Below, piece after piece: positions 1-64,000 of a stretch of DNA of 64,000 nucleotides; position 1 is the first letter of the stretch, and every line of letters starts with the position of its first letter. The notes under the pieces are model-generated. The model was not told the DNA's origin, did no database searches, and worked only from the letters and a program-made list of their open reading frames with translations. This DNA comes from Alphaproteobacteria bacterium (GTDB lineage Bacteria > Pseudomonadota > Alphaproteobacteria > JAAXGF01). Position numbers and translations under genes: made by a program. The stretch spans positions 1,984,001-2,048,000 of the forward strand of contig CAUVXB020000002.1 of NCBI GenBank assembly GCA_963555825.3. Reading direction: 5' to 3'.

Positions 1-295
1 CGGCGTACCGCTCGTAATCGGCGCGCCTGACCAACGGTCGGTCGATGCCGGGCGAGCTGACCTCCAGGTCATAAGCGCCCTCGATCGGGTCCTCGACATC
101 GAGCACGGCCGAGACCAGGCGGCTGACCTTGCTGCAGTCGTCGACCGACATGCCGCCGCCCGACCGCTCGGCCATCACCTGTAGCCGCGGCCGGTGCCGC
201 CCGCCTGTCAACTTGACGCGGACCAGATCATAGCCGGTCGCCTCGAGAGAAGGCGCGACGAGGCGCGCGATATGGCTTTCTACCGCCGTCGTCAT
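1..295 (-). CDS. rimP: Ribosome maturation factor RimP (5' part, runs off window start)
   Basis: Manual translation from ATG at 295: [27 protein letters not shown]...[38 protein letters not shown], which contains the RimP LEVSSPG(I)DRPL motif. Not in the ORF track because it is truncated. Confidence 0.93.
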
Positions 296-313
296 TCTCC
301 GTCCTGGCGCGTA

Positions 314-340
314 AACAAAAAGCGGGCCGGAGGCCCACAA
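314..340 (-). terminator. rimP-leader-type attenuator hairpin
   Basis: Minus strand reads GTGGGCCTCCGGCCCGC-TTTTTGTT (GGGC..GCCC stem plus U tract) about 20 nt upstream of rimP, matching the known rimP leader in form and position. Confidence 0.7.
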
Positions 341-448
341 TTCTTCCAGGATCCGGCCCAGTAACCGGGACCCCGCTATAACAAACCCCGAAGCATAGTG
401 ATCCGGCCGCGCCCCGCAAGCATTTTCTGCCGACCGACCGCTGTTGAC

Positions 449-733
449 ATGGCATCCCGGGAGATGGTCTTCAAGACCCTCAACCAGGCGCGCGGGGTCG
501 AGGTGGACGGCATCATCAAGTGGTTCAACGCGGATCGGGGCTATGGCTTCATCGAGCCCGGCGACGGCAGCGACGATGTCTTCTTCGACTCGGCGGCCCT
601 CGATCCGGAATTCGGCGGCGCCGGTCCCGAACCGGATCAGTCGGTGACCTTCGAGATCGTCGATGGACCGCGCGGCGCCGAGGCCGCGCGGGTCGGTCGG
701 CTCATCGGTCCTGGCGGCGGCTTCGGCGGCTGA
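449..733 (+). CDS. Cold-shock domain protein (CspA family)
   Basis: [21 protein letters not shown] (RNP1/RNP2 motifs) and [14 protein letters not shown]. Start uncertain. Confidence 0.88.
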
Positions 734-1436
734 AGCGCAGGAACGCGGGTCGCGCGCCGGCGGCGCGGGCTTTCGCCTCGTAGCGTGTCTCGGGCCAATC
801 GTCGGGCCGCGCGCGCCAATCGCCGGGGCGACGCGCCAGCCATTCAAACGCCCCATCGCGCCTGACGTGATCGAGCATCCAGCGGGCGTATTCGAGATGG
901 TCGCTGGCCAGGCGCAGCTCGGCGCCGTCGGCCAGCACGCGGGCCAGGACCGCGACCGTCGCGCCGTCGATGAAGCGGCGCTTGTGATGGCGCGTCTTGG
1001 GCCAGGGGTCGGGAAACAGCACGAACGCGCCGCCGATCGACGCGTCGGCGAGCGCCTCGATCAACAAGCGCGCGTCGTCGGCAAAGACGCGGACCCGCGC
1101 GCGCTCGGCGTCGGCCAGCGTGCCAAGCAGCGCCGCGATGCCGGCGATATAGGGTTCGCAGCCGATGATGCCGACATCCGGATTGGCGCGCGCCTGGGCA
1201 GCGAGGTGCTCGCCGGCGCCGAAGCCGACCTCGAGCCAGACGTCGCGCACCGGCCCGTCGAACAGGGTGGACGGATCGAGCGCCCCGTCGCCGGGCAGCG
1301 TGATCGAGAGATGCGGCAGAAGATCGGCGATGAGCCGCTGCCGACCCGGGCGCAACGGACGGCCCTGTCGGCGGCCGAAGAGGCGACGCTGCGGCTTGTC
1401 GCCGGTGGCCGGGCCGACGGGCGGTCCCTCGCTCAG
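702..1436 (-). CDS. trmB: tRNA (guanine-N7)-methyltransferase
   Basis: [38 protein letters not shown] motifs. Start placed at a CTG overlapping the metK stop (uncertain). Confidence 0.92.
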
Positions 1437-2602
1437 GAGAACGCCGCGGCCAGTTCTTCGACCAGGTCGAGACGCTCCCACGAGAAGCCCCCGTCGGGCT
1501 CGGGCGGGCGCCCGAAATGGCCGTAGGCGGCGGTGCGTGCGTAGATCGGTCGGCTCAGCTCGAGACGCTCGCGGATGCCGCGCGGCGAGAGGTCGACGAG
1601 CTCGCCGAGCGCGTCGCCCAGGCGGGCCTCGTCGACGCGCCCGGTTTCGTGTGTCTCGACATAGATCGCCAAGGGGTGCGAAACGCCGATCGCGTAGGCG
1701 AGCTGAATGGTGCAACGATCGGCCAGCCCCGCGGCGACGACGTTCTTCGCCAAGTAGCGTGCCGCGTAGGCCGCCGAACGGTCGACCTTGGTCGGGTCCT
1801 TGCCCGAGAAAGCGCCGCCGCCGTGCGGTGCCGCGCCGCCATAGGTATCGACGATGATCTTGCGTCCGGTCACGCCGGCGTCACCGTCCGGCCCACCGAT
1901 GACGAAACGCCCGGTCGGATTGACGTAGAACGCGTCGTCGTCGCACATCCAGCCTTCGGGCAGCACGTTCTCGACGTGCGGGCGCACGATTGCGCGGACG
2001 TCGTCCTGAGACAGCTCGTCGCCGTGCTGGGTCGAGACGACGACGGTGGTCGCCCGCACTGGTTTGCCGTCGACATACTGCAGCGTAACCTGGCTCTTGG
2101 CGTCGGGACCGAGGCCCGGCTCGGCGCCCGAGTGGCGGGCTTCGGCGAGCGAGCGCAGCATGGCGTGCGCGTAATGGATCGGCGCCGGCATCAGTTCCTC
2201 GGTCTCGCGGCAGGCGTAGCCGAACATAATGCCCTGGTCACCGGCCCCCTCGTCCTTGTTGCCCGCGGCGTCGACGCCTTGGGCGATGTCGGCCGACTGG
2301 GCGTGAACATGGATGTCGACGGTGGCGTGCTGCCAATGGAAACCCGTCTGCTCATAGCCGATGTCACGCACGCAGGCGCGCGCGACCTCCTCGAGATGAT
2401 TGGGCGTGATCGACGCCGGGCCGCGCACCTCGCCGGCGAGCACGATGCGGTTGGTCGTCACCAAGGTTTCGACCGCGACGCGCGAGGCCGGATCGGCGGT
2501 CAAGAACGTATCGACGACGGCGTCCGAGATGCGGTCGCAGACCTTGTCGGGATGGCCCTCGGAGACCGATTCGCTGGTAAACAGATAATCGCGTTTTGTC
2601 AC
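1433..2602 (-). CDS. metK: S-adenosylmethionine synthetase
   Basis: [38 protein letters not shown] start at 2602. Confidence 0.98.
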
Positions 2603-2622
2603 GAACGACCCCCATTTCAAAT

Positions 2623-2700
2623 CCGAGCACACCTTGAACCCGAGCCCGATTCAACCTCGAGGTTGTGTGCTGAACGGCGTGATTCCCGCACACTGCTCGG
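2623..2700 (-). promoter_or_regulatory. Candidate structured 5' leader of metK
   Basis: Closing stem CCGAGCA/TGCTCGG encloses three hairpins (GTGTGC/GCACAC, AACC-tcga-GGTT, GAATC/GGTTC) and ends about 20 nt before the start codon. Confidence 0.35.
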
Positions 2701-2831
2701 TCTCGGCGGCGCGCGACATCGTCGACGTTTTGACAAGCTTTCCAGCGCGGGTCAAGCGCTTTTCAGGAACGCTCCCGCGACGCGATCGTCAGCTTTCGAT
2801 TGGGCCCCCCCGAGCCGGCCGACCCGCCGGC

Positions 2832-3236
2832 CTACGACGACAGCTTGGCCATCGCCTTGGTCAGCTCGAACAAGCGCTTGCGGGCTGGCGCGTCGGTAAT
2901 GCGGTAATAGGCGCGCACCAGCTCGAGCGTCTCGCGCTTGATCATCGGGTCCTTTTCGAACGGTGCCGGCGGCGATTCGCCGAGGCCGGGCATGGCGCGC
3001 TTGTCGAGAGGCGGCATCTCGTCGAAGAAATAAGAGACCGGCACATCAAGGATCTGGCTCAAATGGTAAAGCCGACTGGAGCCGATGCGGTTGACGCCGC
3101 GCTCATATTTCTGGACTTGCTGGAAGGTCAGTTTGAGCGCTGCGCCGAGCGCCATCTGACTCATCCCGAGTAAGGTGCGCCGTAGCCGCACGCGCCCCCC
3201 TACGTGAATATCGATCGGATTGGGAACGGATGCCAT
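2832..3236 (-). CDS. XRE-family HTH transcriptional regulator
   Basis: PNPIDIHVGGRVRLRRTLLGMSQ..LTFQQVQKYERGVNRIGSSRL, in the usual alphaproteobacterial position between lnt and metK. Confidence 0.93.
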   Translation of the reverse strand: MASVPNPIDIHVGGRVRLRRTLLGMSQMALGAALKLTFQQVQKYERGVNRIGSSRLYHLSQILDVPVSYFFDEMPPLDKRAMPGLGESPPAPFEKDPMIKRETLELVRAYYRITDAPARKRLFELTKAMAKLSS

Positions 3237-3419
3237 ATTGTCGGAAACCTCATCTGACTCTTCATCGCCCGCCTGGCCGGTCGACGGTGCTGAAGCGGCA
3301 CCCGTCGGAAATCCGGACCGAAAATCAGGCCATGAGTTGCGTTTCACCTGATTAATAATTTAAAAACCGCCGCGAAGCTAGCATACGATTGCGTGCCGCA
3401 ACATCACATTATCGCCCCG

Positions 3420-3484
3420 GCCCGGACTTCTCACCATGGACGGGTGCGGCACGGTGGATATCCATGGTGAGAAATCCGGGCTAG
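3420..3484. mobile_element. 65-bp internally deleted MITE, same family as 56926-57199
   Basis: GCCCGGACTTCTCACCATGGA...TCCATGGTGAGAAATCCGGGCTAG inverted repeat. The first ~43 nt nearly match the reverse complement of the right end of the 274-bp element. Confidence 0.75.
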
Positions 3485-5019
3485 CCACGCGCCCGCGCCG
3501 GCCAGCATACGGAAAGCGCGCCGAGAAGGGCAGCCAGAACCAGCGGAACCGCGTCGCCGAAGCGTCCATACGGCGTCGCGGCGGCGATTGCAGCCGGCAA
3601 ACCGGCGTCGATGACGCCGCGCTCGTCGAGCCCCAGACCGGCGCGCACGCGGCCATGGGCGTCGATCACGGCCGAGATGCCGGTATTGCCGACCCGGACC
3701 ATGGGCAGGCCCTGCTCGACCGCGCGCATGCGCGCGCTGGCGAAGTGCTGGAAGGGCCCCAGACTGTAACCGAACCAGGCGTCGTTGGTGACGTTGAGCA
3801 TCCATTCGGGCCGGTCGTCGGGGTCGACGACCTGGTGCGGGAAGATCACCTCGAAGCAGATCAGCGGACTGACCGGCGGCAGGCCGGGCAAGCGGATCGT
3901 GCGCGGCCCCGGGCCGCGCGAGAAGTCGATGTTGCCGAAGCTGAGGCCGACCGCCGCCAGCACGTCGCGCAACGGCAGGTATTCGCCGAACGGCACCAGA
4001 TGGAACTTGTCGTAGGTTTCGAGGATCGCGCCCTTGGCATCGATCGCGTAGATGCTGTTCCAGGCTTCGGGCGCGCCGTCGGCCGGACGCAGCACGCGTA
4101 CCGCGCCGCTCAGCACCAGGCCGTCGGGCGGTGTCACCGCCGCGATCAGCTGACGCCGCACGGGGTCGCCGACAAGCGGGTAGGTGATCGCCGTCTCGGG
4201 CCAGATCACGTGGCTCACCGACGCGTCGCGATCGTCGCCCGTCATCCGCAGATAGCGGGTGAAATGGCCGTCGCGCAGCTCGGGGCGCCACTTGTCCCGT
4301 TGCGCAATGGCGGGCTGCACCAGACGAAGAACGACGCCCTCGACCGTCGCCGTCCCGGCGTCGGCGAGGCGCAGCGCGCCGCCGGCCCAAAGCGCCGCGA
4401 CGAGGCCGGCGGCGGTGATGGTGCCGGCCCAGCGGCGCACCCCGCCACCGTCGGCGAGCGTCGCCGGCAGCGCCGCGGCGAGCACCGTGACGAGGCCCAG
4501 ACCGGCGCTGCCGGCCAGCGCGGCGAACTGGATCATGTCGTCGGATACCGTCCAGCTGTAGCCGATCAGGTTCCACGGGAAGCCGGTGAACAGGCGGCCA
4601 CGCAGCCATTCGGCGACGACCCAGGCGGCGGCCAGGCCAAGGATGCGCGCGACACCCGGCCGGCATAGCCGCGCCGCCAATGCAGCGAACCCGGGGGCGA
4701 CGCCGAGCACCGCCCCGGCGCCGAGCACCGCGAAGGGAATCAGCGCCGCGAACCGCTCGGGCTCGACCAGCATGGCGTGAGCGAACCAGTAGAGCCCGCT
4801 GGCGAAGTGGCCGACGCCGAACCACCAGCCGGCGGCGAAGGCGGCGCGGCGCGTCGCCGCGGAGTCGATCAGCCAGACCAGACCGACGAAGGCGACGACG
4901 AGCAGCGGCAGGACGTGGAGCGGCGGCAGGGCGAGCGTCGCCAGGGCGCCGAGCAGGGCGGCCGCGGCCCAGCGGCGCCAGCCGACGAGAGCGGCGATGC
5001 GTGCCTTGTAGCGGACCAC
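3481..5019 (-). CDS. lnt: Apolipoprotein N-acyltransferase
   Basis: TM segments, FTGFPWNLIGY, IWPETA, YDKFHLVPFGEYLP, ICFEVIFP, TNDAWFG. Confidence 0.97.
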   Translation of the reverse strand: MVRYKARIAALVGWRRWAAAALLGALATLALPPLHVLPLLVVAFVGLVWLIDSAATRRAAFAAGWWFGVGHFASGLYWFAHAMLVEPERFAALIPFAVLGAGAVLGVAPGFAALAARLCRPGVARILGLAAAWVVAEWLRGRLFTGFPWNLIGYSWTVSDDMIQFAALAGSAGLGLVTVLAAALPATLADGGGVRRWAGTITAAGLVAALWAGGALRLADAGTATVEGVVLRLVQPAIAQRDKWRPELRDGHFTRYLRMTGDDRDASVSHVIWPETAITYPLVGDPVRRQLIAAVTPPDGLVLSGAVRVLRPADGAPEAWNSIYAIDAKGAILETYDKFHLVPFGEYLPLRDVLAAVGLSFGNIDFSRGPGPRTIRLPGLPPVSPLICFEVIFPHQVVDPDDRPEWMLNVTNDAWFGYSLGPFQHFASARMRAVEQGLPMVRVGNTGISAVIDAHGRVRAGLGLDERGVIDAGLPAAIAAATPYGRFGDAVPLVLAALLGALSVCWPARARG

Positions 5020-5041
5020 CGTTACGCCGCGGTGTCGGGCG

Positions 5042-5947
5042 TCATTCGGGAGGAGCCGGTGCGTTGTGGATGCGCAAACGCTTGATGCGGCGCAGATCGG
5101 CGTCGACGACCTCGAACTGCAGCCCCGACGGATGTGCGATCAACTCGCCGCGTGTCGGCACGCGGCCGACCAGCGAGAAGACCAGCCCGCCCAGCGTGTC
5201 GACGTCGTCCTCGGAGCCCTCGACGTGCAACTCAGCGCCGACGCGCGCCTCGAGATCTTCGACCGGCAGCCGTGCGTCGACCTCGATCAACCCGCCCGGC
5301 TCTTCGACCAGCATGGGCAGGTCGTCGGTGTCGTGCTCGTCCTGGATCTCGCCGACGATCTCCTCGACCAGGTCCTCGATGGTCACCAGGCCGTCGCTGC
5401 CGCCGTATTCGTCGACGACGACCGCCATGTGGATATGCACGTCGCGCATCTGCAGCAACAGGTCGCGCACCCGCATCGACGGCGGCACGAACAGCAGCGG
5501 CCGGACGATGTCCTCGAGCGTGAACGGCTCGTCCGAACCCCAGTAGCGCAGCAGGTCCCGGACATGCACCATACCGGTAATGTCGTCGAGTGTGCCGCGG
5601 AACACCGGCAGCCGCGAGTGGCCAGCCTCGTGCAGCGCCTTGACGACACCGGCCGGCGGCGTCTTCTGCTCGACCGCGACGATGTCGGCGCGCGGCACCA
5701 TGACGTCGTCGACGCGCAGCTCGCCGAAACTCAGCATGTTGAGCAGCATGGTGCGCTCTTCGGCGTCGATCTCCTCGGTCTCGTCGGCGTGCTTCTCGAT
5801 GAACTCCTCGAAGCTGCCGCGCAGCGCCTCGTCGCCGTTGCGGTGCTGGCCGAAGCCGCCGAGCCAGTTGCGCAGGAAGCGGCGGAAGCCCGACTGGGAA
5901 TCTGCGCCGTTGTCGCGGTTTGCGTTGGCTGGCGCGCGGCCCGTCAT
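5042..5947 (-). CDS. corC: CBS-domain CorC/HlyC family protein
   Basis: [53 protein letters not shown] overlap with the ybeY stop. Confidence 0.9.
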
Positions 5948-6552
5948 GTCGGGCGGGCGGATTGCGCGCGGCCGTGCTCGGGACGCGGGCGCGCTAGGGT
6001 CGGGGCATAGGGGTCGGCAACGCCGAGGCCGGCCAGAACGGCGGTCTCGAGCCATTCCATGACGTTTGCATCGGCGTCGTTCTCGTGGTCATAGCCGACC
6101 AGGTGAAGCACGCCGTGGACGACCAGGTGGCCGACGTGGTCGGCGACCGGCTTGCCCTGGACGCCGGCCTCGTCGAGCACCGTCTCGAGCGCCAGCACGA
6201 TGTCGCCGAGCGCGAGCGGTGCACCGTCCTCGGGCAGCGCCGGCGGGTCGCCGGGCGTCGCATCGCTGGCGGCGAAGGACAGCACGTTGGTCGGCGCGTC
6301 GCGGCCGCGGTAGCGATGGTTGAGGCGCCGCAGCTCGGCGTCGTCGGCGAGCCGCACGCCGAGCTCGACGCGCGGCGCCAGCGGGCCGAACCCGGCGGCG
6401 TCGAGCGCGGCCTTGGCGGCGCCGCGGCACAGCGCCGCCGGTTCGTCGAGCGCGTCGCGCCAGGCGGCGTGGTCGATCACGACGTCGATGTCGGGCGCCC
6501 CGGCTGTCGCCGCGCCTTGGTTTTCGCGTATCGGGACGTCTTCGTCGCTCAC
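5944..6552 (-). CDS. ybeY: rRNA maturation endoribonuclease YbeY
   Basis: [17 protein letters not shown] and [11 protein letters not shown]. Confidence 0.97.
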
Positions 6553-7565
6553 CGTTTCGGCTCCTCGGTGACCGGCGGCGGGCTGGACGAGCGTCGGTCG
6601 TAGGCGCGCACGACCTCGGTCACCAAGTGGTGGCGTACCACGTCGGCGTCCGTGAAAGTGACCGCCGCGATGCCTGCGACGCCTTCGAGTGTGTCGAGCG
6701 CATCGCGCAACCCGGTGCGCGCGCCCTGGGGCAGGTCGATCTGTGACAGGTCGCCGGTCACCACCATGCGCGAGTTCTCGCCCAGGCGGGTCAGGAACAT
6801 TTTCATCTGCACCGGCGAGGTGTTCTGGCCCTCGTCGAGGATGGCGAAGGCGTTGGTCAGCGTGCGGCCGCGCATGAAGGCGAGCGGCGCGATCTCGATG
6901 TCGCCGTTTTCCAGGCGCCGGCGCACGACGTCGCCGGGCATCATGTCGTGCAGCGCGTCATAGAGCGGCCGCAAATACGGGTCGACCTTGTCGCGCAGGT
7001 CGCCGGGCAGGAAACCGAGCCGCTCACCCGCCTCGACCGCCGGGCGCGACAGGATGATGCGGTCGACCCGGCCCGAGACCAGCATCGACACCGCCATCGC
7101 GACCGCGAGATAGGTCTTGCCGGTCCCCGCCGGGCCGAGCGCGAAGACCAACTCGTAATCGCGCAGTGCCTGCAAATACGCCGCTTGCATCGTCGAACGC
7201 GGCGCGATGCGACGCTTTTGGGTGTTGATGATCAGGTCGGAGCCGGCTATGTCGCCGCCGGTTGCGACCGACTCGGCGCCGAGCAACGCGGCGTCGACGT
7301 CGGCCGAGCCGATATCGTCGCCGCCCTTGAGCCGATCGTAGAGACCGCCGAGCACCAGCTTGGCGGTTTCGGTCGGCTGCGGCGCGCCGGTGATCGCCAC
7401 CTGATTACCGCGCGAAACCAGCGCCACGCCGAGGCGCTGCTCGATGCGCGCCAGATTCTGGTCATGCGCGCCGAACAGCGACGACAGAAGCGCGTTGTCG
7501 TCGAAGGTGACGTAGAGCGGCGTCGCCTCACGCACCGCGCCCGTCGACCGGGTCGACGCGCTCAC
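6549..7565 (-). CDS. phoH: PhoH-family ATPase (YbeZ)
   Basis: [33 protein letters not shown]. Confidence 0.95.
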
Positions 7566-8938
7566 GCGCCGACCCTCATCGTCTCGAGCGCGGCCGGATG
7601 CGGCGCGGAACCGGTCACCGTACCCGCCAGGCTGTTGGCGTGGCAGGCGGTAATCGCGACCTCGACGATATCGCCGATGGTGGCGCCGGCAGCATCGGCA
7701 TGGACCGCCTGCATGTAGGGGCTGCGGCCGACCAGCTGGCCGTCCCGGCGGCCGGCGCGTTCGAACAGGACGGCCAGGCGGCGGCCCATCCAGGCCCGGT
7801 TGAACGCGTCCTGCTGCGATTTTAGCAGCGCCTGCAGCGCCGCCAGGCGCGCCGACTTGGTGGCGTCGTCGATCTGACGCGGCAGCGTCGCCGCCGGCGT
7901 GCCCGGCCTCGGGCTGTACTTGAACGAATAGGCCTGGGCGAAGCCGATCTCGTCGACCAGCGCGAGCGTCGCGGCGAAGTCGTCGTCGGTTTCGCCGGGG
8001 AAGCCGACGATGAAATCGCCCGACAGCGCGAGTTCCGGCCGGGCGTCGCGCAGCCGGCCGACGACGCGGCGGTAGTCGTCGGTACCGTGACGGCGGTTCA
8101 TCGCCGAGAGCACGCGATCGGAGCCCGATTGAACCGGCAAATGGACGAACGGCATCACCTGGGGCACCGCGCCATGGACAGCGATCAGTTCGTCGTCCAT
8201 GTCGCAGGGATGCGAGGTGGTGTAGCGCAGCCGGGCCAGGCCGTCGATCTCGGCGAGCCGGCGCAGCAGGTGGCCGAGGCCCCAGTCGCCGCCCGGCCCG
8301 GCGCTGTGATAGGCGTTGACGTTCTGGCCCAAGAGCGTGATCTCGCGCGCGCCGGCGGCGACCAGGCGCTCGGCCTCGGCGATGACCTGGGCGACCGGCC
8401 GCGAGAACTCGGCACCCCGGGTGTAGGGCACGACGCAGAAGGTGCAGAACTTGTCGCAGCCCTCCTGCACCGACAGGAAGGCCGAGACGCCTTGCGGCGC
8501 ACGTTCCTCGGGCAGCGCGTCGAACTTCGATTCGGCTGGGAAATCGGTGTCGAGCACGGCACCCGCGCCGCGTGTCGCTTGGGCGACCATCTCGGGCAGG
8601 CGGTGATAGGTCTGTGGCCCGAACACCATGTCGACAAAGGGCGTGCGGCGCAGGATTTCCTCGCCCTCGGCCTGGGCGACGCAGCCGGCGACGGCGAGCA
8701 GCATGGGCGTTCCGTCGGCCGCGCGGCGTTGCTTGACGCGACGCAGCCGGCCGAGCTCGGAATAGACCTTCTCGGCCGCCTTCTCACGGATGTGGCAGGT
8801 GTTCAGAATCACCATGTCGGCGCCCTCGGGGGCGTCGGTCGGCGCATAGCCCAACGGCGCCAGGACCTCCGCCATACGCTCGGAGTCGTAGACGTTCATC
8901 TGGCAGCCGTAGGATTTTATGAAGAGTTTCTTCGCCAA
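7562..8938 (-). CDS. miaB: tRNA methylthiotransferase MiaB
   Basis: [18 protein letters not shown], radical SAM motif CDKFCTFC, C-terminal TRAM domain. Confidence 0.98.
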
Positions 8939-9145
8939 TGTCGCGCTAGGGGCACCAGCGATGCAGCGGTCCGGTATTCACCCAGGGACCCTCGATGTTG
9001 CGATACGGTGTCGACTGTAGCACCCAACTTTGCAGAGTCAAGCCGCGCCACCGGGCTACCCGTCGCCGGCGCCATCCGGCGGCGTGCCGTGAACCGCCGC
9101 TTGCGGCAGACGTCTGATCCGTGGAATTAACCGGCGATTCGCCGC

Positions 9146-9583
9146 TCACTCGTCCGACCCATCGTCGTCGTCGAAGCGGACGCCGTAGAGGACCAGGTCG
9201 TGGTCGACCAGCCGATAGCCGTAACGCTCTGCGATGGCGCGCTGGAGTTCCTCGATCGCTTCGTTGCGGAACTCGACGACGTCGCCCGATTTGACGTCGA
9301 CCAGATGATCGTGATGCTCGTCGGGGACCATCTCGTAGCGCGCCCGTCCGTCGCCGAAGTCGTGGCGCTCGAGGATTCGCGCCTCCTGGAACAGGCGCAC
9401 CGTGCGGTAGACCGTTGCCAGGCTGATGTGCGGGTCGATGTGCGAGGCCCGCTGGTAGACCTCCTCGACATCGGGGTGATCGTCCGATTCCGACAGCACG
9501 CGCGCGACCAAGCGCCGCTGCTCGGTCATCTTGATTCCCCTGTCGACGCACGCCTGCTCGATGCTCGTCGTCATGGGCGACAA
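9146..9583 (-). CDS. fur: Fur-family metal-responsive regulator (Fur/Mur)
   Basis: MTEQRR, DHPDVEEVY, SLATVYRTV, HHDHLVD. Confidence 0.9.
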   Translation of the reverse strand: MSPMTTSIEQACVDRGIKMTEQRRLVARVLSESDDHPDVEEVYQRASHIDPHISLATVYRTVRLFQEARILERHDFGDGRARYEMVPDEHHDHLVDVKSGDVVEFRNEAIEELQRAIAERYGYRLVDHDLVLYGVRFDDDDGSDE

Positions 9584-9664
9584 CTATTCCCGCGAGTTGA
9601 ACGCCGGCGGCCGGCCGCGTGGTGTCAACGGCCGCCGACGCGTATAGTTACGACTTCCGGCCGA

Positions 9665-10090
9665 TTACGATTTTTTCTTCCGGCGACGCTTGCGCGGCTT
9701 CGTGCCGAGCCCGATCTTCTTCGCCAAGGCGCTGCGCTGGGCCGCGTAGTTGGGCGAGACCATCGGATAATCGGCCGGCAGTCCCCAGCGCTCGCGGTAC
9801 TCATCAGGCGTCATGCCGAAGCTCGTCATCAGGTGGCGTTTCAGCATCTTAAGCTTCTTGCCGTCCTCGAGACAGACGATATAGTCCGGCTGTACCGATC
9901 GCTTGATCGACACGGCGGGCTTCGGCCGTTCGCGCACGGCGGCGTCGCCAGGCACCGTCGCCAGCGTCTGGTGGATCTGCTGGATGAGGCCCGGCAGATC
10001 GCTCACGGCGACCGCGTTGTTGGCGACATGAGAGGCGACGATTTTGGTCGTCATGGCAAGAATCTGGTTGGAACTGATGGTTTCCGCCAT
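9665..10090 (-). CDS. mucR: MucR/Ros zinc-finger regulator
   Basis: PAVSIKRSVQPDYIVCLEDGKKLKMLKRHL..YRERWGLPADYPMVSPNY. Confidence 0.95.
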   Translation of the reverse strand: MAETISSNQILAMTTKIVASHVANNAVAVSDLPGLIQQIHQTLATVPGDAAVRERPKPAVSIKRSVQPDYIVCLEDGKKLKMLKRHLMTSFGMTPDEYRERWGLPADYPMVSPNYAAQRSALAKKIGLGTKPRKRRRKKKS

Positions 10091-10205
10091 AAATAATTGT
10101 CCTTCCCTATAGTCGACGGGCCACCTAAACGATGAACCCGGCGGCGCCACCAAGAACAGTTGGTGCATTGTTGAGGTAACGATGGGCAATCCCGCGACCG
10201 AAGCC

Positions 10206-10436
10206 ATGAACTTCTTTCTCGATATCACGGCTGACGTCTGCCCGATGACGTTCGTGAAAACTAAATTGTTGATCGAGCGTATGTCAAGCGGACAGACTGC
10301 CGAAGTCCGCCTTAATGCCGGCGAGCCGCTCGACAATGTGCCGCGCGCCGTCGTCGAGCACGGCCACATGGTGCTCGATCTCGCGCCCGAAACCGACGGC
10401 GCTTCGGTTTACCTGCTGCGCCTGCGCAAGGCCTAG
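10206..10436 (+). CDS. TusA/SirA-family sulfur carrier
   Basis: LDITADVCPMTFVKTKL and EPLDNVP. Confidence 0.88.
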   Translation: MNFFLDITADVCPMTFVKTKLLIERMSSGQTAEVRLNAGEPLDNVPRAVVEHGHMVLDLAPETDGASVYLLRLRKA

Positions 10437-10550
10437 GGTCTGGACTCAATTAAGTGCAACTCGTTGAAATGGCTCATTTTTGATGAGACAGCGCCCAAAA
10501 CAACACCCAATAATTTCAATCTGTAAACCCTAATTGAGGACAGACCCTAG
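10433..10550. mobile_element. AT-rich MITE bounded by CTAG
   Basis: CTAGGGTCTGGACTCAATTA ... TAATTGAGGACAGACCCTAG (18/20 inverted match), CTAG at both ends. Confidence 0.85.
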
Positions 10551-11224
10551 AGCGGTTCTCGCGCGCCGGACGAGCGCAGATAAAGCGGTGCCGGCGGCGC
10601 GCTTGGCATTACCGCATCCGGACCGGCAAAGCGGCGCGCCGCCAGCGCGGCGATCACCGCGGCGTCGGGCAGGCGCGGCGCATCGAGTTCCGAGACATCG
10701 CCGGTGCGCCCCGCCAGTTCGGCCGCGATCAGCGGCGCGCCGTCGCCGACCAGGGCCAGCGGTCCCGCCGCCAGGCCGGCCGCCACCGCGCCCGGCGTTG
10801 CGGCCTGGGGCTCACCAAGCGGTGCAAGAACGCTGTCGAAGACCTGCGCATAGACCTCACCGCGCCGGGCGTCGAGCGCGGCGACCAGGATGCGCCCATC
10901 GAGCGCCGCGCGGTCGACGCCGTGGGCGAGCGCCTCGAGGGTGGTGACGCCGACGATGGGCCGGCCGGCGGCGAGCGCGACGCCGCGCGCCGCGGCGAGG
11001 CCGACGCGCAGCCCGGTGAAGGTGCCGGGGCCGACGGTCGTCGCGATCAGGTCGAGGTCGCGGTACGCCGCGCCGGCCTCGGCCATGACCGCCTCGACCA
11101 TCGGCATCAGCGCTTCGGCGTGGCCGCGGACCATCGCGACGAAGCGCTGCGCACGGAGCGCGTTGCCGCCCCACAGCGCCGCCGAGCAAGCGGCGGTGGC
11201 GGTATCGAGGGCGAGCACATTCAT
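10547..11224 (-). CDS. tsaB: tRNA threonylcarbamoyladenosine biosynthesis protein TsaB
   Basis: LALDTA, GHAEALMP, GPGTFTGLRVG, DARRGEVY. Confidence 0.96.
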   Translation of the reverse strand: MNVLALDTATAACSAALWGGNALRAQRFVAMVRGHAEALMPMVEAVMAEAGAAYRDLDLIATTVGPGTFTGLRVGLAAARGVALAAGRPIVGVTTLEALAHGVDRAALDGRILVAALDARRGEVYAQVFDSVLAPLGEPQAATPGAVAAGLAAGPLALVGDGAPLIAAELAGRTGDVSELDAPRLPDAAVIAALAARRFAGPDAVMPSAPPAPLYLRSSGAREPL

Positions 11225-11344
11225 GGCGCGCCCTGGTGTCGCGAAGGGTAGCCGTCTGCGGCCCGGATGATACAGTCACGCAACATCGTTCGAACATATA
11301 CCAAGGATCACCGATCCTTGGTATCAGCACGCCAGGAGATCGCC

Positions 11345-11896
11345 TTGGTTCTGGTCGAGATCGCACCGCCCGACTACGACGTCGAGGTCCACATCGTCTA
11401 TGCCACCGAGCACAACTTCACCGGCCGGCCGATCTACCGGCGGCCGGGTTGCTATCTCAACCCGGAAGCCGCCGAAGCGTTGGCCCGCGCGATCGACCTG
11501 GCGGCGGCGATCGGCCTGCGCTTCAAGATTTACGACGCGTTTCGGCCGGTCGAGGCGCACCGCTTGCTGTGGCGACACACCCCGGATCCGCAGTTCGTCG
11601 CCGAGCCGACGCGCGGCTCACCGCACTCGCGCGGCGCCGCGGTCGACATCACGCTGATCGACGGCGGCGGGAACGAGCTCGCAATGGGCACCGCGGTCGA
11701 CACCAACGAGGCGCAAGCGCATCACGGCCGCACCGACGTGAGCGAGGCGGCGCAGCGCAACCGCCTCACGCTCTTGGGCCTGATGACCGCCGCCGGCTGG
11801 GACAACTACCGCTACGAATGGTGGCACTATCAGTTGTTCGACGCGCGCCGCTACCCGCTGCTGTCCGATCGCGCGGCCGGCACGGCCATGATGTGA
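11345..11896 (+). CDS. ddpX: D-alanyl-D-alanine dipeptidase (VanX/DdpX family)
   Basis: YATEHNFTG, YDAFRP, SPHSRGAAVDIT, EWWHY. TTG start after AGGAG. Confidence 0.92.
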   Translation: MVLVEIAPPDYDVEVHIVYATEHNFTGRPIYRRPGCYLNPEAAEALARAIDLAAAIGLRFKIYDAFRPVEAHRLLWRHTPDPQFVAEPTRGSPHSRGAAVDITLIDGGGNELAMGTAVDTNEAQAHHGRTDVSEAAQRNRLTLLGLMTAAGWDNYRYEWWHYQLFDARRYPLLSDRAAGTAMM

Positions 11897-12957
11897 GCGC
11901 CGTGGCCCGCCCCACGAGCACGCGCCGGCGCGTTGCCGCGATGGCCCCTGTGGCTCTTGTGGCCCTTGCCGTGTTGGCTGCGGTGGTCCCGGTTCGTCTC
12001 GCCTGGGCGGCCGAGGGGGCGGTAATCGTCATGTACCACCGCTTCGGCGAGGATGCCTATCCCTCGACCAGCACCCGGCTCGACCAACTCGACGCGCATA
12101 TCGCCGAACTCGCGCGCGGCGGCTACACGGTACGTCCCGTCGCCGACATCGTCGCCGCGCTCAAGACCGGGGCGCCGCTGCCCGATCGCACGGTGGGCAT
12201 CACCATCGACGACGCCTACGCTTCGGTCTACGACCACGCGTGGCCGCGCCTGAGGGCGGCGGGCCTGCCCTTTACGGTGTTCGTCTCGAGCGACGCGATC
12301 GACCAAGGCGCCGGCGGCATGATGAATTGGGACCAGATCCGCGAACTCGCCAGGGCCGGGGTGACGATCGGCCACCACGCCGCCGCGCATGCGCATATGG
12401 CGGGCGCGGACCCGACCGCCAACGCCGCCGATATCGCGCGCGCGACGCGCCGCCTTCGCGCCGAGCTGGGCCAGGCGCCGACGCTCTTCGCCTACCCCTA
12501 CGGCGAGTACAGCCTGGCGTTGCGCGACGCGATCGCCGTCGCCGGCTTCAGCGCCGCCTTCGGTCAGCACTCGGGCGTCGCCCATGCGCAGAGCGATATG
12601 TTCGCGCTGCCGCGCTTCGCGCTGAACGAGCGGTATGGCGGTCTCGACCGTTTCACCTTGGTCGCCCAAGCGTTGCCGCTGCCGGTCGCCGACGTCACGC
12701 CGTCCGAGCCGGTGCTCGCCGACAACCCGCCGGCGTTCGGCTTCACCGTGACGGCGGACGTCGGCGATCTCGGGCGGCTCAATTGTTACGCGTCGGGCGC
12801 CGGCGCGACGATCGTCGAGCGCCTCGGCGCGCGCCGCATCGAGGTGCGCATCGACGAGGCGTTCGCGCCCGGCAGAGCGCGCATCAACTGCACCCTGCCG
12901 GGGCCCGACGGACGGTGGCGCTGGTTCGGAACGCAGTTTCTGGTGCCCGCGCCGTAG
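11893..12957 (+). CDS. Exported polysaccharide deacetylase (NodB/CE4)
   Basis: Signal peptide, MYHRFGE, ITIDDAY, FAYPYGE. GTGA overlap with the ddpX stop; alternative start at 11941. Confidence 0.88.
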   Translation: MSAVARPTSTRRRVAAMAPVALVALAVLAAVVPVRLAWAAEGAVIVMYHRFGEDAYPSTSTRLDQLDAHIAELARGGYTVRPVADIVAALKTGAPLPDRTVGITIDDAYASVYDHAWPRLRAAGLPFTVFVSSDAIDQGAGGMMNWDQIRELARAGVTIGHHAAAHAHMAGADPTANAADIARATRRLRAELGQAPTLFAYPYGEYSLALRDAIAVAGFSAAFGQHSGVAHAQSDMFALPRFALNERYGGLDRFTLVAQALPLPVADVTPSEPVLADNPPAFGFTVTADVGDLGRLNCYASGAGATIVERLGARRIEVRIDEAFAPGRARINCTLPGPDGRWRWFGTQFLVPAP

Positions 12958-13010
12958 GCCCAACCGACATTCGGAAATCACCAGCCGGCCGATGCGTCGA
13001 AATCGCATCC

Positions 13011-13085
13011 AAATGGGGTCAGACACCATTATTGAAATTGTTTACCAAATAATATCAATGACATAAATGGTGTCTGACCCCATTT
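13011..13085. repeat. Perfect 20-bp inverted repeat with AT-rich spacer (REP/REPIN-like)
   Basis: AAATGGGGTCAGACACCATT (13011-13030) / AATGGTGTCTGACCCCATTT (13066-13085), between convergent genes. Confidence 0.9.
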
Positions 13086-13126
13086 AAAACGTTGCTGACA
13101 TGCGCGGCGATTGACCGCACAATCCT

Positions 13127-14137
13127 CTAAACTTCGGAACCCAGGCGCAACAGGGCTTCGCCGTTACCCAGCAAGACGCCGTCGAACTGGTGCAGGTCGT
13201 TACCCGCGATGATCGAGCGGATGGTCGCGATGTAGGCCTCGCCGCGCTCGGAATAACGGTTCAGCGTGCCGGACAGCGCATAGCCGTCGAGCCCGCCCAT
13301 GGTGCGCCGCTGGCGCTCGCGCACCAGGCGGAATTCGTCGTAGGCGAAGTGGCTGTTGAGATTGACCATATAGCCGACCACCGAATCGAGCGGCTTGTCG
13401 TAGGTCTTGATTTCGTGGGTCTTGCCCTCGTCGCGGCGCAACGGCACCAGGCCCTTGCCCTCGGTGAAGGTGCGTTGGCCGAACACGGCGTTGCCCTCGC
13501 GCACGAAACGCGAGGTGCCCCAGCCCGATTCCTCGGCCGCCTGGGCAATCGCCAGCGACGGCGGGATCTCGTCGACACGCCGCAGCAATTCCTTGAAGTC
13601 GACACCCTCGACGCCATAGCGCTCGCCGAGCGCCAGCAGCCAGGCGCGTTCGTCGGCCGCGAGCCGGCCGCCGCGCGCCTCGAAGCGGACGCGCAGGACG
13701 GTGACGCGCGCGCGCGCATCGCGGATCTGCTCGTTGGCGTAGAGCACCATCGGCAGCATCAACCGGATGAACACGCTCTTGCGCGTGTCGGCCGACGCGA
13801 CGCGGTACAGATCGGCCGGGATGCGATCGACCAGAATGCGCGGCACGCGGCGGTCGCCGACGCGCACGCCGTCGAGGCGATAGTCGACACGGCCGAACAG
13901 ATCGACCAACGTGCCGACCGTCGCCGCGGGCTCGGTCAGCCAGCGCGCGCGCTCGTCGACCGGTCCGAGCGCCTCGGGCGCCGGAATCGGGATGATCGCG
14001 GCGCTCGTCGCGACATGGGGCACAGTGCGCAGCGCGAACCGCTCGCTCAGCACGATGCCGTACAGCGCCACGACGCTCGTGACGACGAGCGCGAGCGACG
14101 CATATTCGAAGCGAAATTCGTCGGTTTGGCCGTGCAT
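13127..14137 (-). CDS. Bax-like glucosaminidase-domain (GH73-like) protein
   Basis: N-terminal TM, RKSVFI, IPPSLAIAQAAEESGWGTSRF, NLNSHFAY, YSERGEAY. Confidence 0.88.
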   Translation of the reverse strand: MHGQTDEFRFEYASLALVVTSVVALYGIVLSERFALRTVPHVATSAAIIPIPAPEALGPVDERARWLTEPAATVGTLVDLFGRVDYRLDGVRVGDRRVPRILVDRIPADLYRVASADTRKSVFIRLMLPMVLYANEQIRDARARVTVLRVRFEARGGRLAADERAWLLALGERYGVEGVDFKELLRRVDEIPPSLAIAQAAEESGWGTSRFVREGNAVFGQRTFTEGKGLVPLRRDEGKTHEIKTYDKPLDSVVGYMVNLNSHFAYDEFRLVRERQRRTMGGLDGYALSGTLNRYSERGEAYIATIRSIIAGNDLHQFDGVLLGNGEALLRLGSEV

Positions 14138-14567
14138 CCCATAAACCCTTCAGACACCTTGGACGCGTCGTCCCGGGCCACTGGCTCGCGACGACGCCGA
14201 CTTCCGCCCGTAAGCCGGTCAAGGAATCCCCCGGGGACACGCCATCCCCGTTTCATTGACATTCGCCGACGATCCGCGATCGCCGGCCTTGCTCTTGCGG
14301 CGCCACCATGGCGCCGGACGGTAAACGACGGTGGACCACCATCGTCGATAGGGTGGTCCGCACTCTGACGCGTTTACCGGAACACGATGTATACTGCACG
14401 CCCAAGGGGCGCCGAACCGCGACATCACCGAGGTCCGGTCAGCAAGATGGGGTAACCGGCGGGCGATTTCAACCCCCCGCCTTCGATGGCAGGCACGCAA
14501 TGGAAGCATCGCTTATCTCGATCGGGCCGATGACCGGCGTGTCGCGCACCCCATATAGGACGGAGCG

Positions 14568-15800
14568 ATGATCCAGAACAGCAGCGCCACCGTCCCGACG
14601 ACCCCGCCACGGCTCGATGGCGAATTCCGCGCCGGCCCGGTCTCGGACTGGCTGACCGGCGAGGCGCGCATGGTTGGCGGGCCGCGCGCGCAGCTCGAAG
14701 GCTTCTGCCGACAACTCCTGGCCGCGGGCCTTCCCTTGTTCCGGGCGAGTTTCAACCTGCAGACGCTGCACCCGCAGTTGCGCGCCCAATCCTTCGTCTG
14801 GGATCGCGCGACGGACACCGCCAAGGCCTTCGACCATAACCGCGCTGTCGACGACTCGCCCGACTATCTCAACAGCCCGGTGGCGGCGATCCACCACGGC
14901 GCCGGCGGCGTGCGCTGCCGCCTCGACGCCGACCCGCCGCAGCTCGACTATCCGCTCATGCACGAACTCGAGGCCGAGGGCGTAACCGATTACGTGATGA
15001 TGCCGATCACCTTTTCCGATGGCACGCTGAACGCCATCTCATGGGCGACCGACCGGCCGGGCGGCTTCTCGACCACGGAGCTCGGCGAGGTCTATTCGCT
15101 GTTGCCGATCCTCGCGCTACTGCTCGAGGTGGCGGTGACGCGCAAGGTCGCCGGCAACGTACTCGATACCTACATCGGCCGCGACGCGGCGCGCCGCGTG
15201 CTCGCCGGCGACATCACGCTCGGCAGCGGCGAGACGATCACGGCGGCGCTGTGGTACTGCGACATGCGCGGCTTCACCGTGATGACCGAAACGCTGCCGC
15301 GCGACGAGGTCCTCGCGACGCTCAACGATTACTTCGAATGCATGGTCGGCGCGGTGCACGCCCAACACGGCTCGGTGCTCAAGTTCATGGGCGACGGCAT
15401 GCTGGCGATTTTCGCTTGCGGCGATGCGCCGATCTGTGACGCCGCGTCCTGCGCGCTGGGCGCCGCGGTCGATGCGCTCGAGGCACTGGACGCGCTCAAT
15501 GTCGACCGCGTGGCGGCCGGCAAATCGGCGCTGGAAACCGGCCTCGCGCTTCACTTCGGCGATGTCATGTACGGCAATATCGGCGCCGGCGACCGGCTCG
15601 ATTTCACGGTCATCGGCCCGGCCGTCAACGAGGTGGCGCGCGTCGAGCAGGTTTGCCGCGAGGTCGAGCCGCGGATCCTGCTGACCAAGGCGTTCGCCGA
15701 GGCGAGCATCGACGAACTGGTTTCGCTCGGCACCTTCGGCTTGCGCGGCGTGGCGATGCCGCAGGAACTTTTCACACTGCCGGCCGGCGACCCGAACTAG
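14568..15800 (+). CDS. Class III adenylate/guanylate cyclase with GAF-like N-terminus
   Basis: CDMRGFT, KFMGDGMLAIF, YGNIGAGDRLDFTVIGPAVNEVAR. Confidence 0.92.
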   Translation: MIQNSSATVPTTPPRLDGEFRAGPVSDWLTGEARMVGGPRAQLEGFCRQLLAAGLPLFRASFNLQTLHPQLRAQSFVWDRATDTAKAFDHNRAVDDSPDYLNSPVAAIHHGAGGVRCRLDADPPQLDYPLMHELEAEGVTDYVMMPITFSDGTLNAISWATDRPGGFSTTELGEVYSLLPILALLLEVAVTRKVAGNVLDTYIGRDAARRVLAGDITLGSGETITAALWYCDMRGFTVMTETLPRDEVLATLNDYFECMVGAVHAQHGSVLKFMGDGMLAIFACGDAPICDAASCALGAAVDALEALDALNVDRVAAGKSALETGLALHFGDVMYGNIGAGDRLDFTVIGPAVNEVARVEQVCREVEPRILLTKAFAEASIDELVSLGTFGLRGVAMPQELFTLPAGDPN

Positions 15801-16342
15801 CCCGGCCTACGCCCGGCTATTTGTCGACCTCGATATCGTCGGATGTGCTGTCGGTATCGATGATGATGCCGACATCCCAATCGATGATGTCGTATTTGGC
15901 GTCCGACATATTGCCGGTCCGGTCACCCTCGCCGCCGCCCAGGTTCGTCCGCACCGCCGGTCGGCGCATCTCGTCGGCGCCGCCCGGCGCGGCGGTATCG
16001 GCGACCTCGCGTTCGGCATCCGGTTCGGCAGTCGTCGCCGGGTCATCGTCGGCTTCGGACTCATCGCCGACCGTCCCGTCGTCCTCGGCTTTCGGCCCGT
16101 CCTCGACCCCGTCGTCGTCTTCCGGTGACGTCGGTGCGAGCGCCGCGGTCGCCTCGGACGTCGCGGTTTCGGGCGTCTCGGCCGTTTCCTGTGCCGCCAC
16201 GGCGTCCTGCGTTGCCGGTTCTGCCGACGGATCGACCGTGGCGAACAGTATCTCCGTCTCGACGTCGTCGTCGGACGGCGGCGGAACCGTCGGTTCGACC
16301 CAAACGGCCGCGTCGGTGCTGGACGGCGCGTCATCGGCCGAC

Positions 16343-17440
16343 GCCGTATCGGAATCGACCGCGCCGCCCGGTTCGCCCTGCAGTGACACAACCGACGGCG
16401 CGTCGACCGAGAATTCCTTGGCCGGCGCCATCTCTTCGGTGCCGTGGCCCGTATCGTCGAGGCGCCGGCGCGGTATCGGCTCGGACGCCTCGACGGGCGC
16501 TGGCAGGCTCGTGGCGGTTTCCTCGTCTGCCGCCGCGTCAGGCGTGACCGTGGCGGTTTCGACAGGCGTTCCGGCCGGCGCCGTGGTATCCGGCACCGCT
16601 TCGTCTTGAGCCGGCGCGTCGGGCGCGTCGCCCACTGGCGCGGTCGTGGAAATTTCGGGCAAGATCACGATGGGCGGCGGCAGCGGTTCGTCGTCCGGCT
16701 CGGCCGCCGCCGTATCGGAATCGACCGCGCCGCCCGGTTCGTCCTGCAGTGACACAACCGACGGTGCGTCGACCGGGAATTCCTTGGCCGGCGCCATCTC
16801 TTCGGTGCCGTGGCCCGTGTCGTCGAGGCGCCGGCGCGGTATCGGCTCGGACGCCTCGACGGGCGTTGGCGCGATTGTGGCGGTTTCCTCGTCCACCGCC
16901 GCGTCAGGCGTGACCGCGGCGGTTTCGACCGGCGTTCCGGCCGGCGCCGTGGTATCCGGCACCGCTTCGTCTTGAGCCGGCGCGTCGGGCGCGTCGCCCA
17001 CTGGCGCGGTCGCGGAAATTTCGGGCAAGATCACGATGGGCGGCGGCAGCGGTTCGTCGTCCGGCTCGGCCGCCGCCGTATCGGAATCGACCGCGCCGCC
17101 CGGTTCGTCCTGCAGTGATACAACCGACGGTGCGTCGACCGGGAATCCCTTGGCCGGCGCCATCTCTTCGGTGCTGTGGCCCTTGTCGTGGAGACGCCAG
17201 CGCGGTATCGGCTCGGACGCCTCGACGGGCGCCGGCGCGATTGTGGCGGTTTCCTCGTCCACCGCCGCGTCAGGCGTGACCGCGGCGGTTTCGACCGGCG
17301 TTCCGGCCGGCGCCGTGGTATCCGGCACCGCTTCGTCTTGAGCCGGCGCGTCGGGCGCGCCGGCCTCTGGCGCGGTCTCGGAAATTTCAGGCACGATCAC
17401 GATGGGCGGCGGCAGCGGTTCGTCGTCCGGCTCGGCCGCC
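16343..17440 (-). repeat. Three tandem ~366-bp (122-aa) near-identical repeats
   Basis: [15 protein letters not shown]...[10 protein letters not shown] x3. Shadow ORFs start at 16444, 16810 and 17176, a period of 366. Confidence 0.95.
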
Positions 17441-17679
17441 GCGGCCGGCACGAGCGTCGCAACGGCCGGGCGCTGCGTCGCTTCCTCGATCTGTTCGGGC
17501 TCGATCTGTTCGGGCTCGATCTGTTCGGGCTCGATTGGTTCGGGCGCCACGACCGCTTCACGTTCGACCGGCTGTTCGGGCGGCGGCAGCACACTCAACC
17601 GTTCGCGCCGTCGCGGCTTACGCGCCGTTATTGGCTGCGGGGCGGGCTCGACCGCTGCCGTTTCCTCGATCCGCTCGGG

Positions 17680-18890
17680 TTCCGGCGCGGGCACGACGAC
17701 GATAGCCGGCTCGGGCTCTGGCTCGGGCGCGGGTTCCGACGTCGGCACGACGACGATAGCCGGCTCGGGCTCGGGCTCTGGCTCGGGTTCGGGTGCTGGC
17801 ACGACGACGATAACGGACTCGGGTTCCGGTTCGGGTTCCGACGTCGGCACGACGACGATAGCCGGCTCGGGCTCGGGCTCTGGCTCGGGTTCGGGTGCTG
17901 GCACGACGACGATAACCGGCTCGGGCTCGGGCTCGGGTTCCGGCGTCGGCGCGACGACGATAGCCGGCTCGGGCTCTGGCTCGGGCTCGGGTGCTGGCAC
18001 GACGACGATAACGGGCTCGGGTTCCGGTTCGGGTTCCGGCGTCGGCGCGACGACGATAACCGGCTCGGGCTCGGGCTCGGGTTCCGGTGCTGGCACGACG
18101 ACGATAGCCGGCTCGGGCTCGGGCGCGGGTGCCGGCGTCGGCGCGACGACGATGCCGGCTCGGGCTCGGGCTCGGGCTCGGGCGCGGGTTCGGCGCGGGC
18201 ACGACGACGATAACCGGCTCGGGTTCCGGTTCGGGTTCCGGCGTCGGCGCGACGACGATAGCCGGCTCGGGCGCGGGTTCGGGCTCGGGCACGACGACGA
18301 TAACCGGCTCGGGCTCTGGCTCGGGTTCCGGCGTCGGCGCGACGACGATAGCCGGCTCGGGCTCGGGCTCTGGCTCGGGTGCTGGCACGACGACGATAAC
18401 GGGCTCGGGTTCCGGTTCGGGTTCCGGCGTCGGCACGACGACGATAACCGGCTCGGGTTCTGGTTCGGGTTCCGGCGTCGGCGCGACGACGATAACCGGC
18501 TCGGGCTCGGGCTCGGGTTCCGGTGCTGGCACGACGACGATAGCCGGCTCGGGCTCGGGCTCGGGCTCGGGCGCGGGTTCGGGCTCGGGCACGACGACGA
18601 TAACCGGCTCGGGCTCTGGCTCGGGTTCCGGCGTCGGCGCGACGACGATAGCCGGCTCGGGCTCGGGTTCCGGTGCTGGCACGACGACGATAACCGGCTC
18701 GGGCTCGGGCGCGGGTGCCGGCGTCGGCGCGACGACGATAGCCGGCTCGGGCTCGGGCTCGGGCGCGGGTTCGGGCGCGGGCACGACGACGATAACCGGC
18801 TCGGGTTCCGGTTCGGGTTCCGGTGCTGGCACGACGACGATAACCGGCTCGGGCGCGGGCGCGGGTTCCGGCGCCGGCGTCACGACGACG
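17680..18890 (-). repeat. Minisatellite of about 24 units encoding (PE)n-P-[AV]IVV[AV]-P
   Basis: Recurrent ACGACGACGATA and GGCTCG/GGTTCC hexamer runs, with variable unit length. Confidence 0.95.
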
Positions 18891-20030
18891 GGTGCCGGCG
18901 GCGTATTGCGCGCGCGCGTCACCCTGCCGCGCGGCGCGCAGGAATCAGCTGCGCGCCTGCTCGGGGCGCGCCGAGCCGCCGATGGCGTCGCGCAGCATGA
19001 CCGCGGTGCTGTATTGGGCATCGACGTCGCCGAGCGCCGCGCCGCGCCGGAACCACGCCAAGGCCATGACGTCGTCGCTCTGCACGCCTTCGCCGTTGCG
19101 GTACATCTCGCCCAGGTTGGTGGCGGCACGCGCCTCGCCCTGGGCGGCGGCGCGGCGAAACCATTCGAGCGCCGCGGCGATGTCCGGCGAACCACCAGTG
19201 CCCGCGCGATAGAGCGACGCGAGCCGCATTTGGGCGTCCGGGTCGCCGACGTCGGCGGCGGCCTGCAACGCGTGCATCTCGCCGGACGCGTCCGCGCCGT
19301 TTTCGTCGAGGCGCTGGGCCGCGTCGGTATGGCCTTCGGCCGCCGCCAGCCGGTACCAACGACCCGCCGCATCGAGATCCTTCGGCACACCGCGGCCGGT
19401 ACGGTAGAGCTCGGCGAGCTCGAACTGCGCCGGCGCCAGCCCGAAGCCAGCGGCCTTGCGCAACAGGCGCGCGGCGTCTTCCTCATCCTTGGGCACGCCC
19501 TCGCCGTCGAGGTAGAGGAGGCCCAGGTGATACGACGCCATGGGGTGACCCAGATCGGCCGCCCGGCGGTACCAGCGCGCCGCCTGCGACGGGTTGCGCG
19601 GCACGCCCTCGCCGAGCCGATAGATATGGCCGAGATGCAGCTGGGTGACCGCGAAATCCTGCTCGGCGGCGAGCCGGAACAGCGCGATGCCAGCCGCCGG
19701 GTCGGCGGTGATGCCGAGCCCCTTGAGGTACATGTTGGCGAGGTTGGCCTGGGCGCGCGCGTTGTTCTGGTTGGTCGCCTTGCGATACCACTCCAGCGCG
19801 GTCGTGTAGTTCTGCGCGACGCCGCGCCCCATGCGATACAAGTGGCCCAGGTTGGTCTGTGCGCGCGCATCGCCCTGTCCGGCGAGCGGCAGCCATTCCT
19901 CGTAGGCGGCCATGTAGTCGCCCCTGTCGTAGGCACCGACCCCGGCGCGGAAGTCGGCCATCGCCGGCCAGGCGAACGCGACCGAGAGAAGCGCGGCGAG
20001 CGCAGAAACTCTGAGCGGGATGATGCGCAA

Positions 20031-20292
20031 TACCAAGGAGCAGTGATAAAGGCCCATAGAGATCGCGTCCGCTTTTCGCCGGTGAGGCAAGGGAGCCGCA
20101 GGCGATGCAGCGCATCGGCTAGGCAACCTGGCGCCCTCCGGCGATAAGCGGACGCGACCCGAAGGGCGGCTTGCCGAGGCTCTCGGTCGTCGTTGCGCCC
20201 GCCTTGCGATGCGCTGCATCGCCGCGACGGGCGCGCCTAGCCGAAAACCACGGCAAGCCGTCTCCATGGGTCTTTATCACTGGTCCTTGGTA
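20031..20292. mobile_element. 262-bp MITE with 32-bp TIRs (TACCAAGG...)
   Basis: TACCAAGGAGCAGTGATAAAGGCCCATAGAGA vs reverse complement of the right end TACCAAGGACCAGTGATAAAGACCCATGGAGA (29/32). Confidence 0.85.
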
Positions 20293-20351
20293 TGACATGG
20301 GGCGCCTTAAGATTAACTCATCGCAACGGCCGGGGACACGTAAAGTTCCGC

Positions 20352-20840
20352 TCACGCGAGGTTGACCAATTCCTCGTCGGTCAGGTTGCCGGGCACGATA
20401 ACGAGCGGAATATGGAGCTGCCCGGCGAGATGGCCGGCGAGCCATGAAATCAGCTCGCCGTGCTTGGTGTCGGGCGGCTGCGCGCCGACGACCAGGAAGT
20501 TGATCGACGGATCCTCTTCGACCGCGGCGAGGATCTCGTCGCCGATGCGGCCCTCGCGGACGTTGAGCTCGGGCATCACGCCGGCCCATTCGTTGACCTC
20601 GGCGCCGAGCTCTTGAAGCAGGTGCTCGGCTGCCTCGCGCTGCTCGTCGCGCATGACGTCCGCGACCGCCATCCAGTGCTGGAACTCGGCCTGGGCGATG
20701 ACCGTCATCAACACCACCCGGCCCTGCGTGTTCTTGGCGCGCAGGCAGGCGAACCGAACCGCGACACGCGACCAGGGACTGCCGTCCACGCAGACGAGAT
20801 ATCGGGCCCGACCAGGCTTGTGAGCCGGTGCGTCCGCCAT
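20352..20840 (-). CDS. Universal stress protein (UspA family)
   Basis: YLVCVDGS, REGRIGDEIL, LVVGA, IPLVIVPG. Alternative start at 20864. Confidence 0.9.
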   Translation of the reverse strand: MADAPAHKPGRARYLVCVDGSPWSRVAVRFACLRAKNTQGRVVLMTVIAQAEFQHWMAVADVMRDEQREAAEHLLQELGAEVNEWAGVMPELNVREGRIGDEILAAVEEDPSINFLVVGAQPPDTKHGELISWLAGHLAGQLHIPLVIVPGNLTDEELVNLA

Positions 20841-20947
20841 TGCGCCACTCTCCACAATACCCATTGCGCGCCGTCATTCTGCCATCGCACCGCCGGGTCC
20901 CGCAACCACGGCATTTCCCGCCTCCCGGGTGATAACGAATATCTCTT

Positions 20948-22015
20948 TTATTTCAAGAGGATGTTGGTGACTTCACGGAGCTGCGTACGGGCCCGAAGCA
21001 GGTAGAACCCCTGCGCCGCGAGGTGGCTGGGCAGGATTTGGGCGTCGGGCGCGCCGTTGACGACGACCCAGGGGTCGAGCTCGGCGGCGGCCTTGAAGCT
21101 GCCGAGCATCTGCTGCCAGACGGGGCCGAGTTCGCGTTCCTCGATGACGTTGCGGTAATCGACCGCGAGCGCGTCGAGCAGCAGATAATAGGCGTAAAGC
21201 CGGCCCTTGACGCCGTAGAACAGGTCGTCCGCCTCGGTGTCGATCAGCCAGCCAGCGTTGTCGCGAATGTGGCGGTCGAGCGCGGCCGACGACGAGCCGA
21301 CGTCGGCGGCGATGCGGTCGAGCGTCGCCAACAGGTTGTCGGCGCGCCGCTCGAACATTGCCCGGCCCTGGGCGAGCCGCTCGTTGTAACGCACGAGCGC
21401 GCGCCGTGCCGCGCGGTACTGGGCCTCCGACGTCGCGGTCGGCGCGAGCGAGATCGAGAAGTCGAAGATCCACACCGTTCCCGGGTATTTGAGCAGCCCG
21501 GCTGCCTTCTCGAGGTCGGCGTCGACCTCGCTCGAGCCGCGCATGCGGCCGATCTGGTCGGTCAGCTCGATGGCGAAGCGCGATAGCGCCGCGAAGATGC
21601 CCTGCTGGAAGTTGGGCATGTTGTCGAGCGCCGCGGCGGGCAGGAAGAACGGATCGTTCGCCGTCCAGCGATTCTGATCGACCTCGCGCGCGATCAGCGC
21701 GATGGCAAGGCCGACTGCTTCGCTCGCGCCGGGCAGCGCATCGGCCGGCGGCGCGCGGAAGTCGGTGTCGTCGTCGACCCGGTGCACCCAGATCATGCCG
21801 ATCGGGTAGTAGAGCGCGAGCAGAACCAGGATCAGCCCGACAATGCCGCCGAGGCGCAAGCGGCGCCGGACGGGCGGGGCGGGCGACGCCGCCGTCACGG
21901 GCTTGTCGTATGCCTCTATGACATCGTCGTCTTGTGATCTGGCGAGCGGGGCCGGTTCGTCGTCCGGCTCCCCGGGTTCCCGCGGCCCGTCCGGGCGCGA
22001 TGTGTCGTCGCTCAT
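20948..22015 (-). CDS. Membrane-anchored protein, DUF2333-like
   Basis: One TM helix, then LDNMPNFQQG, GRMRGSSEVDADL, ADDLFYGVKG, PSHLAAQGFYLLRA. Confidence 0.75.
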   Translation of the reverse strand: MSDDTSRPDGPREPGEPDDEPAPLARSQDDDVIEAYDKPVTAASPAPPVRRRLRLGGIVGLILVLLALYYPIGMIWVHRVDDDTDFRAPPADALPGASEAVGLAIALIAREVDQNRWTANDPFFLPAAALDNMPNFQQGIFAALSRFAIELTDQIGRMRGSSEVDADLEKAAGLLKYPGTVWIFDFSISLAPTATSEAQYRAARRALVRYNERLAQGRAMFERRADNLLATLDRIAADVGSSSAALDRHIRDNAGWLIDTEADDLFYGVKGRLYAYYLLLDALAVDYRNVIEERELGPVWQQMLGSFKAAAELDPWVVVNGAPDAQILPSHLAAQGFYLLRARTQLREVTNILLK

Positions 22016-22037
22016 CGATTGTATCTAGTGAGCTGGC

Positions 22038-23036
22038 TTACGGTCGCAATAGGCCGACCAGCTCGCGTACCTCGGCCATGTGACGCCGGGCCATCTCCGC
22101 GGCGCGCGCGCCGCCGCGCTGGAGAACGCCGTCGATGAAGCCCGGATCGGCCATCAGACGCCGCATCTCGCCGCCGATCGGCTCGAGCACCGAGACCGCG
22201 AGGTCGGCGAGTTCGCGCTTGAAGCCCGAGAATTGCGCGCCGGCGAATTTCTCGCATACCGCCTCGGCCGAGATGCCAGCGAGCGCGGCGTAGATGCCGA
22301 TCAGGTTGGCGGCCTCGGCGCGGCCTTCGAGGCCCTCGGGGGTCGCCGGCAACGGTTCGGCGTCGGTGCGCGCCTTGCGCACCTTGAGCGCGATGGCTTC
22401 GGCGTCGTCGGTCAGGTTGATGCGCGAATAGTCCGACTGATCCGATTTCGACATCTTGGCGGCGCCGTCGCGCAGCGACATGACGCGCGTCGCGGCGCCG
22501 AAGATCTGCGGCTCGGGCAGCGGGAAGCATTCGACGCCGTAATGGCGGTTGAAAGCGCCGGCAATGTCGCGTGAAAGCTCCAGGTGCTGCTTCTGGTCGT
22601 CACCGACCGGCACGTGGGTCGCCTTGTACAAGAGGATATCGGCGGCCATCAGCACCGGATAGCCATAGAGCCCGAGACCCGCGTTCTCGCGGTGCTTGCC
22701 GGCCTTTTCCTTGAACTGGGTCATGCGGTTGAGCCAGCCGAGCGGCGTCATGCAGCCGAGGATCCAGGCGAGCTCCGAATGCTCGGCAACGGCGCTCTGG
22801 TTGAAGACGATGCAGCGCTCAGTGTCGACGCCCGCGGCGATCATGCCGGCGGTCACCTCGCGCACGTTGCGGCGCAGCTCGTCCGCGTCTTGCGGCAGGG
22901 TGATGGCGTGCAGATCGACGATGCAATAGATCGACTCGAAATCGTCCTGCAGCGACACCCAGTTGCGGATCGCGCCCAGATAGTTGCCGAGGTGCAGGTT
23001 GCCGGTCGGCTGAATGCCCGAGAAGATGCGGTTCAT
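22038..23036 (-). CDS. trpS: Tryptophanyl-tRNA synthetase
   Basis: [31 protein letters not shown]. Confidence 0.98.
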
Positions 23037-23096
23037 GGCTCGTTTTTCGGAGGTCGGGAAAATGCCGCGCCGTTATGGCGCGCCGGGTCGCCCGGG

Positions 23097-23384
23097 TCAA
23101 GCCGGCTGGTAGCGCTGAACCACGATCCCAGCCGACTTCGCACGCGCCTGCGCCAGATCGAAGGCAAGCTGCATCCGCATCAGATGTTCCATCTTGGGGC
23201 CAAAGGCCTTCTCGATGCGAATCGCCATTTCGGGCGACAGCGACGCCCTTCCGTTCAACAGCTTCGACAATGTCGGACGAGCCACACCCAACACATGTGC
23301 GGCATCCGTGACGCTCAGCCCCAGTGGCTCGATCATTTCGCGCCGGACAAGCACGCCGGGATGTGTCGGGGTCTTCATAGCCAT
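23097..23384 (-). CDS. higA: HigA antitoxin
   Basis: PTHPGVLVR..LSVTDAA..LSPEMAIRIEKAFG. Confidence 0.93.
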   Translation of the reverse strand: MAMKTPTHPGVLVRREMIEPLGLSVTDAAHVLGVARPTLSKLLNGRASLSPEMAIRIEKAFGPKMEHLMRMQLAFDLAQARAKSAGIVVQRYQPA

Positions 23385-23396
23385 GATGTGATCCTC

Positions 23397-23681
23397 CTAG
23401 TGATAGTCGATAAAATCGACGTCGAAGGCCTGCCCTTGATCGAAGCGAAATACGATCCGCCAGTTGCCGCTCACCGTGACGCTCCAAGAACCGCCGAGCC
23501 GCCCCTTGAGCCGATGCACGCGCCAACCGGGGAAGAGCGCGACCTCGGACGGACTTGAGGCTTCCTGAAGCGCCGTAAGAATATCCCTGATCTTCTCGAT
23601 CAGGCCGGCCGGAAGCCCGCGCGGATCGTCGTCGACATAGAAGCGTCGCAAGCCCTTGTGCCGAACCGTCGCGATGCTCAT
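23397..23681 (-). CDS. higB: HigB (RelE-like) toxin
   Basis: RHKGLRRFY, HRLKG, WSVTVSGNWRIVFRF, DYH C-terminus. Toxin-first gene order. Confidence 0.93.
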   Translation of the reverse strand: MSIATVRHKGLRRFYVDDDPRGLPAGLIEKIRDILTALQEASSPSEVALFPGWRVHRLKGRLGGSWSVTVSGNWRIVFRFDQGQAFDVDFIDYH

Positions 23682-23686
23682 CGGTG

Positions 23687-23715
23687 ATTGTCGTGCGTAA
23701 CGTTACACATGTCAA
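23687..23715 (-). promoter_or_regulatory. higBA sigma70-type promoter with palindromic operator
   Basis: TTGACA-N17-GACAAT ending 5 nt before the ATG. Palindrome GTAACGTTAC (23697-23706) lies in the spacer. Confidence 0.75.
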
Positions 23716-23761
23716 CAGGCGTGATGGAAATACGACCCAAGTCTCGGACACCTATGGTCTT

Positions 23762-25312
23762 TCAAGCTTGGTCGGCGCGGCTGAAATGGGCGCGCAATTC
23801 GCCGAGACGCGCCGCGCCGAGGACCTGCGCGGCGACGCCGTAGACGACCAGACCGGCGCCGACCAGAGCCGCCAGGGCGGCGGCGGCCTCGGCGGTCGAC
23901 CCGGCGAGCGGGCCTTCGAGCACGGTCGCGAGCGGCCACAATAGCGCCGCCATGACGGCGCTCGCGGCAGCGATGCGCGGCAGCCGGGCAGCCAGACGGG
24001 CGTCGATCTCGAGCGCGCCGCGACGCCGCAGGATAATCCAGAACACGACGGCGTGGAGCCACGCCGCGGCCGAGGTGGCGAGCGCGATGCCGACATAGCC
24101 GATGATTTGGAACAGCGCGAGGCTCAGCGCCGTGTTGGTGGCGACGACGATCAGCGTGACGCGGAACGGCGTCACCGTGTCCTCGCGCGCGAAGAAGCCG
24201 GGCGACAGCACCTTGACCAAGACGTAGGCGGGCAGGCCCAGCGAGAAGGCGAACAGCGCGCGCGCCGTCGCGTCGGTGTCGGCCGCGCTGAACGCGCCGC
24301 GCTCGAACAGCACCTGGACGATCGGCCAGGCGATCACCAGGAGCGCCGCCGTGGCCGGCAGGGTCAACAGCAGCGACACCTCGAGCGCGCGCGACTGGCT
24401 CTCCTTGGCGGCCGCCGCATCGCCGGCGCGCAGGCTGCGCGCGAGCATCGGCAGCAGCGCCGTGCCGACCGCGACGCCGACCACGCCGAGCGGCAGCTGA
24501 TAGACCCGGTCGGCGTAATAGAGCCAGGCGGCGGCGCCGGTCTGCAGGGTCGCGATCATAGTGCCGATTAAGAGGTTGAGCTGCAGCGCGCCGGCGGTGA
24601 AGGCGAGCGGCAGGATCAAGACGCCGAGCCGCCGAACCCCCGGCGTCAGCCGCGGCCGGGGCAGGGCGAGCGCCATGCCGGCGCGCCGGCAGGCGACGAT
24701 CATCATCAGGAACTGGGCGGCGCCCGCCGCGGCTACGCCCCAGACGAGCGCGTGTCCGGCGGCTTCCGGCGTGCCGATGAAGGCGAGCAGCACGCCGATC
24801 AATATGACGTTGAGCAGGATCGGCGCGGCAGCCGGCGCGACGAAGCGGTAGAGCGCGTTCAGGACACCGCCAAGCAACGCGACCAGCGCCATGAACAACA
24901 GATAGGGGAAGGCGATGCGCGCGAGATCGACGGCGAGCGCGAATTTGCCCGGCTCGTCGACGAAACCGGGCGCGATGACGACCATCAGCCACGGCATGGT
25001 GATCTCGACCAGCACGGTGAAGATCAAGAGCGCGCTGAGCAGCACGGCGAGCGTCTGTTCGGCGAAGGCCTTGGCGGCTGCCCGGCCCTCGGACTCGAGC
25101 CGACGCGAGAACAGCGGCACGAAGGCCGCCGCCAAGGCGCCCTCGGCGGCCAGCCGGCGGAACAGGTTGGGGAAGCGGAAGGCGACGACGAAGGCCTCGG
25201 CGACCGGCCCGGCGCCGAGCAGCGCGGCGATCAAGACGTCGCGCACGAAGCCCAGCACGCGGCTCGCCATGGTGTAGCCACCGACCGTGGCGGCGAAGCG
25301 GATCAGCGCCAT
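23762..25312 (-). CDS. murJ: Lipid II flippase MurJ
   Basis: SRVLGFVRD, AFRFPNLFRRL, YADRVYQLPLG. Confidence 0.97.
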   Translation of the reverse strand: MALIRFAATVGGYTMASRVLGFVRDVLIAALLGAGPVAEAFVVAFRFPNLFRRLAAEGALAAAFVPLFSRRLESEGRAAAKAFAEQTLAVLLSALLIFTVLVEITMPWLMVVIAPGFVDEPGKFALAVDLARIAFPYLLFMALVALLGGVLNALYRFVAPAAAPILLNVILIGVLLAFIGTPEAAGHALVWGVAAAGAAQFLMMIVACRRAGMALALPRPRLTPGVRRLGVLILPLAFTAGALQLNLLIGTMIATLQTGAAAWLYYADRVYQLPLGVVGVAVGTALLPMLARSLRAGDAAAAKESQSRALEVSLLLTLPATAALLVIAWPIVQVLFERGAFSAADTDATARALFAFSLGLPAYVLVKVLSPGFFAREDTVTPFRVTLIVVATNTALSLALFQIIGYVGIALATSAAAWLHAVVFWIILRRRGALEIDARLAARLPRIAAASAVMAALLWPLATVLEGPLAGSTAEAAAALAALVGAGLVVYGVAAQVLGAARLGELRAHFSRADQA

Positions 25313-25363
25313 GGCCGCGTCACATCGGAATTCCGTGGCCGAAGAAAGGCGGGCACGGGCGCG

Positions 25364-28126
25364 TTATTCGGCCGCATCGGCCTTGCCCGGCGCGGCGCCG
25401 GGCTCGGCGAGCGCGTCGAGCAGGCGTTCGCGCAGCGTGGTAAGCTTGCCCTCATGGGTGATCTTCAGGCCGAAGACGTCCTTGAGGTAGAAGACGTCGA
25501 CGGCGCGCTCACCGTGGGTCGAGACATGCGCCGTGACGATCGAGAGCGCGAGGTCGGCGAGCGCCTTGGTGACGTCGTGCAGGAGCCCCGGCCGGTCGCG
25601 GCCGTTGACCTCGATACGCGTGTGGCGCGTGCTCGCGGCATTGTCGATCAACACGCGCGGCGCCACCGTGAAGGCCGCCGCGGCGCGGCTCGACAGCGTG
25701 CGCCGGCCGGCGAGTTCGGCGCCCGGGTCGAGCCGGCCGCTCAGCGCCGCCTCGACCAACGCCGAAAGCTTGGCCAGCCGATCGGGCCGCTCGACCGGGT
25801 TGCCCTCGACGTCGTGCACCCAGAAGACGTCGAGCGCCATGCCGTCGGCGGTGGTGTAGATGCTGGCGTTGACGATCGAGGCGCCGGCCAGCGCCATGGC
25901 GCCGCAGACCTTCGAGAACAAGCCGTGCTGGTCGGGCGTGAACAGCGTCACTTCGGTGATCGAATGGCGCGCATTGACGCGGGTATCGAGCGTCACCGCG
26001 TCGCCCGCCGCCTCGGCGGCGCGCATCAGCCGCGCGTGATGGGCATGGCCGGCAGCGTCGAAGCTGAGCCAGTAGGGCGCATAGAGGCGCTCGATGTGGC
26101 GCTCGATGTCATGTTGCGGCCAGTCGGCGAGCTCGGCGCGCAGATCGTCCTTCGCGGCGGCGACGCGGTGGCGCTTGGCTTCCGCCGCGTGGCCGCCCGA
26201 CATGACCTCGAGCGCGCGGTAGTAGAGCTGGCGCAAGAGCGCGCCCTTCCATGCACTCCAGACGTTGGGACCGACCGCGCGGATGTCGGCCGCAGACAAC
26301 ACCAGTAACAATTTGAGCCGCTCGGGCGACTGCACTTGGGCGACGAAATCGTCGATCGTCTTTGGCTCGTTGAGGTCGCGCTTGAAGGCGATGCGGGCGA
26401 ACAGCAGATGATAGCGCACCAGCCAGGCGACGGTCTCGGTCTCGGACGGCTCGAAGCCGAGCCGGGCGCCCAGCTTGTCGGCGATCTCGGCGCCGATCTC
26501 GGAGTGGTCGCCGCCGCGCCCCTTGGCGATGTCGTGCAGGAACACGGCGAGGTAGAGCACGCGCCGCGACAGTACCTGGTGGATGATCTCGGTCGCCAGC
26601 GGCAGCTCGTCGGCCAGCTCGCCGCGCTCGATGCCGGCGAGCACGCCGACCGCGCGGATGGTGTGCTCGTCGACCGTGTAGACATGGTACATGTCGTGCT
26701 GCATCTGGGCGACGACGCGGCCGAAATCGGTCACGAAGCGGCCAAGCACGCCGGCCTCGTTCATGCGCCGGAGCGCGGTTTCCGGATCCTTGCGCGAGGT
26801 CAGCATCTCGACGAACAGGCGGTTGGCTTGCGGATCGGCGCGCAGATCCGCGTCGATGCGTTTGAGGTTCTGCGTGATCAGGCGCAACACACTCGGATGG
26901 ATGTCGAGGTCGTGTTTGTCGGCTGAGTGGAACAGCCGCAGCATCGCCGCCGGGTCGCGCGCAAAGACGTCGTCGGCCGGCACGCCAAGCCGGCCGCCTT
27001 CGACCGCGAAGCCGTCGATCTCGCGCCGACCGAACCCGGCGCGCGCCAGCCTCGGCCGCGTCGAGACGTGCAGTTCGGCCTCGATCGCGGCGCAGAAGAT
27101 GCGCGTCAGGTCGCCGACCTCCTTGGCGACCAGGAAATAGTGCTTCATGAAGCGCTCGACGCCGCTCGCCCCGGCGCGGTCGGTATAGCGCATGCGGCGG
27201 CCGATCTCGGGCTGGACGTCGAAGGTCAGACGCTCCTCGCCGCGTCCCGCCAGGTAGTGCAGATGGCAGCGCAGGGTAGCCAGGAACTCAGGCGCCTTGG
27301 CGAACTTGACGCGCTCGCGGCGGCCCAGCACGCCGCGCGCGACCAGCGCGTCGACGTCGTCGACCCGGTAGACGTATTTGGCGATCCAATAGAGCGTCTG
27401 CAGGTCGCGCAGGCCGCCCTTGCCCTCCTTGATGTTGGGCTCCAGCACGTAGCGCGAATTGCCCATGCGCCGATGGCGGCGCTGGCGCTCGTCGAGTTTG
27501 GCGGCGACGAACTCGGGCGCCGTGCGGGCGACCAGCTCGTCGGTGAAGCGGCGGCGCAGCTCGTCGAACAGCGTGGCGTCACCGGCGACCGCGCGCGATT
27601 CCAAGAGCGCCGTGCGAATCGTCATGTCGTGGCGCGCGCGGCCCAGGCATTCGCCCGGCGTGCGGGTCGCGTGGCCTACCTTCAAGCCCAGGTCCCACAG
27701 CATGTACAGCGTGTATTCGATGACCTGTTCGATCCACGGCGTCTCCTTGTAGGGCAGCAGGAACAGCAGATCGACGTCGGAGTAGGGCGCCAGCTCGCCG
27801 CGGCCATAGCCGCCGACCGCGACCACCGCGATGCGCTCGCCGGTCGTGCGGTTGGCGCTCGGAAATACCGTCCCGGCGGCGAAGTCGAAGATCGCGCCGA
27901 CCAGGGCGTCGACCAGGCGGCAGTTGGCGGCGAGCACGGCCGAGCCCGGCGCGCCGGCCTCGAAGTCGCGCCGCACCGCCGCGTGGCCCACGGCCAGGAC
28001 GTCCTTGAGCCGCGCCAGCACCACCGCGCGCGCCGCCTCGGCGCCCGTGTCCTCGGCGATGTCGGCGAGTTCGTCGGTCAACGCCGCGCGCTCGAGGGCC
28101 GGGGAGGTCATGGCATTGGCATCCAT
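25364..28126 (-). CDS. glnD: PII uridylyltransferase/uridylyl-removing enzyme
   Basis: AVGGYGRGELAPYSDVDL, KEGKGGLRD, HVYTVDEH, LHDIAKG, two ACT domains. Confidence 0.97.
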   Translation of the reverse strand: MDANAMTSPALERAALTDELADIAEDTGAEAARAVVLARLKDVLAVGHAAVRRDFEAGAPGSAVLAANCRLVDALVGAIFDFAAGTVFPSANRTTGERIAVVAVGGYGRGELAPYSDVDLLFLLPYKETPWIEQVIEYTLYMLWDLGLKVGHATRTPGECLGRARHDMTIRTALLESRAVAGDATLFDELRRRFTDELVARTAPEFVAAKLDERQRRHRRMGNSRYVLEPNIKEGKGGLRDLQTLYWIAKYVYRVDDVDALVARGVLGRRERVKFAKAPEFLATLRCHLHYLAGRGEERLTFDVQPEIGRRMRYTDRAGASGVERFMKHYFLVAKEVGDLTRIFCAAIEAELHVSTRPRLARAGFGRREIDGFAVEGGRLGVPADDVFARDPAAMLRLFHSADKHDLDIHPSVLRLITQNLKRIDADLRADPQANRLFVEMLTSRKDPETALRRMNEAGVLGRFVTDFGRVVAQMQHDMYHVYTVDEHTIRAVGVLAGIERGELADELPLATEIIHQVLSRRVLYLAVFLHDIAKGRGGDHSEIGAEIADKLGARLGFEPSETETVAWLVRYHLLFARIAFKRDLNEPKTIDDFVAQVQSPERLKLLLVLSAADIRAVGPNVWSAWKGALLRQLYYRALEVMSGGHAAEAKRHRVAAAKDDLRAELADWPQHDIERHIERLYAPYWLSFDAAGHAHHARLMRAAEAAGDAVTLDTRVNARHSITEVTLFTPDQHGLFSKVCGAMALAGASIVNASIYTTADGMALDVFWVHDVEGNPVERPDRLAKLSALVEAALSGRLDPGAELAGRRTLSSRAAAAFTVAPRVLIDNAASTRHTRIEVNGRDRPGLLHDVTKALADLALSIVTAHVSTHGERAVDVFYLKDVFGLKITHEGKLTTLRERLLDALAEPGAAPGKADAAE

Positions 28127-28131
28127 GGCGC

Positions 28132-30834
28132 TCAATTGCCTTGCTCGGCGAGCGTTTTCAACCGATAGATCAATTCCAGCGCATCGCGCGGCGACAGCTC
28201 GTCGGGCGCGATCTCGGCGAGCACATCCTCGAGCACGCTCCGCGCGGCCGGCGAGACCGGCTGATCGAGCACGGCGGAGAACAGCGGCAGGTCGTCGGCG
28301 AGGCGCGCCAGCGCGCCCGATTGCTCGCCTTGTTCGAGCGTCTCGAGGATATGCTCGGCGCGCGCCACCACGGCCAGCGGCAGGCCGGCCAGGCGGCCGA
28401 CGTGGATGCCGTAGGAGCGGTCGGCGGCGCCCGGCGCGACCTCGTAGAGAAAAATCACCTCGCCGCGCCATTCCTTGACCCGCATCGAGTGGCAGGCGAG
28501 CGCGGCGTGGCGCGCGGCGAGCGCGGTGAGTTCGTGGTAGTGCGTCGCGAACAGCGTGCGGCAGCGGTTGACGTCGTGCAGGTGCTCGACCGTCGCCCAG
28601 GCGATCGAGAGGCCGTCGAAGGTCGCCGTGCCGCGGCCGATCTCGTCGAGGATGACCAGCGACCGTTCGCCCGCCTGGTTGAGGATCGCCGCGGTCTCGA
28701 CCATCTCGACCATGAAGGTCGAGCGGCCGCGCGCCAGGTCGTCGGCCGCGCCGACCCGGCTGAACAATCGGTCGACGACGCCGATATGGGCGCTCGCGGC
28801 GGGCACGAACGCGCCGCTCTGCGCGAGGATCGCGATCAGCGCGTTCTGGCGCAGGAACGTGCTCTTGCCCGCCATGTTCGGCCCGGTGACCAGCCACAGG
28901 CGGCGCTCGGGGCCGAGATCGCAGGCGTTGGCGACGAAACCCGCAGGCCCGCCCTCGCCGCCCGCCGCCAGCGCCTCGACGACCGGGTGGCGGCCGCCCG
29001 CGATTTCGAAGGCGAGACTGTCGTCAACCACGGGCCGAGTGTAGTCGCGTTCGACCGCCAGCGCCGCCAGCGCTGTCGCCAGATCGATGCCGGCGAGCGA
29101 CCGGGCGCATGCGGCGATCTCGTCGGCGCGCGCGGTGACCTCGCCGACCAGGTTCTCGAACAGCTCGAGCTCGAGCGCCAGCGCGCGCTCGGCGGCGCTC
29201 CTGATCTTGTTCTCGAGCGCACCCAGCTCAACCGTGGTGTAGCGCACCGCGCCGGCCAGCGTCTGGCGGTGGATGAAGCTCTCGGTCACCTTGTCGGCGT
29301 TGGTCGGCGTGACCTCGACGAAATAGCCGAGCACGTTGTTGTGGCGCACCTTGAGCGAGGCGACGCTGGTGTCGGCGCGGTAGCGCGCCTCGAGCTCGGT
29401 CAACAGCCGGCGGCTCTCGTCGCGCAGCGTGATCAGCTCGTCGAGCTCGGGCGCGTAGCCCTGCGCGATGAAGCCGCCGTCGCGCGCGATCAGCGGCGGC
29501 TCGGGGCGCAGCGCGCGGGCCAGGCGGTCGACCAGCGTGTCGTGGTGACCGAGCCCGCTATCGAGCGCGGTGAGCGCCTCGGGCGGTGCCGCCAGCCCGC
29601 CGCCGGCGAGCGCGCCGTGGACCAGCGCCGATTGCGCCAACGCGTCGCGCACCGCGCCGAGATCGCGCGGCCCGCCGCGCCCCACGGTCAGTCGCGACAG
29701 CGCGCGCTCGATGTCGGGGCAGCGCGCCAGCAGGCCGCGCAGCTCGTCGCGCAGCCGGGCGTCGGCGACGAAGTAGGCGACCGCGTCGAGCCGGCGGTTG
29801 ATCTCGGCCACCTCGGTCAGCGGCGCGGCGAAGCGGGCGGCCAGGAGGCGCGCGCCGGCGCCCGAGATGGTCCGGTCGATGACGCTCAGCAGACTGCCGG
29901 CGCGCTCGCCCGAGAGCGTCGCGGTCAGCTCGAGATTGCGCCGCGTCGCCGCGTCGATCGACATCGCGGCGCCGGCCGGCGCGAGGCGCGGCGGCGCGAG
30001 GCGCGGCATCTGGCCCTTCTGGGTCAGCGCGACGTAATCGATCAGCGCGCCGCAGGCGCCGAGCTCGGCGCGGCCATAGGCGCCGAAGGCGTCGAGCGCG
30101 GCGACCTTGAACAGCGCCTTGAGGCGGCGTTCGCCCGACGCCGAATCGAAACGCGCGGCGGGCAACGGCGTCAGCACGCGCTTCCACTCGGTGAAGACGT
30201 CGTACAATGCCGGCTGCTCGAGCAAGCTGTCGGCGACCAGCAATTCGCCGGGCTGTAGCCGCGCGAGCTCGGCGGCGAGGCCGACGGAAGCGACCGGCTG
30301 GACGCCGAACTCGCCGGTCGAGACATCGAGCCAGGCGAGCGCGAACGCAGTGCCGGCGCGCCCGATGGCGGCCAGATAATTGTGCCGGCGCGGGTCGAGG
30401 AGGGTGTCCTCGGTGAGCGTGCCGGCAGTCACGACGCGCACCACGGCGCGCTTGACGAGCGACTTGGAACCCCGCTTGCGCGCCTCCGCCGGCGCCTCGA
30501 CCTGCTCGCCGATGGCGACCTTGAAACCCTTGCGCGTGAGCCGCGCGAGATAGCCTTCGGCGGCATGCACCGGCACGCCGCACATCGGTATGTCGGCGCC
30601 GTCGTGCTTGCCGCGCTTGGTCAGCGTGATGTCGAGCGCGGCGGCCGCGGCGACCGCATCGTCGAAGAACAGCTCGTAGAAGTCGCCCATGCGGTAGAAC
30701 AGCAGCACGTCGGGGTGGGCGCGCTTGATCTCGAGGTACTGCGCCATCATGCGCGTCGCGCCCTCGGGCTTGGGCGGCGGCGCGGTCTCGGCATCGGCGC
30801 CGGTGACGGCGGCATCGGGGGCGGACGGCGGCAC
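28132..30834 (-). CDS. mutS: DNA mismatch repair protein MutS
   Basis: [42 protein letters not shown]. Start approximate. Confidence 0.98.
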
Positions 30835-30996
30835 GGGCGGGCATTCCTCCGGGTGGAAATCGCGCCCAAAGCTAGCACATCGCGCGCATCGCGCGCATCG
30901 CGCGTAGACGCGCGCCCGATCGGCGCACGTCACGGCGGTGTCTCGGTTTGAAATTCTGTCGAAACAAAGCCCGGAACACCGGTTTATCAGCGGATC

Positions 30997-31072
30997 ATGC
31001 CCGGTTTTCGCTCGTAGGCGGACTCAGCGTGCCTGCGCTGCCGAGGGCGGCTTGTGGCCCGAAGCAGACATT
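30997..31072 (-). repeat. Bipartite palindromic island-boundary site, copy 1
   Basis: Minus strand AATGTCTGCTTCGGGCCACAAGCCGCCC-N20-AGTCCGCCTACGAGCGAAAACCGGGCAT. Confidence 0.75.
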
Positions 31073-31124
31073 GGTGAAGCCCGACTTCGTACCTGAGATT
31101 ATGCGCCGGACAGACCCGATGTCT

Positions 31125-31922
31125 CTACGTTGGCTTGTTAGCGCGCAGCTGGACAAGGCAGATTTCCCCCCTATCTGCCATCACTTCTATCTGTCGCCAA
31201 TTCGAGAGCCATCTCTCAGCCACCGCCTCGTCGAACGCCTCGATGAGCCGATCTCTGACGGTGCCGGCTTCCATTCGCTCGACGTCCGCCCGCAGAATTT
31301 CAAGGAACCATTGTTGATGATCCCGCACGACGATATCGGTAAATCCGGCTTGCTTAAGCGCGCCTCTCGTTTCATCCGCCGTCGCCCAGTTGAAGGTAAG
31401 ACCGCCACCCTCCAGAAATGTCACCATCTCTGCTGAGAACGGACCGTCGTCTCCGCGCAACCAATCGTTGGCTGCAAGCGTCCCTCCCGGCCGGAGTACG
31501 CGGAAAATGTCGGCAAAGAGCGTCGGCTTATTCGGGATTTGGAGAAAGACCCCCATGCTGAACACCACATCAAAGCTCGCGCCCGCAAAGGGAAATGGGC
31601 CTGGTTCGACGATTTCGTACGTGATGCGATCCGAGACGCCTCGCTTCGTTGCCAATTGGCGGGATCGCTCGGCCTGTTCGGCCTGAACATCAATAGAGAC
31701 GATTTTCCCGGCGCCGTGGTTTGCCGCAAGTGCAACCGAGGGGCCTCCGAGTCCGGAACCGATATCGAGAATGGTTCGTCCAGACAGGTCTATCCCTTCG
31801 ACCACGGATGCGACCTCTCCGTCACCGCCTGGGGACATCCAGCCTTCACCCCACACAATCGCATGGCAGATGAGATGCTCCTCGGTGTATTCACCGCTGG
31901 TGTCCGCCATCTTCTCATCCAT
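31125..31922 (-). CDS. Class I SAM-dependent N-methyltransferase (phosphoethanolamine/sarcosine-MT-like)
   Basis: WGEGWMSPGG, ILDIGSGLGG, FDVVFS, RVLRPGG. Confidence 0.85.
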   Translation of the reverse strand: MDEKMADTSGEYTEEHLICHAIVWGEGWMSPGGDGEVASVVEGIDLSGRTILDIGSGLGGPSVALAANHGAGKIVSIDVQAEQAERSRQLATKRGVSDRITYEIVEPGPFPFAGASFDVVFSMGVFLQIPNKPTLFADIFRVLRPGGTLAANDWLRGDDGPFSAEMVTFLEGGGLTFNWATADETRGALKQAGFTDIVVRDHQQWFLEILRADVERMEAGTVRDRLIEAFDEAVAERWLSNWRQIEVMADRGEICLVQLRANKPT

Positions 31923-31959
31923 TCCGCTTCGCAAGGCCTGAACACACATTCGTACTCTT

Positions 31960-32163
31960 ATCCCGGATGATCCCATCACCATGATCCGGGGCGATACACT
32001 GCCCGGCTTCGAGGGCGCGTTGGTGCCCGCGCCGCCGGGCGAGAGCGGTTGGGGCATCATTTACAACAGCGCGATTAGCTCGCCGGGCCGAATTAATTTT
32101 ACGCTCGGGCATGAGTTTGGTCATTACTTGCTGCACCGCATCGCCTACCCGAAGGGGTTTCAC
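31960..32163 (+). pseudogene. Internal fragment of an ImmA/IrrE-family metallopeptidase
   Basis: PDDPITMIRGDTLPGFEGAL..WGIIYN..GRINFTLGHEFGHYLLHR (HExxH). No plausible N- or C-terminus. Confidence 0.7.
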
Positions 32164-32217
32164 CGCCTAAGACCCTCTCGTCACCTCGTAACGGCGCCTT
32201 CGCACCGTTCGTGCGAC

Positions 32218-32610
32218 CTACTCCTCAAAGCGACCCGTGGCGTCACGATCGCGGTCGTATCGTCTCGTGAGCGGAAACGGCGGCAACCAGGACTCGCGAC
32301 GGACGATCCAGCTTTCGTAGGTTGGCATCAGTTGGTCAGGGGCATCCAGGGATACTAAGTTCACTTCGATTTCGTCTGCGCTGCGTGCGAAAATGGACGA
32401 GCCGCAGCGGGGACAGAACAACCGCCCGACGTAGTCGCGTGTTTCGCCATCGATCGTCACCGCATCCTGAGGGAACACCGCGGAAGCGTGAAAAAGGGCC
32501 CCATGATGCTTGCGGCAGTCGAGACAGTGACAAAGGCCGACCCGGTATGGGAGTCCCGACGCCACAATTCGGACGTTGCCGCACAGGCAACCGCCGGTGA
32601 ATCGGTCCAT
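32218..32610 (-). CDS. GFA/CENP-V family zinc protein
   Basis: GGCLCGNVR, CHCLDCRK, FCPRCGS. Confidence 0.92.
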   Translation of the reverse strand: MDRFTGGCLCGNVRIVASGLPYRVGLCHCLDCRKHHGALFHASAVFPQDAVTIDGETRDYVGRLFCPRCGSSIFARSADEIEVNLVSLDAPDQLMPTYESWIVRRESWLPPFPLTRRYDRDRDATGRFEE

Positions 32611-32948
32611 GCTGCGTCTCCTCTAAAATCAAGCGGTCGGAATGGTTACAACGAACAGCACTGTCATTGCAATTGCCCGCTGCGGGCGACTTGCGACCCA
32701 GACTGTGTAAAAACGCCGGCAAATACCACTAACAGGAGAGTGTCAAGTCAATTCTTCTATAGAGCCCTCATGATAAGATGTTGATTTGGTCGAACCTACA
32801 AATTCGAGAATTCAGAGAAAATCGTGCCAATAGCGCTCGGGGGCGGTTTTTACACATGGCGTAACTCGGGGATCGGGCACTGCTCTCCTTAATGTAGCAA
32901 CGACCGGCATGGGCCGGGCGAGCACACTGAAAGAGCAGGAGAGCAGCT

Positions 32949-33978
32949 ATGGAACTGTATGTTGGAATGGATGTATCGCTCAAGGAGACCTCGATCTGCG
33001 TGGTCGATGACAACGGCGAGATCGTGTCCGAGGGCGTGGTGATCTCGGAGCCGGCGGCAATCGCGGCGTATATCAGGACAACGGCGCCGCACGCAAAGCG
33101 CATCGGTCTGGAGACCGGTCCGACGACGACCTGGCTGTGGCATGAGCTCAGGGCGCTCGGCTTGCCGGTGATCTGCATCGATGCGCGTCATGCCAAGGCG
33201 GCGCTGTCGATGCAGATCAACAAGAGCGACCGGAACGATGCCGCCGGGATCGCGCGGGTCATGCAGTGCGGTTGGTACAAGGAGGTCCAAGTCGAGCGTG
33301 GCGTGCCACGAGATACGGGCCGTCCTGAACAGCCGGGCCCAGTTGGTCAAGATCAAGCGTGATCTCGAGAACCAGATCCGTGGCTTGCTCAAGAACCTCG
33401 GCCTCGTCATCGGCAAGGCGGGCGGCAATGTCTTCCGTCGCCGGGTCGAAGAGCTGCTTGGCGGGCAGGGTCTTTTGTCGGAGGCCGTTCGGCCCCTTCT
33501 GGAAGTCCGCGAGAAGGTCGGCCGAGAGATCGCCGCGCTCTATCGCAAGCTGCTGGGCCTGGCGCGGAACGACGAGGACAGCAGACGTTCCATGACGGTT
33601 CCAGGCATCGGGCCGATCACCGCCTTGGCCTTCCACTCGGCGATCGACGAGCCGAGCCGCTTCCGACGTTCCCGGAGTGTCGGCGCGTACATCGGGCTGA
33701 CGCCGCGCCGCCATGCTTCCGGCGAGGTCGATTGGACGGGGCGGATCTCCAAATGCGGCGATCGAATGCTCAGGACCTACCTCTTCGAGGCGGCCGGCGT
33801 GCTGCTCACCCGGGTGCCGCGATGGTGCGCGCTCAAGGCCTGGGGTCACAGGTTGTGGAAACGCATCGGCTTCAAGAAGGCCAAGATCGCCGTGGCACGG
33901 AAGCTGGCGGTCATCCTCCATCGCATGTGGCGTGATGGAACGGACTTCATCTGGTCAACCAAAGAGGCGGCCGCATAG
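32949..33978 (+). pseudogene. IS110 DEDD recombinase, frameshifted near 33293
   Basis: YVGMDVS, GLETG, KSDRNDA in ORF1; VPGIGPITA, GLTPRRHASGE, ISKCGD, AVARKLA in ORF2. Confidence 0.9.
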
Positions 33979-34200
33979 GGAAACAACGTCCAAGCATTCC
34001 GCGAGAGCGGAACCGATGTCCCTGTCGGGACGGCGGCGTCGGCGAGATCGATCCAGGCTTTGCGATGCCTCACCGAGGCAAGCGCGCTTCACACATTGAT
34101 CCGCCAACGTCCTCCAACGCCATCATGCGGAGGGCCGAGCCCCTACCGCGGAGAGAACAGTGAACCCGGCAGGTACGTCACGGAGAGCTTGACAACCAAC
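33979..34200 (+). ncRNA. Predicted bridge/seek RNA of the IS110 element
   Basis: Two internal-loop hairpins carrying TCCAGGCT and TTCACACA (target match) and ACGCCAT and AGAGAACA (donor match). Boundaries approximate. Confidence 0.75.
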
Positions 34201-34329
34201 CCCCGAGTTAGAGAACAGCCTGGACCCTCAGCAGACATTCATCGCTTTGAGTAAGGGGCACGATTCAGTGCCGATTGACATATAGTCTTCATGAATTTGA
34301 AGGTTATCTGGGAAATGTCGGCTTGATGT

Positions 34330-35643
34330 ATGACCTTAGGCAGCGGTGATTTTCCAACGGATCGACATGGCTGGGCGGAACTCCTGCCGGAACGGCAAGC
34401 GAGCCCGCCTTTAAGTGGAGCTCACAGGGTGTCGTGGGCGGTGATCGGGGCCGGGGTGACCGGTCTGGCCAGCGCCTGCCGTCTGGCCGAGCTCCACCCC
34501 GATCATGAGATCATGCTGCTGGATGCGCGTTTGGTTGGCCAGGGGGCCTCGGGGCGCAATTCCGGTTTTGCCGTCGCCGTCAGTCATTTCGATGGCGGCC
34601 TCGAGGCCGACGAGATGGCGAACTATCGTCGGGTCAATCGTATTAACCAAGCCGGTCTGGATCTGTTGCGAGTGCAAGTCGCCACGTCCGCGATTGATTG
34701 CCAATGGCAGGAAGATGGTTTTCACCATACCGCCGCTGATCGGCCGGCAATTCGCGAATGCCGCAATTTCCTGCGCTATCTTGAGGCCATGGAGATCGCC
34801 CATACGCCGCTTGATGCGGAGGCATTGAACGCGCGTCTGGGCACCACCCTTTACCAATCCGGCGTCCACGTCCACAAGGGGGCGCTCCTGCAACCGGCGG
34901 CCTTGGTGCGCGGGCTAGCGGACAATTTGCCCTCCAATGTCAGACTTCATGAACGAAGCCCGGTGCTCAGGATCGAGAATGGCACACCGCTGATTCTCCA
35001 CCTGCCAAATGGCGAGGTGCGGGCCGATAAACTTATTTTGGCGACCAACTACGAGGCGGCGAAACTTGGCTATCTGTGCCGCTATCTGATCGGCACCACC
35101 TTGTCGGGCAGTTTCACACGGACCTTAACTGATGATGAGCTTGCCAGCCTCGGCAGCCGGAAGGAATGGGGGGTTCTCTCGCTACACGGCGGCGGCGCGA
35201 CCGTGCGGCTGACGGCGGACCGGCGAATATGCCTGCGCAACGCGGCGGAGTATAATGGTGCCGCATTGCTGTCCGATAGGCAATTGGCCCATCGACAATC
35301 CATCCATCGGGCCGGGTTCGAGAAGCGCTTTCCGAAACTGGCCCATGTAGCGTTCGACTATGCCTGGTCCGGTGTCGAAGGGATCAGCCGCAACGGCGCC
35401 AATTTTTTCGGTCGCCAACGGGACAATATTTATCTCGCGGGCGGCTATAACGGTTCCGGCGTCAGCCGGGGGACGGCCTTCGGCACGGCGCTCGTAGACT
35501 ATGCCAGTGGCGGTCATTCACCGCTGATTGACGATTGTCTGGCCTCAGCACCTGGCGCCTGGATTCCGCCCAGGCCTTTCCTCGACATCGGCGCCCTTCT
35601 GACCGTCCGATCGCGTTTCCGGGGCGTTGGTTTGGATCGATAA
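34330..35643 (+). CDS. FAD-dependent oxidoreductase (DAO/PuuB-like)
   Basis: VIGAGVTG, GASGRNSGF, LQPAALVRGLA, GYNGSGV. Confidence 0.9.
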   Translation: MTLGSGDFPTDRHGWAELLPERQASPPLSGAHRVSWAVIGAGVTGLASACRLAELHPDHEIMLLDARLVGQGASGRNSGFAVAVSHFDGGLEADEMANYRRVNRINQAGLDLLRVQVATSAIDCQWQEDGFHHTAADRPAIRECRNFLRYLEAMEIAHTPLDAEALNARLGTTLYQSGVHVHKGALLQPAALVRGLADNLPSNVRLHERSPVLRIENGTPLILHLPNGEVRADKLILATNYEAAKLGYLCRYLIGTTLSGSFTRTLTDDELASLGSRKEWGVLSLHGGGATVRLTADRRICLRNAAEYNGAALLSDRQLAHRQSIHRAGFEKRFPKLAHVAFDYAWSGVEGISRNGANFFGRQRDNIYLAGGYNGSGVSRGTAFGTALVDYASGGHSPLIDDCLASAPGAWIPPRPFLDIGALLTVRSRFRGVGLDR

Positions 35644-35784
35644 GGTCGCGAAGATGTACAGAGTCTGGAACGCGTCCTGGACCCTGAAGGAGCTCGGTTG
35701 GATGTAGTGCGTCGTGTCGGCGCGCGACTTCCCAAACAAACGGGGGGTTAAGGCAGGACGTTGCCCAGCGCCCCCATTTCTGCT

Positions 35785-35849
35785 GATGGCTACACTCGGA
35801 CCCAACGGCCACACCAGAACGATGACCGCTTTCGGACGATACGCCGACA
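35785..35849 (+). repeat. Degenerate copy of the bipartite boundary site
   Basis: GACCGCTTTCGGACGATACGCCGACA resembles the second half-site GTCCGCTTTCGAGCGGTAGGCGGGCA. First half is poorly conserved. Confidence 0.45.
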
Positions 35850-35976
35850 GACAGGCCCACTTCGCGCTTTCAACACGTCATAGTGCCAACCGGGACACGG
35901 CCCATCGTTCGCCGCCTTTGACGCGCACCGGAACGCTCCAGTAGAGTGAGCGCCCTTTATTCGAGCCGGGCGGGAC

Positions 35977-38286
<2,310 letters not shown>

Positions 38287-38496
38287 GCAGGCGCCGCTAA
38301 GAGGCCAGACCGGCATGTATGACAGCCGGCGCCCGGCGCTGGCGCGCCCGGGTTGTCCTCTCGGACTGTTTATGGCATGATTACCGATGAAACAATGCAT
38401 TGAAATAGAATTATAAAACATCCATCGCCCTGGTCGGTCAGAGGCGTCAGTCGGGAAGCGCGGGCGAAAGCGACGCGCGCGGCGGCGCGACGGCGT

Positions 38497-38856
38497 ATGA
38501 CAATCGGCGCATGGGTGACCGGCGCCTTGACCAGCGCGGCGAACGCCGAACTGGGTGTCGGCGGGTCCGCGGCGCCGCACGGCGACAATGCCACGGCCGC
38601 GGGTCAACTGGTTGATCACGAGCGGCGCAACGCGCTGAAGCTCGATGAGCTGGCGGCGGCGATCGCGGCGCTCTCCGAACAGCTCGACCGGGCCGCCGGC
38701 CCGACCGCCCGCCTGGTCAGCGTCGACCAATTGGCGCGCGCGATCAAGCCGCTCGAACACGCGCTCGAGCGTGCCGAAAAGACCACCGGCGGCGACACCG
38801 GCGCGGGTCGCGTGACGGGACGTATCTCGAACCTGCCGGGCGCCCGCGGCGGCTGA
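38497..38856 (+). CDS. Hypothetical protein (119 aa)
   Basis: Fills the intergenic gap, genome-typical GC3 codon use, AT-rich upstream region. No recognised motif. Confidence 0.5.
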   Translation: MTIGAWVTGALTSAANAELGVGGSAAPHGDNATAAGQLVDHERRNALKLDELAAAIAALSEQLDRAAGPTARLVSVDQLARAIKPLEHALERAEKTTGGDTGAGRVTGRISNLPGARGG

Positions 38857-38878
38857 CGCCCGGCCTTCGGCTGGTTCA

Positions 38879-38972
38879 TTGTCCGGTCATCTTTACGGGT
38901 AAAGATGACCTGCGCTCAATCGCCGCGCATGCCACTCTTATGGGATCAAAGCTGGCCGAACGGTCGGCGGCC
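38879..38972. repeat. ~95-bp structured dispersed repeat, copy 1
   Basis: Close match to 55486-55582. Hairpin GGTCATCTTTAC-gg-GTAAAGATGACC. Confidence 0.85.
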
Positions 38973-38977
38973 GGCGG

Positions 38978-40096
38978 TCAGGCGGCGATCGCCTCGCTGG
39001 CCGGCTGATACGGGTGGCCGAGGTCGCGCGCGACCGCCTCGTAGGTCACGTTGCCGTGGTGCACGTTGAGGCCCGCCAAGAGATGCGCGTCGTCGGCCAG
39101 CGCCTGCTTGTAGCCCTTGTCGGCGAGCGCAACGGTGAACGGCAGCGTCGCGTTGTTGAGCGCGAACGTCGAGGTCCGCGCGCAAGCGCCCGGCATGTTG
39201 GCGACGCAGTAGTGCACCACCGAATCGACGATGTAGGTCGGCTCGGCGTGGGTCGTCGCCTTGCTGGTCTCGGCGCAGCCGCCCTGGTCGATGGCGACGT
39301 CGACGAGCACCGAGCCGCGCTGCATCTTCGTGACCATCTCGGCGGTGACCAGCTTGGGCGCCTCGGCGCCCGGCACGAGCACCGCGCCTACCACGAGGTC
39401 GGCGCCCAAGACATGCTGCTCGACCGACTCGACGGTCGAATAGATCGTGTTGAGCGTCGGGCCGAACTGCATGTCGAGCTCCTGCAGGCGACGCACCGAG
39501 CGGTCGATCACCGTGACCTGCGCCTCGAGCCCCATCGCCATGCGCGCCGCGTTGGTGCCAACCACGCCGCCGCCGATGATCACGACGCGCGCCGCGGCGA
39601 CGCCCGCCACGCCGCCCAGCAGCATGCCGCGGCCGCCCTGTTCCATCTCGAGGCAGTGGGCCCCGGCCTGGATCGACATGCGCCCGGCGACCTCGCTCAT
39701 CGGCGCCAGCAGCGGCAGGCCGCCGCGGTCGTCGGTGACCGTCTCGTAGGCGATCGCGACGCAGCCCGCGCCCATCAGCAGCTCGGTTTGCCCGGGGTCG
39801 GGTGCGAGGTGCAAATAGGTGAACAGCAGCTGGCCCTCGCGCAGCATGCGGCACTCGTTCGGCTGCGGCTCCTTGACCTTGACCACCATGTCGGCGACAG
39901 CGAAGATTTCCTCGGCCGTGTCGACGATGCGCGCGCCGGACGTGACGTAGTGCTCGTCGTCGAGGCCGATGGCGCGACCGGCGTTGGCCTGAACGATGAC
40001 CTCGTGGCCGTGATGAACCAGTTCACGCACGCTCGACGTGATCAGTCCGACCCGGTACTCGTGCGTCTTGATCTCCTTAGGGACTCCTATCAGCAT
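38978..40096 (-). CDS. ald: Alanine dehydrogenase
   Basis: [46 protein letters not shown]. Confidence 0.97.
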
Positions 40097-40889
40097 GTCT
40101 CTCCCCACATCCCGCTGCGTTGAATTCGAAGGCCGTCATGGCCAAGGTCGCGTAAAGGAAGCTTGCGTGCAAGCGCCTTCCGCGCGCATCTGGTCCGGCG
40201 GCGCCCATGGCGACCAGAAGCGGCACATAGTGATCGGCGCTCGGGTGGTTACGCGCGGCGTCGGGCCCTTGCGCGAGGTAGTCGACGAGCGCGTCCTCGT
40301 CGCCCGTCTCGACGCGCGCGGTGAGCCAGTCGTCGAACGCCTGGGCCCAGGGTTGGGGCGGCTCGTCACGCCCGCCGCGTTCGCTCAGATTGTGCGTCGC
40401 GTTGCCGCTCGCCAGCACCAGCACGCCTTCGTCGCGCAAGGCGGCGATGGCATGGCCGAGAGCCAGGTGATGCGCCGCGTCGCCGTGGCGCTGGATCGAG
40501 AGCTGGGTGACCGGGATGTCGGCGTCCGGATAGATCATCATCATGGGCGCCCAGGCGCCGTGGTCGAGCCCGCGCGCGTCGTCGAGCGCACAGCCGATGC
40601 CGGCATCGTCGAGCAGCGCGGCGGTGCGGCGCGCCAGCTCGGGCGCACCCGGCGCAGCATAGCGCAGCCGATAGAGTGCATCGGGAAAGCCGTAGAAGTC
40701 GTATATCGTCTCAGGCGCGGCGACGGCGCTGACGCTGGGGCTTGCCGTCTCCCAATGCGCCGAGACGCAGAGCACGGCCTCGGGCCGGGCGAGCGTGTCG
40801 CCGAGGTCGCGCAGGAACCGCGCGCTCGGCACGTCCTCGATAATCAGCGGCGGCGGGCCGTGCGAGACGAACAGCGTGGGCAGGGGCAT
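40077..40889 (-). CDS. Extradiol dioxygenase LigB/DODA (YgiD-like)
   Basis: PTLFVSHG, SAHWET, IYDFYGFP, GLDHGAW, SGNATHNL, HPSADHYVPL. Confidence 0.92.
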   Translation of the reverse strand: MPLPTLFVSHGPPPLIIEDVPSARFLRDLGDTLARPEAVLCVSAHWETASPSVSAVAAPETIYDFYGFPDALYRLRYAAPGAPELARRTAALLDDAGIGCALDDARGLDHGAWAPMMMIYPDADIPVTQLSIQRHGDAAHHLALGHAIAALRDEGVLVLASGNATHNLSERGGRDEPPQPWAQAFDDWLTARVETGDEDALVDYLAQGPDAARNHPSADHYVPLLVAMGAAGPDARGRRLHASFLYATLAMTAFEFNAAGCGERHADRSP

Positions 40890-41191
40890 GATCGGCGCGC
40901 CATCTTGTCGATTGCTTCGGTTCTCAATGCATAGACCACGTCGTCGAGGGCACCGCAACACGATCCGCCGACGGCCGCTTCCGGGCGCTCGGCGGGCGCC
41001 AATCATGCGGCGCTTCGACACCGGCTAACCGCCAAGCGGAGACCCTTCACGAGGCGACGCTATCCAAGCGCAGAAATGGCGATCACGGTCGGCCAGTGAC
41101 ATCCCGGCTAGGCTGCTGAATGTAAGCCGAGACTCTTCCTCTTCGGTTGGTTTAACGTCCCGATTACTTCCATTCGGGGATCGGGGCCGAC

Positions 41192-42310
41192 ATGCCGATG
41201 ACGCTGAATTATTGGACACGCCGGTCACCCTTCTTCGAAGCCGCGCGTCGCGCCGGATGCAAGGGGGCGTCGGTTGCCAACCACATGTACCAGCCGCATT
41301 CCTACGACGATCCGGTCACCGAGTATTGGCACCTGATCAATGGCGTTACCCTGTGGGACGTCGGCACCGAGCGACAGGTCGAGATCGCCGGACCGGACGC
41401 GGCGGCGTTCGTCGATCGGCTGACGCCGCGCGACGTCACCAGGGTCGCGCCGGGAAAGTGCCGCTACATCATGGTTACTTCGGAGGAAGGCGGCATCGTG
41501 AACGATCCCGTCATGCTGCGCCTCGCCGCCGACCGCTACTGGCTGTCCAGCTCCGATAGCGATCTCCTGTTGTGGGCCAAGGGCATCGCCGTCCACGCCG
41601 GCATGGATGTGCGGATCGAGGAGCCCGACGTCAGCCCTGTCCAGGTCCAAGGGCCGAAGTCGAAAGCGGTCATCGGCGCGCTGTTCGGTGAGGCCGTCGC
41701 GGGTCTCGCCTACTACACCCTGGTCGAGACCACCCTGGACGATATCCCGGTGGTCGTGACGCACACCGGCTGGAGCGGCGAGTTCGGCTATGAGGTGTTC
41801 CTGCGCGACAGCCGCTTCGGCGACGCCCTGTGGGACCGCATCCTGGAAGCCGGAAAACCCCACGGCATTGCCGTTACCGGGCCATCCGACATTCGCCGCG
41901 TCGAGGCCGGCATTCTCGGTTACCGGTCCGACATCGACCTCGATGTCAACCCGTTCGAGGCGGGCATGGAACGGCTGCTCGATCTCGACAGCGACCGCTC
42001 GTTCGTCGGCAAGCGGGCTTTGTTGGGCATCAGGGAGGCCGGTGTCGCGCGCCGGATCGTCGGCGTGGAACTGGCCGGGGAACCGCTCCGCCACGGCATA
42101 TTCACCGAGCGGTGGCCGGTCATCAAGGGCGGGCGGATCGGCGACGTTCTCGTCGCGCTCCATTCGCCGCGACTGGCAAAGAACATCGGCTACGCCATGG
42201 TCGCCATCGAACATGCGGCTCTCGGCGCGACCATGACCGTCGTGACGCCGCTCGGCGACTTGGCCGCACGCGTCGTCGAGATGCCATTTGTCAATGCGGT
42301 GAAGGTCTGA
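41192..42310 (+). CDS. GcvT-family THF-dependent demethylase (DmdA-like)
   Basis: RRSPF, NHMY, LWDVGTERQVEIAGPDA, NDPVMLRL, TGWSGEFGYE, SPRLAKNIGYAMV. Confidence 0.88.
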   Translation: MPMTLNYWTRRSPFFEAARRAGCKGASVANHMYQPHSYDDPVTEYWHLINGVTLWDVGTERQVEIAGPDAAAFVDRLTPRDVTRVAPGKCRYIMVTSEEGGIVNDPVMLRLAADRYWLSSSDSDLLLWAKGIAVHAGMDVRIEEPDVSPVQVQGPKSKAVIGALFGEAVAGLAYYTLVETTLDDIPVVVTHTGWSGEFGYEVFLRDSRFGDALWDRILEAGKPHGIAVTGPSDIRRVEAGILGYRSDIDLDVNPFEAGMERLLDLDSDRSFVGKRALLGIREAGVARRIVGVELAGEPLRHGIFTERWPVIKGGRIGDVLVALHSPRLAKNIGYAMVAIEHAALGATMTVVTPLGDLAARVVEMPFVNAVKV

Positions 42311-42337
42311 GACCGGTGCGTCACGAAAGGAACGAAG

Positions 42338-43243
42338 ATGGGAATTCTCGACGATAAGGTCGCACTGGTCACCGGCGCCAGCCGGGGAATTGGGCGGGGC
42401 GTCGCGATCGGGCTGGCGCGCGAGGGCGCGCGGCTCGCAATCACGGCGCGAACCATGACGCCGGCCGATGCTCCCGGCCTCGATGGCGGCGACCGGCGGG
42501 TGCCGGGCACGCTCGTCGAGACACGAGAGGCCCTAGACGAGATGGGCGCCGGGGTGCTTGCTTCGCCCGCCGACTTGGCCGATGTCGAAAGCGTGCGCGA
42601 CCTGGTGAGCCAGACGATCGAGACGTTCGGCCGTATCGACATCGTCGTAAACTGCGCCATGGGGTTCGCCGACGACTTCGAGGGCACGTCGTTCTGGCAG
42701 AGCCCGGTAACCGATTGGGATATGCAGAACACCGTCGGCGTTCGCTCCCACTACATGACCGGCTATTTCGCCGCGCCCCACATGGTCCGTCAAGGTAGCG
42801 GCCTGATCGTCAATATATCGTCGGCGGGGGCGATCGGGGAGTACTACAACGTCGGTTTCCGCGTCGCCCATGCCGCCAACAGCCGACTCGCCAAGGCGAT
42901 GGCCTTCGACTTGAAGAGCCACGGTGTCGCCGCGCTGGCGCTTTGGCCGCGCTGGGTGTTGACCGAAAGGGTGAAGCTCGCCGCCGCGAACAGCCATCCC
43001 GGCTTCCACGTCGAGGAGGCCGAGTTGGCCGACGCCGACACGCCCGAACTGATCGGTGCGGCGATCGCCCGGCTGTCCGTCGACCCCGAGCTGATGGCGA
43101 AGAGCGGACACGTTCAGCTCATCGCGGAACTGGCCGACGAATACGGTTTGGTCGAGGCCGACGGGCGGCAGCCCCGGATCGACGACTTTACGCGCGAATT
43201 GCGCGAACGGCTCGACCGTATCGAGGCGGCGTTGGACTGGTAG
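42338..43243 (+). CDS. Short-chain dehydrogenase/reductase (DHRS1-like)
   Basis: VTGASRGIGRG, GRIDIVVN, LIVNISS. Confidence 0.9.
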   Translation: MGILDDKVALVTGASRGIGRGVAIGLAREGARLAITARTMTPADAPGLDGGDRRVPGTLVETREALDEMGAGVLASPADLADVESVRDLVSQTIETFGRIDIVVNCAMGFADDFEGTSFWQSPVTDWDMQNTVGVRSHYMTGYFAAPHMVRQGSGLIVNISSAGAIGEYYNVGFRVAHAANSRLAKAMAFDLKSHGVAALALWPRWVLTERVKLAAANSHPGFHVEEAELADADTPELIGAAIARLSVDPELMAKSGHVQLIAELADEYGLVEADGRQPRIDDFTRELRERLDRIEAALDW

Positions 43244-43293
43244 CCCGAGCGCTGGTCATGGCGCTCGTGCAATTCTAAGGTTTTTCGCCGATA

Positions 43294-43369
43294 TCGCCTG
43301 CTTCCGAGCAGATTGCGGACCTCGCGCCGCTGGGCGCCGGATGTCGGCTCATAGCCACAGGCAGACATT
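43294..43369 (-). repeat. Bipartite palindromic island-boundary site, copy 3
   Basis: Minus strand AATGTCTGCCTGTGGCTATGAGCCGACA-N20-GGTCCGCAATCTGCTCGGAAGCAGGCGA. Confidence 0.75.
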
Positions 43370-43379
43370 GAGACCTCGT

Positions 43380-43420
43380 CGTTAGACTCGCTTCTCGAGC
43401 ATCTATAGACTGCAACCGAC
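43380..43420 (+). promoter_or_regulatory. Promoter-like TAGACT-N17-TAGACT, copy 1
   Basis: CGTTAGACTCGCT...ATAGACTGC-A-CGAC, repeated at 43926-43966. Confidence 0.6.
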
Positions 43421-43440
43421 GCCTACTGAGGAATGCAGCG

Positions 43441-43908
43441 ATGGATGAAGACCACATCGTCGAAGGCGGCTGCATGTTCGGTGCTGTGCGGTATCGGGCA
43501 AGCGGAGAACCGTTTTGGGTCGGTCATTGCCACTGTCCGAGTTGCCGACGCCATACCGGGGCGCCCGTGGTCACTTTCGCCGCATTCAAGGCGCATCAAG
43601 TCGCGTTCACCAAGGGCGAACGCCGGATCTATAACTCGTCGCCCGGCGTCAAGCGCGGCTTCTGCGGCGACTGTGGCACGCCGCTGACGTGGGAAGGGCA
43701 GAGCGAAGTCCCGGAACGCGGCATGATCGTCGAGTTCTACATCTCCTTGTTCGACGACCCCGACGCGTTCATGCCGACCAACCACCTCTGGTACAAGTAC
43801 CGGATCGCTTGGTTCGACGTCGCCGACGACCTGCCGCGCTATAACGAGTTCGATTCGACCAGCGACATTGACCGCCACGGACCGGCGACCGACGGCTTAC
43901 CCGGCTAA
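43441..43908 (+). CDS. GFA/CENP-V family zinc protein
   Basis: EGGCMFGAVRY, CHCPSCRR, RGFCGDCGTPL. Confidence 0.9.
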   Translation: MDEDHIVEGGCMFGAVRYRASGEPFWVGHCHCPSCRRHTGAPVVTFAAFKAHQVAFTKGERRIYNSSPGVKRGFCGDCGTPLTWEGQSEVPERGMIVEFYISLFDDPDAFMPTNHLWYKYRIAWFDVADDLPRYNEFDSTSDIDRHGPATDGLPG

Positions 43909-43925
43909 GGGCGGTGCAACGACCC

Positions 43926-43966
43926 CGTTAGACTCGCTCCGTCCGCTTCCATAGACTGCCATCGAC
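43926..43966 (+). promoter_or_regulatory. Promoter-like TAGACT-N17-TAGACT, copy 2
   Basis: Upstream of the original GTG (43994) of the cyclase gene. Confidence 0.6.
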
Positions 43967-44015
43967 AACGAATTCGGATCGGGGGGCACTCCCGTGGCAG
44001 GGGGGACTGTCGAAC

Positions 44016-45669
44016 GGGTGTGGGTCTGGTATGGAAAATCTAAGTCATTGATTTAGTGCGTTTTTTGTGTCGAGACGAACGGCCGAAATCGGCTATTCGT
44101 GACAATGGGCCGCTCCAAGGCAGGATTTTGTTACGACGGCAGGGTCGAGCAGGGGAAGGTGGGAACGCTCCGCACCGCCAGAAGCGGTACGATGCCGTGT
44201 CTCGAAACCCAACATCGGGAGCATTCCCATGGCAGTATCCCCGCCTCCGGCGCCTTCGTCCATCGATCTTTCCGGCCTGCCTCCTCGGGTCGTCGAGGCG
44301 GCCGCCCGGGTGCTCGCACTGTGTCGCGAGGAGCTTCGTTCCGAGCCGCGCCCCGAGGCGCCCGAGGAGGTCGAGTTGCGGGTGCGTGAGGCCACGAACG
44401 AGTTCGCTCGCGATGTCATGGGCGCCGTCATCGAGAACCGGGACGATGGCGCTTCCCGGATCGAGCGGGACGGGCAGAGCTGGTTCCGGGTCGCGGTGAC
44501 GCCGAAGACGATCATGACCTCGCTCGGTCCGGTGACCTACCGGCGAGCGCGTTACCGCAGCGGCGCGAGCGGGGCATCGCCGGTGCCGGTCGACGAGAGC
44601 CTGGGCCTCGTCGACGATTACCTGACGCGGCCGGCGGCCGAGCTCGGTCTGCTGATGATGGGTCACTGCACGGCCCGGGAAGCGGCGGCGTTCTTTGCGA
44701 AGACCGGCGCCATGACGCCGTCGGTGAGCACCCTGCAGCGCCTGACCCTGAGCATGCACGAATGCTGGGAGAGCCTCGGCCCGGAGACGCTGGGCAGCAT
44801 CCGTGAGGCCGAGGGCATACCGCAGGACGCGACCACCGCCTCGGTCTCCCTCGACGGCGTCATGGTGCCGCTGAGACCCGGCGAGGACGGTCGCGCCAAG
44901 GCCTCCTGGCGCGAGGCTGCCTGCGGCACGGTCTCCTTCCACGACGCCGAGGGCAAGCGCCTGAAGACCCTCTATCTCGGCCGCATGCCGGAGAGCGGCA
45001 AGCTCACGCTGAAGGCGCAGCTTGCAAGCGAAGTCGCACACATCAGGCGAGCACGCCCCGAGATCGGGATCGTCGCTATCGCCGATGGCGCCGCCGACAA
45101 CTGGACCTTCCTGGAGACCCTGTCGCCCGAAACCGAGGTGATCGACTTCTGGCATGCTTGCGAACATCTGCAAACCGCGTCCGACCATGCCGTGGCGCCC
45201 GGCTGGTTCGAGAAGTACCGCGAGATCCTCCGTCACGATCCCCGTGGCGTCGCCAAGGTGATCCGGGCGCTGCGCCACCTTCGCGATGCCGCCGCTGCGC
45301 CGGACCGGGCCGAGACCGAGCGGGAACTCGCCTTCTTCCGCAAGCATCGCCATCGCATGCGCTACCACGCCCTGAAGGAAGAGGGCATCGCCATCGGCTC
45401 AGGCGTGGTCGAAGCTGCCAACAAGACCCTGGTGACACAGCGCATGAAGCGCTCCGGCATGCGCTGGCGGATCGTCGGCGGACAGGCTGTTCTGACCTTC
45501 CGCGCCCTGATCAAATCCGGCCGCTTCGAGCGGGCATGGAAGGCCCTGATCAGCGCAACCGACACACCGGCCAACGACAACATCAGTCCACGTGCAGCAG
45601 CCATGGCAATCGCTGCCTGAACTCAACGAACCAAGCCGCAGACATCACTGCCATGCGAGACTCGCACCC
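44016..45669 (+). mobile_element. Mutator-like IS (ISKra4/ISLre2-type) with 8-bp target duplication
   Basis: TIRs GGGTGTGGGTCTGGTATGG / CCATGCGAGACTCGCACCC (15/19). TGTCGAAC at 44008-44015 and 45670-45677. Confidence 0.9.
44229..45620 (+). CDS. Mutator-like DDE transposase
   Basis: SLDGVMV, IADGAADNW, DFWHACEHL, IGSGVVEAANK..RMKRSGMRW. Confidence 0.9.
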   Translation: MAVSPPPAPSSIDLSGLPPRVVEAAARVLALCREELRSEPRPEAPEEVELRVREATNEFARDVMGAVIENRDDGASRIERDGQSWFRVAVTPKTIMTSLGPVTYRRARYRSGASGASPVPVDESLGLVDDYLTRPAAELGLLMMGHCTAREAAAFFAKTGAMTPSVSTLQRLTLSMHECWESLGPETLGSIREAEGIPQDATTASVSLDGVMVPLRPGEDGRAKASWREAACGTVSFHDAEGKRLKTLYLGRMPESGKLTLKAQLASEVAHIRRARPEIGIVAIADGAADNWTFLETLSPETEVIDFWHACEHLQTASDHAVAPGWFEKYREILRHDPRGVAKVIRALRHLRDAAAAPDRAETERELAFFRKHRHRMRYHALKEEGIAIGSGVVEAANKTLVTQRMKRSGMRWRIVGGQAVLTFRALIKSGRFERAWKALISATDTPANDNISPRAAAMAIAA

Positions 45670-47434
45670 TGTCGAACGGCGACTCGCGGCTATCCTGTGC
45701 GCCGACGTGGTCGGTTACAGCCGGCTCATGGAAGGCGACGAGGAGGCGACCATCCGTGCCCTAAGCGCGTGCCGCCGTATTGTCGATGATATGGTCGAGC
45801 GCCATCGCGGCCGGGTCTTCGGAAGCGCCGGCGACAGCGTCGTCGCCGAGTTTGCGAGCGCTGTCGAGGCTGTGCGTTGCGCCATCGAAATTCAGCGCCT
45901 CCAAGGGGCGCAAGACGCCGACGTTTCCGAGGACCGGCGCATGCGCTTGCGCATTGGCATCAACCTCGGCGATATCGTCGTCGAAGACAGCAATCTGCTC
46001 GGCGACGGCGTCAATGTCGCCGCCCGGCTGCAAGCGCTTGCCGAGCCTGGCGGCCTGTGCATCTCGGCCAATATTCACGAACATGTGGGAGGCAAGCTTG
46101 ACCTAGTCTTTGATGATCTCGGCGGCCGGACAGTTAAGAACATCGCAAGGCCCATACGCGCCTACCGCGTTCGTTTCGAAACTCCCATCGGCCACTCCGA
46201 TGGTTCGCAGCGTGGACCACTGGGATTGCCTGACAAGCCTTCGGTCGCCGTCCTTCCGTTCACAAACATGTCTGGAGAGCCCGAACAGGGGTACTTTTCG
46301 GACGGTATCACCGAGGACATCATCACCGGTCTCAGCCGCTTCCGTGAATTGTTTGTCATCGCACGTAACTCTGCCTTCACCTACAAGGGCCGAGCAGTAA
46401 AGGTGCAGGACGTCGGCCGCGAACTAGGCGTCGGCTACATCGTCGAGGGCAGCGTGCGCAAGGCGGGCAACCGCGTGCGCGTCACCGCTCAGCTCATCGA
46501 GGCGGCGACCGGAAGTCACGTGTGGGCCGAACGCTATGATCGGGAACTAGAGGACATCTTCGCCGTCCAAGATGATATCACCGAGACGGTGGTCGCCACG
46601 CTTGCGGGGCGGCTTGGCGAACTGGGCGTCGATCGTGTGAAACGCAAACCAACCGAGAGCCTGACGGCCTTTGATTACGTCTTGCACGCGAGACAACTGA
46701 TCTATCGGTACGGGCAAGAAAGCATCGCCGAAGCCACGGGTCTGCTCGAAAGGGCCGTCGCCCTCGACGCCGATTACGCGGCCGCCCACGCCTGGTTGGC
46801 GGAAGCATATTGGGTCGAATGGTGGGCCGGCTGGACCGCCGATGACGTCGGTAGCTACGAGACCAGCGCGCGTCACGCCACGCAAGCTGTGGCGCTCGAC
46901 GACACTGACGGCCGAGCTCATATCCAAGTGGGCCAGATTCATTTGTACCGACGCCGGTATGACGATATGCGCCTCAGTTTCGACAAGGCTCAATCACTAA
47001 ATCCCAATGATCCCGATGCGATGATGAGCCGTGCTTTTGGCAGCGTGTATGTAGGTGAGCCCGAACGCGCCCTAGAACAGATAGACGAAGCAATCCGGAT
47101 CGATCCCTTGGGTCATTATGGGTATATCCGAGGCCTTGCCTCCTATGGGATGCGAAACTACGAAGACGCCTTAGCTGCGTTCAAGACCGTGCGGGGAGAA
47201 GCGCAGGGCGTCCAGGCCTGGTTGGCTGCCTGCTACGGGCAAATCGGCAACCGCGATGATGCCAAGGGCGCATCTGCCGAGTTCGTTGCTGTCACAACGA
47301 GGCTAATGGGCCAGGTAGGTGCACGAGTGCCCACAATCTGGACCAGCTACTTCACGGAGCGCCATCCTTACGAGCGCGCTGATGACCAAGATCACATGCT
47401 TGAAGGGCTGCGCAAAGCCGGGCTACGTGCATAG
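45653..47434 (+). CDS. Adenylate/guanylate cyclase-TolB-like-TPR protein, 5' end separated by the IS (original start GTG 43994)
   Basis: RRLAAILCADVVGYSRLM, GDGVNVAARL, PSVAVLPFTNMSG, TPR-like tail. Confidence 0.9.
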   Translation: MRDSHPVERRLAAILCADVVGYSRLMEGDEEATIRALSACRRIVDDMVERHRGRVFGSAGDSVVAEFASAVEAVRCAIEIQRLQGAQDADVSEDRRMRLRIGINLGDIVVEDSNLLGDGVNVAARLQALAEPGGLCISANIHEHVGGKLDLVFDDLGGRTVKNIARPIRAYRVRFETPIGHSDGSQRGPLGLPDKPSVAVLPFTNMSGEPEQGYFSDGITEDIITGLSRFRELFVIARNSAFTYKGRAVKVQDVGRELGVGYIVEGSVRKAGNRVRVTAQLIEAATGSHVWAERYDRELEDIFAVQDDITETVVATLAGRLGELGVDRVKRKPTESLTAFDYVLHARQLIYRYGQESIAEATGLLERAVALDADYAAAHAWLAEAYWVEWWAGWTADDVGSYETSARHATQAVALDDTDGRAHIQVGQIHLYRRRYDDMRLSFDKAQSLNPNDPDAMMSRAFGSVYVGEPERALEQIDEAIRIDPLGHYGYIRGLASYGMRNYEDALAAFKTVRGEAQGVQAWLAACYGQIGNRDDAKGASAEFVAVTTRLMGQVGARVPTIWTSYFTERHPYERADDQDHMLEGLRKAGLRA

Positions 47435-47481
47435 ACCGCTGCCCCTATTGTTAATGTCTACTGCGGGTCCAGACTGTGTAA

Positions 47482-48656
47482 TACCAGTGAGCCTATGAAA
47501 TCACCTTCATGATCCATGGATAGGCGCAGAGGGTTCGCATACGATCCGGTTCTGCGATGAGGTCGATCCATGCTTGGCAACAGGCGTCGATGATGGCCTC
47601 GGTGTCGTCGAGGACGCGGAGCGATAGGAAGCGTTCGCGTAGGTAGAGCCAAACCCGCTCGACGGGGTTGAGTTCGGGACTGTAAGGCGGCAACAGCGCC
47701 AAGGTGACGTTGTCGGGGACGGTGAGGGCGCGCTCGTCGTGCCAACCGGCGCCGTCGCACATCATGACGGCGTGCGCATCCTGGTCCAGGGTATCGGCGA
47801 AGTGTGCGAGAAACAGGTCCATGACCTTGGCGTTGACGCTCGGCATCACCAGGGTGACGTCGTCGCCGGTGTCCGGGCGCACGGCGGAGAAGATGTAGGC
47901 CCACTGGTAGCCGATTTGACGCGTCCCGGGGGCACGCTCGCCCCTGCGCCACCACCGGTGACACACCCGGCCCTTGTTGCCGACGCGCGCTTCATCCTGA
48001 AACCACAGCTGTAGGCGCTTGTCGGGATGCGCCGCGGCGGTCGCCTTCAGGATGTCGCGAAGCCCCCTTTTTTGAAGCGCTCCTGCGCTTCGGCGTCCCT
48101 TCGCGGGTGGCTCGGGCGCGCCTTCTGGCGGGAAAATCCCATCCGCCGTAGAACCCGGGTCATGCTCGAGGGGTGGTAGGTCTTGGCGAAGCGCTCCTCC
48201 AGCCAGCGGCACAGATCGGCCCGGGTCCAGGCGCAAACCCCGTCGCGCTCAGGCTCCGGCCCGGCGATGATGACCGCCGCCAGCGCCGCTTCCTCGTCTG
48301 CCGTCAGCCGCCGCGGCGAGTAGCCCTTTGGACGGTCGTGAAGCCCCTCCAATCCCTTTGCATTGTAACGAACAACCGCGTCGCGAAGCGTTTGGCGATC
48401 CATCCCCGCAAGCCGCGCGGCATCAGCCCGGGGCATCTCCTCCAAAGCATTCGCGATCCCATAGGCCCGCGCCGCCGCTCGACCGTACGATTCCACGCGA
48501 GCCCAGCGCCGAAGCTCCAAAGGCGTCAAATCATCCCGTATCTTGAGTGCTGATCCCATGACATCCCCCACATCTGGTGGGAGACCATAGAATCACAATC
48601 CGCCATCATCCGCCATCAATGAATATCCCGAGAGTCAATTCAGGCGCTCACTGGTA
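47482..48656 (-). mobile_element. IS630-family element, copy 1 (1175 bp; orfA 48047-48571 and orfB ending at 47493, joined at A6G5)
   Basis: Ends TACCAGTGAGC/GCTCACTGGTA. HTH orfA; orfB with FQDEARVG, DGAGWH, LPPYSPELNPVE. Confidence 0.95.
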
Positions 48657-48659
48657 TTA

Positions 48660-49834
48660 TACCAGTGAGCCTATGAAATCACCTTCATGATCCATGGATA
48701 GGCGCAGAGGGTTCGCATACGATCCGGTTCTGCGATGAGGTCGATCCATGCTTGGCAACAGGCGTCGATGATGGCCTCGGTGTCGTCGAGGACGCGGAGC
48801 GATAGGAAGCGTTCGCGTAGGTAGAGCCAAACCCGCTCGACGGGGTTGAGTTCGGGACTGTAAGGCGGCAACAGCGCCAAGGTGACGTTGTCGGGGACGG
48901 TGAGGGCGCGCTCGTCGTGCCAACCGGCGCCGTCGCACATCATGACGGCGTGCGCATCCTGGTCCAGGGTATCGGCGAAGTGTGCGAGAAACAGGTCCAT
49001 GACCTTGGCGTTGACGCTCGGCATCACCAGGGTGACGTCGTCGCCGGTGTCCGGGCGCACGGCGGAGAAGATGTAGGCCCACTGGTAGCCGATTTGACGC
49101 GTCCCGGGGGCACGCTCGCCCCTGCGCCACCACCGGTGACACACCCGGCCCTTGTTGCCGACGCGCGCTTCATCCTGAAACCACAGCTGTAGGCGCTTGT
49201 CGGGATGCGCCGCGGCGGTCGCCTTCAGGATGTCGCGAAGCCCCCTTTTTTGAAGCGCTCCTGCGCTTCGGCGTCCCTTCGCGGGTGGCTCGGGCGCGCC
49301 TTCTGGCGGGAAAATCCCATCCGCCGTAGAACCCGGGTCATGCTCGAGGGGTGGTAGGTCTTGGCGAAGCGCTCCTCCAGCCAGCGGCACAGATCGGCCC
49401 GGGTCCAGGCGCAAACCCCGTCGCGCTCAGGCTCCGGCCCGGCGATGATGACCGCCGCCAGCGCCGCTTCCTCGTCTGCCGTCAGCCGCCGCGGCGAGTA
49501 GCCCTTTGGACGGTCGTGAAGCCCCTCCAATCCCTTTGCATTGTAACGAACAACCGCGTCGCGAAGCGTTTGGCGATCCATCCCCGCAAGCCGCGCGGCA
49601 TCAGCCCGGGGCATCTCCTCCAAAGCATTCGCGATCCCATAGGCCCGCGCCGCCGCTCGACCGTACGATTCCACGCGAGCCCAGCGCCGAAGCTCCAAAG
49701 GCGTCAAATCATCCCGTATCTTGAGTGCTGATCCCATGACATCCCCCACATCTGGTGGGAGACCATAGAATCACAATCCGCCATCATCCGCCATCAATGA
49801 ATATCCCGAGAGTCAATTCAGGCGCTCACTGGTA
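48660..49834 (-). mobile_element. IS630-family element, copy 2 (tandem, apparently identical)
   Basis: Identical ORF translations offset by 1178 bp. Confidence 0.95.
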
Positions 49835-50006
49835 TAAGAACGTTTGCTGCGTGATCTGTACGGCGCGTCTTTGGCTTCGATGATCCGTCGCGGCGGGTAT
49901 TCCGGGATTAAGGATTTTCGCCACTCGTGCGGACCTGTCGGCCGGCTGGCGCCGGTGTGAGCTGCGATTTGGCCGGATATGGGCGCAATTTGCGGCGCAG
50001 AGAGGC

Positions 50007-51449
50007 CTATGCGGTCCTCATCGCCGCGATCAGCGGGTCGATGCCCGTGATGTTCATGACGCGCTTGAGATTGTAGGCCAGCACGTGCAGGGCCATCTCG
50101 GTCCTCACCCGTTTCAGCGTCTTCGTCTGGAAATGCGTCGCGCCCATCCAGGACTTGATGGTGCCGAAGGGATGCTCGGCCGTCTCGCGCCGCCGACGCA
50201 TCGCCTCCGGGTGCTCGTCGAGCCGCCTCTCGACGGCCTCGAGAACATGCTCGTGCTGCCAGCGGGTGATGCGGCGCTGCTTGGCCGTGGTGCAGCGATG
50301 CTTGATGGCGCATCCCTGACAGGCGTTGGTCCAGTAGCGCCGCATGCTCAGCCCCCTCTCCTGGCTGGTGAAGCGGTAGACCAAACGCTCGCCGGCCGGG
50401 CAGCGATAGACATCGTCGGCGGCCAGATAGACGAAGTCCTGTTTGCCGAAGCGGCCCTTGGCCTTGGCTCCAGAGGTCAGCGGCTTAGGCAATGTGACGG
50501 TGATGCCGGCCTCATCGCAGGCCAGAATCTCCTTGCCGTTGTAGTAGCCGCGATCGGCAACGACATCCAACTCGTCGGTCTCCAGAGCCGCCTTGGTCCG
50601 CTTCGCCATGGCTGAGAGCTGGGCGCGGTCGGTGCCCTGATTGGTCACCTCGTGGGCGACGATCAGGTGGTGCTTGGTGTCGACGGCGGCCTGAACGTTG
50701 TAGCCGACCACGCCGGAACCCCGGCCGCTCGTCGCCATCGAGCGGGCATCGGGATCGCTCAGAGAGATCTGCTGGTCCGGGCTCGCACGCCGCTCGACTT
50801 CAAGCGCCTTCAGGCGCCGCATCTCCTCCTTGAGGATCGCGATCTTGTCGGCCAGACGAGTCGTCTTGGTCGTGCGCGCCAGCGACGGCTCTTGCCGGTC
50901 GGCGCTGTCCAACTGGTCCAGATAGCGCGCAACGCTCTCCTCGATCTGCGCCACCCGCCGCGCCATCTTGGCCCGCGTGAAGTTCCTGTCCCGGCTGTTG
51001 ACCGCCTTGAACTTCGAGCCATCGATCGCCACGCTCGCCTCGGCGAACAGCCCGAGTTGCCGGCACAGCGCGACGAACCGGGCGCAGACCTTGCGGATCG
51101 CACGGCCGTTGTCCTTGCGGAAGTCGGCGATCGTCTTGTGATCCGGCGCCAGCCGGCCGACCAGCCACATCACTTCCACATTGCGCCCGGCCTCCCTCTC
51201 GAGCCGACGGCTCGACTGAACCCGGTTGAGATAGCCGTAGATGTAGAGCTTCAACAAATCGCAAGGATGATAGGCCGGCCTGCCGGTCGCCAGCGGCTCG
51301 ACCCGGTCGAACCCGAGGCCGCCAAGATCGAGCTCATCGACGAAGACGTCGATCGCCCGAACCGGGTTGTCGTCGCCGATCCAGTCTTCCAGGCGCTCCG
51401 GAAACAACGTGCCCTGGCTGCGATCGACACCCTCGACAAAACGCTTCAT
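50007..51449 (-). CDS. IS1182-family transposase
   Basis: GRPAYHP..LLKLYIYGY..SSRRLE, PDHKTIADFR, IDGSK, GYNVQ, ADRGY, EHPFGTIK. Confidence 0.95.
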   Translation of the reverse strand: MKRFVEGVDRSQGTLFPERLEDWIGDDNPVRAIDVFVDELDLGGLGFDRVEPLATGRPAYHPCDLLKLYIYGYLNRVQSSRRLEREAGRNVEVMWLVGRLAPDHKTIADFRKDNGRAIRKVCARFVALCRQLGLFAEASVAIDGSKFKAVNSRDRNFTRAKMARRVAQIEESVARYLDQLDSADRQEPSLARTTKTTRLADKIAILKEEMRRLKALEVERRASPDQQISLSDPDARSMATSGRGSGVVGYNVQAAVDTKHHLIVAHEVTNQGTDRAQLSAMAKRTKAALETDELDVVADRGYYNGKEILACDEAGITVTLPKPLTSGAKAKGRFGKQDFVYLAADDVYRCPAGERLVYRFTSQERGLSMRRYWTNACQGCAIKHRCTTAKQRRITRWQHEHVLEAVERRLDEHPEAMRRRRETAEHPFGTIKSWMGATHFQTKTLKRVRTEMALHVLAYNLKRVMNITGIDPLIAAMRTA

Positions 51450-51509
51450 CAGACCCTCCCGCCAAAGCACGAGAGAATCATAACACCATCGACGTTTTTA
51501 CACAGTCTG

Positions 51510-51573
51510 GGTCAGCTGCAGACCTACGGCGAAGTTGGGTTGGGCGTCCGCTTTCGAGCGGTAGGCGGGCATT
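51510..51573 (+). repeat. Right part of the bipartite boundary site split by IS1182 (left part 47453-47469)
   Basis: Rejoined: AATGTCTACTGCGGGTCAGCTGCAGACC-N20-CGTCCGCTTTCGAGCGGTAGGCGGGCATT. Confidence 0.75.
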
Positions 51574-51605
51574 GGCGGCGCAGATCAGCCGTTGGATTTG
51601 TACGA

Positions 51606-52271
51606 CTACCCGTCCATGCCGGGCCGCAGCATGGTGAATACGTTGTCGACCGTCGTGTAATCCATGTAGCCGAGCCGCGCGACCGGGCGGAACTTCGCCA
51701 TGTCGATCATGCCGTCGGTGACGATCGAGCGGTCGATGTGGACGCCGACGACGGTGCCGAGGACGATCGCGTTGGTCGACGCCGGATCGTCTGAGGGCAG
51801 CTCGACGGTCCGCCAATAGGTGCACTCGAAGTGGATCGGCGCGCCGGCGACGCGCGGCGGCTTGACCCGGCGCGACGGCAGCGTCGCGAGGCCGGCGAGC
51901 GCCATCTCGTCGACCTCCGGGTCGACGTCGGCCGACGTCGCGTTCATGACCTCGCGCTGGGCGTGGGTAACGATGTTGCAGACGAACTCGCCGGTTTCCT
52001 CGGCGTTGCGCCGCGAATCCTTGTGCGGGCCCGGCTGGTGGGCGCCGCCTGGGCAGAACATCACCATATGGGGGGCGGTCGAGACCGCGTTGAAGAAGCT
52101 GTACGGCGCCAGGTTGACGACGCCGTCGCGGTCCAGCGTGGTGACCCAGCCGATCGGCCGCGGCACCACCAGGCTCTTGAACGGATCGCGCTTGAGGCCG
52201 TGGCCGCCGGCCGCCGGGTCGTAGAAGATCGCCGCCGCCGCGTCGGCCGCCTGTCCCGCGTCAGGCGGCAT
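51606..52271 (-). CDS. Flavin reductase-like (flavoredoxin) protein
   Basis: VVPRPIGWVTT, NLAPYSFFN, KDSRRNAEETGEFV, PVARLG. Confidence 0.92.
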   Translation of the reverse strand: MPPDAGQAADAAAAIFYDPAAGGHGLKRDPFKSLVVPRPIGWVTTLDRDGVVNLAPYSFFNAVSTAPHMVMFCPGGAHQPGPHKDSRRNAEETGEFVCNIVTHAQREVMNATSADVDPEVDEMALAGLATLPSRRVKPPRVAGAPIHFECTYWRTVELPSDDPASTNAIVLGTVVGVHIDRSIVTDGMIDMAKFRPVARLGYMDYTTVDNVFTMLRPGMDG

Positions 52272-52914
52272 CGGCGTATTGCTTGTAGGAATTGATGTAG
52301 TAGTCGAGGCCGTGCTCGGTCGCCTTGACGCTGGGCCGCTCGCGCATCGCCGCCTGCCAGGCGGCGAGCCTGGGGCAATCGTCCGGCACGTCGATGCCGC
52401 GGTAGTGCGTCAGCGCGCCGAGCCGCTCGAAGTGCGGGTAGAAGGCGATGTCGACCAGCGAGACCGCATCGCCCAGCCAATACGGATCGGCGCCGAGCCG
52501 CGTCATGCCGTCTTCCATGCGGCGAAAATGGCCCGTGAGCTTGTCGCCCGCCTCGGCCCGCGCGGCGGCGTCCTTGGCGCTCAATACCGCGTAGAAGGCG
52601 CCGACCAGCCGGGTGTTGCAGAAGTCGATCCAGGCGCGCGCCTGGGCGCGGCGTACCGGGTCGGACGGCATCAGCGCCGGCTCGGGGTAGGCTTCCTCGA
52701 TATATTCGTTGATGATCGCCGATTCGTAGATCACTTCGTCGCCGACCTTGAGCACCGGAACCTTGGAGTAGGGCGAGACCTGCTCGAACCAGGCCGGCTT
52801 GTTCGAGAGATCGACTTCGGTGTGCTTGTAGGCGAGACCCTTCTCCCTGAGCGCCAGGTGAGTGCGCTGGGCGTAGGGGCAGACTTCCGCCGTGATGAAC
52901 TCGATTTCGGACAT
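52261..52914 (-). CDS. Glutathione S-transferase (omega-like)
   Basis: CPYAQR, KVPVL, ESAIINEY. Confidence 0.92.
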   Translation of the reverse strand: MSEIEFITAEVCPYAQRTHLALREKGLAYKHTEVDLSNKPAWFEQVSPYSKVPVLKVGDEVIYESAIINEYIEEAYPEPALMPSDPVRRAQARAWIDFCNTRLVGAFYAVLSAKDAAARAEAGDKLTGHFRRMEDGMTRLGADPYWLGDAVSLVDIAFYPHFERLGALTHYRGIDVPDDCPRLAAWQAAMRERPSVKATEHGLDYYINSYKQYADAA

Positions 52915-52948
52915 GATCACGTATCCTTTCCTGTTTAGGCCGCCGCGC

Positions 52949-53941
52949 TCAACCGAAAGTATCGGCCATCAGTTGGCCGAGGTCGGCTTCGGCGCGCGCG
53001 CCGATATGGCTGATGACCTCGGCCGCCGCGAGACCGCCGAGGCGGCCCGCGCTGGCCAGGTCCCAGCCATGGGTCAAACCATAGAGCACGCCGGCGGCAT
53101 AGAGATCGCCGGCGCCCGTCGCGTCGACGACCTCGGCAACCGGATGGGCGTCGATGACGTGCACCGTGTCGCCGGCAACGATCACCGAGCCCTGCTCGCT
53201 GCGCGTCAGCGCGGCCACGGCGCAGTCTTGGCGCACCCGCTGCAATGCCGCGTCGAAGTCGTCGACCTCGTAGAGTGAAATAATCTCGGCCTCGTTGGCA
53301 AACAAGATGTCGATATGTTCCGCCGCCAGTTCGCGGAACTCGGCGCGGTGGCGGTCGACGCAGAACGGGTCGGACAGCGTCAGCGCGACGCGCCGGCCGT
53401 TGGTATGCGCGATGCCGAGCGCCTTGCGGAAAGCCTGTTTGGCGCTTGGCGGGTCCCACAGATAGCCTTCGAGATAGGTGATCTCGGCGGCCGCGATGAG
53501 CGCCTCGTCGACGTCGTCGGGGCCGAGTTCGACGCAGGCGCCGAGATAGGTGCACATGGTGCGCTGCGCATCGGGCGTTACGATCACCAAGCACCGCGCC
53601 GTCGACGCCCCGTCGATGGCCGCCGGCGTGTCAAATTGCACGCCGGCGGCGCGGATGTCGTGGCCGAAGACGCCGCCGAGCTGGTCGTCGCGCACCTTGC
53701 CGATGAAGGCGCCCTTACCGCCAAGCGCCGCGATGCCGGCCATGGTGTTGCCGGCGGAACCGCCCGAGATCTCGACGCCCGGGCCCATGGCGTCGTAGAG
53801 CGCGTCGCTTTGCGCGGCGTCGACCAGCGTCATGGCGCCCTTGGCGAGGCCGTGCGTCTCCAGAAACGCGTCGTCGGCGCGGGCCAGCACGTCGACCATG
53901 GCGTTGCCGATTCCCACGACATTGAGCGTCGCATCCGTCAT
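52949..53941 (-). CDS. PfkB-family adenosine/sugar kinase
   Basis: GIGNAMVD, GGSAGNT, FANEAE, DATGAGD. Confidence 0.92.
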   Translation of the reverse strand: MTDATLNVVGIGNAMVDVLARADDAFLETHGLAKGAMTLVDAAQSDALYDAMGPGVEISGGSAGNTMAGIAALGGKGAFIGKVRDDQLGGVFGHDIRAAGVQFDTPAAIDGASTARCLVIVTPDAQRTMCTYLGACVELGPDDVDEALIAAAEITYLEGYLWDPPSAKQAFRKALGIAHTNGRRVALTLSDPFCVDRHRAEFRELAAEHIDILFANEAEIISLYEVDDFDAALQRVRQDCAVAALTRSEQGSVIVAGDTVHVIDAHPVAEVVDATGAGDLYAAGVLYGLTHGWDLASAGRLGGLAAAEVISHIGARAEADLGQLMADTFG

Positions 53942-54074
53942 CGGCGTTGTCCTCCCCGGTTCGGCAGCTCGTCAAGGCGGGCCGCAGTATAGTCGGCGGT
54001 CATGGCCCGGCAAGCGGTCTCTATACATGCCAGGCATGCTGATCGATACTCGCGGCGAACCGGGAGAGGAGCTG

Positions 54075-55481
54075 ATGGACGGGCTGATCGGCATGACCGC
54101 GCGACAGGCGGTCGACGCGCTGCGCGAGGGTCGGGTCTCGCCGCTCGAGCTGATCGACGCGGCCGAAGCGCGCATCGCCGCGGTCGACGGCGCGATCAAC
54201 GCGCTGCCGACGCGCTGTTTCGAGCGTGCGCGCGCACACGCGCACCGGCTGATGGCGCTGCCGGTCGCCGAGCGCGGCCTGCTGGCCGGTCTGCCGTTCG
54301 CGGTCAAGGACCTCTCCGACGTCGCCGGCGTGCGCACGACGCGCGGCTCGCCGATCTACGCCGATGCAGTGCCCGAGCGCTCCGACATCATGGTCGAGAC
54401 GCTCGAGGCGCGCGGCGGCATCGTCATCGCCAAGTCGAACACGCCCGAGTTCGGCGCCGGCGCCAACACCTTCAACGAGGTGTTCGGCAAGACGCGGAAC
54501 CCGTGGAACACCGAGTTGACCTGCGGCGGCTCGTCGGGCGGCGCGGCGGCGGCGCTGGCGGCCGGCGAGGTGTGGCTCGCGACCGGCTCGGACCTCGGCG
54601 GCAGCGTGCGCATCCCGGCCGGCTTCTGCTCGGTGGTCGGCCTGCGCCCCGGTCCCGGGCGCATCGCCGGCGGGCCCGATCCGATGCCCTTCGCCGATCA
54701 GTCGGTCAAGGGGCCGATGGCGCGCACCGTCGGCGATGTGGCGCTGATGTTCGACGCCATGCTCGGCGCGCATCCGGAAGACCCGCGCAGCTTCGATCCC
54801 CCCGCGCGGCCGTTCCTCGCCGCGGTCGACGAACCGGTCGCGCCGATGCGCATCGGCTTCAGCCGCGACCTCGGCATCTCGCCGGTCGAGCGCGAGACCG
54901 CCGAGATCTGCGCCGCCGCCGCCGGCCGCTTCGCCGAAATGGGCGCAACGGTCGAGCACGCCTGCCCCAATTTCTCGGGCGCGATCGAGACCTTCCAGAC
55001 GCTGCGCGCATCGCGCTTCGCGGCCACCATGGCCCCGCTCCTCGAAAGCCATCGCGACCAGCTCAAGCCCGAGGTGATCTGGAACATCGAGGCCGGCCTG
55101 GCGCTCTCGGCCGACGACGTCGGTAAGGCCGAACGGATGCGCGCCACGCTGTTCCACCGGGTCGCGGCGTTCTTCGGCGAGCATGACCTGCTTCTGTGCC
55201 CGACCACGGCGGTGCCGCCGTTCGACGTCGACATCCGCTATCTGACCGAGATCGGCGGCGTCGAGTTCGACAACTACGTCGACTGGCTGGCGATTACCTT
55301 TGTGCTGACCCTGACCAGCTGCCCGGTCTTGAGCGTGCCCTGCGGCTTCACGAAGGCCGGTTTGCCGGTCGGCCTGCAGATCGCCGGGCCGCCGCGCGCC
55401 GAGGCCGCCGTGCTTAGCGCCGGCACGCTGTTCGAGGATCTCGCCGGGCTCGCCGGCCGCGTGCCGATCGATCCGCGCTAG
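54075..55481 (+). CDS. Amidase-signature family enzyme
   Basis: VKD, KSNTPEFG, GGSSGG, GSDLGGSVRIP. Confidence 0.93.
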   Translation: MDGLIGMTARQAVDALREGRVSPLELIDAAEARIAAVDGAINALPTRCFERARAHAHRLMALPVAERGLLAGLPFAVKDLSDVAGVRTTRGSPIYADAVPERSDIMVETLEARGGIVIAKSNTPEFGAGANTFNEVFGKTRNPWNTELTCGGSSGGAAAALAAGEVWLATGSDLGGSVRIPAGFCSVVGLRPGPGRIAGGPDPMPFADQSVKGPMARTVGDVALMFDAMLGAHPEDPRSFDPPARPFLAAVDEPVAPMRIGFSRDLGISPVERETAEICAAAAGRFAEMGATVEHACPNFSGAIETFQTLRASRFAATMAPLLESHRDQLKPEVIWNIEAGLALSADDVGKAERMRATLFHRVAAFFGEHDLLLCPTTAVPPFDVDIRYLTEIGGVEFDNYVDWLAITFVLTLTSCPVLSVPCGFTKAGLPVGLQIAGPPRAEAAVLSAGTLFEDLAGLAGRVPIDPR

Positions 55482-55485
55482 AATT

Positions 55486-55582
55486 TTGTCCGGTCACCTT
55501 TGACTCGCGTTAAGCTGACCTGCGCTCAATCGCCGCGCTTGCCAATCGTATGGGATCAAGGGTGGCCGAACGGTCGGCGGCC
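55486..55582. repeat. ~95-bp structured dispersed repeat, copy 2
   Basis: Close match to 38879-38972. Confidence 0.85.
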
Positions 55583-55700
55583 CGCAGTCGCGGGCTGGAA
55601 GAATCGGTCCATACTCGAGCGATCGGATCATGCGTTGGTCGTTGTAGCGGCGGCGTCGAGCCATTACATATGACGCCGCCCCGACATTTCCCCGCCGGAT

Positions 55701-56438
55701 ATGCTTAACGGATACCTCGCCGCGCTGCGCCAGCTCCCCGACCCGCCGATCCTCGCCGTGATCTGGCGCGTCGCGCTGTGGACCGCACTGATCTTCGGCG
55801 CGCTTGCCTGGGGCCTGATCGTGGCTGTTCTCAGCTTCGACCCGACGTTCAGCTTCGCCTGGGTGCCCTTCGAGTGGCTGCGCGACGCGGTGATCTGGAT
55901 GGCCGAGTTCGTCTTCTGGCTACTCGGCGGCTTCATCTTCTTCGTCGTCTTGTGGCTGTTGTTCGCCGCGATCGTTCAGTTCGTCGCTGGCTATTACCTC
56001 GAGCGCGTCATTGCGGCAGTCGAGGCGCGCCACTTCCCCGACCTGCCGCCGGCGACGCCGCCGACGCTCAGGGCGACGCTCGGCGCCATGCTGCGGCTGT
56101 TCGCCTCGATGCTGCTGTTCAATCTGGTGGCGCTGCCGATCTATTTGATCCCGACCGTCGGCGTTGTCGTCTTCTACGTCCTCAACGGCTATCTGCTGGG
56201 CCGCGAGTATTTCGAGATGGTCGCCATCAGGCGGTGCGACGCGGCAGCGATGCGCGCCATGCGGCGTGCCCATAGCGGCCCGCTGATGGGCGCCGGGTTG
56301 ATCACGACGCTGCTGCTTTCGCTGCCCCTGGTCAACCTGATCGCGCCGATCGTCGCCGCCGCGGCGATGGTGCATATCTACGGGCCGCAGGCGCGCGAGG
56401 CGGGCGTCGCAGCGGCCATCACGGCGCAGCCGTCATGA
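55701..56438 (+). CDS. EI24/CysZ-like membrane protein
   Basis: Multiple TM helices, VEARHFP, NGYLLGREYFE, PLVNLIAP. Confidence 0.85.
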   Translation: MLNGYLAALRQLPDPPILAVIWRVALWTALIFGALAWGLIVAVLSFDPTFSFAWVPFEWLRDAVIWMAEFVFWLLGGFIFFVVLWLLFAAIVQFVAGYYLERVIAAVEARHFPDLPPATPPTLRATLGAMLRLFASMLLFNLVALPIYLIPTVGVVVFYVLNGYLLGREYFEMVAIRRCDAAAMRAMRRAHSGPLMGAGLITTLLLSLPLVNLIAPIVAAAAMVHIYGPQAREAGVAAAITAQPS

Positions 56439-56929
56439 GAATCCGGGTCGCGATCGCCGGGCTCGCGCTGCTCGTCGCCGGCTGTCCGGCGACCCAGAAC
56501 CCGGCCGGCGCGCCGCCCGAGACCAAGCCGCCCAAGACCCAGCAGATGGTGACGATCGAGCCGGCGCCGGCGCCCACACCCGCCGATCCGGCGGTGGTGA
56601 CTGTCGCGCCGGCCGCCGAGCCCGAGGCGATCGCCCGGTTGCCCGAGGCCGAACCGATCGACGACGACCCGGCGCAGCTCATGGCGCTCGACGGCGCCGC
56701 GCTCGCGGCGCTGCTCGGGCCGCCCGGCCTGTTGCGCGAGGAGCCGCCGGCCGAGGTCTGGCTCTACCGAGGGGCGGGGTGCGCGCTGCATGTTTTCCTC
56801 TACCCCGAGCGCGCCGGCGCGCCGCACCGCGTCACCTACTACGAGGTGCGCGGCGGCAGCAGCGGCACGGCGGCCGAACGCCGCTGCCTGCGCGGCCTTC
56901 TCGCGGCCAAGCGCGGCGCCGCGTCCTAG
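56435..56929 (+). CDS. Putative lipoprotein
   Basis: Lipobox VAGC, Pro-rich linker, LLGPP..REEPPAEVWLY..C.LHVFLY. ATGA overlap with the upstream gene. Confidence 0.8.
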   Translation: MRIRVAIAGLALLVAGCPATQNPAGAPPETKPPKTQQMVTIEPAPAPTPADPAVVTVAPAAEPEAIARLPEAEPIDDDPAQLMALDGAALAALLGPPGLLREEPPAEVWLYRGAGCALHVFLYPERAGAPHRVTYYEVRGGSSGTAAERRCLRGLLAAKRGAAS

Positions 56930-57199
56930 CCCGGATTTCTCACCAAGGACAGGCGCGTCATCGCGCCGCGCGGAGTCGATCCGCCAGGAGAAGGCCGCAG
57001 AGCATGGCCTGGGCTACGGTCAAGACCTTCGACGACGCGGGCGGCCCGCCCGGCGCGACCCTTAAGGGCGGCGGATCTCGGACGACAGGCCGCGTCGAAG
57101 CGCTTGCCCGATGCGATAGCATCGCGCTGCACGCTTTTCCTAGCCTGTCGGCCGATATCCGCCGTGCCGCACCTGTCCTTGGTGAGAAAGCCGGGCTAG
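56926..57199. mobile_element. 274-bp MITE bounded by CTAG
   Basis: CTAGCCCGGATTTCTCACCAAGGACAGG / CCTGTCCTTGGTGAGAAAGCCGGGCTAG (27/28). Confidence 0.9.
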
Positions 57200-57230
57200 A
57201 CGTGGCCATGCCTCGAGCCGCCAGTCTCTC

Positions 57231-57317
57231 TTAAACGTAAGCAGTATACGTTTACATGCGGCCGCGTCGTGAGCGGTCAAGCATGTCATGACCAATAAAT
57301 ATATACTGCTTACGTAT
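57231..57317. repeat. AT-rich inverted-arm element, copy 1
   Basis: ACGTAAGCAGTATA ... TATACTGCTTACGT around a GC-rich spacer. Confidence 0.85.
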
Positions 57318-57329
57318 TGTGCGGGTCTC

Positions 57330-57968
57330 TCATTCCGCCGTCGTCTTGCCGCGCCAGCGGCAGAACTCGTTGACCGCGCAGCTCGGGCAGTCGGGTTTGC
57401 GCGCGGTGCAGACGTAGCGGCCGTGCAGGATGAGCCAGTGGTGTGCGTGCTGCTTCCACGTCGCCGGCACGACCTTCTGCAGCTTGTCCTCGACGGCGCG
57501 CGGCGTCTTGGCGGGCGCCAGACCGGTCCGGTTGGAGACCCGGAAGACATGGGTGTCGACCGCGATGGTCGGCTCGCCGAAGGCCGCGTTGAGCACCACC
57601 GACGCCGTCTTTCGCCCGACCCCGGGCAGCGCCTCGAGCGCCTTGCGTTCGCCCGGTACTTCGCCACCGTGCTGGTCGATCAGCTGGTGGCTCAGCGCGA
57701 TGACGTTCTTGGCCTTTGCGTTGTAGAGACCGATCGTCTTGATGTAGCCGCGCAGTCGCTCCTCGCCGAGCGCGACCATCGCCTCGGGCGTGCCGGCGAC
57801 CGCGAACAGCGGGCCGGTCGCCTTGTTGACCGAGACGTCGGTCGCCTGCGCCGAAAGCACCACGGCGACCAGCAGCGTGTAGTGGGTGGAGAATTCGAGC
57901 TCGGTTTCGGGCGCCGGATTAACGACGGCGAGGCGGCGGAAAAATTCACCGACATGGGCGCGTTTCAT
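57330..57968 (-). CDS. nth: Endonuclease III
   Basis: LSAQATD, LPGVGRKTA, VDTHVFRV, CTARKPDCPSC..C cluster. Confidence 0.97.
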   Translation of the reverse strand: MKRAHVGEFFRRLAVVNPAPETELEFSTHYTLLVAVVLSAQATDVSVNKATGPLFAVAGTPEAMVALGEERLRGYIKTIGLYNAKAKNVIALSHQLIDQHGGEVPGERKALEALPGVGRKTASVVLNAAFGEPTIAVDTHVFRVSNRTGLAPAKTPRAVEDKLQKVVPATWKQHAHHWLILHGRYVCTARKPDCPSCAVNEFCRWRGKTTAE

Positions 57969-58080
57969 GGCCCGGCACGATAGCCGGGCGCCGGCGCCGC
58001 GCAAAGCACTAACCGGCCGCGCGTCACGCGCGCCAAGCGGGTCTTTGACGGCGCCGGCCGGTGCGCCGTATTGTTCGGCC

Positions 58081-58596
58081 ATGGTCTCTGCCTTGCCGGC
58101 ACCGGCGGCCCGGCCGCCCCTGATGTTCGACGCGGTGCTGACGCCACACCGTTCGCTGACGCGCGTCGGCTTCGCGGTGCTGATCGCCGTGTTCGCGGTG
58201 CTCAGCTTCGCGGTCGGCCTGTTCTTCTTCTTGATGGGCGCCTGGCCGGTGATCGGCTTCTGCGGCCTCGAGGTCGTCGCGCTCTACGCCGCGTTCCGGC
58301 TGAGCTATCGAAGCGGCCGGTTGCGTGAAACGCTACAGCTCTCGGCCGAGCGCCTGACGGTGCGCCGCTTCGCGCCGTCGGGAACCATGCGCGAGTGGCG
58401 CTTCGCGCCGTTCTGGTTGCGCGTCGACATCGACGACCCACCGGCCAACGACAGCCGGTTGACGCTCAGCTCGCACGGCCGCAGCCTGACGGTGGGAGGG
58501 TTCCTCACGGCGCCCGAGCGCTTCGCGCTAGCCCAGGCGTTGCGCGCCGCGCTTGAGCGCCTGCGCGGCGGGGCCAACCCCGCGCCCGCGGCCTGA
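58081..58596 (+). CDS. DUF2244-like membrane protein
   Basis: LTPHRSL, GAWPVIGFCGLE, GGFLTAPER. Divergent from nth. Confidence 0.85.
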   Translation: MVSALPAPAARPPLMFDAVLTPHRSLTRVGFAVLIAVFAVLSFAVGLFFFLMGAWPVIGFCGLEVVALYAAFRLSYRSGRLRETLQLSAERLTVRRFAPSGTMREWRFAPFWLRVDIDDPPANDSRLTLSSHGRSLTVGGFLTAPERFALAQALRAALERLRGGANPAPAA

Positions 58597-58646
58597 ACGC
58601 GCCGACCCGCGGCAGGCACCCCGACAAGCGAATTCGAGAGGCGAAG

Positions 58647-61061
58647 ATGGAAACCCATGCGAAGGTCGTGGTCATCGGCGGTGGCGTCGTCGGCTGCTCG
58701 ATCCTGTTTCATTTGGCGAAGTTCGGCTGGCCGAACGTCGTGCTGCTTGAGCGCGCCGAGCTGACCTCGGGGTCGAGTTGGCATGCGGCGGGGCAGATTC
58801 ACACGATCAGCTCCGACCCCAACATCTCGCGGCTGCAGGGCTACACGATCAATCTCTACAAGGAGATCGAGGAAACCTCGGGCCAGTCGGTAGGCATGCA
58901 CGAGACCGGCGGCTTCTACCTCGCCTCCAACGAGATTTGGCACGACTACCTCAAGCGCGAGCGTTCCAAGGCACGCTACATGGGCCTCGATCAGGAATTC
59001 ATCTCGGTCGAGGAAGCCGCTCGGCGGCACCCATTGATCGATCCCAGCCGTTACGTCGCCGCGCTGTGGGACCCGCTCGACGGCGACATCGACCCCTCGG
59101 GCGTGACCCATGCCTACGCCAAGTCGGCCCAGCACTACGGCGCCAGCGTCCATAGCCGGACGCCGGTCGTCGAGACCAACCAGCGGCCCGACGGCTCATG
59201 GGACGTCGTCACGCCCTCGGGCACGATCAACGCCGAGATGATCGTCAACGCCGGCGGTCTCTGGGCCCGCGAAGTGGGCCGCCTGGCCGGCCTCGATCTG
59301 CCGGTTCAGCCGATGGAGCACCACTACCTGATCACCGAGGCGATCCCCGAGATCGTCGAGCGTGGCGCGGAGCGGCTACCCGCCGGCATCGACTACGAAG
59401 GCAACATGTACTTCCGGCAGGAACACCAGGGCATGCTGCTCGGCACCTACGAGCCGAGCTCGACGCCGTGGATGGTGGCGGGAACGCCGCAGGCGTTCGG
59501 ACACGAGCTGCTGCCGCCCGATCTCGACCGCATCTCGGAGCGGCTCGAACTCGGCTTCGAGCGCATCCCGGCACTCGGCCGCGCCGGCATCAAGGACGTC
59601 ATCAACGGCCCGTTCACCTTCGGCCCGGACGGCAACCCGTTGATCGGCCCGGTACCCGGCATGCGCAACTACTGGGTCGCGGTCGGCGTCATGGCCGGTT
59701 TCTGCCAGGCCGGCGGCGTCGGTCTCTGCATGGCCGAATGGATGATCGACGGCGAGCCGTCGATCGACGTCTGGGCGATGGACGTCGCCCGCTTCGGCGA
59801 TTTCGCGACGCCTGACTGGGGTACCGTGAAGTCGTCGGAGAACTACGAACGCCGCTTCGTCATGACCTTCCCGAACGAGACACTGCCGAAGGGCCGCCGC
59901 CAGAAGACGACGGCGCTCTACGACCGTTTCGTCGCGCGCGGCGCGGTGATGGGCGACGCCTTCGGTCTCGAATCGGTGCTCTGGTTCGCCGATGGCCCCG
60001 ACGACGCCCACGAGGAGCCGACCTTCCGGCGGTCGCGCGCGCATGACTACGTCGCCGCCGAGGTGAGGGCCGTGCGCGAGGCGGTCGGCGCCGTCGAGAT
60101 CGCCAATTACGCCAAGCACGAATTCACCGGCGACGGCGCGCGCGCGTTTCTCGATCACATCCTGGCGGGGCGGGTGCCGAAGCCGGGGCGGCTGACGCTG
60201 ACGCCGATGCTGACGCCCAAGGGCAAGCTGTACGGCGACCTCACGGTGGCCTGCCTCGACGACGAGACGTTCATGCTGTTCGGCTCCGGCGCCGCGCAGG
60301 AGATGCATCGCCGCTGGTTCGAAGGACGGTTGCCGGAAACCGGCGTCCGCTATCGCAACCGCTCCGACGAGTTTCACGGCATGGCGATTGCCGGCCCGAA
60401 CGCGCGTGAGCTGCTGGCGCGCATCTGCCGCGACGACGTTTCGGGCGAGGCGCTCAGGTTCCGCGATATCCGCCGCAGCTTCGTCGGCGGCGTGCCGGTG
60501 ATCCTGGCGCGGCTTTCGTTCTCGGGCGAGCTGGGTTACGAGATCTACTGCGCGCCGCAATACCAGCTCAGGCTGTTCGAGGCGATCGAGGCAGCCGGCG
60601 CGGACCTCGGCTTGAAGCTCTATGGCGCGCGTGCCCTGATGGCGCTGCGCCTGGAGAAGAACTGGGGCGCCTGGACGCTCGACTTCCGGCCCGATTTCAC
60701 GGCCGCGCAGTCGGGCCTCGACGCCTTCATCGACTGGGACAAGGATTTCGTCGGCAAGGACGCCGCGCTGGCCGAACGCAAGGCCGGTCCGGACAAGAGA
60801 CTGGTCACGCTGGTCGTCGGCACCGAGGACATCGATGTCTCCAACGACGAAGCGATCATGAGGGACGGCGCGGCGGTCGGCTATGTCTCATCGGGCGGCT
60901 ACGCCCACTGGGTCGAAAAGAGTATGGCGCTCGGCTATGTGCCGCCCGAGCTGGCGGCCGACGGCACCGAGGTGGAGATCGAGATCAACGGACGCTTCTA
61001 TCCGGCGACCGTGACGGCGCATCCGCTCTACGACGCCAACGGATCGAAGATGCGCGGCTGA
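58647..61061 (+). CDS. Dimethylglycine/sarcosine dehydrogenase-like flavoprotein (DAO + GcvT)
   Basis: IGGGVVG, LTSGSSWHAAG, NGPFTFGPDG, SFSGELGYE, ALRLEK. Confidence 0.92.
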   Translation: METHAKVVVIGGGVVGCSILFHLAKFGWPNVVLLERAELTSGSSWHAAGQIHTISSDPNISRLQGYTINLYKEIEETSGQSVGMHETGGFYLASNEIWHDYLKRERSKARYMGLDQEFISVEEAARRHPLIDPSRYVAALWDPLDGDIDPSGVTHAYAKSAQHYGASVHSRTPVVETNQRPDGSWDVVTPSGTINAEMIVNAGGLWAREVGRLAGLDLPVQPMEHHYLITEAIPEIVERGAERLPAGIDYEGNMYFRQEHQGMLLGTYEPSSTPWMVAGTPQAFGHELLPPDLDRISERLELGFERIPALGRAGIKDVINGPFTFGPDGNPLIGPVPGMRNYWVAVGVMAGFCQAGGVGLCMAEWMIDGEPSIDVWAMDVARFGDFATPDWGTVKSSENYERRFVMTFPNETLPKGRRQKTTALYDRFVARGAVMGDAFGLESVLWFADGPDDAHEEPTFRRSRAHDYVAAEVRAVREAVGAVEIANYAKHEFTGDGARAFLDHILAGRVPKPGRLTLTPMLTPKGKLYGDLTVACLDDETFMLFGSGAAQEMHRRWFEGRLPETGVRYRNRSDEFHGMAIAGPNARELLARICRDDVSGEALRFRDIRRSFVGGVPVILARLSFSGELGYEIYCAPQYQLRLFEAIEAAGADLGLKLYGARALMALRLEKNWGAWTLDFRPDFTAAQSGLDAFIDWDKDFVGKDAALAERKAGPDKRLVTLVVGTEDIDVSNDEAIMRDGAAVGYVSSGGYAHWVEKSMALGYVPPELAADGTEVEIEINGRFYPATVTAHPLYDANGSKMRG

Positions 61062-61081
61062 ACATCGCGCCGCGCGCTTTA

Positions 61082-61160
61082 TTAAACGCAAGCAGTATAT
61101 ATTTATTCGGCGGCTCCGGCACGGCGCGGCGGTCTTAAAATATATACTGCTTATGTTTAT
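61082..61160. repeat. AT-rich inverted-arm element, copy 2
   Basis: TAAACGCAAGCAGTATATATTT ... AAATATATACTGCTTATGTTTA. Confidence 0.85.
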
Positions 61161-61171
61161 TGAGGGTCGAC

Positions 61172-61984
61172 TTAGTCGTCGAGCCCAAGCACGTCGGCCA
61201 TGCCGTAGAGACCGGCCGGCTTGTCGCGCGCCCAGAGCGCGGCGCGCACGGCGCCGCGCGCGTAGATCTCTCGGCTGGTCGCGCGGTGGGTCAACTCGAA
61301 GCGTTCGCCGTCGGCCGCGAAGATCACCGTGTGCTCGCCGACCAGGTCGCCGCCGCGCAATGCAGCCATGCCGATGGCGCCGCGCTGGCGTGGCCCGGTG
61401 ATGCCGTCGCGGCCACGCATCGCCACCGCGTCGAAGTCGACGCCGCGCCCGGCCGCCGCGGCGCGGCCGAGACCGAGCGCGGTGCCCGACGGCGCATCGG
61501 CCTTGTGGCGGTGATGGATCTCGACGATCTCGATGTCGTAGTCGTCATCGAGCGCGGCGGCGACCCGCTCGGTCAGGCGCATCATCAAATTCACGCCGAG
61601 GCTCATGTTGGGCGCCCAGACAATCGCGCAGCCTTGCGCCGCGGCCTCGAGCGCGGCGGCCTGATCGGCGTCGAGCCCGGTCGTGCCGATGACGTGGATC
61701 GTGCCTGCCTGGGCGGCGAGGCGGGCATGTTCGACGGTCGCCGCGGGCGCGGTGAATTCGAGCACCGCGTCGGCGGCCGCGAACAGCGCGGCCGCGTCGT
61801 CGCCGACCGTCACGCCGGCCGCCGCGAGGCCGGCCAGCACGCCGACGTCGGCGCCGATCGCGTCGCTACCGGCCGGCTCGGTGCCGCCGACCAGCGCGCA
61901 ACCCTCGGTGGCGTCGATCTGGCGCACCAGCATGCACCCCATGCGCCCGGCGCAGCCGACGATACCGATCTTCAGCTCAGCCAT
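61172..61984 (-). CDS. dapB: 4-hydroxy-tetrahydrodipicolinate reductase
   Basis: [34 protein letters not shown]. Confidence 0.97.
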
Positions 61985-62094
61985 GTCGCCCCCTTGGAAT
62001 TGCAATCCGTCTCACAGGGTATCATGAGGGCAAACGATAACGTCGAATGGACCATGGGTATAGCTTGGTGACGCGGTAGAGGCGGCCGTCGAAG

Positions 62095-63216
62095 CTAGTC
62101 GCGCAGGTCTTCCCAGAATTCTTTGACCTTGTCGAAGAAGCCGGCCGATTCGGGGCTGATCTCGGCGCCGCCCGAGCGCTCGAACTCGCGCAGAATTTCC
62201 TTCTGCTTCTTGTTCAGATTGACCGGCGTCTCGACCACCGCCTCAATGTACATGTCGCCGCGGCCCGCGCCGCGCAGGCCCGACATGCCCTTGCCCTTGA
62301 GACGGAACTGGCGGCCCGACTGGGCGCCCGCCGGGATGGTGACGCGCGCCCGGCCGCCATCGACTGACGGCACCTCGATGGTGCCGCCGAGCGTCGCCGT
62401 GGTCATGGTGATCGGCACCCGGCAATAGGTATCGGCGCCATCGCGCCGGAAGAAGCGGTGCGGCTTGATCGTCAGGAAGATATAGAGATCGCCCGGCGCC
62501 GCGCCGCGCATGCCGGCCTCGCCCTCGCCAGCGAGCCGGATGCGCATGCCGTCGTCGACGCCCTCGGGGATGTTGACCGAAAGCGACTTCTCGCGCCGGG
62601 TGCGGCCGTTGCCGCGGCAAGTGCCGCAGGGGTCGGTGATGATCTGGCCGGCGCCCTGGCAGTTCGCGCAGGTGCGCTCGAGTGTGAATAAGCCCTGCTG
62701 GGTGCGCACCTTGCCGGCGCCGCCGCAGGTACCGCAAGCGCTCGGGCGTGAGCCCGAGGCGGCGCCCGCGCCGCCGCAATCGTCGCACACCACCAGCGTC
62801 GGCACGCGCACCTTGGCGCGCTTGCCGTGGTAGGCCTCCTCCAGCGTGATCTCCATGTTGTAGCGCAGATCCGCGCCGCGCGCCGGGCCGGCCCCGCCGC
62901 GCCGGCCGCCACGGAACTCGCCGAACAGGTCGTCGAAGACGTCGGCGAAGCTGGAGGTGAAGTCGAAGCCGCCGGCATTGGCGCGGGCCTGGTCGAAGGC
63001 GGCGTGGCCGAAGCGGTCGTAGGCTTGGCGCTTCTCGCCGTCCTTCAGGACTTCGTAGGCCTCGGAGGCCTCCCTGAAGGACTTCTCGGCCGCCGCGTCG
63101 TCGGGGTTGCGGTCGGGATGGTGTTTCATCGCGAGCTTGCGATAGGCCCGCTTGATCGCTTCCGCATCGGCATCGCGGCCAACGCCGAGGACCTCGTAAT
63201 AATCGCGCTGAGCCAT
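62095..63216 (-). CDS. dnaJ: Chaperone DnaJ
   Basis: J-domain HPD motif and four CxxCxGxG repeats. Confidence 0.98.
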
Positions 63217-63293
63217 ACCGCTTCACGGACACGCCGTCCCGACGCCGGGCGACCGCCTGCCTCCGCCTGTTCCCGACCGTCCGCCGCCGCGCT

Positions 63294-64000
<707 letters not shown>

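Follow-up and report, generated by a model that had tools for sequence, protein, structure and literature searches.

Enterobacterial REP and BIME sequences are short imperfect palindromes that lie outside genes in multiple copies, cluster in alternating orientation with conserved linkers, are enriched at the 3' ends of genes and are hotspots for IS elements; for the BIMEs of Escherichia coli, binding by nucleoid, gyrase, or IHF-like proteins has been proposed. In REPIN/RAYT systems a doublet of units can form a single long hairpin, and the attC sites and pdif modules are short, partly palindromic sites that border accessory genes. As described in the text of Tobes and Pareja (2006; PMC1525189), ten of ten ISRm22 copies in Sinorhizobium meliloti REPs are inserted at the axis of the palindrome, and REPs are also used by IS110, IS3, IS256, and IS5-type elements. 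The CGTC-tagged REPs of Alphaproteobacteria have, according to the text of Di Nocera et al. (2013; PMC3733652), stems of 8–9 bp starting with AT, loops of 4–5 nt, and a CCA tail, and no dedicated transposase is described for them there, the RAYT genes that are present not being flanked by the repeats.

The window, which is the whole 64-kb stretch of DNA analyzed here, contains two islands of accessory genes bordered by bipartite sites that had initially been annotated as parts of a candidate gene-cassette system. These sites very probably represent a previously undescribed, dispersed family of REP/BIME-like extragenic palindromes that acts as an IS hotspot. In the building block of the repeat, a 20-bp spacer separates a 28-bp unit A from a 25-bp unit B (GTCCGCTTYCGAGCGGTAAGCRGAC); unit A consists of the arms ATGTCYGC and GCAGACAT and a centre with GGTC or GGCT. 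This composite is found in full at sites 1, 2, 3, and 5 (table 1), which bears out the positions and the bipartite structure in the initial annotation; its lengths for half A and the spacer also hold, and half B, given there as about 28 bp, is 25 nt as defined here. The word AATGTCTRC is seen four times in the window compared with 0.42 times expected, and chance is ruled out because none of 100 shuffles reached four. A weight matrix for unit B scores 17.3–23.2 at exactly the four complete sites and 9.9 at the runner-up position, revealing no additional composite copy within the 64 kb, and the earlier statement that the backbone is free of such sites is therefore correct for this window.

Two of the sites differ from their first description. 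Site 5 had been regarded as degenerate; it carries the full A-20-B structure, resembles the copy at C1:381949, and is a true member of the family, with the retained maeB promoter region about 40 nt away. Site 4 had been credited with a near-identical half A, of which one arm (34227-34238) and GACC are the only repeat-like part, and the flank to the left of the inserted block has no likeness to the repeat. The block itself is a MITE that has IS1182-type ends and contains an IS110. Site 1 flanks mutS (minus strand) on its upstream side and is located downstream of the methyltransferase gene. A second repeated module, which we call L, directly adjoins unit B of site 1; at least nine more copies of it occur in the genome, and other genera of the same bacterial family have matches of 75–84%.

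Table 1. Coordinates of repeat sites and associated elements in the 64-kb window.
Feature	Position	Strand	Details
Module L, second repeated module	30938-30998		abuts unit B of site 1
Site 1, composite repeat	30999-31071	-	unit A 31044-31071; 20-nt spacer 31024-31043; unit B 30999-31023; B matrix score 17.3
Site 4, degenerate unit A split by inserted block	32695-34238	-	block 32699-34222; GACC duplicated at 32695-98 and 34223-26
Site 5, composite repeat	35776-35848	+	unit A 35776-35803; spacer 35804-35823; unit B 35824-35848; B matrix score 17.9
Site 2, composite repeat	43296-43368	-	unit A 43341-43368; spacer 43321-43340; unit B 43296-43320; B matrix score 17.7; nhmmer E 2e-7
Site 3, left 16 nt of unit A	47454-47469	+	contains target GGTC 47466-69
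IS1182-family element inside unit A of site 3	47470-51509	-	transposase 50007-51470
Site 3, right part	51510-51570	+	second GGTC 51510-13; arm 51514-25; spacer 51526-45; unit B 51546-70; B matrix score 23.2

A model scan of the genome by iterated nhmmer, as suggested in the initial annotation, recovered the composite at 81 positions (E value less than 0.01), 79 of which are located outside crude gene calls that span 68% of the genome. Unit B was counted by weight matrix, nhmmer being insensitive with the 25-nt unit alone (50–65 matches), and has about 127 copies at a score of 14 or more, only four of them within coding sequence. Unit A was counted solely by its 20-nt distance to a B unit; a matrix built for A itself drifted to unrelated multi-copy sequence (121 of 276 matches coding at score 14) and was dropped. 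Only two B units are perfect 9-bp palindromes by regular-expression search, the units being imperfect. The copies group into 93 loci, 29 on contig C1 and 64 on contig C2, and are not confined to the two islands. The family is thus multi-copy, extragenic, and dispersed over both contigs, as REPs and BIMEs are, and it is present in other Alphaproteobacteria.

The units often stand in arrays, which in full have the structure A-20-B-36-B'-20-A', and the orientation of the units alternates, for example at C2:1374380-1374590 and C1:499500-499840. Multi-unit blocks including their spacers recur at several loci, and gene-free tandem arrays are a frequent setting of the composite among the 93 loci. Among the 13 strictly defined intact composites in the genome, the spacer is exactly 20 nt in 12, and the outer positions of unit A are complementary at 5–9 of 10. 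At 28 and 25 bp, both units are within the 20–40 bp of the short imperfect palindromes of the REP/BIME type, whose clustering in alternating orientation with conserved linkers is also seen here. Of the 92 classifiable loci, 33 lie between convergent single-copy genes, 47 between tandem ones, and 12 between divergent ones, compared with 390 convergent, 962 tandem, and 403 divergent control gaps (chi-square 11.9, P = 0.0026), and this bias to convergent gene ends corresponds to the 3'-end preference of REPs and BIMEs. The A-to-B orientation follows no rule relative to transcription (16 vs. 30, P = 0.054). GC content around the loci is slightly lower (median 64.1% vs. 65.7%, P = 8.5e-8) and the 200-kb bin that holds the window contains 10 loci, the joint maximum; therefore, the uneven spread of the family and some association with accessory DNA are real.

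Unit A of site 3 (47454-47469 and 51510-51525) is interrupted by an IS element with duplication of GGTC, and the left tip of this element (47470-80) is parted from the rest (49837-51509) by two tandem IS630-like copies (47481-49836). The element is 1,684 bp long and is a member of the IS1182 family based on its transposase (Pfam domains DDE_Tnp_1, DDE_Tnp_1_6, and DUF772), whose relatives are annotated as "IS1182 family transposase," its terminal inverted repeats (CAGNCTGTGT), and its short, 4-bp duplication. We identified 27 genome copies with this end. Both ends are present in 21 copies, and the empty sites rebuilt from them show a 28-bp unit divided 12+4+12. In 18 of these 21 the 4-bp sequences of the two sides match each other, and in 15 both read GACC. 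Unit B is located on the side of IS end 1 only for 19 of the 27 copies, on the other side only for two, on both sides for one, and on neither for five, a clear bias toward end 1 (19 vs. 2, binomial P = 2e-4). Unit A is thus a preferred target of this IS1182-family element, which inserts at its exact centre with a 4-bp stagger, mostly at GACC, and with a fixed end toward unit B. Of the 98 A arms at a 20-nt distance from a B unit, ends of IS1182 type a adjoin 26 and ends of type b adjoin eight. The arrays hold this second IS1182 type and additionally IS110 (five different proteins), IS3, IS256, and MITEs.

Covariation and folding analyses did not reveal, for this repeat, the stable hairpin kept by compensatory changes that usually marks REPs. 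Covariation between arm positions does not exceed that of shuffled controls for any pair, and the Watson–Crick fraction equals the shuffled expectation at each pair, although most arm positions hardly vary so that the absence of covariation is weak evidence against a stable hairpin. Folded as single-stranded DNA, the window copies make poor hairpins (z-scores of +1.5, −1.15, and −1.45); the copy at C1:686702 forms a single long hairpin by pairing of A with B (z-score −2.48). Conservation of the arms without compensatory change suggests that they are read as double-stranded sequence by proteins, at least by the transposase, and would not be maintained as a hairpin. As to enzymes, the window has zero matches to PF01797 (Y1 transposase) and to PF00589 (tyrosine recombinase), in agreement with the earlier observation that it lacks integrase and HUH/RAYT genes. 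The genome encodes three PF01797 proteins. Two of these genes are flanked by their own unrelated AT-rich repeats, no composite-model match lies within 1.5 kb of any of the three, and a GTAG tag with a repeat-flanked Y1 (RAYT) gene was not found. Of the 42 PF00589 matches, one, the broken gene at C1:766046, lies beside an array compared with about 1.3 expected by chance. The proposed co-occurrence with a tyrosine recombinase or RAYT was therefore not detected in this genome, where the sites have neither the cognate tyrosine recombinase nor the restriction to cassette borders that characterize attC and dif or pdif sites.

Outside this genome, at least 114 contig stretches, mostly from uncultured Alphaproteobacteria (metagenome-assembled genomes, MAGs), contain the composite at an unchanged 28+20+25 spacing, and the units are almost identical among MAGs that are assigned to different orders. 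Contig L032 has the same IS end inside unit A, and intact A units are also found in MAGs without the IS. The strict composite pattern, however, was detected in only four of the 401 genomes sampled from the class and in neither of the two genomes of the same family within that sample, and the mutS–maeB spacers of four relatives contain no repeat. The repeat is thus sharply conserved yet patchy across lineages. Rfam has no match in the window at gathering scores and none at an E value of 1 or less for five array loci, and we found no description of this repeat family in the literature, the two REP papers being compared by their text.

In the initial annotation, the composites were viewed as candidate recombination sites at which a recombinase or nuclease acting in trans would capture and shuffle accessory modules in the manner of attC sites and pdif modules. 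They do bracket both islands of the window with A facing inward, and unit A, 28 bp in an arm–centre–arm arrangement, is laid out like the core site of a recombinase. The genes mutS and maeB lie side by side in relatives, 290–420 bp apart (G002, G011, G009, G018, and others), and the borders of the 4.9-kb insert between them here are site 1 and site 5, with site 4 between its genes; the second island is enclosed by sites 2 and 3 in inverted orientation. Moreover, a 449-bp segment that adjoins site 4 and holds a single gene, GFA (32208-32656), is 96% identical to a segment in another genus (G001:C99), compared with 74–87% for core genes, and this homology stops sharply, each copy being close to a repeat unit. 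However, the homology leaves out the repeat units themselves, and with two islands examined four inward-facing A borders are reached by chance in about 1/8 to 1/16 of cases, the order "B-A [genes] A-B" being a trivial outcome of arrays with A outermost. Gene-free arrays, a bias to convergent gene ends that is typical of REPs, presence in many other Alphaproteobacteria, Y1 genes flanked by other repeats or by none, and recombinase genes beside arrays no more often than by chance all argue against shuffling as well. Contigs from four public runs contain no well-supported joint at any site border (joints such as 34221->38902 and 30652->40593, which have only 21–41 letters on the shorter side and touch multi-copy sequence, were not counted). 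The coincidence of both island junctions with composites stands, but with dispersed extragenic loci and no associated recombinase or RAYT we consider a cassette system highly improbable. What holds of a site for a trans-acting enzyme is a cut at a fixed base, made by the IS1182-family transposase at the central 4 bp of A in a set orientation; dedicated gene capture is unsupported. We regard it as very unlikely that A-20-B units are sites of a co-transferred enzyme that acts in trans, spreads the repeats, and inserts single-gene modules among Alphaproteobacteria of the same habitat; the GFA segment may be an example of such an insertion beside repeats, and the IS elements would then exploit a pre-existing recombination site.

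A possible, although rather unlikely, explanation is that the composites are small non-autonomous mobile elements of the MITE or REPIN kind that are copied by an enzyme encoded elsewhere, with IS targeting being secondary. The patchy strict pattern, the near identity of units across orders, the recurrence of multi-unit blocks with their spacers, and the long hairpin at C1:686702 would all be expected of such elements, but we saw neither a target-site duplication nor an empty site of a composite, the search for an enzyme gave no candidate, the RAYT genes lacking flanking units, and the one locus compared in relatives has no repeat. Still less probable, in our view, is a service to the host as protein-binding sites (nucleoid, gyrase, or IHF-like) or as 3'-end RNA elements: arms conserved without covariation, a fixed 20-bp spacing, and enrichment between convergent genes are consistent with it, and the patchiness among relatives, the location of site 1 upstream of mutS, where relatives have a divergent promoter region, the weak orientation relative to transcription, and the lack of an Rfam match argue against it. 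We know of no protein that binds this repeat family. That the halves of unit A are outer IS ends, either long terminal inverted repeats or solo ends, is almost certainly wrong. The flanks of each IS copy do resemble inverted repeats, and the word CAGAC is common to the IS ends and the A arms; however, flank sequences differ among the copies, whose IS bodies are 95–100% identical, and the flanks are therefore the target and not part of the IS. Joined minus one copy of the 4 bp they give 28 bp, as in 15 intact A units free of the IS, and intact units in MAGs without the IS contradict this interpretation further.

We propose that IS pile-up in a REP/BIME-like family would turn the arrays into plastic spots where accessory DNA gathers, which would explain why both islands in the window are bordered by them. 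The integron-like interpretation is thereby replaced by a concrete and testable IS-target picture, in which the repeats of an IS-rich alphaproteobacterium are a precise, orientation-specific landing site for an IS1182-family element and a general IS trap, and such traps may partly account for the places at which genomes of this kind gather accessory DNA. The repeats share with enterobacterial REPs and BIMEs their palindromic, extragenic, multi-copy nature, alternating orientation, conserved linkers, 3'-end enrichment, and use as IS hotspots, but they are unrelated in sequence, have no GTAG tag or RAYT in this genome, and consist of two unit types at a strict 20-bp distance whose arms lack compensatory change. 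With REPINs they share the long hairpin of the C1:686702 copy, although they do not border any of the three Y1 transposase genes. Like attC sites and pdif modules they are partly palindromic, have a 28-bp unit, and occur at accessory-gene borders, and they differ in having no associated integrase, in forming gene-free arrays genome-wide, and in that the documented cuts are transposase insertions.

The closest precedent, as far as the text of PMC1525189 describes it, is ISRm22, which also has a DDE_Tnp_1-type transposase and is inserted at the symmetry axis in nearly all copies. Compared by that description, the IS1182-family element differs in its direct repeat (4 bp vs. 6 bp for ISRm22) and in its strong orientation bias, with unit B on one side only for 21 of 27 copies. 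The CGTC REPs, as characterized in the text of PMC3733652, are likewise alphaproteobacterial, with a TGTC/CGTC start, mostly dimeric, and without a dedicated transposase; compared by the same text description, the present repeats differ in having GTC paired with GAC, arms GTCCGCTT, and centres of 7–12 nt, and identity with one of the four CGTC families is less likely. A conserved, patchy repeat without a known mobilizing enzyme poses a question that has already been raised for CGTC REPs. The 21 rebuilt empty sites together with the 15 intact targets are a natural data set for a DDE transposase and its 28-bp palindrome. A GACC/GGTC duplication was also found at relatives of the transposase on a Methylorubrum plasmid and on a Sphingobium plasmid.

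The four complete sites in the window (sites 1, 2, 3, and 5) each consist, on inspection of the sequence, of a unit A of 28 bp, a spacer of exactly 20 bp, and a unit B of 25 bp, and site 4 retains a single A arm. The 9-mer AATGTCTRC occurs four times in the window versus 0.42 occurrences expected; with a weight matrix for unit B, the four complete sites reach 17-23 and no other place in the window exceeds 9.9. The coordinates and architecture proposed for the sites in the initial annotation are correct, and, on the matrix scores, its statement that the backbone carries none is right for this window.

Gene order in the window (from Pfam) and placement of the repeat sites
Feature	Position in window	Strand	Placement	Source
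mutS	28132-30933	-		Pfam
Site 1			between mutS and methyltransferase gene	
Methyltransferase	31125-32060	-		Pfam
GFA gene	32218-32610	-		Pfam
Site 4			between GFA and FAD oxidoreductase genes; split by MITE + IS110	
FAD oxidoreductase	34330-35643			Pfam
Site 5			between FAD oxidoreductase gene and maeB	
Malic enzyme maeB	35977-38286			Pfam
Alanine dehydrogenase, LigB, GCV_T, SDR			between maeB and site 2	Pfam
Site 2			between SDR and second GFA	
Second GFA	43441-43908			Pfam
Cyclase/TPR gene			after second GFA and an IS, before site 3	
Site 3			between cyclase/TPR gene and flavin reductase; split by IS1182-family element	
Flavin reductase			after site 3	

The sites are members of a general REP/BIME-like repeat family. 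An nhmmer search of the genome (6.04 Mb in two contigs, C1 and C2, 65% G+C, with the window at C2:1984001-2048000), seeded with three intact copies and iterated to convergence (E<0.01), identified 81 non-overlapping composites, 79 of which lie wholly outside crude gene calls that were made by third-position G+C and cover 68% of the genome. Unit B is present in 127 copies at a matrix score of at least 14 (4 in coding sequence) and in 147 copies at a score of at least 12 (12 in coding sequence). Merging copies within 1.5 kb resulted in 93 loci, 29 on C1 and 64 on C2, many of which are gene-free arrays of the form A-20-B-36-B'-20-A' (primes denote inverted units), some as two in tandem; of the 13 intact composites under a strict definition, 12 have a spacer of exactly 20 nt. 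With A as the outer unit of each array, any gene that lies between two arrays will show the order B-A [genes] A-B. The single-copy genes flanking 92 of the loci are convergent in 33 cases, tandem in 47, and divergent in 12, compared with 390, 962, and 403 control gaps, respectively (p=0.0026). G+C content around the loci is slightly lower (median 64.1% vs 65.7%, p=8.5e-8), and the loci are unevenly spread, with the 200-kb bin of the window holding 10 of them, tied for the maximum; the family is thus dispersed, with a certain bias towards plastic regions.

The arms are conserved as sequence: the Watson-Crick fraction exceeded the shuffled control at no arm pair (B units of the genome itself, n=125; A and B units from MAGs, n=109 and n=85), and window copies fold no better than shuffles (z +1.5, -1.15, and -1.45). 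One copy outside the window reached z -2.48, with A paired to B when folded. Rfam gave no match for the repeats.

The repeat family is patchy across the class. An exact degenerate pattern that runs from the A arm through the spacer into B, and has 18 matches in the studied genome, matches at least 114 contig stretches in a species-representative collection. Among the matches listed, nearly all come from MAGs labelled Alphaproteobacteria (Rhodospirillales, Thalassospiraceae, Kiloniellales, Hyphomicrobiales, Pseudolabrys, and others), often from several contigs per MAG; in these stretches the units are very uniform, the 28+20+25 spacing is kept, and a further 20 nt on there is often a third unit. 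When 401 genomes sampled evenly from the class were scanned, the pattern was found in only four, i.e., the studied genome (18 matches), G362 (10), G103 (4), and G029 (1), and was absent from the two same-family genomes in the sample; a reversed control pattern had no match in any of the 401.

Many composites terminate at an IS end. One such element measures ~1684 bp and has the ends CAGNCTGTGT; its copies share 95-100% identity, the transposase contains the domains DUF772, DDE_Tnp_1, and DDE_Tnp_1_6, and relatives of this protein at 64-72% identity carry the annotation IS1182 family. In the 21 copies with both ends, joining the flanks minus one 4-bp repeat restores a 28-bp unit split 12+4+12; the 4-bp repeat is the same on both sides in 18 of these and is GACC on both sides in 15. 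As the flanks vary between copies while the IS is nearly identical, the flanks are the target and not part of the IS. Unit A is a precise target of this element. Insertion is also orientation-specific: among the 27 copies in which end 1 is present, unit B lies on the end-1 side only in 19, on the other side only in 2, on both in 1, and on neither in 5 (p=2e-4), a bias that would follow if the transposase recognises the asymmetric GACC centre, whose orientation with respect to B is fixed. Among 98 A arms that each lie 20 nt from a B unit, 15 belong to an intact A, 26 abut the ~1684-bp element, 8 abut a second IS1182-type element (452-aa transposase, ends GAGGCTGTTGAAGAA), and 49 are otherwise interrupted or too degenerate to call. 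The same IS1182 end lies within unit A in one MAG (L032), and a GACC/GGTC duplication is also found at relatives of the IS on a Methylorubrum plasmid and a Sphingobium plasmid.

Other IS occupy the arrays as well. Between neighbouring B units we found genes for five different IS110 transposases, IS3 (orfA/orfB, 4-5 copies), an IS256-type transposase, and the second IS1182-type element. An IS630-like element, of which the genome carries 34 ends (TA/ATACCAGTGAGCC), lies at the identical TA within the tip of the IS1182 element (CTGTGTA/A) at five places (window 47470-49836, where it forms two tandem 1178-bp copies, and C2:1097111, 1514779, 1743668, and 2644292). Another IS, with a UPF0236-type transposase and 23 identical copies in the genome, interrupts the cyclase/TPR region at 44007-45668; in contigs of the public sequencing runs X1, X3, and X5 this IS is absent (joint 44006 to 45669, with 11 letters common at the joint). 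Genome-wide, one or more further copies at 88% identity or above exist for 1095 of 3878 crude ORFs, making this genome extremely rich in IS.

The most likely working picture is that the arrays serve as sequence-specific landing sites, mainly for the IS1182-family element, which would cut the central GACC of unit A; the pile-up of IS would render array spots plastic, and accessory DNA would gather there. The initial annotation had proposed a gene-cassette system bordered by bipartite sites, with an enzyme acting in trans. This is at best partly supported: the sites are fixed-base substrates of trans-acting transposases and mark island borders, but their family is a general one of REP/BIME-like type. 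That one trans-acting enzyme both spreads the repeats and inserts single-gene modules seems very unlikely to us. The sites showed no link with a Y1 nuclease or tyrosine recombinase: none of the three PF01797 (Y1) genes in the genome has a composite within 1.5 kb, and of 42 PF00589 matches, none of them in the window, one, a broken gene, lies beside an array, about the chance expectation. A segment shared with another genus fits the cassette idea as a single case: window 32208-32656 (449 bp), which comprises only the GFA gene with 46 nt upstream and 10 nt downstream, is 96% identical to G001:C99 (L143, 2029-2477), core genes being 74-87% identical. Homology ends abruptly on both sides, the repeat units themselves lie outside the shared segment, and a degenerate B-like unit lies 27 nt from it in G001.

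Targeting of REPs is established for the IS3, IS110, IS4, IS256, and IS5 families, and all 10 of 10 copies of ISRm22 in S. meliloti lie in REPs, inserted on the palindrome axis with a 6-bp repeat (PMC1525189). The CGTC-tagged REPs of Alphaproteobacteria are likewise without a dedicated transposase; as described, they have stems of 8-9 bp that begin with AT, loops of 4-5 nt, and CCA tails, unlike the units here (PMC3733652). On these descriptions, the present family is probably distinct from both. A literature search returned no relevant report of the family's sequence strings, nor of IS1182 together with REP.

Relatives from other genera and families have mutS and maeB as adjacent, divergent genes whose spacer of 290-420 bp carries no repeat, indicating that the 4.9-kb block running from the methyltransferase gene through the FAD oxidoreductase gene is an insertion; the maeB promoter motif is retained at ~35908-35948. 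The junctions of this block lie at site 1, together with a module L, and within ~40 nt of site 5. The island between sites 2 and 3 is riddled with IS. In contigs from four runs of four studies, sites 1, 2, 4, and 5 have the same surroundings, with 0-3 differences; these contigs contain no well-supported joint at a site border and are silent either way on module excision. Near-identical sequence (~0.9 of sampled words) is present in runs of at least five studies, sponge metagenomes among them.

Module L (30938-30998; CTCGGTTTGAAATT..CGAAACAA.GCCCGGAA..) adjoins unit B of site 1. It begins 5 nt from where the longest mutS ORF starts, which means that the native region upstream of mutS has been displaced. 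It has at least nine further copies in the genome, often beside an A variant with an arm ending GCGGCTGT, and five other genera contain 75-84% matches to it in several places. The Y1 (IS200/RAYT-like) transposase genes at C2:1867017 and C1:1325246 (L001 and L002) each have AT-rich repeats of their own on either side, some direct and some inverted (GGGGTCAGACYCCTTTATT; AAGCAGTATAYATTTA), which are unrelated to the A/B family. Sets of three adjacent tyrosine-recombinase genes, present in several identical copies (C2:601578-603959, 3600917-3603298, and 2326091-2329931), are probably mobile elements of their own. A perfect hairpin with a 12-bp stem at 38884-38914 (GGTCATCTTTAC GGG GTAAAGATGACC) falls in a stretch whose depth in metagenome contigs rises to ~35-fold and where loose ends are numerous at 38899 and 38972; the genome has 61 occurrences of the word GGTCAYCTTTAC, and the hairpin is probably a second repeat family unrelated to A/B. 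The ends of the shared GFA segment look, on the sense strand of the gene, like an imperfect 12-nt inverted repeat (~9/12 by eye, post hoc). In runs X11 and X5 a variant of the GFA gene has a depth ~five times higher and a loose end at 32656 similar to the G001 flank, and the segment appears to have been exchanged between organisms of a common habitat.

Follow-up and report, generated by a model that had tools for sequence, protein, structure and literature searches.

A predicted bridge RNA in the right end of an IS1111-group insertion sequence matches the terminal-repeat tip shared by an IS1182-family element and a miniature element

Results

A bridge RNA is predicted in the non-coding end of an IS1111-group element

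In the window, the 64,000-nt stretch of DNA analysed here, we identified a 239-nt segment (33979-34217) that very probably encodes the predicted bridge (seek) RNA of an insertion sequence, guiding insertion into the repeat tip of IS1182-family elements and of a miniature inverted-repeat element (MITE). The insertion sequence belongs to the IS1111 group of the IS110 family and occupies 32854..34217 on the forward strand (1,364 bp), an extent based on six full-length copies with 97-100% identity in the host genome (two contigs, 6.04 Mb). Its ends were set from the six junctions and from unoccupied sites. The core ACA is found at both junctions (32854-32856 and 34215-34217): the left junction reads ..GGTTTTTAC-ACA-TGGCGTAAC.. 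(over a longer span, GGTTTTTAC-ACA-TGGCGTAACTCGGGG) and the right junction ..GTTAGAGA-ACA-GCCTGGACCC.. (also given as CCCCGAGTTAGAGA-ACA-GCCTGGACCC). There is no target duplication beyond the core, as unoccupied sites have one ACA and occupied sites one ACA per junction. The empty target and the circle junction of the original prediction can both be derived from these junctions, and the empty target is also directly present in the genome, where three unoccupied sites read TTTACACAGCCTGGA with a single ACA; TTCACACAGCCTGGA is a further target sequence named beside it.

Sub-terminal inverted repeats of 10 bp were found on the forward strand 8 nt from the left end (TAACTCGGGG, 32862..32871, conserved in relatives) and 7 nt from the right end (CCCCGAGTTA, 34201..34210), within the 7-17 bp, and with the short terminal extensions, that are typical of IS1111 elements. 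Non-coding DNA amounts to 95 nt before the start codon versus 239 nt after the stop codon, i.e. the longer side lies downstream. The element has all of the features that separate the IS1111 group from IS110 proper in the literature (PMC11187229, PMC11208160), and 33979-34217 is its right, non-coding end. No named insertion sequence came up in a search of plasmids, where the best match (69% identity, from Bradyrhizobium) is annotated as "IS110 family transposase" only. About 150 bp upstream of the copy at C1:1664823 is an inverted fragment (G000:C1:1664415-1664676) with 74% identity to nt 1-223 of the element.

The transposase gene of the window copy is read on the forward strand in two pieces, an N-terminal DEDD part (32949..33362; PF01548, E = 6.7e-10) and a C-terminal part in a shifted frame that contains GLTPRRHASG (33181..33978; PF02371, E = 9.9e-23). 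Compared with four other copies, a 2-bp deletion (AA) after 33293 breaks the reading frame, and the AA is present in one RNA-library contig. Among the six copies, two have the 2-bp frameshift (the window copy included), one has a 34-bp insertion and three are intact, encoding 343 aa (e.g. L003:1596-2627). The frameshift repair proposed earlier for reconstituting the recombinase is unnecessary, since three copies in the same genome carry an intact gene. The intact translation contains GLTPRRHASG, in the form GL-P----S(T)G, and falls in the range of 330-350 aa given for the group (PMC11187229). It scores 252.3 bits (cut-off 140) on NF033542, the NCBIfam model for IS110 RNA-guided transposases, and is distantly similar in sequence to two transposases of solved structure, those of IS621 (E = 3e-9) and ISCro4 (E = 7e-9), while identity with counterparts on enterobacterial plasmids is below 60%. 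The IS110/IS1111 identity that had been read from the sequence by eye is backed by PF01548 and PF02371, the NF033542 score, the sub-terminal repeats and the downstream non-coding end.

The target is the repeat tip common to a MITE and an IS1182-family element

The element is inserted in one end of a MITE of ∼162 bp. The MITE body spans 32702..32853, with its far repeat CAGACTGTGTAAAAAC near 32702 and its near repeat split by the insertion, such that ..GGTTTTTAC ends at 32853. The right target half (34218..34226) consists of the MITE/IS1182 repeat tip, GCCTG, and then the 4-bp target duplication, GACC. The genome has ∼12 copies of the MITE (78-89% identity), and intact copies measure 161-162 bp and are flanked by 4-bp direct repeats. 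The terminal 17-20 nt of the MITE are those of a 1,684-bp IS1182-family element with ∼28-30 genome copies. One full-length copy of the latter lies in the window at 49830..51513 on the reverse strand (left boundary approximate); it has the same terminal repeat and is unoccupied by an IS1111-type element. Its 487-aa transposase (50007-51470, reverse strand) scores 452.9 bits on NF033551 (cut-off 270) and has the Pfam domains DUF772 and DDE_Tnp_1_6.

The IS1182-type element runs CAGNCTGTG...CACAGNCTG, its ends in common with the MITE are CAGNCTGTGT(A/G)AAAAC... and ...CACAGNCTG, and its target variants are ..AGTCTGGA and ..AGGCTGGG. Flanking 4-mers agree in 24 of 30 element rows (19/21 full-length and 5/9 MITE, with some MITE rows counted on both strands). 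The duplications are mostly GACC, and the variants GGCT, GAAC and GTCC are each matched on both sides. Since the flanking 4-mers agree, variants included, the IS1182-type element ends at ..CAGNCTG and makes a 4-bp duplication.

Several other repeats were noted around these elements. The flanks of IS1182 copies often carry GTCTGC...GCAGAC inverted repeats, as if the element lands in a palindromic repeat, and the genome has a 25-nt palindrome family (GTCYGC..GCRGAC; 72 of 144 pattern matches have that length). When empty palindromic IS1182 sites were sought in the genome with regular expressions, none was proven. Adjoining the IS1182 copy, window positions 49700-49839 are part of another repeat of ∼136-140 bp, present in ∼75 copies (98-100% identity) on both contigs. 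A second miniature element of 161 bp (G000:C2:2559722-2559882) has the same terminal repeat and a different interior.

Four guide motifs match the target and the joined ends

The original prediction named four motifs in the non-coding end as guides, and all four are present at the positions it gave, on the forward strand. Target guide 1, TCCAGGCT (34052..34059), is complementary to the top strand AGCCTGGA, which comprises the final base of the core, then five repeat-tip bases and two from the duplication. The boundary between terminal repeat and duplication falls where it had been drawn, as guide 1 takes in AGCCTG from the repeat and GA from the duplication. Target guide 2, TTCACACA (34088..34095), is identical in sense to the top strand over the left target half plus core, with a 7/8 match to TTTACACA at the window site and 8/8 at the copy at C2:1372882. 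The first donor guide, ACGCCAT (34117..34123), is complementary to ATGGCGT, i.e. the last core base and the left end of the element (7/7), and the second, AGAGAACA (34152..34159), is identical to the right end plus core (8/8). A second occurrence of AGAGAACA at 34210-34217 is the right end itself, and both the guide and the right end are invariant in 52 aligned relatives.

The likelihood of such motifs arising by chance was assessed with 20,000 first-order Markov random sequences, modelled on the 219 nt of the non-coding end that remain without its last 20 nt. The four motifs occurred in 39, 452, 481 and 142 of these sequences, respectively; at least two occurred together in 19 of the 20,000, and all four in none.

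IS1111-type elements encode their RNA in the right end, and the segment that matches the top strand lies 5′ of the one that matches the bottom strand (PMC11187229); the guides here have the same order as in those seekRNAs. Bridge RNAs could be predicted for 93% of IS1111 elements (PMC11208160).

Two solo 3′ fragments in the genome (G000:C2:2842354-2842537 and C2:840560-840645) have diverged (88-91%) and belong to another lineage of such elements. Guides ACCGAGGTA and TCTTCAATA are present in the first, and in both the right flank is G(G)CCTCGGC; they are remnants of a differently programmed relative.

The guides lie in the loops of a conserved structure

To obtain homologues, one genome per species was scanned, which gave 80 loci with proteins 69-90% identical to the intact protein (229 relatives found). 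From these, 52 distinct 3′ ends were aligned, and RNAalifold and a structure set by hand were in agreement. The consensus has a small hairpin (34017-34032) followed by two predicted stem-loops on the forward strand. The target-binding stem-loop (34035..34111) has an outer stem (34035-34050 with 34097-34111), an 11x11 internal loop (strands 34051-34061 and 34086-34096) and an inner hairpin (34062-34085). The donor-binding stem-loop (34113..34174) has a 3-bp outer stem (34113-34115 with 34172-34174), loop strands 34116-34126 and 34150-34171, and an inner hairpin (34127-34149). All four motifs lie in unpaired loop strands of this consensus, and the location of the target guides in an internal loop, on which the original prediction depended, was borne out, as both lie within the 11x11 loop between covarying stems.

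Standard pairing holds in 98.5% of 1,715 cells across the 52 homologues, and compensatory changes affect 6 of 33 pairs. The observed values of pairing and compensation were not equalled in any of 500 shuffles, and pairing fell to 36-56% in a control in which partners were slid. In the outer helix of the target stem-loop, pairing reaches 99.4% and an A-U pair is swapped to U-A in 24 of 52 sequences, and the variable inner segment of this stem-loop forms one hairpin in all 52. The inner helix of the donor stem-loop is 99.3% paired with one compensatory pair, and its outer helix is weak (3 pairs, 89.1% paired, two compensatory pairs). At two positions G-U is found in all 52 sequences. The minimum-energy fold of the single sequence has z = -2.57 and, unlike the consensus, pairs part of the first guide. 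All of the stem arms named previously are in place (GGCGAGATCGA from 34041, TTGATCCGCC from 34096, TGCCTC from 34066 and GAGGCA from 34075), and the outer stem is kept in the consensus, except that one base of each arm, the last A on the 5′ side and the first T on the 3′ side, falls in the loop. A search of Rfam 15 with 32600-34500 (E up to 1) gave no matching family; the sole match was a chance microRNA on the other strand (32765-32817).

Target guides change together with the flanks in relatives

Of the 81 loci examined for covariation of guides and flanks, the anchor motifs were present in 65 and both flanks in 57, which yielded 48 distinct guide/flank combinations. Guide 1 matched its cognate flank at 6.67 of 9 positions (shuffle mean 4.78, maximum 5.56) and guide 2 at 7.94 of 9 (shuffle mean 6.38, maximum 7.02), so that both target guides exceeded all 2,000 shuffles, as the original prediction requires. 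Kinship among the loci inflates such tests, yet changes are seen on either side of the element and in several distinct guide classes. For example, guide GTCTTGGCT goes with flank AGCCAAGAC, ACCCTGGCT with AGCCAGGGT, ACAGATTTT with AAAATCTGC, TCCGATTTT with AAAATCGGC, and TTATCAACA with flank TTATCAACA. In locus L089, guide TTTACACA goes with flank TTTACACA, where the window has TTCACACA as its guide.

In the donor loop, the ends and guides are nearly invariant; a single compensating change occurs, in 3 loci from one assembly. Against the left end, the 5′ donor guide is mismatched at one central position (6/7) in 53 of 71 loci and matches 7/7 in 7 loci, including the window type. In conclusion, the target guides covary with the flanks across homologues, and the donor loop varies too little for covariation.

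All six copies occupy matching sites in MITE ends

Mapping of all genomic copies, as the original prediction suggested, placed six of six at matching sites and none at unrelated sequence. All six are in MITE ends (four in one end, two in the other), and the orientation is constant, with the left end adjoining the MITE interior in 6/6. The sequence upstream of the element is ..TTTT(T/C)AC-ACA in every copy and that downstream is G(C/T)CTGGACCC in five. At five of the occupied sites the guides match all but 1 of 15 positions; the exception, at C1:1664823, has the right flank GCCTAG and 3 mismatches of 15. Among 76 unoccupied look-alike sites, 6 have at most one mismatch and 70 have at least two.

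None of the 47 full-length IS1182 ends in this genome is occupied. Each differs from the guides at 2-4 of 15 positions, chiefly the base that follows ACAG and positions in the left half. The idea that the RNA guides insertion into IS1182-type ends is therefore supported with a qualification: the recognised sequence is the IS1182-family terminal repeat, but the six copies in this genome are all in the MITE. Insertion beside full-length IS1182 genes was seen in relatives only. An IS1182-like transposase is present on the left flank in 24 of the 72 related loci in which the left end was found (20 assemblies), and in 21 of these 24 it lies <170 nt from the left end. The neighbouring genes face either way, which is what insertion into one or the other terminal repeat should produce. 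NF033551 was the best NCBIfam match for 6/6 flank transposase fragments, four of them above the full-length cut-off. Guide classes with quite different targets (..TTGCAACA|AAATC..) also adjoin IS1182-like transposases, and these neighbours are 23-30% identical to the IS1182 protein of the window. When the 239-nt end was searched in the genomes of 30 relatives, it gave fragments only, in 2 of them, and no further full insertion sites.

RNA-library contigs cover the non-coding end

Metatranscriptome contigs from four RNA libraries of two studies (X1-X4) cover 33092-34238 in pieces; these contigs give neither strand nor level, and DNA carry-over is possible. No circle junction is among the joints listed for the X1-X4 contigs. 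In run X2, a contig with a loose end at 34223 joins the right end to GCCTGG|GTCAACAGCGGAC.., the flank of no copy here, which suggests that a related strain has another site occupied. In run X3, a contig with differences at 34052, 34073 and 34087 represents an element variant with CCCAGGCT replacing TCCAGGCT, which would suit ..CCTGGG ends. Together, the X3 guide variant and the X2 foreign flank suggest that guide and site are polymorphic among related strains.

A sigma-70 promoter scan of 32700-34350 gave no promoter, and the only terminator-like site in the same range is inside the gene. TTGACA at 34189-34194 was considered as a promoter and rejected, because by eye there is no usable -10 box at 16-18 nt, either on the linear element or across the joined ends. 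By analogy with the family, the stretch would act as an RNA, and this RNA would bind the recombinase.

Partial copies of the 3′ end are arranged in tandem

Four of the six copies are followed by head-to-tail partial copies of their own 3′ end (G000:C1:345593-346225; C2:1372475-1372885; C1:936502-936626; C1:1666189-1666211). These partial copies begin at element positions 734, 1159 (twice), 1242 and 1344, and each is joined at the exact right terminus, at AC(A). Units of 207 bp contain both RNA loops, and thus the locus with these units has three copies of the RNA gene. One junction falls at a guide itself (TTCACACA|TTGATCC).

Discussion

Proposed mechanism and alternatives

We propose that the right end of the element encodes an RNA with two stem-loops. 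In the first loop, TCCAGGCT and TTCACACA would pair with opposite strands of the target TT(T/C)AC-ACA-GCCTGGA, which is the outer tip of the IS1182-family/MITE inverted repeat plus 2 nt of the 4-bp duplication. In the second loop, ACGCCAT and AGAGAACA would pair likewise with the joined ends of the excised element (..AGAGA-ACA-TGGCGT..); this role of the donor loop is modelled on the family, in contrast to the motifs, the structure, the target covariation and the 6/6 sites, which were observed directly. The 343-aa DEDD recombinase would, as in characterised relatives, hold the RNA and bring the circle junction and the target together. Strand exchange at the common ACA core would then result in insertion in one orientation, 5 nt from the repeat tip.

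A different reading is that the matching segments act as DNA or through protein, i.e. the target is recognised by the recombinase itself, or through DNA pairing of the 3′ end, and the hairpins are protein-binding or terminator structures. Covariation of segments and flanks is expected under any pairing mechanism, the RNA-library contigs do not show transcription and the promoter scan was negative, all of which this reading accommodates. We nevertheless consider it highly improbable, because the stems are kept through compensatory changes and G-U pairs, fitting RNA over duplex DNA, and because in four IS1111-group elements an RNA co-purified with the transposase and was both essential and reprogrammable (PMC11187229). 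The tandem partial copies raise another thought, that the internal matches are leftovers of rearrangement, old junction pieces captured by the events behind these copies and without a guiding role; four of six copies have such partial 3′ copies and one junction is exactly at TTCACACA|TTGATCC. Captured junctions would join target and end, whereas here the two halves are sorted into separate loops. Moreover, the segments are on alternating strands at fixed loop positions in a structure kept in 52 relatives, and in relatives at different targets they change with the flanks, where the guide letters of the window are not retained. Of the alternatives, we give this one the least credence.

It is also possible, if very unlikely, that the RNA gene and the target match are real and the element is a dead relic that has lost mobility in this genome. 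The frameshift in two of six copies, the 34-bp insertion in one and the six good sites that stand empty would be in keeping with such a loss. Three intact 343-aa genes and the 97-100% identity of the copies speak against it, as does the RNA-library contig from another sample in which the right end is joined to GCCTGG|GTCAACAGCGGAC.., a flank absent here.

We suggest, tentatively and with more doubt than confidence, that the whole IS1111-type lineage may live on IS1182-family transposons, with a target loop that diversified in step with the terminal repeats of IS1182 lineages whose transposases share only 23-30% identity with relatives of one another here. On this view, each insertion removes the last 5 nt of the host element's repeat, so that the RNA-guided element would parasitise another parasite and would naturally disable IS1182 elements and MITEs. 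If true, it provides a ready-made natural series of reprogrammed guides.

Relation to known systems

Partridge and Hall reportedly described, in 2003, that IS4321/IS5075, which have sub-terminal repeats, insert at one position and in one orientation in the terminal repeat of another transposon. The element here resembles IS4321/IS5075 in its group, in its sub-terminal inverted repeats and in its single position and orientation inside a transposon terminal repeat. It differs in its host element, an IS1182-family insertion sequence plus a 162-bp MITE, and in its occurrence in environmental Alphaproteobacteria and others. The IS621 protein is only distantly alike (E = 3e-9, C-terminal half), and IS621 has the core CT, compared with ACA here. 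Both RNAs have a target loop and a donor loop, with two guides each on opposite strands and a short core; in contrast, the IS621 RNA is in the left end and its guide order is reversed (PMC11208158, PMC11208160).

Close parallels exist with ISEc11, ISKpn4, ISPa11 and ISPst6 (PMC11187229), in which the RNA lies downstream of the transposase gene, the protein has ∼340 aa with GL-P----SG, the order in the target loop is the same, the two matches overlap in the target and redirection among relatives occurred naturally. Their targets are different, and the element here is known from sequence alone. PMC11187229 leaves the role of the longer RNA open; here, the second loop plainly matches the joined ends. 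A MITE as the usual landing site recalls IS1111 of Coxiella burnetii, with 20 of 21 copies in QMITE2 (PMC5896051). In that case the target is a palindrome inside the MITE, whereas here it is a terminal-repeat tip common to an autonomous IS1182-family element.

The mechanism and the position of the RNA are already known (PMC11187229, PMC11208160), and the added value is modest, consisting of a natural guide series and the proposed lineage-wide tie to IS1182. A literature search, mostly at the level of titles and abstracts, found no report of IS1111-type elements in IS1182 ends; such elements may already be catalogued in ISfinder or in the supplements of papers. RNA-guided recombinases of this family are under development for genome writing, and naturally reprogrammed guides reveal what the enzyme tolerates. 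The ∼50 relatives form a readable series of guides and targets, with single-letter changes and tolerated mismatches (position 5 upstream of the core), and the series also shows avoided sites (those with T or G for the central C of the right half). IS1182-family ends and their MITE derivatives join the list of mobile-element landing sites for IS1111-type elements. For annotation, the analysis accounts for the 239-nt "non-coding" tail and for six interrupted miniature elements in this genome.

The tandem partial copies of the RNA-coding end are similar to the tandem non-coding repeat units by IS110 transposase genes (bioRxiv 10.64898/2026.08.14.744561) and to the modules of ISPpu9 (PMC12288879). 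The units here differ in belonging to an IS1111-group element with the RNA at the right end.
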